Shown here in pieces: positions 1 through 64,000 of a stretch of 64,000 nt of DNA. A program made the translations under genes and the position numbers. Source of the stretch: Oikopleura dioica (lineage: Eukaryota > Animalia > Chordata); NCBI GenBank assembly GCA_907165135.1, contig OU015568.1, positions 4,588,001 to 4,652,000 of the forward strand, read 5' to 3'. How positions within the stretch are numbered: position 1 is the stretch's first letter; each line of letters opens with the position of its first letter. A model generated the notes under the pieces. It was not told the origin of the DNA. It ran no database searches and was given only the letters and a program-made list of their open reading frames with translations.

Positions 1-480
1 TTGAAAGTGAAAAATTTGTGCTATCGTATTGATATAGGTATCATTGAATAGAGAATTTTTCAAGCTCTCAGAAAATATACAGGTCGATATATAAAATCGA
101 AAGTTTGAAAATGACACTTTTTACAGTGCATTTCTATCGAGCCGTAATGCATTAGCGCTGTCAAAGAAACAGTAATATCTCGAGAATCAGATGAGATATT
201 TCAGATCTGAAAAAAGCTCTAGAATCAGCTTCCTTTAATTAACTCAAAAAAATTTGGTCATCAGACTAAGATTAGTCGAATCCGATCATTGGGGACACCC
301 TTAAAATGCGTTTTCTGGATCCTGACTCAGGTTTTCTACACAGGTTGCTGAGCCAAAATAAAAGATAAACTTGCGGTGATTTTAAAATGCAATTGAAGCC
401 GCGCTCGTCGCGGCTCTTTTTGCTGTTTTACTCGAAGCCGCAAGCGGCTTCTCGATTGATAAACTAACGCCATTTTTCAG

Positions 481-1494
481 CCGGTTCTCGTTTCAAAATC
501 GCGCAAAGCTGGAGTGACGCTGGGGAAATGTACGAGAAAGCAGCAACAATCCAGCTCGAAAAGCTGCAAAACCGCCACGAAGCCGCGCAAAATCTCGTCG
601 AAGCTGGCAACTGTTGGCGAAAAGCAGAGCCCAAGCGCGCTTCTCATTGCCTCTCCCGTGCCATCGAAGTGTACATTGATCTTGGGCGGGTTAATTTGGT
701 GGCGAAGCAGCATGTAACGCTCGGGGAAATTTGGGAAGCAGAAGCAGAAATGGCGGAAACGGCGATTGAACATTACACGAAAGCGGCGCAGATTTTCAGA
801 GGAGAGGAGCAACAAAGTCAGGTACCGTTGGAACCTTTACCTCAAAATCAACAGCCATTTTTCAACCCTTGATGCCTCATTTTAGACCTCTATTCATTCA
901 AATTTAGGCGAATAAATGCGACCTAAAAGCTGCTTCCATGTACGCATCGAACAAACAGTACGAAGAAGCCACGCATATCTTCGAAAAGGTAAAACTTCTT
1001 TATCATCGAGCACCCCCTTAAAACTCCCCTCCCAGGTCGCTATGAGTGCATGTGAAACGCCCCTGCTAAAATACTCCGCAAAAGAATATTTCTTCAAAGC
1101 CGCCCTTTGCCGATTTTGCCTAAACACCGACGACGCTAGAAATGCCATCGAAAGGTACGCTATCTTTCGTTTTCCCAGCAATCATTTCTTTCAGATACGA
1201 GGGTGTTTTCCCAACTTTCATCGATACAAGAGAAGCAGCGCTCTTGAAGGAACTTCTTGAAGCAGCGGAAAAGAACAACATTGATGATTATACCGACGCT
1301 GTCAAAAAGTAAGTCGCGAAAAAACGCTCCATAACGAATTCTTCTTTACAGGTACGATTCTGTATCGAGAATTGACACTTGGCTCACCGCGATTCTCCTG
1401 GCTATCAAAAAGCGTCTCCAGTCCACGGACGGTAAGGCCCTCCTTTCTTTAATTCAAGTTATGCTAAACCTTTCCAGAAGCTGATATTCTCTGA
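481..1494 (+). CDS. NAPA: alpha-SNAP, 5'-partial, about 6 exons in window
   Basis: Spliced translation AGSRFKIAQSWSDAGEMYEKAA...AIEVYIDLGR...ETPLLKYSAKEYFFKAALC...YDSVSRIDTWLTAILLAIKKRLQ follows the alpha-SNAP sequence. Introns are GT-AG; stop at 1492-1494. No first exon found in 1-480. Confidence 0.92.
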
Positions 1495-1806
1495 AAAGAA
1501 TCCCCACTTTCTCAACTTCAAGAAGAAAAAATCCTTCCGTTCCTCCAACAACCTCGTCATTTTTTTCAAACCTTATTCATACCACTATTCTACCACGCAT
1601 TCATATTACTACTTTTTCGTTCTAAAAAACCAAAAAAATTCTTCATGTTCTGATCTGTTCAATCATTTTTCTTTCGTTTCAAACCAGATACAGTACGGGA
1701 CTATACAGGAATGAATAGATACTGTGCCATTTTCCATTTTTATCAGGGAAAAAATGGGTTCCTTATGTACTGAAATCCAGCAAGCTTTTAGTAATTAACT
1801 ATCTCC

Positions 1807-1908
1807 TAGGCTCGCAAACCTGTGTTAAAAACCTGAGTCAGCTACGCGGCGTTCTCAGGAGCTCTTTCAAGGCCCTGACTCAGGTTCTTACACAGATTTC
1901 CGAGTCCA
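1807..1908. mobile_element. short MITE, CTGACTCAGG family
   Basis: Arms GGCTCG-AACCTGTG-AAACCTGAGTCAG and CTGACTCAGGTT-CACAG-CCGAG are inverted copies; the same arms recur at least 10 times in the window. Confidence 0.75.
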
Positions 1909-2046
1909 GTTAAAATGAGAACTTCGTTTTTTTGTTCAAAATTATATCGATGCAATATGACAACTATTCCTTTTTTTCTATCTACCTGTGTGTAGTAATT
2001 ATAACATCCTATCAAAAACGCGCTAGAATTTTCCTCTTTCAGTCAA

Positions 2047-3434
2047 ATGCCCAGCGGTAGCATTTCCGGCCAATCCTTCCGAACCAGCTATGATTTGGAA
2101 ACCAACGCGTCGACTGTTTTTACCGAAGTTGACGTGGACGCCCTCACGACAGATGAGATTCTAGAGCAAGTGCAGCTGATGAAAGACGACCTCGCCTTCC
2201 TCTCGAAAGAGCTACTCTTCTTGGAAACATTTGCGGAAAAGATTAACCTGGATGGAATACTCCCAACATCAGAAATCGTCGAAAGAACCAGCTCGAGAAA
2301 GAAAAAACGTGGTGAACCGAAGAAAGAAAAGCTTAATTTTGCCCAAAAAATTGAGATCACGATAAGATTGCAAAACGACCTCCTCGGGGAAATGCAAAAA
2401 GTGGAGAAGGCGCATATCTTGGCGAAAGAGCAAATCGAATGCGAAATGAAACAGCTGGAAGAAAGACTCCTCGACATTCACAAGCACGAGTTCGAATTTG
2501 ACCGAGCCGTGACCAGTGTAAAAGGATTTTTGGCTTTTCAAAATTGAAAATCTCTAGAATACGAGTCCAGTATTGTTTCTCCGGCAGTAGGTAGCCAGTT
2601 TATATTTGAAAAGCCAAGAAAAGATGACAAAGGTAAGCGAAATGGGGACAAGTTCATCCGCTTCGAGCAGGATCGTCTTGAAAAACAAGATCTTCAAATC
2701 GGAAAGCTCAAACTTAAACTTCAATCAAACAAAGTTCGAAATCCAAAGAATCAAATCAGTAATCATTTTTTTCAGGAAAACTTGCGACGAGCGAACCACA
2801 GTCTCAAATCAAAGGAGGAATCTGGCGAGACAATGACGAAGATCGACTTTGATCAGCTCGAAATTGAAAATACCGAGTACCAGATCTCCCTTGACGAGAA
2901 AAATAAAGAAATGATTCAGGTAAAAAAATCTTTCTGAAAAAGAAAGTTTGACACTTTTACTAAGGCGAAAATGAAAGCTGGTCGACTGAACGACTCGCTT
3001 CTCAAAAGAAAAACTGATCTGGCAGCGGCTCTCAAGCTTCAAGGTAAATTAACTGACCTTAATCGCTAGAAATTGATCTTCTTTTGCAGTGAAGCTGCAG
3101 CAGCGAGTTTTGAGCATCGTTTCCGACCGAGAAAAGGTTGAAAAGGAATCTCAACTCGTCAAGAAAGACATCGAAAAGCAACGAGAAGGACTTCGAGGCA
3201 TCCGGACTGAGATGAAGTCCTACACCGTGCCGGAAGTCTACGACTATATCAAGCAGTCGCAAGAGACTGATGCGGTAAGACACCCGCGTTTCTTTCTCCC
3301 TTCATTCTTTATTATCTTTCTAGCTTGAAAAAGAACTCTACGAGTGGAAAAGAAAAGTCGCCATCGCCGAAGGAGCCAACAAATCCCTCCGTAGCCAGCT
3401 TCATGCCGCTCAATCTCCCGTGAAAAAGCGCTAG
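2047..3434 (+). CDS. CCDC113: CCDC113/CFAP263-like ciliary coiled-coil protein
   Basis: Exons give KEKLNFAQKIE...KSKEESGETMTKIDFDQLEIEN...VPEVYDYI...LEKELYEWKRKVAIAE, matching the DUF4201 family pattern (DFxQLxIEN; WxRKVxIAE). First intron is GA-AG (2525-2623). Confidence 0.8.
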
Positions 3435-3541
3435 AATCAACAATCTACCCTAGCTGCTCCATTTTAAACTTACTTTACTGATCTTCTCCCTTCGATATAT
3501 AGTTTTCTATTTAATAAACTATTTTTTTTAGAAATCGTGAA

Positions 3542-5688
3542 ATGGGCTGTTATCTACCAAAGCCCAAGACAGAAACAGACCTCGAAGACCTAGAAGGATG
3601 TGGCCTCCGAGTCTCAGCGGGTGCGATGCAAGGATGGAGAATCACTCAAGAAGATGCGCATAATGCTATTGTAAGTCCCTATTAGGGAACCTATTCTGGG
3701 CTCGGGAATCTTATCTTCGCGACTTTCTATTTACACCGGGTATTAAACCCGATCAAATCTTACTGATCGAGTAGTTCTGTTTGTAAAATTTGTTCTAGTT
3801 AGAGCTGATGAAGGATATTTCATTGTTTGCGGTTTACGATGGCCACGGTGGTCATGAAGTAGCAGAGTGGACTGGAGAGCATCTCCCAAAGTCGATTGTC
3901 GAGAAGTTTAAAGACATCAACACGGATGATGTGGAAGAAATAAAGGAGGCATTGAGCATTATCTTCCATGCGCACGGTGGGTTTTTAGAGACGATGTTTT
4001 TCATAAAGCATTTTTCTGACAAATAGACAAGCGAATAACGGACAAAGAAGTGGTCAAAAAGCTCCATGAGATCGCGAAGAAAGATTGCCCAATGCTACGA
4101 GACGAGGAGGAGATGCAAGACGAGGTTAATGAGCTGAATTTGGACATGGAATTGTCGCGAGAAGAGCTTATTGCGAAGTATGGAGGGCCAGGAACCCCAG
4201 TTGGCTTTGAATTGCCGGAGGATGCGTCTGGAGAGGGATCGGTAAAAAGAAAGAATAGAGGAAATAATGATAATTTTCTTCAGTCGGAGGGTATGAAAAA
4301 AGATGCCATAGCACTTGCCCTGGCGATGTGGGAAGAAGCATGCGAGAATGAATCTGATGGATCAGAGGAAGAAGACGAAGAGGCCGAAGATCAAAACGGA
4401 GAAACGGGTGGAAACCCTGTGGCAAAGAGTGAAAGCGATCCGAAAATCGAAAATCTCGATGTCAAGGAAGAGGAAAAAGAGGCAGGGGAAGTCAAGGAAG
4501 TCTCTGAGGACGGCGACGGACGAGCACAAAAACGACGAGCGGAGGAATCTTCTAGCAGCGTTGAGTTTGACTACGTCCCTCCGGCAAGAAAATCCAGAAC
4601 GGAATTATCCGCTGAAGAGCGACAAAAACGCCTTGCGTAAGTTTCCAATTTTGAAATATTGAAGTTTTTAATGAAACTTGTAGCGAGGCAAACAACGAAG
4701 ATGGAGAAGGCGGCGTCGTCTTTGAAGATCATTCCGACGCAAGCTCGACCGACTCTGAAAACTCAGACTACCAGGACATTCCGGAAATAGATCAAAACGC
4801 GGCGAACCAAGAAATTTGTGGACAGGACTCTGGCTGCACCGCTGTGGTCACACTCGTCAATGTATTTTTCTACCCCTTTCATTTCCCTATTGAATCCCTC
4901 TTTCTTTAGCACAAGACGAAGAAGATCATCACAGCAAATATCGGTGATTCCCGAGGAGTTCTTTCTCGCGGCGGGAAAGCTATTGAGCTTTCTTTCGACC
5001 ACAAACCAGAGGATGAAGAGGAGCTCTCGCGAATAAAAGCTGCTGGTGGTTTTCTTACCCGTAAGTTCTTGATTCGTTGTACTCCTCGTTGATTTCATTG
5101 ATTTAGCTGATGGACGAGTCAAAGGCGGGTTAAATCTTTCCCGAGCTTTTGGCGATCACCAATACAAGCAAAATCGAAAACTGCCCCTTTTTCAACAAAT
5201 GGTCACTGCCAAACCAGGTAAAAAAGAAGCGCTAGAATTTACCTTTGAACCGCTTGATTGGTAGATTTTACGGTGCATGACTGGACCGATGAGGACGAGT
5301 TCATGATCATCGCCTGCGACGGCATTTGGAACTCGATGACTTCTCAAGAAGGGGTCGAATTCGTCAGAGATCGAATCCAAAAGGATGTCAAAATGTCGGA
5401 AATTATTCAAGAGCTGTTTGACTTGATTCTAGCGCCCGATACTGATGGCCAAGGATTTCAAAAAGAATAATTAACGATCAATGGCTTCTCTTACAAAAAA
5501 GAGCCAAAAATAAGACCTGAAAAACTCATCTGAAATCCTCGGAAAAAAGTGATGGAACAGGGTGCGATAACATGACCTGTGTGATAGTAGACTTCAAGAA
5601 CGAAACGTACAACCCAGCAGCTGGCCAACCAGTCGTCTCAGAAAAAGTGGACTTCCCACAGTCGCAAGTTCCACGCGAATCTTCATGA
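3542..5688 (+). CDS. PPM1G: PP2C phosphatase with acidic insert
   Basis: [30 protein letters not shown], long Glu/Asp-rich insert, [36 protein letters not shown]. The last intron junction is ambiguous by 1 nt. Confidence 0.92.
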
Positions 5689-6297
5689 AAAAAAGATCTT
5701 CCAGATAAATTTTTTGTTCATCTGTCACTGCACAACACTTACCGAAGAAAAATGGCACCAAAAATAGGCATCAAAAATTAGATAAAATTGAATATCAAGA
5801 TATTTTTGCACACACTGCCGCAGTTTTTTTTATTCTCACAAAACATGTTTATTACTAGATAAATAAAATATTTCATTCAACGAAAAAAACTCAGAGATGA
5901 AATTCAACTCAGTAAATGCTACCTAAATGGTCAAAGCACTGGTCGAATTCCTCGATGTTGTAAATTCATTAAGTAAAAAAAATATTTGAAATTTTCACAA
6001 AGAATTTATTTAATTAATAATTTTTTAATTTTAAAGCGCTTTTTGACTAACAGCCAGTTATGTTCTTTTTTTCTCAGATTGTGGATAATAGGCATGCTTT
6101 TCCTAGTCTATATTATTTTTAAATATTTTATTTTCATGTGCTATAAAAATAAGATATTTAAAAATATAATAAACTCGGGAAAATATGCCTATTATCCACT
6201 ATCAGAGAACGAGAAAAATAATTGGCTGTTAGCCAAAAAGCTTTTTTAAAATAAAGATATTTTTGACGACCCTAAGAGTCGCCCAGGCGTGGACTCC

Positions 6298-6452
6298 CTA
6301 TTGATTTGGCCAAGGATTCACCCGTCGAGCGAGTGGCCCCTTTTTTGGGCAGCGCGCCACGCTGAAAAAAATATTTCAGTTGCTCGGCGGGCGCGTACGT
6401 GACCAATTGGGGCGGCGGCGTGGCTCGTGCGTGGGCGCCACTTGGCCAATGA
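6298..6452 (+). promoter_or_regulatory. GC-rich H2A.Z promoter with multiple CCAAT boxes
   Basis: ATTGATTTGGCCAAG, GACCAATTGG and GGCCAATGA lie in a GC-rich island 110-260 nt upstream of the ATG at 6563. Confidence 0.5.
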
Positions 6453-6562
6453 CCTCGCCGCGCTCCTCGCTCGCCGTGGCTGGCGCACTGCCCTCGATTC
6501 AATCGCTCAATTTTTAACTCGCCGAGCACAACTTTGGCGCGCAACTGAGAGAAATCAAACAC

Positions 6563-7827
6563 ATGTCTGGCAAAGGTAACAGTTTATTTTCATAATTTTA
6601 ATTTTACTTATCAATTTCTCTATGAAAAATTCTCGCCAAATAATGCGAAATAACCCAAGTTTATTGAGAAAAATCATTATTTTTTCCGCGATTATTGATT
6701 TTTAACCCCCGGGGCGGGATATTTGAATTTTCCCGGCACAATTTTCGATACGTGACCAATCATTGTTCACAACTACAGTATCTTACTGTACAGAATCATG
6801 CCCGTTTCTTAATTTTCTAAAGTTAAAGGTATTTGGAAAATCTTATATGAATAAAGAAATTTGAAAATCAAAATGGAAAAAATTGCAATTGAAATTTTTT
6901 TATTAAATTTCTAGTAATTCTAGCTCATTTCTTTTTCAATATTGTCTTGTAGAAAATTTACTCTCAATGTTTTTCTAATGATTTTTCTTGATTAAATATC
7001 CCTGAACAAGAATTTTCATTCGAAAGGAGCGTTCACGATTCGGTCGGATTTGTTAGGAAATTTTCAGATAATAATCATGTTTCTCTTCAGGAAAAGGCAA
7101 AGGCAAGGGAGCCGGAAGTACTGGCGGCAAAGGCGAGGGAAAGTCAAAGAAGAACAAATCGATCTCGAGATCTGCCCGCGCCGGTCTTCAGTTCCCAGTC
7201 GGTCGAATCCACAGACACCTCAAATCCAAGGTAAATCTCTTCCACTCCTCCCCACTCTCTCTACATCCGTCTAGGTACCAGCACATGGCCGTGTAGGCGC
7301 CACATCCTCCGTCTACTCGGCGGCGATCCTCGAATACCTCACCGCCGAAGTATTGGAACTCGCCGGAAACGCCTCCAAAGATCTCAAGGTGATAATTTTC
7401 ACAGATTTCGGAAGTCAAATAAAAACAATTTAGGTCAAACGAATCACGCCCAGACACTTACAGCTTGCGATCAGAGGAGATGAAGAATTAGGTGAGAAAA
7501 ACCTGAAGGAACTTTTCAAATGAAAAGCTGCGTAGCGGCTTTTTTAAATACGAAACCGCGATGATGCAGAGCTTTGCTAAGATTGCAGGACCCTGTTCCT
7601 GACTCAGGATTTCTGCACAGATCCCTTCTTTGAGCTTGAATTTCAAAATTGAAATCATCAACCAAACATTGATCGATCAGCCAGTAAAGTAACCTCATCC
7701 TTCAGACATGCTGATCAAAGCCACCATCGCTGGAGGTGGTGTGATCCCGCACATCCACAAGTCGCTGCTGGAGAAATCGCGGCCGAACACCGATGGCGTC
7801 ATGGCACCTCCCCAGCCACCCCAATAG
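6563..7827 (+). CDS. H2AZ: histone H2A.Z
   Basis: 5 exons: [88 protein letters not shown] (H2A.Z-diagnostic). Ends ...[11 protein letters not shown]. Confidence 0.95.
7495..7622. mobile_element. degenerate CTGACTCAGG-family MITE in H2A.Z intron 4
   Basis: AAAACCTGA...AAAAGCTGCGTAGCGGCTTTT...CCTGACTCAGG...CACAG. Confidence 0.6.
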
Positions 7828-8007
7828 CTACACCCCCATTTTGCTTTTTTCTCACTGCCTGCGCAGTTTCTCGCTGTTTTAACTCGAAAAAAATTATGGA
7901 AAAAAAATAAAACTCAGCATCAGATTCTCAGGAATTCAAATATCCTCATTTTACTTGTTTTTTTTTATGCAGGAAAAAATGAAAGTAAACTGTAAAGAAA
8001 AGCTAAT

Positions 8008-8190
8008 TCAGGCTCTTCTGAAGAGTCTAGACGAAAAGCCGCGTAGCGGCTTTTTTGAAAAACGAAGCCGCAAGCGGCTTCGCCAGAGTTTGGAAATCGA
8101 CTGACACTGTTTTGCGGCTTCGTTTAAAAAGAGCCGCTACGCGGCTTTTCATTTAACCCTTCAGAGACTGCTGCAGGTTGGACAGCTCGC
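8008..8190. mobile_element. degenerate CTGACTCAGG-family MITE
   Basis: Internal hairpins AAAAGCCGCGTAGCGGCTTTT, AAGCCGCAAGCGGCTT and the mirror copy GCCGCTACGCGGC. Confidence 0.6.
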
Positions 8191-8311
8191 GGCAGGAAGA
8201 CATTTGCCAAGCATTAAAACTTATTTGAATTATAAAATTAGCGCTATTTGCTTTTCATTTTTCGTTATCCGCCCCTTTCTTCTGGTCGGATTCGTAAGAA
8301 ACCAGAGAATA

Positions 8312-11290
8312 ATGAAGCTCTCGCAGAACCTGTTCCTTGCTGGGAGCGCTAGAGCTCTGATTGATGCGGTTCCACTGACCGGGGATTGTGTGGTAGATGA
8401 GGCAACGATGAAGGAAATTGGGGTGAATTTTGATTGTCAAGGAAGTCGAAAGGTAAAGATCGTCTTTGGCATTTTCAAACATAATTTCCAGAAGCGAAGG
8501 GATGAGGCCCTCGATCAAAGCGTCTCGATTTCCCTCGGCTCTGATGGATTTGTTTACATCACTGGTTGTATTGCTGAAAGTCCTGAATTAGACGTGATGC
8601 ACTGTGTTTTGGAAATGCGAACAAACTTCGAGTACACTCCGCATTTGAGCTACCTAAACGTCAACGACGATTACTACTACGTCTTCTACGAGGACTGGAA
8701 CAAGACGGACAAGCTTTACACATTCAAATTCCAGCACAAAGACGGATTCGAAGACAGCATCCTCGTTTCGCATGTTCCAAAGGACGAGGAAGCGCGAAAT
8801 GAAGTTGTTTCTTCTTGCATGCTTTTGTCTGAGAACGATTACGCGTGGGGAGGGAGCTCTTTTAGCCAAAGAATGGATGGCGGCGTTCATACGAATCCTG
8901 AAATGGGCCCGGTTCCCTTTGTGCCACGGGATACCTTCCTCATCCCTTTCGTCGGCAACGGTGGGCTCATCGAGCCGTACTGGATCGGACAAAGCAAGAT
9001 GGGAAGTTGGTCGGTTCTCGTCGATCATCGCTCGCCTATTCCGCTCTCAAGCTCGGTTCGGCCTGGGGAGAATGGAATCAAGACCGAATTATGCATCTTC
9101 TCGGACTACCAAGACTCCGAATTCGACAAGCGATCCTCTGAGCCCATCCTGCCCCTGGAATACTACGTAACACTCGGTGCCGATGCTCGATCCGTTCAGC
9201 GCTCGTTTCAAAAGACGGTCAATAAACCCACTGAGCTTCCGGAGCGATCGATTATTTACAACCCGATCTTTTCATCTTGGGCGATTTACAAGAAAACCAT
9301 CAACCAGGAGAAGCTGGAAGAGTTTCTTGACGAAATAACGAGCAATGGATACACTGCTTCGAATGTTGAAATTGATGATGGATATGAAATTGCGTATGGA
9401 GATCATGATTTTGACCCATCAAAAGTAAGAACGCTTGGCAACTTGTTTGGAAAACCTGAGTCAGGGTTCTGAAAAAGCTCAAATGAAAAGCCGCGCAGCG
9501 GCTTCTTTTAAACAAAGCCGCAAAGCGCTTTTCGCCTTTTCAAGTAATTTTAGTTGTTGATTTGGCGAAACCGCTCCGCGGCTTTGTTAAAAAAAAGCCG
9601 CTGCGCGGCTTTAACCAAAGATTTTTTTGAACCCTGACTCAGGTTTTGCAAACAAATTGTCGAGCCAAGGGATGAGTAATTGAGCTAAAATTCTAGCAGA
9701 AAGTTTAGTTCTCCGATATCTCTGGCTGGATTGAAAAAGTTCATGAAGCAGGATCGAACGTCACTCTTTGGGTGACTCCCTTTATCAACCCCCCTTCTGA
9801 GAATTTCGAAACTGTTTCGGAAATGGGATGTTTTGTCAAAGGAGAAAGAGAGAATGGAGAGGAGTTTGAGATTGTTCCTTGGTGGGATGGAGTCGGTAAG
9901 CAATTTTTGTTGAATAAGAGAAGATATTTCTTTCAGGCGGCATGGTTGATTTTACTGATGCCATTTGCGCCAACTGGTTCACAAATCATTTGCAAGAAAA
10001 ACTCGACAAGCACGGATTCGACGGTTTCAAATTCGACGCTGGAGAGACCAACTACATGGCGAGCAATTTTAAAACGCGAGGAAATGTTCTTCGATCTGTC
10101 GATTGGACTCGAGCTTATGACAAAACCATTGCGGATAATTTCCCGGGCATTTCTGAAGTGAGATCGGGTTGGGGAAATCAGCATTTGGCGATTTGGATGA
10201 GGATGTTTGACAAGGACTCGAAGTGGGGAAGTGATAATGGATTGCAGACTATGGTGCCGCATTTGATTCTATCTTCGCTTATCGGGTACCAGGTTTGGTA
10301 ATGATTGAAATAGGCAAAGTCTGAGGGGAAAATTTAGTATATTTTGCCAGACATGGTCGGTGGAAACGCTTATGAGGATGGTTTTGAAGGAACTTATGTT
10401 CCAGAAGAAGAATTGTATATTAGGTGGATGGAAGTTACTGCATTCATGCCTTCGATTCAGGTTGCTTATTCGAATTTTCTTAATAAAAGGAACCATAAAA
10501 ATAGTATTCAATTCATCTTTCTGAATTTTTTTTTGATACAATCTAACTTGGTTACATATCGTCATTTCACTTAATTGCTTCACCATTGTCCCTATTTCTT
10601 TACCAAAATTTCTGTATAAACATATTTTATGTTCAATTAAGTTCTCACTTTCACCCTGGCAATACGAAAATCCGTCAACCCGTCAACTCTGTAAATACTG
10701 GACCGATTTCCATCACGACATCATCGCCCCTCTTTACGAACAAGTTTGGGAAGACTACATCGCTGGATCCGAAATCCTCCCCATTGCTCCGGTCTCTTAC
10801 CTCGCTGAGAAAACCGAGCTCTCGAAGGAGATTTATGAACTGACTCAAAGCTGGATTATTGGCGAAAAGTATCTTGTAGCTCCGAGTGTAACGAAGGGAG
10901 AGAGAATGATGATCGTTTATTTACCAGGAAAGCGGGCTTGACACTTTGACCTGAGCTCGGTAACCTGTGAAGAAAACCAGACTGAGGGTATAGAAGATCT
11001 CAATTAGAGATTCTCTAAGGAAAAGCCGCGTATTCTTGCGAAACCGCTTTGCGGCTCATTTTTAAAGAAAGCCGCTAAGCGGCTTTTCCTTAAAGATCTT
11101 TCAGACCCTGAGTCAGGTTTTCTACACAGGTTGCCGAGCCTAGACTTCGACAAATTCATTGAGAAAGCCCGGAAAAGGACGAAGCCTGCTCTGGAGAAAT
11201 TATTTCACAGATGAAATTCGCGTTGGCGGACAATTCTACACCCTGCCTATCGGTTTGGAAGAAGTTCACTTCTGGGAGCGACTCGAATAA
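8312..11290 (+). CDS. glycoside hydrolase family 31, MYORG/KIAA1161-like
   Basis: [42 protein letters not shown] (nucleophile), [54 protein letters not shown]. The last exon needs a GA-AG intron at 10928-11177. Confidence 0.9.
9433..9667. mobile_element. CTGACTCAGG-family MITE filling GH31 intron 1
   Basis: Inverted arms GGCAAC-AAACCTGAGTCAGGGTTC and GAACCCTGACTCAGGTTTT-GTCGAGCC, with paired GCCGC/GCGGC hairpins. Confidence 0.75.
10953..11141. mobile_element. CTGACTCAGG-family MITE inside the last GH31 intron
   Basis: GCTCGGTAACCTGTG...GACCCTGAGTCAGGTTTTCTACACAGGTTGCCGAGC. Confidence 0.75.
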
Positions 11291-11318
11291 AATAATTGCA
11301 ACTGTGACAAATATTTAT

Positions 11319-13600
11319 TTACAAACAAGGAATTCTTATAAAAATCATTTTCTGTCCCTCTTTCACTACCACCTTTGGCTTTTTCGTGGTAGGACTTGTT
11401 CTGTTGGAGTTACAGGGGCTTTCCGCTTGGCGAACAGTATCAGTTTGTTTTCTGTTTCTCCGGATGTGGGGGAGGACAGACGAGGCAAGTTCTTTCCGGG
11501 CAGATATTCTGCGATTTTTCTGACTTTCTTTTTGATTTTGATGAAGTGCTTCTGTTTTCAAATTGTCAGATGCAGGGTCAGAATATTTCGTGACAGGGCG
11601 ACTTCGAATTATCTTTGTTTCAAGGTCTAAATTGCCCAAAAAAGGGAAAAACAGTTTTTTGACCTATTCTTTGGATTATAATTATATTCATCGATGTTCG
11701 ACGCGTCCATGTTATAGTTGCCAAGACATGAGTAACTCCGGTCAGAACGGATGGCCAGGTCCCGTAAAGGCGAGCTCGATGGGGGCTCCATTGATGAGGG
11801 TATCCTGAAAAGGGAAGTGAGTGAAAGAGACTCCATGGGAAGTGCGGCGGGATTTTTTGTTTGGAGGGAAACTGTATCCAAAATGAGAGAAAAATTCGAA
11901 TCAGCTTCTCATTAGATACACTGAATCGCTTCTATCAACGAATATCAAAAGTACTACCGGGGTACTACTAGTAGCCTACAACAAGTACTAATCCTGCTTG
12001 TAGGCGTCGTCCCTAACCCTAACCCTAGTCATTTTCTAATTTTTTCAAGGACAAAAAAAGGATTATAAATAGCTCACCTGAGTCGTAAAGACAGGGGCAC
12101 ACGAACGGGCTTATCCGGCAATTTCTGGCCAAGGACGACCTGAGACTGTCTTCTTCTTCGCGGCATAGTGGTTCTTATCTCGGGTAAACGACTGAGCCTG
12201 ACCCAGTGGGGCTTGGTGAAATCTCTCCTGCCCGCCCTACTCATATTCTTTTTTGTTCTCCTTTTTAATCTGCGCTGGATTTTTGAGTCTATCGAGTTTG
12301 TCGCTCAATTACGGCGCCGTACTGACACTGGGTATACTATTTAAAGAGGTGCATGTCGATAAAGTGCCACGTTCAAGATTTGAAACAGAGAAATTTGCAT
12401 TTTTACGACTTCCGGAAAGCTCCTTTTTCTCAAGGAAAATCTTGGTCAAGGCTTTCTCAAAAAGAAGAAGTTTCAATCAAGTCGATAAAGTAGCCGTAGG
12501 TCGATAGAAAAGTTGACTTTGAATATCTTTCAGTACTTGGGGTCGCTGAAAATCAGAGACTAATCAAGACAGAAATCTATTTGCACGGGAGGTGATTGTT
12601 TCCGTCAAAACATCAACTTGTCAAATTGTAACTAAGAAGCTAAAAGAATCGTATTTTCAAAAATGGGATAACAATTCGCGAAATCCTTTGCTCCTCAAAA
12701 TCTTATGTCAGTACATTTACAGTCTTTTAAAAGCTTATCTTCCTCTGTCAAGTGACCATTGACATGCTAATCGTTGTATCTATTCGCTCTTGATCTGATA
12801 AGAAGTCCCGAAAATCTTCCCGAAAGTGCATGAAAAACTCACTTATCCTCCCGCAAATATAAAATCAGTCAAACAAGACAAAAAGTGCTGAGCGAAACAG
12901 AACAAACCAGGAATTCAAGTGATAGCAAAGCTGCGTTGGGCCAGGAGGGCTACTTGAAACAATCCGGGATTTAAAATCATTTTGTCCATGGGAAAATTTC
13001 ATCGTTGGTTTACTCGGGACCTGGATCGATGGAGGGTTTTTTCGGGTGGCAGGTCTTCGACACCAGTCCAGAATCGGATAAATTCAGGCTTTTGAAAGGT
13101 AATTCATCTGAATGATTTGAATTCTTGATATATATTTTTTAAAAATACTATATGAGATAGCCACTACTAGCTTTACTTTATAGTTATATTAGTTTATAAT
13201 ATTCTAATATGGTTCTTCCGTATAACACAATAGATTGTTACATTCCTTCAGGATAAACCTAATGAAGTAAGATCTTTACTTCATGGCAAAAAACTAGTCT
13301 TACGGTCCGCTGAAAAATTCTCTAGAAAAAAAAGTTAACTCAGAGATCATACAGACTGTTGCCTATCTGTAAAAATTCTTTTTGTCGGTAGTCTATCGGC
13401 GATAGGCTCTTAGTATTATTGAAACCTTTTCCTCGTGTCCCAAATCAAGCGAATATCTTGGTGTCATGGCTCTCAGATCAGATTTGCTCCGATTAATCAT
13501 ATCTGCGTGTAACATTTGATCGTCTGATAATGCGAGCTTTTTCTGATGTTTTTCCTCTTTTGAAGGAATTGGCGCCGTGTGTATCACAACTGTAATTGTC
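11319..13600 (-). CDS. possible divergent multi-exon gene encoding a basic low-complexity protein; structure unresolved
   Basis: Several open frames bounded by plausible GT/AG sites (11319-11625, 11665-11805, 12080-12245, 13410-13590). No recognisable homology. Confidence 0.3.
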
Positions 13601-14137
13601 CTTCAAATATTTGTGATTGGATTGAAGATGGCAGTTCTTGTCTCTACATTGCACATCCTGAATTTCTTTTTCTGACCAAATTCTCAGAGGTCGTAAAAAT
13701 TAAAATGCTAAATTTTTCAATATAATTTATAAATTGTTAATTTGAACAATGATCGGAAGCCCCTATGAATTTGATACCGGTAGTCACTTTATTAATTTCC
13801 CAGGGAACGGAACAAAAGAGCAGGTGACTATATATTTATACTGTTATTGAAACATTCGAGCAATAAACTCGATCATAGAATCATATTTTTGAAAAAGGAG
13901 GAATTTATTGGACAGAATTGAAAGGAAAATTTTTTCAGGGATGAAATTCGTAGTAAGATGGTGCCAAAGAAATTCGCTAAAGAAAAATATCATTCAAAAA
14001 ATTATCAAAAAAATTTCAAATCAATAATCGAACATTTCGCCAGGCACAATCAAATCTCGTCTATACCTGTATTGAGATTACTAACTCTGAAATACAAAAT
14101 CAATATTAAAAAAATAAAAGAAAAAGCACCTCAAAAT

Positions 14138-16300
14138 TCAAAGCAAAGCCAATGGGATGAGAAAACATCGGTCCCCGGGAATAATTTGGAAATGCTGGTT
14201 GATGGACTGAATAAAGCTAGCTGTAAAATATAACAAAAATGAGGACTCACAGTAAGCTCTGTGATAGAAATTGCCCAGTCGCATCCGCTGCATGTATTCA
14301 AGTCGCATTCGGTCATTGAAAAAGATATCTTCGTTGTAATCGTCATCATCGTTGTCGATGAAAACAGGCGTTTCGAAATTTTTGTCTTCCTTGATTATTT
14401 TTTCTTTTTCAAAAAGATTTGCCGTATCGCCAATAACTTCAAAGCCGTTTTGATTCTCGTCAAGTTCTGTTTCTTCGAAAGAGTCTTCGTTGATTTCAGG
14501 TAAACAGGGTGATTCAAGCAATTCATCTTCAAAGATCTGCGATTCGACCAGAAGATATTCAGTGATTTCGGTTGAAATTTCTTCGTCAACTTCGTCATTT
14601 TCTTCTTTGATTTCAGCTTTGATTGCTTCTCTTTTGAAAGAAAATTGTGTTGTTTTCTCGGGGATTTTTGCCATTTGAAATTTAGTCGGTTTGAATTTGG
14701 TTTCTTGAATTGATGAATTTCGGAAGGAAAGAAGAGGTTCTGATAAGTTTTGCTTCAAAATGAAGTGTAAGCATTCATTTTTTGGAATAAGATTTTCGTT
14801 AAATTTTTGACTGGAAAAGTGAGCAACATTGTACTGGGCAAAGAAAACGGCGAGAGATGCGAACACAGCCGCAAGAATCGAGGAAAACCACATGAAAGCT
14901 CGTTCTTAAAAGAAGAATTTTCTGGGATAGGGAAAAAGAACTTACGGTGAGAAGATTCTTGAGGAATTCGCTTTTGTTCCAGCTCTGAAGCCGATAATTT
15001 TCTTTCGATGCTTTTAAGCATCGCTTCGTTTTCATCAAGCTGGTCAATAAGATCCTGATAGTCAATTTTCTTTTCGTGCTTCTTTTTTAAAAGTGGCTTG
15101 GGATGGCTTTTCTTCTTTTTAAACAACGACTTGGGCCTTGTTTTCTTCAGCTTGGATTTTCGAAGTGGCTTTTCGACAACTGTTTCTTGCGATTTTTCCA
15201 TACTTTTGGTCATATTTTCGAGTTGATCTTGCAAGTCCATCATTTTCAACTTCGTCTCATCAATTGAAACGCTTACAAAATCTCGAAGCCGCAGATTTTC
15301 TTCTTGAAGATCAGTCATTTCTTTCTTGAGAAAATCGTCGATATTCTCAAGAACTCGATGGCCAAGATCTTCAATTGACTCGCTGCTTGGACTTGCTCTT
15401 TCGAAGCTGTCTGGATCATCTGATCCAAGCACTAGAAAACTCGATGGAAAAAGGCTCTTTTTGAGACATTTTACCGGCGAAAGAATCGGAAGAATGGCGC
15501 CCGCCGCTTTCTTCAATGATTTCTTCAAATCTCTCGATATCGACCTCTTCAAAGTCGCTGCAACTACTCATTCCCTTCAACTGTTTTCGAACAGCTTCGT
15601 CGTCCTCTAAAAGGTGTTTCTGCAACGACTCTGTTATTTTTCTCGCGTTTTGGAGCTTGAATCGTTCCTCTTTCGTCGCTTCTTTATTTAAGGATTGTTC
15701 TGCAAGGAATATTTACCGTCTTTTTCTTCGTGCATGTGACTTCCACACGCGGAAAAAATAGCTTGGTATCAATTTATCTGGCTCTGAGACATGACCCCGA
15801 GGAGTTATGTAACTCTTGTTTGTATGAAAGCGCACGAACTTTCAATTAAAAGAACGCCCGTCCTGCACCTATTTTTAGATCCTTTTCCTAGCGCTTCTTC
15901 GACTCTACTGACCAATTCTTCAACATGTGCTTCGTGAGCCAATTTTCTTTCCTCCTCAAGCTCATCCTCCCTGTTCGCCGAATCGATCGAGCACTGGTTC
16001 CGAAGCTTCCCCAAAATAACCAGCAAACGAGAAATATCGAAAAGCTCCAGGTGTCCAGAAATTTGAATGAATGATTCTTTTTGAAGTTTCTTCTCTTCTT
16101 CGTTGAGAATTTGCAACTTATCGATGTCCATTTCATACCTTTCAAGCACTTCTTCTATCTGGTGACTGTTAATTCTCACTGGAAGCCGAACCGACTTTCC
16201 ATATTTCTTCAAATTGTCCAAGAGCTCCTCTGTATTGCTCGATTCAGTTTTTGCTGGAGAAAATCAAGCAGAATTTTATCAGACGAATCGATGTGATAGA
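14138..16300 (-). CDS. hypothetical coiled-coil protein with one internal hydrophobic segment and acidic C-terminus
   Basis: ORFs 15805-16221, 15416-15625, 14755-15552 and 14138-14893 join through GT-AG introns (e.g. QESSH|QRAFMWFSSILAAVFASLAVFF). The 5' end is uncertain. Confidence 0.6.
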
Positions 16301-17291
16301 AGAACCGCATTTCGTTAAAAACTAAATTTGTTGTGTTTTCGCTCCTCACTACGCTTTAGCAAGAACCCTTTTCAACCCTGTGAATGGGCCCCTAGGCAGA
16401 ATTTCCCAGAAAGAGTTCAATTTTTCAAGCTGAGCAAAACGGCACTTGAATTAAAAAAACGAAGATTTTCAGAACCTGATGGTACTGTAAACAGTGTTCT
16501 GTTTACTTCTGATACAAAAGAAGAGGCAGCAGGTTAATCGAATTGAAATTTGCATAAATCTGCTTTTCAGGGCAGATGTCTTGTTTTGGCGAAAAAAAAG
16601 CCTAAAATTCGGCTTGGTTCTATTAAAAAGCGTGTCCAAAAGGTCTTTTTGAGAGTCTATTGAAGCCAAGATAAAAAAAAAAGAAAGAAATTAGAAGGGA
16701 TTAAATATTAAGAGGCGGGGTAGTATCCAGACTGTAAATAAAAGTCCAGTCTTTTGCAAAATTAATGCATCGATTCTTGATCAACTATCGACAAGGTGTC
16801 GTAGTTATGGGGGACGGTTTCACTTTAAATTGAGAGATGGCTTTCCCGCCGATGGAAAAGGATTAGATATAAAACAGCTTTCTATAATTCTTTTCTTGAA
16901 ATCACCGAAAATAATCCTAAAAAAGCTACCTGGGCTAGTATAACTGTCCATATCATCATTACGCTGACTGCTATTCTCGCTTTTTCTGGAATCATAATCG
17001 TCCTCATCGTCGTCTACAGTGTTTTATCCTCCCCAGATGAAGGAGAGTCCTCTTCCCTCCGCCGAGAGACTGTGACAAGTAATGTATCTGCTGGCGATTG
17101 CGTGCATTTCAGAAGAGAATAAGCGATGCAAAGAGAAATAAACTGCCATAATTTCAAAATAAATGAATTATTTTAAAAGCATTTTTTAATGAAATATTTG
17201 GTTTATTAGAATATGAACAAGGGAGGGTGGGAAACTTATTTTTTTCCGAAAGTGTACAGAAATATCGATAATAGAAGATGAGGCTAAATTC

Positions 17292-18905
17292 TTAAGCACG
17301 GTTGAGGATGCAGCAGCCAAGTCGAGCTCCAGCAGCGCCAGTGGATGAAGGATCATCGGTGGGGTTGGCATCGTCGTGGAACTTGTGAACAACGATAGCT
17401 CGGTCACCGATGAAGTAGTCCTCGCCGGGGATGAGCGAAACAACGTGATCAAGGATGTTGACCTCAGCGACGCCATCGACGACGTTGATGTTGCCCAAAT
17501 CTCCGGCGTGTCGGTTTGGTGGGGTGTCTTCTGGAGCACCGTGGATTTCATCGTCGCTCCATTTGAAATGTCCTCCAGCGTCGCTGCAAGAGTTGGCGGT
17601 GGCGGCATTGGCGTGAACGTGGAATCCGTGGAGGCCGTCGTCGAAGTTCGATGAGGCGGAGATGGTTCCAGTGACGCGAACTAGAAGAAAGAATAAAAAG
17701 AAGAAAATGGGAAAGACCGAAATACCTTGATCGCCCTCGTATTTAAATGTAATCTGTCCGCTCAAGTCAGCTCCAGCGCCGACGAAATCGCAAGTGTATC
17801 TAACTGGCTTGATAGTGCAGCAACCTGGTCGGCTACCAGCTGCTCCAGTGGAGCTAGGGTCGTCGGTTGGGTTGTGATCGTCGATGTTGGCGTGAACGAC
17901 GATAGACTTGTCTCCAATGAAGAGAACGCTGTCGGGATTGAGCGAGACCTTTGCGTCAGTAACATCGACGGGTGCAGTTCGAGTGCCATCTCCGTTTTCA
18001 GTGGCGAAGACGTTGGCAATATCTCCAACGTGTCGATCGGGATAGGAGTCAGTTGGAGCACCGTGGATCTGTCCAGCGAGGCCAAAATGACCACCAGCAC
18101 CCTTGCATTGGCCAGCTTCATTGTTGAGAGGAGAGGCGTTAGCGTGAACATGGAATCCGTGGTATCCAGCATCCCAGACCTCATCAGCGGAGGAAATGGA
18201 GCCTGAAAAGTTAACTCCGCTGTCGGTCTGAGCCATGTAGACAGCGCCGTCAAGAGAGCCAGAAGAAGCGTCGGTTCCGGAGTTGAAATCGCAGTAGTAT
18301 TTTTCTGGGAGGACGTCGTTCTGGCAGTGGGTCGCGAAGTCTGGAATTCTAAAAGATTTTTTACGAGGTGGAACAATTTCACGATTTCATGGCGCTTTTC
18401 TAATACGTTGTCCTTTATCTACCACCGCGAAGTTTTGATACGGAATTTGGGACTGATAAGGCACTTACCCTGGCGCGGAGACGTCTCCAGTGGCTCGATT
18501 GCAGTTAACCCGGGATTTGGAAGCGTTCTTTTTGGCTCCGTTGCATTTAAGCTGGAAGGATTTTCGCATGGAACCTGTTCGCTTGAGGATCAAGTCGCCA
18601 TTAGCAGCGGAGAGTCCATCGCACTGGTCGGAAGCTGAGCAAGTGAGGGAAGGAGTCATGCCATTCGCCGCTCTCGACTTGATTGTAGTTGATCCATCGG
18701 CGCAGCTCACGTCCATCTTCCACTTTTTGAAGCCAGCAATGCTTCCGGCGTTGCAGCTTGCCTTACAAACGAATCGCTTCTTTCCCGGCTTCTCGCAGCT
18801 CCAAGAACCATTCTCGAGTGGATTGGCAGCGACAGCGTCATTTTTCCAGTTCTCGCACTTTCCTGCGAAGGCTGCTGAAAGAAAAAGAGTTGAAAAGGAC
18901 TGCAT
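17292..18905 (-). CDS. secreted protein: signal peptide, Cys-rich N-terminal region, two Cu/Zn superoxide dismutase domains
   Basis: MQSFSTLFLSAAFA signal peptide. The intron at 18467-18350 joins APG|IPDFATHC in frame. Both domains keep HGFHVH, GGHF, IHG, RHxGD, VVH and AGxR-GC. Confidence 0.85.
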
Positions 18906-19556
18906 AAAAGGGGAGAGACGCAACGGAAATCGCGGAGAAATACCGATATGAATCGAAGATAGAGGTTAAGATAGACAATAAACGACATATAATTTTAGTT
19001 CAATAAGGATGAAGCTTAGATATAGGGTTGATAGAATATTTTGAAGCAAAATAGCTTCAAATCATTGAATAAAAATGTTTGAGAATAGAAATATTCGAAT
19101 ATAGAATTGGGAAATATATATTTTCATTTGAACCTGGTACAAAAAGTGTGGAAAGTTTCATATTTCTATCTCTATAAGTGTGATCCTTTCGGTTCGTCGC
19201 CGAATATAAGAAACACAGAAAACGCCAAGCGGTGCAGAAACGACCGCTCCGGAGCGCCTCTCGAAAAACTTCCTCGAGGGCTGAAAAGTTACTACCGTTG
19301 TATCTTCTCATTTAGCCCTCTTTTCTTTCGAGAGAGCTAAATGATTCCTCCAGAATTTTTTTATATAACCACATTTATTTTCATTTTGCCGTCGTGAACA
19401 TGTAAAAACCTGTTGCCAGTATTTTCGATAAAGAAAGATATTCAGTAAAAGACAGGGCGTATATTTTCATTTTCATACATATATGATGCTCATACATATA
19501 AAAACTCGCTAAAACTAGAAACTGAACTGAGGAAAGGTCGGAAAGTGAAGGGTTTT

Positions 19557-22500
19557 TTAATTGTTTTCGGAAGTGTCCATAGCGTTGGGGTTCTTTTTCA
19601 GCATCACAAAGCCTTCTAAAACAGGCGAGAGGGGAATATATTCGTCCGTCGCCAGTTCCGCTCGTTCACCGTAGCTGAGAAGGACGGGAGTCGTTCGCGT
19701 TTGGAAGCCAGTGATAGTCTTCGGCTTACCGGCCTGAAAAAGAGTTCTAAAGTGGGCGCTGCCGCGAGTTGGTCTTTTTGAAAGAATAAATTCCGCTTAG
19801 AAACACTAGCCGTCGCGCATGTCACCAAATTGCTTTTGTGGCGTACAGACGCTTTCGCGGGATAAGCTGAGGTTAAAAAATCTGACTGTGGGTCTCAAGC
19901 GGATATAAACTTAAATCTCGTTAGTCCCTAACAAAAATATACGAGAAAGCGAAAGGGTTGAAAAAGCACTTGAAATTTCAAGTGTTGTAAGCCTTGGAAT
20001 TCAATACAAGGCCTGAAATACAAAGAAACATAAGTAGGCTACTTGGAAACAGGGGTATTTTTACTGTTCTAGTTCCTACCTGACCAACGACGTCAACAGC
20101 TTGACCAACTCGGACAGAAACTTGCATTGGTTTGCTATCCTCGTCCAGACAGACCAATAATCGGGGCTAGAATTCGCGGGATTAATCAGGTTTTGAAAAT
20201 GAAAATACCTGAATAGCTGGAACAATGGAATATAAAAGATAATGATGCTTTCCGAGAAGAAGTCCCTTTGGATCAAGAGCAGCAACAACTGTCGAAATTA
20301 AACCAGCAGCGGATGATACGTTGAGAAGAGTTCGATCCGAATGGAAGGGCTGCAACGTCATCGTTCCTTTTCCCAAGTGAACGAGACCTTGTGATCGGTT
20401 TCAAATTGAATTAGAAAGTTTGTTTTAGAATCAAAAAAGTATTTTAATGATCATTTCGAATTCTCGCGGGTCTAACACATGATATTAATTGACATGAGAA
20501 TGTGACAAATTTTTACGCTAGAAAACACTGATTTGTGGCCCGGACCAGAGTTGGTAAAAAAGTATACTTCACTCGCCCTTCAGAATGAAGTATACTTCAT
20601 GAAGTATACTTCAGGGCGTTGCAGGGCGTTGAAGGGCGTGAAGTGTACTTCCGCCCTACCCTCTACTTCAACCGCCCTTCCGCCCTTCACTCTACTTCAA
20701 CTTGGTTCTGTCGGCCATCAGAATCCATCCGCCAGAATTTTTTCAAATTTTGCGCTTATTGGCTCTCAGGCGCCATGATTTAAATCACGCTGATTGTGGC
20801 AGATGAACCGATAGCTGAAGTATACTTCAGGGCTTTGAAGGGCGCGTGAAGTACACTTCACCGCCCTTCAAGAATGAAGGGCGCCCTGCAGATTTTTGAA
20901 GGGCGAGGGGAAGTATACTTTTTTACCAACTCTGGCCCGGACAGCGGTTAATTCTAGCGGGTGAAATACCAATTTTGATTGGTTGATCTTTTGTTGTAGA
21001 TGTCCTGATATTTCATACAACTTTCTCGTTTCAAAGCCAATTACAGTCGACTCTGGCAATTACGAGCCTTTTTTTGTCGGGAATTTCGTGAAATACTCGT
21101 AATTCTCCGAGTTGGAAAATGTGGCTCGATTTTCTCTCGATTTCATTTTTAAGGACCCCCCATCAAGAATTGCGAAAATGGGCCTCCTTGAAGTTAGTAT
21201 TTCTCCGAAGCTATCTTATTTACACCCTTAATTTAATTGGAACTCGAATTTAACACTCGAATACAACCGCTTCCCTTATGATGATCCCGAAAATCACGGT
21301 TGTTCAAAAATCTAGTTCTACCTCCTCAATGATATACAGGCCGTTAAAGATCAGGTTGATAGGATCAAGCTTTTTCAGGGATTTAAGCTGAGGGAAACCC
21401 TTAATTTTTTTCAGGAGAGAGCTAAGGCTCTTAGCTACCACCGTACTCCTTTGGAAAGTTTTTTGTCAACGAAAAATTAAAATAATATTCAGAGACTTTC
21501 ATAAAAAAAAATGCAAATTTTCAATCTGTTGAAGCTGCTTTAAAACCATCTGAAGAGCCGGAGACTCTTAAGCCAAAGATTTAACCCGGTTACAGGCGCG
21601 TGGCCGTCTCACGGCCACGCGTGGAAATGAGTAGCCAATCGCATGCCCGGATCCATGTTTTCACTCAATCACAGACAGGCAAAAGCGTAGGCAAAATCGA
21701 CCACCCTGTTAGCGGGTTAATGATTAAAATCAAGCATTCTCAATTTTTTCGAAAAAAATTATTTTCGGTCGATGATCCCTTGTTTTCAAAATTGGCGGGT
21801 TTTTGTCAAAATACTCGTAATTCTGCTACTCGTAATTGCCAGAGTCGACTGTATCTCGCAGAAACAAGGACTGATTTATGACTTTGGCTTGAAATTGAGT
21901 CCCCGCTCATCGCGTGATACATCGTTGTAATTTCTAAACCGGTCCTTGGGCAAGTCTGACCATCATAAGTGCATTAGCATCTTTTTGGTAAAACAGAGCA
22001 AGCTGCCTGAGCATTTGCGCCAATCTAGCGTTGTTCGTTCCCGATCCACAGAGACCCATCGCAAAGATCGCTAGAAATTTCAATGAAAAAGGGAGGTTAA
22101 GACGAGGGTCTTACAATTGTATGCGACTTCGGCGTCAGAGTCGTGGGAGAACTTAGAAAGAGTGTCGATAATGTTCATTTGTGGATTTGAAATTGAAGTC
22201 AAGGCGATGGCGAGTGGAACTGCTCGGCGAAGAGGAGGTTCTCCGTATCGTAGGAGGTGGCCAAATGTTCGGAAGGACATTTCGCTAGAAAAATACGTGA
22301 CCATCGATTCACCTTTTCATCACTTACGATCCAATGTCTTCGCCCATGGCGATGAGAGCAACACCGATCGCAGCAATAGCTTGCTTGTGAAGTCGACCAT
22401 CTTTTCGATCCTTTTCTTTTTTCTCCTTTTTCTTTTCTTTTTTATCTAAAGAGAAAGTTCACCAAGGCATCAGTTTAAAATTGTTAATTATTTCCGTTGA

Positions 22501-25327
22501 AAACATCTTTTCAATCATCTTTTAAAAATATAGGACCAAATATTTGAGGTAAAACATTTCGGAAAACAAACCAAAAGACTTTTAAAAAGCTCGAAAAACC
22601 AACTGTTTCATGTAAAAATACAGGCCCGAGGAATGCTTTCATTAAGTTTTTAGATAGGTCTTAATCTAATAAGAGCCGCTTCGTAAAACATGAAAACAAG
22701 CCCTACTTTTTCTCTTGAACAGTATTTTCTTCAGTTACCTTTTTCCTTCTCCTTTTCTTTCTCTTTCTCCTTCTCGTCCTCTTCCTTTTCTTCCGGCTTT
22801 TCAGAGCAAACATGGAGCATCTTCTGAATCTTGAGCACGTTGCCAGTGCCCGCATATGCGCAAACTTCAACTAGAATCGTGGCAAAGCTTCTAAGTGGCT
22901 CAGGAACGACTTCCAACGCGGCGATAATCGTTTCCACAAGATCCTGTTTTTGCAAGTAGCAGAGGCCAAGTGCAAGGGCGAGGAAACGAGCGTGCGTTTC
23001 CTTGAGATTGGACTCGGACTTTTCGATAAGAATTTGAAGAATGGCTGTAGTAACGTCGCCATTACAGCTTCCCACAGCGATAAGACCTGTAAAAAGACTG
23101 TAATAAACTGAAAGGATTTCGAAGAAATACCAAGTGCAAGAGCACAACAGCCAATTTCTTCCATGCTCGACTTTTGGTCATGCAACTGCTGGAGAAGAAT
23201 CTGGATAACATCATCTCTGTTGGAGCCGCAGTAGGCAATACCAAGACCGAGAGCGCATCCGCGGCGGATTACCAGCGAGCTTGAGGTGACATAATCTGAT
23301 AAGAGCGCAAGGGCGGGATCGCACTCGTTTCTAAATTTCAATGTTTATTTCGCTGGCGGAAACGATTTGTTTAATAAAAACTGGTTGTTCTTTGAGTAAA
23401 TTAACGTCTGAAAGATAATCTTGTGAGTTTTGACCAAGTGGCTTTTAGAAAAAAGAACTTACGCTAAATACGTAAACAGTCTGCTAGACAAATACTGTGA
23501 CGTACCTAATTCCAGCATTGACAATTCCACATGCCAGCAAAGCTCCAGCCTTGATCTTATCTTCTGCGGAATAAAGATGTTTATCAATAGAAACAAGACC
23601 ATTGTCGACATCCCAGAGGAGGATCAAGCCAAGAGAAGCCGTCGCAGCAATCATGCCGTGATCCTTGTTGCTCCAGATCCAACTGTTGCTGCCAGAACTG
23701 TCTGTGTCAGTTGTCAGAAGCTTGTCAGTTCCGAATCCACAGTTGACGAAGCCGTTGACGTAGGAAGAGGCGAGGTTGGCGCGGGCGGAATCGATGTTGC
23801 TGGTGAACTTGTCTAGGTCGGACTTGTAGATGTCTTCCGGTTTCTTTGGCTCCATGATGTCCAGTTCTCTGGCGAGCCCGAGGAAGTTGCCGGAGAGATG
23901 GGAGTTGGACATGGTCTCAGCAAGGTCATCAACGTCTGGAAGTTTCTCTGGAAGATCAACGAATCGCTGCTGTCGGCCGAGAATGTAGCAGCATTGCTTG
24001 AGAATAGAATTGTCCTTGCATCGATCGAAAATGTCTAAAATGACATCTTCGTCGTTGAGTTGAAGGGCGACGAACATCGCTTCTGTGAACTTTTCGAACT
24101 TGAGGTAAATCGCCAATGCCGTCTTGAGAAGAGTGGTGTTTTCTGGATCAGGGGTGTAGGGAACGCAGGACTTGAGATAAAGAGTGACCTTTTTGTAGGA
24201 TTTTGTGTCGCACGCTTCGACGAGCAAATCGAGTCGTTCGATTTCCATGAGCATGTCGGCCGCGTCAGTTTCGGAGTTGTGCGTCATGTCGTAGGGGAGG
24301 ATGATGTTAACGAGTCGAAGAAGGTCTTCCACATCTGCTTCGGGGTTTTCGGCAGTTCGTTCTGTCCATTCAGCGGCGACTTCTCCCGCTAGATGGCGGA
24401 TGTATTCGTGTCCCCATTCGCCAACACCTTCTGTTGGGCCGACAAGTCTGTATTTCAAGCAATCGCGGTTCTCGGACATAACCATTGCCAAACAAGAAAG
24501 AACATCAGCGCAAAGGAGTCGGTTGCCCTCACCCTTCATTTTTTCATAAGCGGCGACGATGGTTTCGTAGTGTTCGCGAAGGAATTTGAGGGGCTTGGGC
24601 ACGCTGGTGAGGGAGGAAGTGGCAGTTCGGATTTTGGAGCGGAGGATTTCGAGGGCGCCTTTGTACAAGGTCTCGTCATTTTCTGTCAGTCGGGTGACGC
24701 AAAGGTTGAGCTCTTCCCTGAAAAGTTTTAGTAAAAAAAAGTAAACAATGACTGTTTTTCCAATTCCAATAAAAAGTGCGATCTACGGTTTTTCTTATTC
24801 AAAAGTTTTGAAAGGTTTCAAATCGCATGCAGTTGTTTGATGCATTATCGTATACTTGAGGGCCTCTCCTAGATCTCAGACTGAGATTCCCAGAAGCGAG
24901 TCGAAGAAAGTTCCGGGATAGATTTCGGGTCTTTTGATTTTCTTGAATAATCACAGATGACTGACCACATTGTATGAAAATGCAGTCGCGAGAAGCGCGC
25001 AAACAATTCCGGACAATGTGGCGGAGGTGCTTTACGCCGTCTACGGATGTGGCCACGCATGTTATAATACAAGAGTGCCTAAACCGGATGGCAGCGTAAG
25101 GATGTCGTAAAAATTAGCTATTTGATATTTGATGTTGAATATAGTTCCCACGGAAGATTTTTTAAAATTAATAATTTATAAAAAAATCATTAAGTAGCTT
25201 ACTTGAGTTCTCTGTCCTCATCATTCAACTCATTTTCCTCTGGAATTCCCGACTCTGGCTTGTCCTTTTTATTATCTGCAACTTTATCATTTGCCTTCTT
25301 ATCAGCTGCAGTTCCCTTTGGAGCCAT
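19557..25327 (-). CDS. PSMD2: 26S proteasome subunit Rpn1
   Basis: [103 protein letters not shown]. Confidence 0.95.
20546..20934. mobile_element. non-autonomous hAT element (389 bp)
   Basis: TIR CAGAGTTGGTAAAAAAGTATACTTC; 8-bp TSD GCCCGGAC at 20538-20545 and 20935-20942; internal GAAGTATACTTC and CGCCCT repeats. Confidence 0.9.
21044..21851. mobile_element. TA-flanked Tc1/mariner-type MITE (808 bp)
   Basis: TIR CAGTCGACTCTGGCAATTACGAG; TA on both sides (21042-43, 21852-53); no ORF. Confidence 0.85.
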
Positions 25328-37340: not shown

Positions 37341-37378
37341 TTGGCGCGCTCCACTGGGCGCGAAAAAAGCGACCAATC
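37341..37378 (-). promoter_or_regulatory. E2F sites plus CCAAT box upstream of POLA1
   Basis: TTGGCGCG (37341), GGCGCGAAA (reverse complement TTTCGCGCC) and GACCAATC, about 210-245 nt upstream of the ATG. Confidence 0.6.
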
Positions 37379-37772
37379 GAAGCTGACTGAAAAAAACGGT
37401 CAATATTTTTCGACCACGAGCTAACCCTAACTACAGTGTACGGGTAAAAGTACAGGTAGTTGGGCAGAATGATGGAATCGCCTTTTATTATTAATTAAAT
37501 TTTATTAAAATATTTCGTTAAAAATTTTTTTTCATTTTTCTGATTTCATCATTTTAAATTTTTCCGAAAACGAATTCTTGCACTTGAATACTTAATTTAC
37601 AGTATTGACAATACTGACATTATTTTTGATTTTGATTGTCTGAGTCAGATCGATTTTAAGTCTTGCTGAAATCAAGGAAGATTTCCAAAGAAGTCCTTAT
37701 TCCTAACTAAAGTCAAATTATAGCTTTTAAAAATTTATTGAAACATCAGAAAGAATGTACAGAAAGAAAGAA

Positions 37773-40700
37773 TCAAGGCTCGTTCTCTCGCCAGATTGTG
37801 ATTTTTCCGCCGGATATTAGACACATGAATGGTTTTCCTTCTTGATCTTTTGGGGACAGAATCATCGGCTAAAATCATGTCAAAAAAGAAGAAAATGAAA
37901 TGAGAGTGTGCATGAAATCAAGGATGATTCTAAGTGAGAGTCTGCTACAGATATGCTTTTCTACAAACTACAGTAACTTCAGTACAAGCAAGAGTACGAA
38001 GAGCATCAAAACTTTCGTATTCAAAAAGCGAAAAAGCGAGCGATATTTTACCGGACATTCGCCGCCACCCTCGACCCAGTCTATCAGACTTTCATATTGC
38101 GTCGGGTAGACTCTGCGCAACTCAACCCCTTTTTCTCGCAATTTCATCTGTATACTCGCAAAACTCGGGTTCAAAAACAAAAATTTCGATTAAAAAATGT
38201 GCAAAATTTTGAAGATTGTAAAGATTTTAGTGAACCCTTCCGAAAGCTACGTTTCTATCGGATTTCTCGGACTTGTAATTTTCGGTTAGTACTGGTATTG
38301 GCTGGAAACAGCGTTAATAAGGAAAAGATGGAGATACCTTTGAACTATACTTGAACGACTTTTTGAAGAGTTGAGGAAGTGTGACCTTTTCGGATTTCGA
38401 CGAAGCGGTCTTGAGGTCTTTTCATTCGAGAGCCAGTTGAGACGAAATCCGAGTTTGTTCTAAAAAGGAATTTTTGTGTGGTAGACATGAGAAGTCTCGA
38501 CTTTGTCTGGCAGACGGCTCTGGTCTACCAGACTGCTTGTAGGTTGAAAATTTTACCTGTAAGGTCGGCTATGCGCGAGTTTTTCCATATTCGTTATTCT
38601 CAGCATGACATCAACAAGGATTTCATCTTAAAAATATTGGCTTTTTTATCAATTGAAATTTCCTAACCATCGAGCGAATATTTATCCGCAATTGCCGACA
38701 TCTCCGGATCGAGCTCAGACTGCGGCAAATACTGTGGCGTCATTGAAAGAGCAGCAAACCCGCGCTAGAACATGTATTTTTGGCGCTAATCCAAAAATAT
38801 CGCCCTTACCAAAACAAATTCTTCAGCTTCTTTGATGCTGCTCACGACTACTCTGACGGCGCCGCGTCCTTTTGACCGCTCTTCTTTCGCCACTGTTTGA
38901 AAAGTTACTGTATGCTTACGGAAGGGGAAGCTTACCGATTTTGGAGAGTGAGTGCATCATGAGCTGGGAATGGTTGATTTGGTGAAGGATCAGTTTTGCG
39001 AGAGAAGCTGCTTTGGCGTAAACGCATTTGTCCTTGTGTTTGTGCCAGTGTTCGGCTCGGCATTCCTGTAATTACAGTTATCCAAGTATATACGATCACA
39101 TCAGAATGATTTTCAGAAATATCTTGAAGATTATTATAATAATTGTCAATTTTCATTAAGGATCCCCCCTCAAGAGGGAATGACTTTTTCAGACAGCGAT
39201 TTTGGATTGATCCCCTTAAGATTTCCATAGAAAATTTTGCTCAGAGTGTAGCCCGAAAGTTGATCGAGGGAGAAAATAAAGCTGTTCTTATGATAAAACT
39301 CAGAATTATGGTCTTTCGAGACAAAAGAGCATCGACGTCAATTGGCCTACCTTTGTACAATAGAACGTCACACAATAGCGACAAGACTTGTATTGCGCTT
39401 TTGCTTGTTTCAGCGTCGCTAGAATTTCAATTTCAAAATCCCCTCCTTAGAATCTCAATAACCTTGATTCGAGCAAGCAGAGTTTCGACAAATGAGCATT
39501 GGCTCTCTGCTGGAAACGCAAAACATTCTCCCGGCTCCCCCATTGCTCGAAATAGTCGACACGCGATTATCAGTATTTTCAGCTTTTTGCGATGGTCGGA
39601 CATTTGTCCTCATCACAGCTGGCGTGGAGTAATCGGCGCCACTTTTCGGCCGTCGAGAAATTGGATTCGAGCTCGGCGGTGTCGAGTTTTCTAAATCGCT
39701 CTTCGAAGATTGATGCGAGTGGCCACCTGTTGACGATTTGTCTGTGTTTCCTAGTCGATGAGAATACTGTATGTTCGTTTCTTTGAGAGGAGCATACCTT
39801 GACTTCTGTTGAGAAGCTTCATCAGGGAGGATTGAGCAAGAAGGGTGACATTGTCGTTTGAGGTTCGAGGAGGTGGCTGGTCCGAACGGTGAGTAGGACG
39901 ATTTGAGGTCTTTGGCTCGGTTGTTTTCATCGCTAAAGATGATTTTGATCGATTTTTTACAATCTGACGACCTCTGTGAACGGTAGTTGGGGGTTCTCCC
40001 TAGACCTGCCCCTACCCCTGGACCACAGGGGCCCCTAAGGCCAAAACGCGCCCCCCGGATACCCCCTCCAGCAGTACCCACTTCTTAACCCTAATCTTCC
40101 CCCTAAGGTTAATTACCTTGTCTTGGTGATTTCTTGACATTATCGTACTCTGAGCTGACCAAACTCGTCTTTGAACTAAAATTCGACTTCTTCAAATTCC
40201 CAAGGCTCGAATAATTCGCTCCCTTTGCCGAATTATTCGTTCCATTGAAATTGCCATTCGCGAACAATGGATCACTCTTTGGAGCACTCGTCGAGGGAAG
40301 AGTTCTGTAGCCAGGAAAGAGTGCTTCGTGTGCGCTTTTGCGATTTTCGGGAGATGGTTTTTGGGAGGTTTTGGATCTCATCGTTGCGCGCTCGATTATT
40401 TCAGAGTCGGAGCGGCGGGGCGATCGAGGAGTTGAAGATTTGAAGGAGTTTTCGATTTCGGAAAAAAGGTCGGGGTTGCTGGCATTCGCGTTTTTCTGCG
40501 CTAGAATTTCAAATGAATGAAGTTTTTGATTTTCAGATCGAAAGGAAGAAATGATTGAGCTTGGCTCAGAAACCTGTGCGGAAAACCTGAGTCAGGCTCT
40601 GAAAGATCACCAATGAAAAGCCGCGTAGAAATTTCAAATTCGCGGCTTCGTCCTAAAAAAGCCGCTATGCGGCTTTTCATTAGAGATCTTTCAGACCCTG

Positions 40701-41487
40701 ACTCAGGTTTTCTACACAGGTTTCCGAGCTCAGTAATTAAGAAATCACCCCAAATGAACAAAATTCAAGAGCGTGGGAAAATCATCAAGACCCCCTTTCT
40801 TTACCTCATTTCTTCATTTTTTCAAAGTGGCTCTTATTGTCTTTACCTGTTGGATCGGAAAAGCCGAAAAGCTCGCGCCGCTGTGATTTCTGACGAACAA
40901 TCGTGTGCAACTCCTTGGCGAAAGTAGGATCGAACTTGTCTCGAATCTCCTTGGGCAGGTTCTCGACGCTCTTGAATTCCGCTGCTGGAGGAAGAGCTTG
41001 AAATGGCGATTGTTTCTCGATTCCATCTCCGACGGATTTTGAGCGGCTTGGAGGACGAAACTTTTGACCTTGGCCAGTTGATCGGCGTTGGTCTAGCAGA
41101 CGCTGAGCCGCTTTTGAAAAGGATTAAAACTTGTCTCGGACAATTTTTAACCAAAATAAATTTTCGTTTTTTGACCAAAATGCATTTTCGACAAAAAATT
41201 GCGACAAAAATTTTGATTTTTTGCGAGATTTTTTTTACGAAATCTGGTAGACCTAAGAAGCGAATGCGGAGATCTGATTGGTCTCAAATTCGACCAAAAA
41301 TTTGATCGAAACTGTCGCGAAAATGGCGCGCATTTTTGCCAATTTTGTAAAAAAACACCAAAATTGACCAAAATTAAAATTTTTTGCCCAAAAATCACAC
41401 CGACTTTTTTCGCCTCAAAATAATTTTTGAACCTTTTCCTGATCTTTGACTTCTTCCAGCTCTCTCTTTACTGCCTCCAGCGCCCAT
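37773..41487 (-). CDS. AJM1: AJM1/C9orf172-like apical junction protein
   Basis: Spliced C-terminal half: CRNSACSN...YKSCRYCVTFYCTKECRAEHWHKHKDKCVY, KGRGAV, FASIQMKLREKGVELRRVYP, GKPFMCLI. These match remembered AJM1 motifs (KSCHSCYTYYCS..CRREDW..HK..CVY; GRPFMCMI). The N-half is S/R/P-rich; the start at MGAGGSK is inferred. Confidence 0.75.
40562..40730. mobile_element. CTGACTCAGG-family MITE in an AJM1 intron
   Basis: GGCTCAG-AACCTGTG-AAAACCTGAGTCAGG...CCTGACTCAGGTTTTCTACACAGGTTTCCGAGC. Confidence 0.8.
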
Positions 41488-41662
41488 CCTAATTCATTCA
41501 ATCAAAAAATATATTTCGGAAAATCAAATCTTGAGTGAGATTAAGATTCAGCTTGTTATATTTTTTCACAATAAAAGAAAGAGCAGGGTCAGACCACTTG
41601 ATCTCTAGCGTTTTCTAATCGGCTTTGTGTGCCCAAGAAGATCCTCTCAATGGCGAAAGCAG

Positions 41663-42910
41663 CTATTCATGCGGATCCGATTTAGGCTTCCCGAAAATAA
41701 CTTTATGACAGCATATAACAATTCGGAAAATAATTCAGTAGTAAATTGAATTTCTGCATTTTAAAAACTTTCTCCAGAATATATAAAATATCGTCTCTCT
41801 TTTGCAATTATTGAATTGACAAGTGAGCCAATTCTTTGGTCGCTTTCAAAGCGACGCTTTGTATAAACGGGTTAATTTTATATTTTAAAAAGAGAAATTA
41901 AATAATAATTCTTAATTTATTATTTAATTAATAATGTTATAATTAAATTGATTCTATAATAAATAATTAATTTATTTAAAATAATTATAAAATTTTAATT
42001 TTTAAAATATAATTAACCCATTTATACATAGCGACCAAAGAATTGGCTCACTGGTCTATTCAATAATTTCAAAAGAGATACGTTAATTAATAATTATGTT
42101 TTTTATATTTAATTAGTTTATATATTAATGTTGAATATTTAATCTTTCTTATTTAAAAATTTATAAGATTCATATTCATATATTTCAACATAAAATCATT
42201 TTAAAACTTACGGGCTCTGTTTTACAATCTTCCGGACTTTTTCTGCCAGTTCTTTGTTCTGCGGCTCATGTCTTAAAAAAAATTCAATATCAGAAAATCT
42301 CTTTTCAAATTACTCTTTGAAATTCGCCCGAATTCCGACCCTAAAAACAATACTTTTTCCAAAGGTCTGTTCCCTATACCAATCTTTATAAAAACCCATA
42401 ATTTTTATATTAAAAAGCGAGTTTACAGCTCGTAAAGCTAAATCAGGTGTTGGAAATTCTATAAATGGGACGACGGAATGCGCAAATATTTGCCCATTTT
42501 TCAGAATATTTCTAAAGCTCCTTTTCAATTTCATTCAAATTTACCTGTAAAGTTTAAAGCTCGGCATGGTCGAAGTAGTCGTGCTCGCATAAATATCCTT
42601 CGCGGTCTTCAAGGATCAGAAAGTGGAAAAACAAAAATGAAGAAAAAATTATTTTTGACCCTAATCAATCCACTAGCAGGAGCGGCGGAGGCAGGCTAAA
42701 AGTCAAGGTTACGGAAAGGGAGCTTTTTACGATGGGAAGAGATTAATAAAAAGACAGGCGCTAGGTGAGACGGAAGGGAGTGATTTGGAAATCAAAGATT
42801 TTGCTTGTTTTCGAAGCTTTTTGGGGTCTCTCCTTTTCTCTCTTGTCTCTGTAATTTTCAGAAGGCAGGAGATAGATAGGATCATCGAGAGATAGCAACA
42901 TCGGACATTC
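41663..42910 (-). CDS. possible divergent RRM-containing gene
   Basis: RNP1-like PFIEFPTPDLALRAVNSL and RNP2-like CLFINLFP in exons bounded by GT/AG. Exon joining is only partly resolved. Confidence 0.35.
41790..42085. mobile_element. AT-rich MITE
   Basis: Long inverted arms ...ATTATTGAA-GTGAGCCAATTCTTTGGTCGCT / AGCGACCAAAGAATTGGCTCAC-TTCAATAAT. Confidence 0.8.
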
Positions 42911-43442
42911 CCGTCCGAATCAGCCCTAAGGGCCTGAGTCGGACTCGGCGCTAAATGAGATTGCGCACCGAGCTAATTACCCTTCCCAGTTTTTCAAGCT
43001 TATTTCCTTCTCTTTTTGTGTGCAAACAAGTTTTTTTAATAAAGAAGATATTTTAATTTTTTCACAAAATTTGACTTACCGAGGGATTTTCTTCCTTGTT
43101 TTTCTTCGGCATCTAAAATCCTTCTTTTAGAAAAAAAAAATAAAATTATTAAAACCGAAAATGAAGCCCCGAAAATCGCCAAAATCAAAGCCTCTCTGAA
43201 TAATTCAAAAAGCGCAGCGAAGATGTCCGTCAAAGTCAAGATGCAATTTTGCATTTTTTGAAACGCAAATATGCTTCTTCAAAGTATTTGACGCCGTCGT
43301 AAAGTTTTTACTCTGAGCAAGTTTTATGAATCAAATGGCCTTTGATCTCCTCAATTCGGAGGGGAGTAAAAATTGAACGATTTCAATTAAAAATATTGTT
43401 TTGGCTAGTGTTAGGGTTAGGAGTGGGCTCGGGCCCGAGCCG

Positions 43443-43608
43443 CTCGGCAACCTGTGTAGAAAACCTGAGTCAGGGTTCTGAAAGAGTTAAATGAAAAGCC
43501 GCAAAGCGGCTTTATTAAAAAACGAAGCCGCGAAGCGGCTTCACCAAAATTTATCTTTATATATATTTCATCAACACCCTGACCTAGGTTTCTACACAGG
43601 TTACCGAG
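43443..43608. mobile_element. CTGACTCAGG-family MITE
   Basis: GCTCGGCAACCTGTGTAGAAAACCTGAGTCAGGG...TCTACACAGGTTACCGAG. Confidence 0.8.
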
Positions 43609-43914
43609 AAAAGGACTATTCTTACGTAATAATTTCGTTTAATCGTATCAACCATCAGAAAAATCCCAAAGAAAATCGTTAAAAGCTGTAAAATCTCCAA
43701 AATCATTCAAAATCTCTCTTCTCTGAAGACCCTTTTCAAGACTCAGAATCTTGGGATCAATTTTGGTCTCTTTGATAAACTTCGATTACCAGGTATCCCA
43801 GACGGTAAGACCGGCCTGATTCAAAGTCCGCGTCACAAAATGGATCATTTAATGAAAATTGATAGAAAATAATCATGCTTTATTTTCTCACAAGAAATTA
43901 AAAAGCATATCTTT

Positions 43915-44057
43915 GCTCAGCAACCTGAATAGAAAACCTGAGTCAGGGTCTGAGAGATATTTCATGAAAAGCCGCGAAAGATAGAATCTTTGATTCAATT
44001 TGCAATTCAATCTTTCAGACCCTGACTCAGGTTTTCTACACAGGTTGCCGAGTCCAG
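43915..44057. mobile_element. CTGACTCAGG-family MITE
   Basis: AAAACCTGAGTCAGGGTCTGA...TCAGACCCTGACTCAGGTTTTCTACACAGGTTGCCGAG. Confidence 0.8.
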
Positions 44058-45000
44058 AATCAGACCTTTCATATTTATTTGAAGAAAATGATGAAAAAAC
44101 TCATTTTTTGGATGAAAGAAAAGTCATTACCATAAATCCTTCGTCACAATAAATCTATCCTGGGCCCATCGAACTGCTTTCTTATTTTGCTCTATCAATT
44201 TTTATTTTTTCGATCTTTGAAAAATCAAAATTGAAATTCAATTGCGACTTGAAGACTTGAAGACCCGGAACTTTTCTTTTGATAATTGCTCTTGAGAAAA
44301 GAAATCGAAAAGGAATCTCAATTTTTGATTTTTGAAAATTTCATCTTGAAATTATCGATAAATAAAGATTTTTTCTTTTGATAATTTCTAGCGCTTTTCA
44401 AAGTTGAAAGTAGGCTCGTGGCAGGCGGCAGGATCCATGCCATTATCATAAGTGACACTTACACTGTCACGTGACACAGGCGGAAATTGAATAAAACCTA
44501 TTTCTCAAAAAAGGCGCTAGAATTTTTGTTTTTGAGGTTTGGAGCTGCGCCAGACTTTTTTTTATCAATTTTTCATAAAAATTTTCGAAAAGAAAAATTT
44601 TATGAAATTTTTTTTTTTTTGAAAATCCTTTTTTTTTTCTCTCAAATTTGAGCCATTCAAAATGTTTTTTTTTTACCGGAAGAGTCATTGATTTCCAAGT
44701 CGAAACATAAGTTCTTTCATCAAAAGGTTTCGGGCAATAGATTTTCCCATTTCTTCCCAAACTGTAGTACATTTATTCTCTCCTTTTCTTTCTCAGAGAA
44801 AAAAAATTGTGTTTTGAGAAATTCCGGGCGATTATCGGTAATGAGTTGAAAAATCGCTGACGCTAAATGAGAAGGATCGGGCGCAGGCCTTCTTTTGTAG
44901 GAAGAAGCTAATCCCGGGCCCTCCTGATCCTAGAGCCGCGCCACGTGATTCTCCGTTCTCGCCCCGATTTTCAACGATTTCAAAAAAAAAATTATGAAAT

Positions 45001-45215
45001 CTGGGCTCGGCAACCTGTGCCAAAACCTTACTCATGGTTCTGAAAGAGTTTCAACGAAAAGCCGCGTAGCGGCTTTTTTAAAAAGAAAGCCGCGAAGCGA
45101 ATTCACCAGATTTTCAAACAGACCAGGTTAAAAATTCTGGGAAAGCCGCTACGCGGCTTTTCGTTGATACTCTTTCAGAACCCTGGGAAAGCCCTTGACA
45201 CAGGTTGCCGAGCGC
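45001..45215. mobile_element. CTGACTCAGG-family MITE
   Basis: CTGGGCTCGGCAACCTGTG...CACAGGTTGCCGAGCGCAG, with GCCGCGTAGCGGC and GCCGCTACGCGGC hairpins. Confidence 0.8.
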
Positions 45216-45692
45216 AGCTTTTTTATAAATGAACTTTTGAAATGCTATGACTATAAAAACCGTTTTATTTTTTGTCACGGTGGTTGAAAAAGATCACACT
45301 TGTCAGGTGGAATTGAAAAGAATTCTTTCCCGATCAAAAGGGTCTTCAGAAGACTCAAGAACCTTTTGTTTTCATAATAAATTTCTGCTTCGTTTTAAAA
45401 GTTACTGTAACAAGGATGTTTTCCGGGCGAAATTAAGAAATAAAATTGGCATTTGCGGTGGAGGAATTTTCATTTCTAATAGTTCGAAAGATTGACTCCT
45501 GGCGACGCTGGGCAAATTTACCGAGACATTATGTTTTTACTGTACTTAGCGGTATTATTCCGCGGGCTAACTGTAATGAAGCTTGATCGTCATTTTCAGA
45601 AGGAAAAAAGGGCAAATAATTCTTCTTGTAGTGGAGTTACTGTACCTTTTTTCGTCCAAACAGTTCATCCTCCATTTGCTTGAACAATTCTA

Positions 45693-45992
45693 CCACAGAG
45701 TTGAGCTCTAAGTGGAGAAAGCCTCCGGGTCCCCTTTCCCGTTTCCCGCGCAGATCACTGGCGGGAAAGTCTAGAAATTTTCATTAGCACCTGGTTGGCG
45801 CTTCAGAAGAATCTGAAGATTCCGAAGAAGTGAATCTAGAGATTTTATGTGTTTCGGCCAATCACAGGGCCGACAAGGGTTTTTGCGATGACTAGGTGCT
45901 CTTGCCGCAAAATTGCGCGCTCCAGGTCGAGCGTCTTACGGGGCCTAAGACGCTCAGATTCTCCTATCTCCACTTAGAGCTCAACTCCATGG
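45693..45992. mobile_element. TA-flanked MITE (300 bp)
   Basis: TIR CCA--GAGTTGAGCTCTAAGTGGAGA; TA on both sides. Confidence 0.75.
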
Positions 45993-46557
45993 TACATCTT
46001 CGCTATTTCAAAAAGTCAGTCGAAAGCTCTCTAGAATTTGTGCTCACCTCATTCCATTGAGATCAACTTCCAAACTCGCCATTATTAAATTTCAGGTGAC
46101 CTTCTACCTCTCGACTTTTTCCCACGCTTTTGTCCGTTTCAAACGTTTTCAATCCCGGCTCTCGAGCTTTTTTCTCTTTTATTTTTTTCTAGCGCTCAGA
46201 TTTTTGGGATTTTGGTTTCTGAGAGTGAGTGGTGCACAAGTTCGGAGCTGCTCTCCAATTGTCGATTTGTGTAAATAGCCAGTTTCATTCATAACAACGA
46301 GAAATTCAGACGAAGCGCGAAACGGCGCGTATTTATTCTATAGTAGCGCCCTGATAATACTCTTCAAGCACCATCTCCCCGGCTTTGTATTCAAGGCGCA
46401 AATAATGAAAAAATCAGAGGAAAGATTCACCGCGAAGCGGTTTCTCGATTTTCAAGAAATGAACATTGACTTGCTTTCTTCCTCCTGATGCCAAAATTAA
46501 GGGTCTCCGATACCTTAAACAAGCCGAAAACAACAACTCTCAATCTAACCATCTAAT

Positions 46558-46693
46558 TGAATAAATATTTAAATATTAAATATTAAATATTTAAATATTT
46601 ATTCAATATTTAACTTGAATATTTAATATTTAAATATTTATTCAATATTTAACTTAAATATTTAATATTTAAATATTTATATATAAATATTTA
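46558..46693. repeat. AT-only tandem repeat (AAATATT-like)
   Basis: Repeated AAATATTT/AAATATTAA units. Confidence 0.85.
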
Positions 46694-46694
46694 A

Positions 46695-47352
46695 GGGATG
46701 GTGTCTGGAATCGACAAATTTCCGACAAAATTTTCGAAAAAAGACACTTAAGAAAATAAACTCTAAAATTTTTTGGGAATTTTTTTCTTAAAACTATGCA
46801 GAAATGGCTTTTTCAGGCCACAATTGAAATTTCTAGGCAATTTCGAGAAATTTTCGTTAGCCAAGATTTTGGGACTTCATGCTCATTATCGGGCCACCGG
46901 GGACTCCTAGTACCAATTGGTACTGCCAGTACCAATTTGGTACTCCCAGTACCAATTTTGGCAAGGCAAAATTTTAGTCAGCCAGGAACGCCCACTCTGC
47001 GGGTTCTGTGATAAGAAACTTACTGATTCGGCCAGGATATAGTTCTATTTACCCGCCTACTATTGTTCCAACTGAACTATTTCGATAAAATATCACTCGA
47101 AAAGCCGAAAAAGCTTTGGTACTGCGAGTCCCCGACGCCCCATTATCGGTCAAAATCTAGTTCGATTCCGATGATCTTGGTATCAAGCGAGCGAGCGAGC
47201 GAGTCAAAATCTGCATCATTATTTGAGTTTTAAGAGGACGATCATGGGGTCGATTTTTCTACCATTACACCTACAGATAATGGTGCGCCATTGAAATTTA
47301 CTTGAAAAAATGAAACATTTGTCGGAATTTTTGTCGATTCCAGACACCTCCC
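46695..47352. mobile_element. TIR element with GGG...CCC termini
   Basis: GGTGTCTGGAATCGACAAA-TTCCGACAAA and its inverted copy at 47318-47352; TTAA on the left only; internal AGTACCAATT(T)GGTACT palindromes. Confidence 0.7.
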
Positions 47353-48629
47353 AATATTTTCGCTTCAATAGATTATCTACTCTCTAGATAGATGACTCTC
47401 TAGAATCGGATTATTAATCTGATTCTATAACTGCAAAGAGAAAAAGAGTACAGCAAAAGTAACACTGATAAAAATCGAATCAATTTTACACTAGACGGTG
47501 CAGAAATCGACAGTAGACAGAAATATAACCGGATACATAGCTTCTCCTTTTTGTTCTCCAATAATTTGTGTGGTAATATTCTCTTCGCTTGAGCCTTTTT
47601 AAGCTTTTTAAATGTAAGAATGCCTGCTCCATCAAAGGAACTATTCACGATTTTCTCCGGTCGTTATTTCCCTAAGCTCTGCGAAATAAGGGGAAACAGC
47701 GACCTGAAGGTAAAAATGATGATTTACCCTCGGCGTCAGGTTAAAGCGCTATTATTTCTTCCTTCAAATGATTAAAAGCCTTAACCTAGTTGAATCTTTT
47801 GAATCGGATAGTCATCTTCATAAACCAAGCCTGGAAATACGTAGATAGAGTTTTCGTATAAAATTGAGGATGTCCAAAATAAGTTCTTAAATTTCCGTTT
47901 AAAAATGGTTAATTTTCGAATGACTTTAATCTTTTCATTATAATTAAAACTATATTTACTCTCAAGAGATATCCAATTAGTGCCCACTTTTTATTCATCA
48001 ATCGCCAAATTTCATTGAGTTGCTCATTTTTAAAAAAGTGGGTATGGTCAATTTAGCAGCGGTCAAATTAGCAGATTTTGTTCAAAATCGAAAAATTTTA
48101 AAAATCGTTATTTTCCCGGAAAAATATATTGGTAGGGTGATTATATATTGGTTACCCTATACCGCGATTTGATATTTTGCGAGCGATTTGAGGGCGCACA
48201 AGAGCAAGGCCGAGGGGAAATTTCGTTTTCGGACTTTCGAACTCTCGCTCCGGGCGGAAAGTGGCTCCAACCTAGGGCGCTAATCCTCTCAAAGAAACTT
48301 CCCGCTCCTTCTTCAAAGCTTAGTTAATATAAGATAAAGAAATTTACAAATATTAAAAAGTTTCAGATATTTATTGGAAGAATCTGTCGATTCATAAAAT
48401 TTCGAGTTATATGATACCAATTAATATATAAATTTCTTCATTCAAAATAATATCTTTCCGCTTTTGCCACGCCCAGATTCACTCTTTCCAGCTGGGTATC
48501 ATGCAAATACCTCCGCCCCATTTAATGGTTCGATATCTAAAAACGATGATGGTTGTTCTTTTTGCGATCACCCGGTTTTATTTGCTTCTCTTGGCGAGAG
48601 TAGGGCAGAGTGTTAAAAGCGCCGGACTT

Positions 48630-48830
48630 TCTAGACCTGGCCTCGGAATTCTGACCTGTCTAAAATCCTGAAACAGATCCTGTTTCCTGTTTTTGGACCC
48701 TGTCCTTTTTCCTGTCTTGCATTTCGAGACCAAAATAAACCTGTAAACAGGCCTGTTAACAGGAAATACAGGAAAACACGCCTGTTTGCAGGGACAGCCC
48801 TGTAAAATTGAAACAGGCCTGTAAAAAAAT
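48630..48830. repeat. CCTGT/ACAGG-rich repeat cluster, probably a transposon subterminal region
   Basis: More than 12 CCTGT or ACAGG pentamers in 200 bp. Confidence 0.5.
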
Positions 48831-49302
48831 TGCAGGATAACATATTTATGTACGAGCAAGAGAGCCAAGTTCAACCCATTTTTGTTTATCTAGATCTAAT
48901 TCTGGCATTTCGGAAGTTTCGCGGCGGGAGATCATACCCCAGTTTTTCGGCTAAAGATAGCCATCGTGTAATTGGTATCATTTTAAAGCTGCTTTTCCAC
49001 TGAGTCCTGTTATGATATCTATACTTCGTAATAATTGATCTCCGATTAATGGTTTTTATAGGTAAATACAAATGGGTGAGGGGGATTAACGTTGCCGCCA
49101 GATGAAAAAGCTCAAAACGCGCGATGGTCGCGTGAAAACTCGCGCGGCGCCAACTCCGTCGATTTTCTTAGGCGGCGCGGAAAGTTAAAAGAGGTGCTAG
49201 AAAAAGTTGCTGGAGAAAGGTTGACTTTCTTGGGTTGCAAAAAGGCTTGATTTTTGCAACCCAAAAGAGAGCCGCAAACACTCAAAATGAAACCGCGGTA
49301 TA

Positions 49303-50293
49303 TAGGGTGAACGTACAAAAATCAAATCTTGTTTAAGTGAGAGTTAGAGGCTGATTTTTGCAGGATATATTCTTCATATCCAAGAAAAATCATATTTGTA
49401 AAAATCGTTTTAAAAAGCCCCGGGCGATTTTAGAGGCAGTCGAAAAGTACAGAAAAACTATTTTTTGAGCGAAGCAAGCTCAAGAGTCATAAGTGGGCTA
49501 GTTAAACGCGCCTTGACGAGCTGATCATTTTCCAGCCAAAAAAATTAGTAACGGGTCACCGATTGGCTCAAAATCATCATTTGAAACCAATTTTTTTTGT
49601 TTTTACGAAAAGAAGTCCTCCGGAGGACTTTTTGCTGGAAGAAAAAGTGATCTTAAAGATCATTCATCTAGAAAAATATCACGAAGGATCTTCCTGCTTT
49701 TTGCAGGCAATTTAAATTTTTAAATAAAATTAAAAACCATAAATGAATTCCGAAAGGGAGGAATGGGAATTTTATAAAGAAGGGAGTGGGCGGGGATGGG
49801 GACAATACTGAGATTGATCAACTCTGTAAAGGTAAATGTTCCCTGCCTTTGTCAAGCCCATTTTTAATAAAAAGCAAGGGAAGGGGGAGACCAATCACTT
49901 ATAAATTAAAAAAAAGTTTTCAAATGTCTTCCTTCAGGAGGAAGTCCTCCAGCAGTTAGTCCTCCGTAGGACTTTAACATTGATAAAAAGAAAAAATTTC
50001 AAGAAAAACGGAAATTTCTATTGAAAGCGACTGATCTGGATCTTCGTTACTAAATTTTATTAAATTAAAATGGCTTAGAAATCCGCCAAAATAAGTTTGT
50101 TTTCGTCGACCCTTTTTGTTTGGCTTCGCAAGTCAATTATATACTTTGACAGCCTTAAAAAGGTTGAAAATCTTGAGAAAATTCTCTGAGAAAAAAATTT
50201 AAATAAGAACTTTGGCAAGATGTATCACTATGCCAAGTTTCAGTTCAAACGGTCCAGTTGGAAAAAAGTTGATTTTTTTGTACGTTCACCCTA
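49303..50293. mobile_element. TIR element (about 990 bp), non-coding
   Basis: TAGGGTGAACGTACAAAAA-TCAA and the inverted TTGATTTTTTTGTACGTTCACCCTA; no clean TSD. Confidence 0.7.
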
Positions 50294-50349
50294 CCTATAT
50301 ATTGGGTATAAGCTGGGTACAAGCTGATGGCAACGTGATGGCAAGTTAA

Positions 50350-50616
50350 CCCTAGCCGGTCAAGGTACTCCAAATATGGAGCAGGTTTTTACCCATTTCC
50401 AAGTACCTCACAATATTGAACGTTTAATTTCTAAGAAACTCATTCTGGAGCGGTATTTACTTTTGCATCTTAATAGGCAGGGTTTAATCTATTTCCTCAA
50501 GACCATATAATTTGACCCTTATCATTCGTATCGTCTTATTTGCAGGTAAATCCCTGGCGCCAAATATGGAGTATCTTGACCGGTTCCCGAGAAATATCAT
50601 TTTTGGCCGGCTAGGG
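50350..50616. mobile_element. piggyBac-type MITE (267 bp)
   Basis: TTAA|CCCTAGCCGG...CCGGCTAGGG|TTAA. Confidence 0.85.
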
Positions 50617-50798
50617 TTAATGGCTACGTCTTTTTCCCTTGATTTTTATGAAGAGTTCATGCTCAAAAATCATTTTCTTACGTAAAACAAATCGTTTTCA
50701 TAGAGAATTAGGAACAAGACAGTCGGTGAGTTGTTAAAAAACTACTCAGAGACCCATCGGGCCAGACCTGAAGCTCACTCTTTTAATTTATAACTTAA

Positions 50799-51463
50799 GG
50801 GTAGGGTCCCCGTACAGGGTCAAGTCTAAGAATCGGTTTTTGACCACTTTTTCAGAATCTCCATGAAATTCTGAGCAAAAAAATGTGTATTTTTTCTATC
50901 TCAACCCATTTTCGCACAAATTGCAATTGAAAATGGCGAAAATATGTGCATTTTGGCTAAAAGGCGGAAATTTTAAAATTTTTACAATTTTTGGTCGTAA
51001 TGTTAGGGTGTCATATGATACCTTTTTGGAAAGCCAATCTATTTGCGATGAGAACGGCGCCTTTTGGGCTATGCCCGCAAGGCAATTCACGGAGTCAAAG
51101 GGACGGAAAATGGGTACCTTCGTACTTTTAAATTTTTAACATAGAAAATTTTGACCCATTGAAAAAAGCTCGTGTCATTTTTAAGATTAGGGTCCAAACT
51201 TTATCCTACAAAATAATCGAGGGCGATTTCATTGCTCACTTTGGAGGAGAGTCACCCTGAATATTGGCTATTTTCGCGATTTTTCGCTGAGACGATAACT
51301 TTGAGCAAACCGCACGTGACTTTTCTCTTGGAACTTCGAAAAAAGCTCGTGTCAATCAGAAGATCTAAGATTGAACTTTCATTTGGGCCATTACATGCCT
51401 TCCCAGCATTGATAGGTTCGGAGGAGAGTCTCGCTGCTTTGGGCCTGTACGGGAACCCTACCC
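50799..51463. mobile_element. TTAA-flanked MITE with GG...CC termini (Kolobok-like, 665 bp)
   Basis: TTAA|GGGTAGGGTCCCCGTACAGG...CCTGTACGGGAACCCTACCC|TTAA. Confidence 0.8.
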
Positions 51464-51735
51464 TTAACAACAACAATTTGAGGAGTTAACCAAGAAAAAG
51501 AAGAATTAAGATAGGACGAGACACCAAATGAGCGAGTAAAAGTTTTGATAGGCCGGTAGGCCAAATAAAGCAATATTATTGGCTTCGAAAAATCGCTTCC
51601 TTTGGTGTACGTTACTATATAGATTCACTCATATGGTGTGTCGTCTTATCTTAATTGTTCCTTTTCTTTGTTCGCACCCAATTTGATGATTTGGAAATTT
51701 TGTCCTCGAGAATCGGAAATTTTTTGAGAAAATGG

Positions 51736-54700
51736 TCAATTTAAATGTTTAAATCTTCCAAAAAAACTGCCTGCAAATTTGACCATATCCACTCCGTAAT
51801 CCCACCCTCCGACAGTAAAAAGGCTTCCAGAAGGCAATCCAACAGCAGAAAATGCAACAATGTGTCTAGAATTATTCTCTGAGAATTTTCCGGGCACGGT
51901 CGGACTCATTAACAATTGGTTACTCATTACCAATCTACCTCGGATGATTCTCTAAAAAACTCCACCCATCTTCCATCAAAGTCTCAACTGCTCTGTCTGA
52001 ATCTTCGCCTCCTATTGCGGTTGGGCGATTCTTGTACAAGCCTAATTCTCCTAATAGATGTCTATTGTTAGTTTGAAAGGTAGTTTCAACTGAGAATCCA
52101 TCGAATAACTGGCATTGCCTCCCACTGGAATAATCAAAGCAAATCAGAGCTAAAAAATACAGAAATGAAAACAATTTATCAGAAAACCTCTGCTGCCTCC
52201 GTCGATTGTTAAAGCCGAATGGCCAAAGGAAGCGAAGGATAAGCGAATAGATAATTTCGTAAATTGACAACCATCAAGGCGACCTATCTGTATTAACAAT
52301 ATTTCACTCATTTAAAATTTTTTTGTTACTTGAGAAGAATCAAAAAATCCACCAAAAATGTGAAGCTGATCATTTACCATCGCGATTTTCGATCTGTACA
52401 GGTAGTAAGCAATGTGGGAGCTGTAATCAGATGGAGGTGTAATAAATATTTCGTTTTCAATTGATCCATCTAGAAGTAACGAATATGGTTGAAAATTCTC
52501 CATTAAGTAAGACGGTAACACATTTATCTTTGAATTTTTGTAAGTGTAAAAAAAGTTATAAATTTTCGAAGTACGATCAAGTTTGAAGATTCGGACTTTT
52601 CTTCTCTGGCTATTTTCTGAAAAGGGTCTGATTGCAATTTTCGAGCTTCTTTCGTTCTGTTTCTTAACATTCTTTTGGAGTATGAAAAAATATTAAAAGG
52701 AAAAAATTTTAGAGAATTTCAAACTCTACCTCAAAAACTTCAACAAAAGATGAGTTATCAGAAATAATTAAATCAAACGAAAATCGGATTTTTCTTAGAT
52801 GTGCCACATTTGACTGCAAAATTATTCGTTCATCAAAATATGAAGAATCCATCCAAACAGACCCATTGTTATTACTTCCGATTTTTAAAAGGGTCGTTTG
52901 ATCAAAATTCAATTCAAGAATATTAACGTATTCGAAAGAATCTGACGTCTGCTGAAAATCGATATTGAATTCGAACAAACTACTTCCATTTATTTCCATC
53001 TCGATGGTAGAAATATGATTAAGTTCTTTTAATCCATAAAAATGACGATCCGGAACGATCGTTGTCTCTTAAAAATTGGTTGTAGCCTGCAACTTGCAGG
53101 AGATCTCATGCGATTTTTAATATATTTTCAGTCCTCCTAAAACTGCATACGGTAGGCAGCATACCTCCAAAAGATTTCGGAGGAGGAAATCGTGGCTGCG
53201 CAGCAGAATTTTTCGCAAAAGCGGGAAAAACATCATCGTGAAAAGCAAAATAGGGGTTGCTTGTCACGTGCATTTTCTTTTTTGTCTTTATTTGGACGAA
53301 CTCGAGGTAAATTTGGTCATTTAAAGGATTTTAAATCATTCGAGCGTCTTTATGCTGAATAAATATAAAAATCCTTGCCGAAATTATATTTGACCTCGAA
53401 GACAAAATCAAAAACATAGTTTTGAATCACCACTTTTTCGTCATAGATAACTCCATTTCCAAAGTACTCGCACTCATCGTTAATAATTCCTCCTGTGTTT
53501 GTAAAAGAAGGATCATCATCCGCAAATAACTTCGAGAAACACTGAGATTTTCCTCCATAATTTACAAGAGAACCGATCCATTCATAGCCAATAGTTAAAA
53601 ATTTTCCGTCCGCCTCCAACAAAACGGAGTATAGAGTGTTTGAAAGTGCAATGCTTCTGGAAACAACAATCAGCATCAGTCGTCCAACATCAATCTTTCG
53701 TTGAGTTTTGAAGTTGAGATTTTTAGCATAAGTTATAATTGATAACTTATAAATAATAAGTTAAAAAACTCGTTTCAAAGGGACCACGTGAATAGGATCA
53801 AGGTCTCTGAATTCTGCCGGCAATCCATGGTCGCCTTTTCTCCAACCTTTTTCCAGTTCTTCGCTCTTCCTGATTCGATTTAAAGCAAGTGTTGTTGAGA
53901 GTTTGATCCATTTTTCACCCATTCGAACACTCATAAGATAAAAACGTTCTTTGAAGCTGACAGATGAGACTTTCGCGTTAAAATGATTGCTTGCAATGTA
54001 ACCTTGTGCTTCTTCAAAACGGTTCAAATTATAATCGGGTGCGTAGTAGAAGCATTTATCGGGTCTTCCAGTTGGAGAGCTTTATCGTGATCAAGCATAA
54101 AATAATTGAATATTTATTACTATTAATTTTTCAGCATCTTTTGACCATTTTCAGATAGCAACAACGGGAAAAACTTGCCGATCTTTTTCTTTCACGCGAA
54201 TTTCAATGTAATGAGTTCCAATAGAAGATCCAAAATGGAAGACGAAGAAGCCTCTATACAAGCAAAATATGGATTTATTTTTATCAGAAGACTCACATAT
54301 GTTTGAGTCGATTAGGGATAAAAATCGGAGCATCGCCGTTTTCTTTAACTCTCATCAAATTTCCGATCGCATCAACCAAATAATGCTCGCCATTGAGGAA
54401 AGTTGCTCCTGTAGACTGAAAGGTTTTGACCGATTGTTTTTTGGGAAAAAGTGAAAAATTACGCGAGAAAATCATTTTCAAAACTGCTCATAAGAGAACA
54501 AGAAATTTGTAGCAATTATTTTTTTTTGTCCAATTTGGGAATCCAAATCGTCCAAAAGAATTGGAAAAGTTTCTTTTTCGATCTTTCGACCAGCCCAACG
54601 ACCAGTTATAAGTTCAATATTTCCGTTTGATTCCCATTCATCGTTTTCTTCAGAATTATTTACTGCCAGAGTCGTAAGACTCGACGATGACGAAGTTGAA

Positions 54701-55640
54701 TAAGATGTGGGTGAGTTTGGTGGAACAGACGTTGACAAGGTAGAACTCGACTGAGCGGTCGAAGTCAGAACCAGTGTTTGAAATAATGGTCAAAACTCTC
54801 GTGAGCGAGTGAGCGCGAGCAGAGGCCCTCATAATTTTAACACGAGTGAGCGAGCGCGAGCAGACTCTTTTGATTTTTTCGTGAGCGAGCGAGCGCGAGC
54901 GCAGATACCAGGATTTTTCTATGAGTGAGCAAGCGTGAGCGCTCGCTCGCTCGGTCGCGCTCACTCGCAGCTTTTCAACAACGTTTTCATTGAGTGATTT
55001 CTTGAAAAATTCTAATACTTTTAAATTTGAAGGACTTTTAACTATCATAAATTAATGATGTGTATTCTTACGAGATTAAAAGACTATATCAAGATAGATT
55101 TCATAAATATTAAATGATTTTGTCATGAGGGTGACTTCATTAAAAATAACCGTGAGCGAGCGCGTTTGAGCGCAAGCAGGGACCTTGGAATTTTATGGTG
55201 AGTGAGCGAGCGCGAGCAAAGGTTCTCGAAATCAACGTGAGTGAGTGAGCATGAGCGCTCGCTCACTCGCTCGCGCTCGCTCGTGGCTCGCGCTCACCAT
55301 TTTTCAAACACTGGTCAGAACTATTGGAGACTTCGTTGGCCATACAGTGTCTTCCAATTTTTGCAAATCAAAAACAGGAATCAATTTCTGACGCGACTCG
55401 AATTTCTCACATTCGTAAAACGGGCAAGGACATCCATTAGCACAGTACATTTGAGTGGGACAAACGTCACCGGCGGACTCGGAGGATCGAGTCAGTTCAA
55501 AGCAAATGGATTCACAGGGCGAAATCGGGTTAGTCTTTGTTGATTTCAAAACGAGAGTTTCTGAGCAAAGATGGCGGCAAATTTTTTGGTCATAAAACTT
55601 TTTCTTCTGACACCGGATAAGGTTCACTTCGTTTTCATCT
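51736..55640 (-). CDS. multi-exon gene with Cys-rich N-region, S/T linker and kelch-like C-terminal repeats; interrupted by a hAT MITE and possibly degenerate
   Basis: CPTQMYCANGCPCPFYECE; QLHIFGGFFDS, IGRLDGCQF, ALICFDYSSGRQCQLFDG, GELGLYKNRPTAIGG, FTVGGWD. The 3' exons splice in frame; the middle exons are unresolved. Confidence 0.55.
54772..55313. mobile_element. non-autonomous hAT element (542 bp) inside a coding exon
   Basis: TIR CAGTGTTTGAAAWAATGGT; 8-bp TSD GTCAGAAC at 54764-54771 and 55314-55321; GTGAGCGAGCG subterminal repeats. Confidence 0.92.
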
Positions 55641-55788
55641 TTTGAGAAAACTAACGGGGCAGGTTGGGCGTGCTCGATTTTGAAACTGGATCGGGAAGGA
55701 TAAACTCTTCAGCTCAGAGTTGCAAACTTACTGATCTACTCCCGTTTCACAAAATAAGGGTAGGGCCGTGGCGTCATTTCAGTGCTCA

Positions 55789-55994
55789 TGTTAGGTCAGC
55801 AAGAAGCCGTTATGATCTGATAAGGATCGAGGCGCCGCCGCTGTTTTGCACTGCACTCAGTTCTATCTAACTCAACTTGAAATACACACCTATTTCCAGT
55901 TATACTCGAAGATTATTCTAGAGAGCCGCAGGATCTATTAGAGAAGCAATGATACTTAGTGTAGTGGGAATCAGGAGTTATTCCTGACCTATCA
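55789..55994 (+). repeat. 5' LTR
   Basis: TGTTAGGTCAG...CTGACCTATCA. Confidence 0.95.
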
Positions 55995-56834
55995 ACTGGT
56001 GAACAAAAGTTTGCAAACCTCGACTCTTCACTGGAAACATCGAACTACTGGTTCCGACCGGTAACACATCCTCAGATCGCCTTTCCTACCACTCGGCCAG
56101 GCCGATCGACTGGGAGATTCTTGAGCTTTGACGTCCGTTGGGTTCATTTGGCTACAGTTAGCAGTTCTGCGCACGCCACTTGAAAGCCCCTAAAAGTAAA
56201 ATAAAGCCCGACCAGCTTATTTTACGGGGTCACCGCAGGTACTGTTCTAGCGCTGTCTGGTACTGGCGTGAATTCAGACTTCCAGCCATCTACAACCGCT
56301 TAACTCGACGCTCTCGGACCACTTGAACTACTGGTACTTCTTTCTTTGCCGCAGATCGTGAACTCGAACGCCTGCATTTGCTCTTCAAAGCCCCTAAAAG
56401 TAAAATAAAAGCCTGACCAGCTTATTTTACGGGGTCAACGCAGGTACACGAACCTTTTTCGCTGATACTGCCCGCAAGTTAAGCCGACCACGTACATTCT
56501 TCTGGACCACCTCTAGAATTCGACGACTTGAAACTTCTTCGTGGCGCTCTTCGCTGCATTTGCTCATAAAATTACCCCTAGACAAGGATTTTAAGTTCTC
56601 CAAACTTGAAATCCGGGGTAATCGCAGGTAGAAAAGTCGGTTAGCAGTGTCCTCGCTCCAACTTTAGCCGCCACCTGAACAACAAGTCTCCGTTGCCGTT
56701 GCTGATTCCGATCAACTTCATCGAACGATCTCAACGAGCACTCCCGCCACCTCCGAACGGACTCTGAAAAGGGTTCAACAACTGAATCTTGGACTGACTG
56801 ACCTCGCTGCGCCGCGCACCTCTCACCAGCAGCG

Positions 56835-57860
56835 ATGACAGTTCTATGGCAACTCTCCATGCCCATTGATGACTTGAAAAACGCGAGTCGAGCCAACCTT
56901 CAGAAATGGGTTGGGGAATTCGGCAAGTTCATCGGCGACAACTTTACTGACACGGAAAAGACCGCCGACGTCAAAGAAGCTTCCGACCGTCTCGCCATCA
57001 TCTCTGCGCAATTGCAGTCCATGAAGTCTACCCCAGCCAAATCTGGCGAATCAGCTGCACATCTCGTCGAGATCAGGCATGTATTCGATCTTGAAAAGAC
57101 CACTGACTTGAGTGATGCCGACAAAGTAGAAGTTTGGATCGCCAAGATCAGACAGGCAAAAGTCGACTACATCGACCACTTGGATGATGATAAAAAAGAA
57201 GAAGCAGAGAAGGTCTTGGTCCGTACAGCCAAGAAATACTTTGATGCGTCGGTCAACCAGTCCTTTCATCGCCAAAATCTAAAGACGACCACAGTAGCCG
57301 AGCTGCTAGAAGCCATCGAAACCATGTACAGTAGCAAGCTGAGCATCTTCCAGGAGCTACGAAGACCGCACGACGTCAAGTTCCAGAAGAATAAGGGCCT
57401 CCAAGCCTTCATTTCCGAGCTCAGCGAGGCACAGAAGCGTGCTTATCGTCAAGTAGAGCGTCTGTATCGCCAAAATGCCGAAGCCGAGAAGGCTGAAGTC
57501 ATCGACATCACTGCTTCTTCCGCTGCTTTTGTCAAAGTCGAGGCCGGAGTAGAACCTAAAACTGCTAGTAAGTGTTCTTGCCCTGTTAAAGCGCATGAGC
57601 TTTCTGATCTCTACAGCGCATGCCTGGCTTACATGAAAATCGCCGAGCTGTATCCGACGGTCGCGCTCAAACTCTGCGACTCCGTTGATTCTTGTCGTTC
57701 TCCACAGCAAGTCTACAACAAGGCTAAGTTGCTGATTGACCGTCTTCCGGCTAACATGACCAATGAGGATTCCGCTGCTTTCGGCGCCAAGAACGGCTCC
57801 TGGAACAAAAAGAACTCAAACAGTCAAGGCGACAACAAAAAACCATCGCTGGAATCTTGA
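56835..57860 (+). CDS. gag: retrotransposon Gag (C-terminus probably truncated)
   Basis: 341-aa ORF between the 5' LTR and pol. Confidence 0.75.
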   Translation: MTVLWQLSMPIDDLKNASRANLQKWVGEFGKFIGDNFTDTEKTADVKEASDRLAIISAQLQSMKSTPAKSGESAAHLVEIRHVFDLEKTTDLSDADKVEVWIAKIRQAKVDYIDHLDDDKKEEAEKVLVRTAKKYFDASVNQSFHRQNLKTTTVAELLEAIETMYSSKLSIFQELRRPHDVKFQKNKGLQAFISELSEAQKRAYRQVERLYRQNAEAEKAEVIDITASSAAFVKVEAGVEPKTASKCSCPVKAHELSDLYSACLAYMKIAELYPTVALKLCDSVDSCRSPQQVYNKAKLLIDRLPANMTNEDSAAFGAKNGSWNKKNSNSQGDNKKPSLES

Positions 57861-60800
57861 CGACTCGGACATTGTCATCAACGGTGTAAACGGCAAAAGC
57901 AAGGCTGTCGGAGAATTCATCACTGACGTTATAATTGGCGACGCTACCTTCAACGACATCAAGGTTATCGTTACCGACCATAAGAATACTCCATGTTTGA
58001 TTGGTCGCACGGTAATTGATCATCCTTCTTGTGTCAGTTTTGGGCGAACCGGAACAGAAATCGTGGTTCAACGTCGACTTGGTCCTGGTACCGACATAAC
58101 GACTCATAAGTTCGGAATCAACGGCTACCGCAGTGATCCCTGGAACGCGACGCGAGAAACTTCAAACGCCCAGCTACTTGTTCTTGAGGAACCACCTTCG
58201 TCTGGAACTAATGTACTGAGCGCCGGTACTCATTTATACGGCGAGGGAGGCGAAAATGCGTCTCTGGCTGTCGAATCGAGTTCCACTGCTAGAAAAGACA
58301 CTGTTACTTCTGAACAACCGCCTCATCGAGACAAACCTGATCTAAGCGCAAGTACTGATGAACTCTGCGCCTGGCTCGAGTCGAAGAAGAATCTGACACT
58401 GCCCACCTCCTGGGAAGATGCTCAAGAACTCAGAACGGTTAGCACGCTGTGCGTCGAGTTTGATGACATCTTTGGCAGCGACGAAGATCCTTTGGGCGAG
58501 TTCATTCATCCAGTCCGTATCCCTACAAATGGAAAATCGGCATCGCGCAAGCAGCACCAGATACAGTTCAGAAACCAAGCTGCAGTCGACGGTAAAATGG
58601 ACGAAATGGACACGACCCGCGTAATCGAACCATGCAAAGATCCAAAAGGCTTCAACACTCCTATCCACGTCGTCGATAAGAAAGATGGAAGTCCACGCGT
58701 AGTAGCCAACTTCAAGGATACACTAAACCGCGTCTTGAAGGACCCTGATCCATACAGCATGCCCTCGCTCCGGGAAATTTTCAACGAAATCCGACCTGGG
58801 AACATGTACTTAGCTTCTGTCGACTACCGTAGCGGATATTGGCAGATCCTCATCGACGAGCAAGACCGCCACAAAACTGCGTTCACCTGGCGAGGGAAGA
58901 CCTGGCAGTATAGGAAGATGCCGTTTGGACTGACGTGTGCGGGCCAGATATTCAGTCGATGCGTTGGCGAAGCACTCGAGTCCATCACTGACCGCGAAGG
59001 ACTTTACATCTACATCGACGATGTACTGCTGTGTGCACCAACGTTCAGCGCGTATGTACAGAAGCTACGCAGCCTGTTTCAAGCTACAAGAAAGTTCGGC
59101 TTGCGGCTCCATCCAGGCAAGTGCCATTTTCTGGCGAAATCGGTCAAATTTCTGGGCCGCGTTATCAGTCCAGAAGGTATGAGCATCGATCCTGATCATG
59201 CACAAGGGGTTGACTCGCTCAAACCACCAACAACAAGGACAGAACTTCGATGTCTACTTGGTCGGTTGACCTTTATTCGGGAGTTTCTCGAGACGAGACT
59301 TCACGAGCGCATCGACACGAACTGCTTCTCCCAGCTGGTCCACGAGCTCAACAAGTTGAATCGCGACGGTGAATTCTACTGGTCGCCGGAAGCGCAGTGC
59401 AAATTCGACTTGGTGAAGAAGCGACTCAAGACTAGTCCAGTCATCTCCTATCCAGATCCAGAGCGCGACTTCCTATTGGTCACTGACGCTAGCGAAATTG
59501 CTGTTGGCGCCGTTTTGCTCCAGCTCGTCGACGGAAAAGAGAAGGCGTCGCATCTCGGACGTTCACAGCTGTGGAAACCAGGTGGTCAACGACCGAAAGG
59601 GAGGCCTACGGCATCTTATTCGGCATTCGCCGATTTGATTACTTCCTTCGCGGTCGTCCGTTTGTCGTCAAATGCGACCATGCAGCCCTCCAGTACATTG
59701 ATTCTGTCGACCACAAAAACGCGAAGCTTAGCCGATGGATGGATGAGCTATCTTCGTACAGGTTTATTGTGGAATACATCCCAGGTGAGCCAAACGTCTG
59801 GGCTGACTTCTTCTCTCGGCCATTTGGGCTCAAGAAACCAGTCCACAAGGATGTTCACGTGCCAGCCGGGAAGTTTGCAGACTTCGGAAATGGTCTGCGC
59901 GCCTACGTCTCAAGTTGGTGTACTAAACAGCAAGTTAGTTGCCCTGTTGGTACATCTGAGAAGCTCCTTACAGAAGGACTTACCAGTGCTTTCATCACTA
60001 GAAGCGGCAGTTTCATCCTCAACACCCGCGTCGAGGACTACTTCAAACTCGCCAGCGATCAGCGCGCCGACTTCAGCATCGGTGGCCTCATCAAAGCAGT
60101 TACCAGCTTCCAGCGAGAGCCAAAGTCGATCCAACTTGACAGGAAAGATCACAACTACGACATTTTCCGCGTCAACTGGCCACATTTCAAAATTTGCCAG
60201 CGCACAGATCTTCTGCTCCATGTTAAGGACGGCAAGCATCGCCAGGTTCTCCCTCCAGAGCATGTTCGCCGGCTTCTCCGCATTTCCCATGATGATTCAG
60301 CTCATCCAGGCGCCAGTCGAGTCGCTGATTCTCTAGAATCGTATTGGTGGCCCAGCATGGATGATGACATCAAAAACTACGTCGCCTCGTGTGTCATTTG
60401 TGCCAAGAAGAAAGGTAACCAAGGTCACGTCTCGTCCCCAAACATCGGTCACTGTAAACGCGGCGAGAGACCCTTCGAAGTCATCTACATTGACTTTACC
60501 GTCTTCGACAAGTGTAACGGCAAGCGCTTCGTTTGTACAATTCTCGACAGCTTCACCCGCTATTTCATCGCCAAGGTCGTTCCCGGCGAGCGCGCGATCG
60601 ATGCTGCTCGTACAATAGTCGACGAAGTTGTTCTGCGGCACCAGATCATTCCGAAGATCGTCTCAAGCGATCGCGGAACTGCGTTCGTCTCCGCTACAAT
60701 GGATGAGATGACTAAGCAGCTGGGCATCGTCGCAAAACAGCACACTGCCTATCGCCCACAGAGCACAGGAAACCTGGAACGAGCCCACCGCAGCTTCAAG

Positions 60801-61739
60801 TCCTTCGTTTTCATGCTACAACACGAGCGAAACATGACTTGGATCGATGCAGTACCATACGCGTGCGCCTACATGAACAGCCACAAGAATTCTGGTACAG
60901 GTCAGTCGCCACATTCTCTAGTTACTGGTCGCCGGCCGCGTCTCACTGTCCAAGAAACCATCCACGATCCCGATTTGAGCTCGCCTTCTCCATCTTCTTA
61001 TGGCAAGATGATCCGAGAACGTCTTCAACTTCTCCACTCGCTCGCAAAAGTCGCCAACAAGGCCGCGGATGAAGCGCTGGAAAGAAGGTTGAAAAAGGCT
61101 CATCGTGCTCGACCACTCAATTCTGGAGACCAGGTTACTCTGTTCCGCCCGGTCGCCAAAGCAGCAAAGTCCAAAGGATACGACTGGATTGGACCGTTCG
61201 AAGTCGTTACTGCATCTGAACATGTTGTCAAAATCAAGGATCAGAAGCAGAATTACGATTGGGTTCACCGCGCGCACTTGCGTTACGTACCTGACAGACT
61301 GGCTCATCTTCGAAATTCCGAGTTGCAGCGTGAGCTCGAAATACTAGAATCTTCTGTTTCCGACTCGCTCAACTCCGATGAAAACCGTCCAGAAAATGCA
61401 GCTGGAACTTATTCGGAAGGCCATGATTTACTTCCAAAACTTGGGAGGCCGACTGAGAAAAAAGTAAGTTCCGGAAGCAAAAAGCGGAAAGCTGGACCTA
61501 CCTCAACGCAAACTCGACCGAAACGACCTCGCTCCGCAACTTTGGATCTTCCAGCTTCGTCGAATTCTTCTCGCCGAGCTTCACAAACTTCTCTTGATCT
61601 TTCTGGAACTCTTTCGGGACCGATTCCGGCGCTTGTCGAACATTTCTCTAAATTAGAAGCAAGTAGACAGCGAAAATCTAGCAGGAATCGCAAAAAGACA
61701 AGCAGAATTGAAGTTGATCCGAAGAAAAAGTCGTATTAG
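57860..61739 (+). pseudogene. pol: pol: half protease, RT, frameshifted RNase H, integrase
   Basis: INGVNG...LIGR; YWQI, MPFGL, YIDD; frameshift near 59545 before VASRTFTAVETRWSTTEREAY; H-H-CVIC, YIDF, SSDRG, NLERAH, WIGPFEV. Confidence 0.88.
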
Positions 61740-61989
61740 CTCTACTCGTCTCTGATTGGCTGAGCGCGCCGTCACTGACTCATCAAAATCGTCGGGCAAA
61801 AGTTTGCGCTCTCCGAGTTCTCTGCATCTGGCTGCGCTGTGATTCGCTCTTTCGCGCGCCGCTGACTCATCGCCGGCCGCTCCGTTTCTACTCTCATCTG
61901 CTGCTACTCCTCTGCTACTTATCACCTCTACACTTCTTCTTTCTTTTCTAGAGTCTCCAATCGTCAGAAGACTTGAAGACTGGGGGAGC

Positions 61990-62195
61990 TGTTAGGTCAG
62001 CAAGAAGCCGTTATGATCTGATAAGGATCGAGGCGCCGCCGCTGTTTTGCACTGCACTCAGTTCTATCTAACTCAACTTGAAATACACACCTATTTCCAG
62101 TTATACTCGAAGATTATTCTAGAGAGCCGCAGGATCTATTAGAGAAGCAACGATACTTAGTGTAGTGGGAATCAGGAGTTATTCCTGACCTATCA
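61990..62195 (+). repeat. 3' LTR
   Basis: Identical to the 5' LTR except T55950/C62151. Confidence 0.95.
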
Positions 62196-63424
62196 GCTCA
62201 GTTTTTGACAAAAGTGGGAGAATTAGTGCTTGCTCTTAAAACTGTGAGCTCAGCTAAATTCAAAATGGTCAGCTCAGCTCAACTCAATGACCTCTGAAGG
62301 AGACCCACTCAGCTTAGCTTCATTCAGCAAATCTTTACAAAGGTCAGAAAACTTGCAACTCTGCTTCAGTCTCGTGGCATTGCTTCATCAAATGGCCGCA
62401 GTAATCCATCGTCGCTATTTGAACGCATTGTTTGTAGTTTCGGTGACAGGTGGATGTCAGAAAAGTCGGTTCTCCTCGGAATCTTTGAAGAGAGTACCAG
62501 TTTGCTGAAATGTTTGAATAAATGAGTGACAACCGACAAAACTTACTGATGAGGATGATGGTCATCCAGAAGATCGAACCATTCCCAAGATAGAACATTT
62601 GCTGAGAAGGCGTTGAGAAACCATGTTCTGCCGGGTTCAATTTCTTTAATATTTTCCATGTTGGTGGTTTCTAACAAGGGGTCATCTGTTTTCTATATCA
62701 TATAGAAATAAATATGTTTATAAGTCATTTTATCCGTCAGACAACCGATCCTTCAAGTCTCGTTTTCGCGTGCGTATGCTTCTTGTGGTTAAAACACTTT
62801 CTGGGACCAAGTAGACATTGTCACCTACAAGCTTTAGAACGCCAATGCAGTGGCAGTCCAGGCACTTTAAAAACTAGTTATTTACTGTTGCTTTTTGTCT
62901 TTTTCACCTGAATCTTAGGCTGCTTTATCTGACTCGCCCGGGCTTCTACCGGTATTTCTTCTTCAATAACCATACTGACTTCTCTCTAAAAGAGAAAAAG
63001 GCAAGTTTGAAGATGTGAGTTCTGGAAAAAGAGTGCTTATTTATGAGAATCGTCGTCACGACTGCTTGTCTGACACTTCAGCAGGTTGTCTCCGTTTGAA
63101 TATGTCAGCTCTTCTGCTTCACCTTTCCCACCGCCGATTTTTACTAAAAATACTTGTTGTACTCATCGCCTCGGCACGATGAAGGGCAAGCAGGCGCCCC
63201 ATTCGACAATCTGAGTCAGTGTTCTAAAAGAGTTCAATGAAACGCCGCTCTTCAGAACACTGACTAAGGTTTTCTTTGCATGCTACCGAACCCTGGTTAG
63301 GGTGGCTTTTTAAAGAGCTTTTTTGTCCGAAAATTTATCTTTATTGTTTTCAATTTTCTCAGATTGACTCAATTTGGACAGGAAAAATAGTTCACCACCA
63401 TCGGTTAGTATTCTGGAGAGCGAA

Positions 63425-64000
63425 TTAGGTCATGTCCCACTTGGAGAAGGAGTACATGTTGTTGTTGAAGAATCGGCTCATCTGGGCGAATCGGAAGGAA
63501 GATGGGTAGAAGAAGTTCATGTAGTATTGGAAGTCGTGCATCTCGTAGGCATCGATCATGTCTGGACGGAAGATTAAGAGGAAAGAGGATTAATTGTGGT
63601 TTACCGTTGTGGTCTCGGTCGAACATATCAACGATGGTGGAACCGACAGTGGAGTAGAATCCAGCCCAGGCGCGTCGGAACTCTTCTGGGTTGAGTCGGC
63701 CGTCTCTGTTCATGTCGAAGTATTGGAAGTGCATGCTGATGTATCGAGGAGCAAAGTGGGAGACTAAAAATACCGTGAAACTTTGATAAATGGAAAAGGA
63801 GACTTACAAAAGTCCATGTTCATGTCGGAGTCTGAAGTCCAGTGGCAATGAGTCATCATTTGGTAGTCGACGAACTGTCCGCTTCCGCACATTTCGAAGG
63901 ACCGGTACATTGACTGGTCCCATTTTCCTTGCCACTAGGGAAAAATAATCTTGTGAAGTTGAAAAGGATTTCTTACCGATCGAAGAACTCGGTCGGCATT
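63425..64000 (-). CDS. EF-hand protein, 5'-partial, aromatic/Met-rich
   Basis: FDMNRDGRLNPEEF and, after splicing, FDRDHNDMIDAYEM are two EF-hand loops; stop at 63425-63427. Confidence 0.7.

Follow-up and report, generated by a model that had tools for sequence, protein, structure and literature searches.

The window analysed here, a 64-kb stretch of Oikopleura dioica DNA (Okinawa lineage), contains genes for a GH31 (MYORG-like) protein, PSMD2/RPN1, MCM4 and POLA1, as well as genes provisionally named 'CCDC113', 'PPM1G' and 'AJM1'. In these genes a first-pass annotation had picked by eye ten introns with donors other than GT, four of them in MCM4 (a-d), as members of one structural class.

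2525-2623, plus strand: 'CCDC113' GA-AG intron; arms 2530-2542 and 2605-2617, 13 bp; 3' tail GAAAAG
5454-5549, plus strand: 'PPM1G' GA-AG intron; arms 5452-5460 and 5531-5539, 9 bp, extending 2 nt into the exon
10928-11177, plus strand: GH31 GA-AG intron; arms 10933-10939 and 11165-11171, 7 bp
20388-21944, minus strand: PSMD2/RPN1 GA-AG intron; arms 21936-21941 and 20396-20401, 6 bp
25666-25767, minus strand: MCM4a GC-AG intron; arms 25755-25763 and 25674-25682, 9 bp; loose RNA ends fit
26681-26862, minus strand: MCM4b GG-AG intron; arms 26853-26859 and 26686-26692, 7 bp; RNA-seq joint 26680>26863
28394-28679, minus strand: MCM4c GA-AG intron; arms 28672-28677 and 28401-28406, 6 bp; RNA joint nearby
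28828-28896, minus strand: MCM4d GA-AG intron; core arms 28890-28893 and 28835-28838; RNA-seq joint 28827>28897
32108-33449, minus strand: hAT-like non-autonomous element in a POLA1 exon, with a predicted GG-AG intron at 32108-33438
38164-38236, minus strand: 'AJM1' putative GG-AG intron; arms 38231-38237 and 38167-38173, 7 bp, extending 1 nt into the exon

On the strand given, each of the ten introns has the form G[ACG]..AG and is preceded by an exon-terminal AG (10/10), exactly as had been claimed. The donor dinucleotide is GA in six to seven cases, GC in one and GG in two to three (n=10), often as GAAC. When the orthologues described below are included, +1 is G and the 3' end AG in 20/20 copies, and the exon ends in AG in 19/20. 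Canonical U2-type signals (a GTRAGT donor with U1 complementarity and a pyrimidine tract) are lacking in the window introns, and their tails are A-rich. Positions -8 to -3 hold a median of 3-4 A in stem-class introns versus 1 in GT-AG introns (p = 4e-7), and positions -17 to -3 a median of 6-6.5 versus 9.5 pyrimidines (p = 3e-6). With a median length of 142 nt, compared with 46.5 nt for GT-AG introns, they are also longer, in agreement with the initial description, which had most of them long and devoid of a pyrimidine tract at the acceptor.

The MCM4 introns are removed from RNA precisely. RNA-seq joints fit all four, two exactly and two approximately (the MCM4c joint lies close by, and 4 nt differ in the other lineage), and the Bergen MCM4 annotation together with an intron-less mRNA contig confirms the orthologous junctions to the base, exact 40-mers of this contig spanning the junctions of a, c and d (all GA-AG there) as well as b (GT-AG there). 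For GH31, the annotated OKI2018_I69 protein P0148 threads exactly with the GA-AG intron 10928-11177. The weakest member is the putative 'AJM1' intron, which joins open frames of only 25 + 64 codons; neither a Pfam hit nor an orthologue was found.

The window introns fall among the G[ACG]-AG introns already known from O. dioica, which make up about 11-12% of its introns and for which the abundance of GA-AG, GC-AG and GG-AG types and the presence in the Okinawa and Bergen genomes have been published (PMC8008620, PMC7072748). These two reports do not mention terminal pairing, fixed spacers, covariation or an A-rich tail typical of the class, and the sharing of G[ACG]-AG introns with OdB3 was said to need closer examination (PMC8008620). 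New here is the conservation of the stem across other lineages, as judged from sequence comparison.

Terminal helices

Perfect inverted repeats of 6-19 bp are present at or near the ends of 9/10 introns. The helix scored was the longest perfect one placed between -3 and +5 nt relative to the 5' site and 3-10 nt ahead of the 3' site. By this score, 8/10 window introns have 6 bp or more near both splice sites. The modal spacers are 3-4 nt (5') and 7-8 nt (3'), with ranges of -3 to 5 and 3 to 14. Repeats of 7-13 bp had been ascribed to nearly all of these introns; the repeats do exist, but the wording was slightly generous, because at least 7 bp is reached in only 7/10. Among pseudo-introns of the form AG|G[ACG]..AG (n=20,000), the probability of a helix of at least 6 bp is 0.021 and of at least 7 bp 0.008. 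The median helix of exact GT-AG introns (n=28) is 3 bp (Mann-Whitney p = 6e-4 versus the ten introns), and the same contrast holds in annotation-derived intron sets (six GH31 introns from the window, ten MCM4 introns from Bergen). The proposed specificity of the stems for this class as opposed to GT-AG introns is borne out (at least 6 bp in 8/10 versus 3/28, and in 2% of pseudo-introns), and where GT-AG introns occasionally have a stem, it is not conserved.

Energetically the short, AU-rich helices are modest, with arm duplexes of -6 to -15 kcal/mol and whole-intron folding z-scores of only -2.8 to +0.8. The minimum-energy fold of the CCDC113 intron (z = -2.8) is closed by the terminal stem. 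The MCM4d stem is weak and imperfect (4 bp in the window; 4-5 bp), and the minimum-energy fold of the window copy lacks it. POLA1, PPM1G and AJM1 have a divergent geometry, as their helix begins within the exon. We conclude that the stem-closed intron class is real.

Conservation and covariation between lineages

Seven of the ten introns have counterparts at identical positions in other O. dioica lineage samples (up to four). The interiors of orthologous introns are unalignable (no BLAST similarity) and their lengths differ up to 17-fold, yet terminal helices of 5-9 bp are present in every one of the ten orthologous copies (Bergen L005/L006, L007, L008), with a 5' offset of about 3-5 (one at -1) and a 3' spacer of about 7-9 (p = 3e-5 versus GT-AG introns). 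In L008, the CCDC113 orthologue (3406-3564, 159 nt) has a 9-bp stem including one G.U pair, and the PPM1G orthologue (6794-7015, 222 nt; exon end TG) a 6+6-bp stem with a 1-nt bulge. The PSMD2 intron, 1557 nt in the window, is 213 nt long in L006 (stem GGGTT(T)AAAA) and 90 nt in L007 (stem GGGTTAA+AACTG). The Bergen orthologues of MCM4c (1113 nt, compared with 286 nt in the window; stem CAGTTTA/TAAACTG) and MCM4d (73 nt; stem CGGAA/TTCCG) are both GA-AG. MCM4a, a GC-AG intron in the window, is GA-AG in Bergen, L007 and L010, and its arms differ yet are complementary.

MCM4b, GG-AG in the window, is GT-AG in these same three samples with the same stem (GGGTTTT/AAAACC(C/T)). Therefore, it is the stem and not the donor that defines the class, and the original definition by a non-GT donor needs correcting. 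All four MCM4 introns are missing from two other larvacean species (L003 and L004), whereas stem-less GT-AG introns are shared with these species; whatever the mechanism, this pattern fits recent gain.

Compensatory changes between Oikopleura populations, which the first-pass annotation had set as a check, were found: the arms differ between lineages and the pairing is kept. Our sample comprises the 10 introns of a single 64-kb window and 10 orthologues, and its lineage comparisons are not independent. In it, arm pairs from the same lineage form a median of 6 bp versus 4 bp in cross-lineage chimeras (p = 3e-4; Okinawa versus the others, p = 3e-5). RNAalifold analysis of five MCM4a sequences returned the terminal stem only, with three pairs changed on both sides and 0/8 core pairs broken; a T:A to G:C change between Bergen and L007 is unambiguous, as the arms are otherwise identical. 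L011, a close Okinawa-like variant, has many loop substitutions and unchanged arms, and a T>C change lengthens the helix. For MCM4b, automatic alignment gave one compensatory pair only. When registers were shifted by +/-2, 87/113 pairs were kept versus 75.5 +/- 2.9 under the null, and the two-sided changes were not significant (p = 0.12), so the number called compensatory depends on the alignment register. Taken as sequence evidence, the stem appears to be selected or maintained.

Origin of the introns and possible role of the helix

The POLA1 element possesses 19-bp TIRs (33423-33441 and 32122-32140; the repeat begins at -3 and stops 14 nt short of the acceptor), a perfect 8-bp TSD (GTGGAGAG, at 33442-33449 and 32114-32121) and an internal array of 12.7 copies of a 56-bp unit (32489-33190). 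Its site is empty in both Bergen haplotypes, where the pre-insertion sequence is colinear. This is a recent hAT-like insertion. The predicted splice would use a donor within the TIR and would leave a 3-nt deletion.

The introns had been interpreted as eroded transposon ends, and POLA1 with its TIR, TSD and empty Bergen site agrees with this. The other nine have no TSD (only a purine run of 2-5 nt is shared by exon end and intron end), and no copies of intron ends were detected in the 64-kb window and the orthologous loci compared, where the sole repeat is a MITE nested in the GH31 loop (~10955-11139; at least 8 further family copies in the window). The PSMD2 loop harbors two nested TIR elements (20540-20940 and 21042-21853). 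As the recognisable MITEs of GH31 and PSMD2 lie within the loop and the stems outside, the stems are not the repeats of these MITEs. A transposon origin is shown for POLA1 alone; by extension, the helices of the class may have begun as transposon terminal repeats. This suggests a possible path by which a transposon inserted in an exon becomes a fixed intron, the POLA1 element representing an early step.

These young, presumably spliceosomal introns are specific to the O. dioica complex and share one architecture. Exonic AG is followed by G (usually GA, often GAAC), a 3-4 nt spacer, the first arm of a 5-13 bp helix, a loop of ~40 nt to 1.5 kb in which later MITE insertions are tolerated, the second arm and an A-rich spacer of 5-8 nt with AAG at its end. 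Owing to the helix, no more than about ten unpaired nucleotides separate the two weak splice sites. We consider it fairly probable that the helix pairs the splice sites and acts as a ruler, the 5' site being read at a set short distance upstream of it and the 3' AG at a set short distance downstream. It would substitute for the two signals of ordinary introns, a strong donor complementary to U1 and a polypyrimidine tract, and with the helix present, donor position +2 would be free to drift between GT, GG, GA and GC. A stem that lies next to both splice sites and is kept by matching mutations probably helps to define the splicing position; we infer that the helix is required for splicing and that removal is performed by a U2-type spliceosome.

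The strict form of this proposal, that a chordate uses a helix as a ruler setting both sites at ~3-4 and 7-8 nt in place of donor-U1 complementarity and a pyrimidine tract, is put forward only tentatively. In yeast, intron-bridging stems are known to aid splicing by folding the intron so that its splicing signals come effectively closer together; those stems, however, connect the region of the 5' site with the branch point, in long introns whose signals match the consensus, and do not join both sites of introns with degenerate signals. Beside the modest stability of the helices, the divergent members and the small sample noted above, two points count against the mechanism. Positions from +4 onward are paired and would have to open before U6 could reach the 5' site, and larvacean U1 snRNA bears m6A, which has been proposed as a means of reading odd donors (PMC13326754).

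The stems could instead be neutral relics, i.e. leftover TIRs of old MITE or hAT insertions with no present role, G[ACG] donors being tolerated by a permissive spliceosome. POLA1 shows this process under way (19-bp TIR, 8-bp TSD, empty Bergen site, donor in the TIR), and the same origin has been reported for Fritillaria borealis (bioRxiv 10.1101/2025.08.15.670264; PMC11282704). Neutral repeats, however, should decay together with the interior, whereas here the interiors are beyond alignment and the helix is still in place in every orthologue, with different but mutually complementary arms. As TSDs are absent for 9/10 introns, other copies of these were not detected in the window and the loci compared, and occasional GT-AG stems are not conserved, we regard neutral persistence as unlikely.

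Still less probable is a helix selected for a role outside splicing, e.g. as a mirtron-like small-RNA precursor, a protein-binding hairpin or a control of intron retention. Structural conservation alone does not tell its purpose, and O. dioica has many intronic miRNAs. Nevertheless, stems this short (5-13 bp), enclosing 40-1500 nt of loop without conservation, are unlike pre-miRNA hairpins (mirtrons, with a pre-miRNA-like hairpin and a stem of ~20 bp or more, were rejected on this ground), and the fixed distance to both sites, the weak donors and the absent pyrimidine tracts point to splicing.

We give equally little credence to spliceosome-free removal measured from the structure, as in euglenid nonconventional introns, with the G..AG ends being incidental. 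The geometry (3-4 and 7-8 nt) is near the Euglena code 5'-N3-helix ... helix-N5-6-3' (PMC12501133), and a pyrimidine tract and good donor-U1 complementarity are lacking. Yet the +1 G, the 3' AG and the exon-terminal AG are nearly invariant (19-20/20), MCM4b begins with an ordinary GT in three of the lineage samples, and the Euglena CAG/CTG motif and downstream-exon purine are not kept. Furthermore, Denoeud reportedly ascribed the G*-AG introns of O. dioica in 2010 to a single permissive U2-type spliceosome. Finally, a small-sample artefact can be practically dismissed: the ten introns come from one window and were chosen by eye by a reader who noticed repeats, unbiased intron calling being too noisy for a full non-GT list, but 8/10 compares with a null of 0.021 per intron for a 6-bp helix, and ten orthologues never seen by that reader have the same pattern, as do the annotation-derived GH31 and Bergen MCM4 sets.

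Comparison with known intron systems

How the single spliceosome of O. dioica recognises 11-12% non-GT introns is a question standing since 2010, and how U1, with its conserved 5' end, might recognise introns this divergent was called unclear in 2026 (PMC13326754). A position-conserved, covarying helix beside both splice sites is a concrete cis-element that can be tested, as O. dioica is cultured and its embryos can be injected. If true, the ruler would explain how exonic transposon insertions survive long enough to become permanent introns. Gene finders for larvaceans could place non-GT introns by the stem and the A-rich tail.

Comparable introns occur in another larvacean, Fritillaria borealis, which has MITE-derived non-canonical introns (Henriet et al. 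2019, via PMC11282704; bioRxiv 10.1101/2025.08.15.670264). Its introns, like those studied here, are recent and lineage-specific with terminal inverted repeats and non-GT donors; both are ascribed to the U2-type spliceosome in a genome without a minor spliceosome, and the POLA1 insertion is a direct parallel. The Fritillaria introns differ in their AG-AC/AG-AT ends, YAY repeats, splice sites located in TIR + TSD and a pyrimidine tract that is mostly kept, with duplicated U2AF implicated. By contrast, O. dioica has G[ACG]-AG ends, a helix 3-4/7-8 nt inside them, A-rich tails, no TSD in 9/10 introns and a covarying helix.

Introner elements of the dinoflagellate Amoebophrya (PMC7789003) are non-canonical introns as well, with complementary ends of 8-20 nt and a predicted hairpin joining the exon borders; complementary ends also occur there in a minority of canonical introns. 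They form repeated families with direct repeats of 3-5 nt and variable or uncertain borders, whereas the O. dioica introns showed neither direct repeats nor membership of a repeated family in the sequence compared, and their G..AG borders are fixed.

Euglenid nonconventional introns (PMC12501133; PMC12621601) resemble the window introns in having splice sites at short distances from a helix of the two intron ends (in Euglena N3 before and N5-6 after it) and in the absence of conventional donor and pyrimidine signals. The O. dioica spacers (3-4; 7-8 nt) are similar but not identical to the Euglena rule (3 nt; 5-6 nt). Euglena introns need a CAG/CTG-type motif and a purine as the first base of the next exon, but CAG..CTG occurs in MCM4c only and the first downstream-exon bases of the ten introns are a, t, g, g, g, c, a, t, t and c. 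Terminal dinucleotides are not conserved in Euglena, whereas G..AG is found in 20/20 copies here. If the ruler reading is true, it converges on the structure-based splicing code of Euglena and connects larvacean introns with the structure-defined introns of euglenids and dinoflagellate parasites.

Terminal helices of the non-GT introns

Non-GT introns account for about 11-12% in O. dioica (PMC8008620; PMC7072748). The ten introns of this kind identified in the window by the first-pass annotation all possess G[ACG]..AG after an exon-terminal AG on the assigned strand. They are indeed longer than GT-AG introns (median ~150 nt vs. 46.5 nt), and the proposed purine-rich acceptor without a pyrimidine tract was confirmed, as their 3' ends are A-rich (p = 4e-7) and pyrimidine-poor (p = 3e-6). 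The inverted repeats supposed to pair the intron ends are present as well, although one MCM4 intron has just an imperfect repeat.

Inverted repeats at the ends of the ten non-GT introns
CCDC113 intron: 13 bp
PPM1G intron: 9 bp
GH31 intron: 7 bp
PSMD2 intron (gene identified as RPN1 with Pfam): 6 bp
MCM4 intron a, 25666-25767 (-): 9 bp
MCM4 intron b, 26681-26862 (-): 7 bp
MCM4 intron c, 28394-28679 (-): 6 bp
MCM4 intron d, 28828-28896 (-): imperfect, 4-5 bp
AJM1 intron (putative gene name): 7 bp
POLA1 intron: 19 bp

The median duplex energy of the 25-nt ends is already -7.9 kcal/mol in pseudo-introns; energy alone separates the classes poorly, and therefore a position-constrained statistic was used in its place (perfect helix with its start at -3 to +5 relative to the 5' site and its end 3-10 nt short of the 3' site). 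Such a helix of at least 6 bp is found in 8 of the 10 window introns; in pseudo-introns (n = 20,000), the probability is 0.021 for at least 6 bp and 0.008 for at least 7 bp. Spot-checked GT-AG introns were said to lack these repeats; in 28 exactly placed GT-AG introns the median is 3 bp, and 6 bp is reached in three of them. The contrast was similar with a looser measure used earlier (median repeat 7 vs. 4, p = 2e-5). In the ten orthologous copies from other O. dioica lineage samples, the position-constrained helix has 5-9 bp (p = 3e-5 vs. GT-AG introns; all of this comes from ten introns of a single window plus ten orthologues, with non-independent comparisons between lineages). An exon-terminal AG precedes 19 of these 20 stem introns vs. 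12 of 28 GT-AG introns. The terminal stem closes the minimum-energy fold in eight of nine short members. Folding z-scores of whole introns are modest (-2.8 to +0.8), and our case is built on helix position and covariation rather than on stability.

A model-free scan (exonic AG followed by G and a 7-mer, then its reverse complement and AG within 2 kb) gave 1231 matches vs. 1026 in shuffles and was dropped because of this background. Intron calling by open frames and codon usage was dropped as noisy (31 plausible GT-AG introns, three of the ten known non-GT introns recovered), and annotation-threaded and RNA-supported introns were used in place of an unbiased list of the non-GT introns.

RNA reads support the positions of the MCM4 junctions. 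The RNA runs (X2, X5-X7; window 24500-30400) are labelled as the same species, but with most reads at <90% identity they must stem from a different cryptic lineage within the O. dioica complex; what they show is the junction positions, as spliced in that lineage. These reads contain exact joints 26680>26863 (intron b) and 28827>28897 (intron d), a joint adjoining 28394-28679 (intron c), loose ends fitting 25666-25767 (intron a) and, beside them, three GT-AG joints. Furthermore, an intron-less environmental mRNA contig (L009) has exact 40-mers over the junctions of the orthologues of introns a, b, c and d. The Bergen reference protein, threaded on the syntenic locus L005, yields GA-AG orthologues of a, c and d and a GT-AG orthologue of b, and an MCM4 exon matches O. 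dioica proteins at 94-100% identity. The annotated Okinawa protein g9698 (OKI2018_I69) threads on 8312-11287 without mismatch, which places the window in the Okinawa lineage of the species complex, and the GH31 non-GT intron is exactly an intron of this annotation. The AJM1 intron is the weakest case, joining just 25 and 64 open codons.

Conservation of the stem between lineages

The main new result is the comparison of the stem-closed introns across lineages, which was based on the following sequences.

Sequences compared with the window
L005, L006: Bergen reference and its other haplotype, with synteny across POLA1-MCM4-PSMD2
L001, L002: Bergen-like metagenome contigs
L007 and L010/L012: two further lineage samples
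L008: contig with the CCDC113-PPM1G region, protein identity 81%
L011: close Okinawa-like variant
L003, L004: two more distant larvaceans, protein identity 84% and 80%

Exon DNA identity between lineages is about 76-84%, and intron interiors have no detectable similarity. All seven of the ten introns that could be examined are present at the same position in other O. dioica lineages; the GH31 and AJM1 introns lie outside this cross-lineage set, and a Bergen orthologue of the GH31 gene was looked for and not found. A helix adjoins both ends in every orthologue of the seven introns, whose lengths vary widely between lineages: 1557/213/90 nt (PSMD2), 286/1113 nt (MCM4 intron c) and 99/159 nt (CCDC113). 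In the shared introns it starts 3-4 nt past the 5' site (typically GAAC after the exonic AG) and ends 7-8 nt ahead of the 3' site, leaving tails such as ACAAAAG or GTAAAAAG.

Paired arms (5'/3') by lineage
MCM4 intron a: GGTTCAAAA/TTTTGAACC in Okinawa; CCGTTTTAA/TTAAAACGG in Bergen; CGTTTGAA/TTCAAACG in L007; one pair longer in L010
MCM4 intron b: AGGGATA/TATCCCT in Okinawa; GGGTTTT/AAAACCC in Bergen; GGGTTTT/AAAACCT with a G.U pair in L007 and L010
PSMD2 intron: CGGTTT/AAACCG in Okinawa; GGGTT(T)AAAA/TTTTAACCC in Bergen; GGGTTAA plus AACTG in L007

Arms of the same lineage pair over a median of 6 bp vs. 4 bp in 5'/3' cross-lineage chimeras (p = 3e-4; Okinawa vs. all other lineages, p = 3e-5), with duplex energies of -10.0 vs. 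-6.3 kcal/mol. Compensatory changes between populations, which the first-pass annotation proposed as a check, were seen in intron a, for which the terminal stem is the sole RNAalifold consensus structure of five sequences; all eight core pairs are intact, and in three pairs both partners have changed. The number of compensatory changes depends on the alignment register; in a pair-by-pair count with register shifts, two-sided changes were non-significant against a too permissive null. Bergen and L007 differ by one T:A to G:C exchange in otherwise identical arms. The Okinawa-like variant has many substitutions in the loop and none in the arms, and a T>C change in it turns a flanking U.G into C:G. 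Where a GT-AG intron happens to have a stem, other lineages do not conserve it.

Okinawa has a GG donor in intron b and a GC donor in intron a, where the other lineages have GT and GA, respectively; the stem is retained in both introns. As the donor dinucleotide varies and the stem persists, the class is defined by the stem and not by the missing GT. For intron b (26676-26867 (-) and orthologues), RNAalifold also pairs CAGG of the 5' junction with CCTG at the start of the next exon in all four lineage samples, which may be chance.

Both distant larvaceans lack the four MCM4 introns a-d, as well as the 686-nt GT-AG intron 27348-28033; the small GT-AG introns 28218-28260 and 25945-25990 are common to the window and L003. 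L003 possesses its own GA-AG MCM4 intron (5670-6231) at a site uninterrupted in O. dioica; its terminal helix has 10 pairs and a bulge, its tail is TAAAAG, and the stem-closed class may thus extend past O. dioica. Note also the very tight, possibly operon-like arrangement at 25330-25610, kept in Bergen, in which only a few hundred bases separate the end of MCM4 (near 25606) from the start of the PSMD2 coding sequence downstream of it on the same strand.

Transposons and the origin of the stems

The introns had been regarded as eroded transposon ends. A transposon origin is evident for the POLA1 non-GT intron, which is a recent insertion: the element has a 19-bp terminal inverted repeat (TIR) beginning with CAGGG, a perfect 8-bp target-site duplication and an internal 56-bp tandem array, and its site is empty and colinear in both Bergen haplotypes. 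No transposase was found in the element, whose features appear hAT-like; with the putative splice sites of the first-pass annotation, the mRNA would lose 3 nt. At 32489-33190, the 56-bp unit is repeated 12.7 times (98% identity), with an inverted repeat, GGGCCGT/ACGGCCC, inside each unit. Elsewhere in POLA1, a GT-AG intron hosts a tRNA-Val(AAC) gene (30874-30946 (-)) whose sequence is much better conserved in the Bergen loci (92-97% identity) than the intron around it.

The other nine introns, in contrast, have no target-site duplication around their stems, and no further copies of them were found in the 64-kb window and related loci. The loop of the GH31 intron holds a MITE with ~35-bp TIRs and internal AAAAGCCGC...GCGGCTTTT palindromes. 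The window contains at least eight other copies of this MITE, and members of the family lie inside two introns of the GH31 gene.

MITE family copies (~35-bp TIRs, GCTCGGYAACCTGTG...)
7987-8087
9433-9531
9565-9669
10955-11139
40555-40729
43442-43550
44996-45110

The PSMD2 loop harbors two nested TIR elements (20540-20940 and 21042-21853, with TIRs of 31 nt (97%) and 25 nt (100%), respectively), which account for the length of this intron compared with other lineages. In both introns the terminal stem lies outside the nested elements, so it is not one of their repeats, and insertions are clearly tolerated in the loop.

For the old stems, an origin from transposons is plausible. That they are no more than neutral TIR relics is nevertheless rather improbable, considering that the arms keep pairing within each lineage.

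Possible role of the helix in splicing

The helix has a defined position, is conserved and covaries, and the introns are precisely removed with weak donor and acceptor signals. The helix probably draws the two splice sites together and fixes their positions by distance, and would make up for the lacking U1 complementarity and pyrimidine tract within a single U2-type spliceosome, the only one in O. dioica, where the minor spliceosome is absent (PMC13326754). The hairpin may instead serve another function, but its placement near both splice sites makes this quite unlikely. Just as unlikely is removal without the spliceosome, to which the weak signals could point, as the G..AG ends and the exon-terminal AG are kept. 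Sampling bias is hardly credible, as the orthologous copies repeat the pattern.

Abundant GA/GC/GG-AG introns in O. dioica and terminal repeats in non-canonical introns elsewhere have already been described. In Fritillaria borealis, these repeats are MITE TIRs (PMC11282704; bioRxiv 10.1101/2025.08.15.670264), and non-canonical introns of Amoebophrya also carry terminal repeats (PMC7789003). The O. dioica literature searched gives the abundance of such introns with end pairing unmentioned; a prior mention is possible in Denoeud 2010 and Henriet 2019. For a helix that brings splice sites together, the closest parallel in geometry is the nonconventional code of Euglena, N3-helix...helix-N5-6 (PMC12501133); the O. 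dioica introns do not follow the sequence motif and exon purine of that code, and they retain their G..AG ends.
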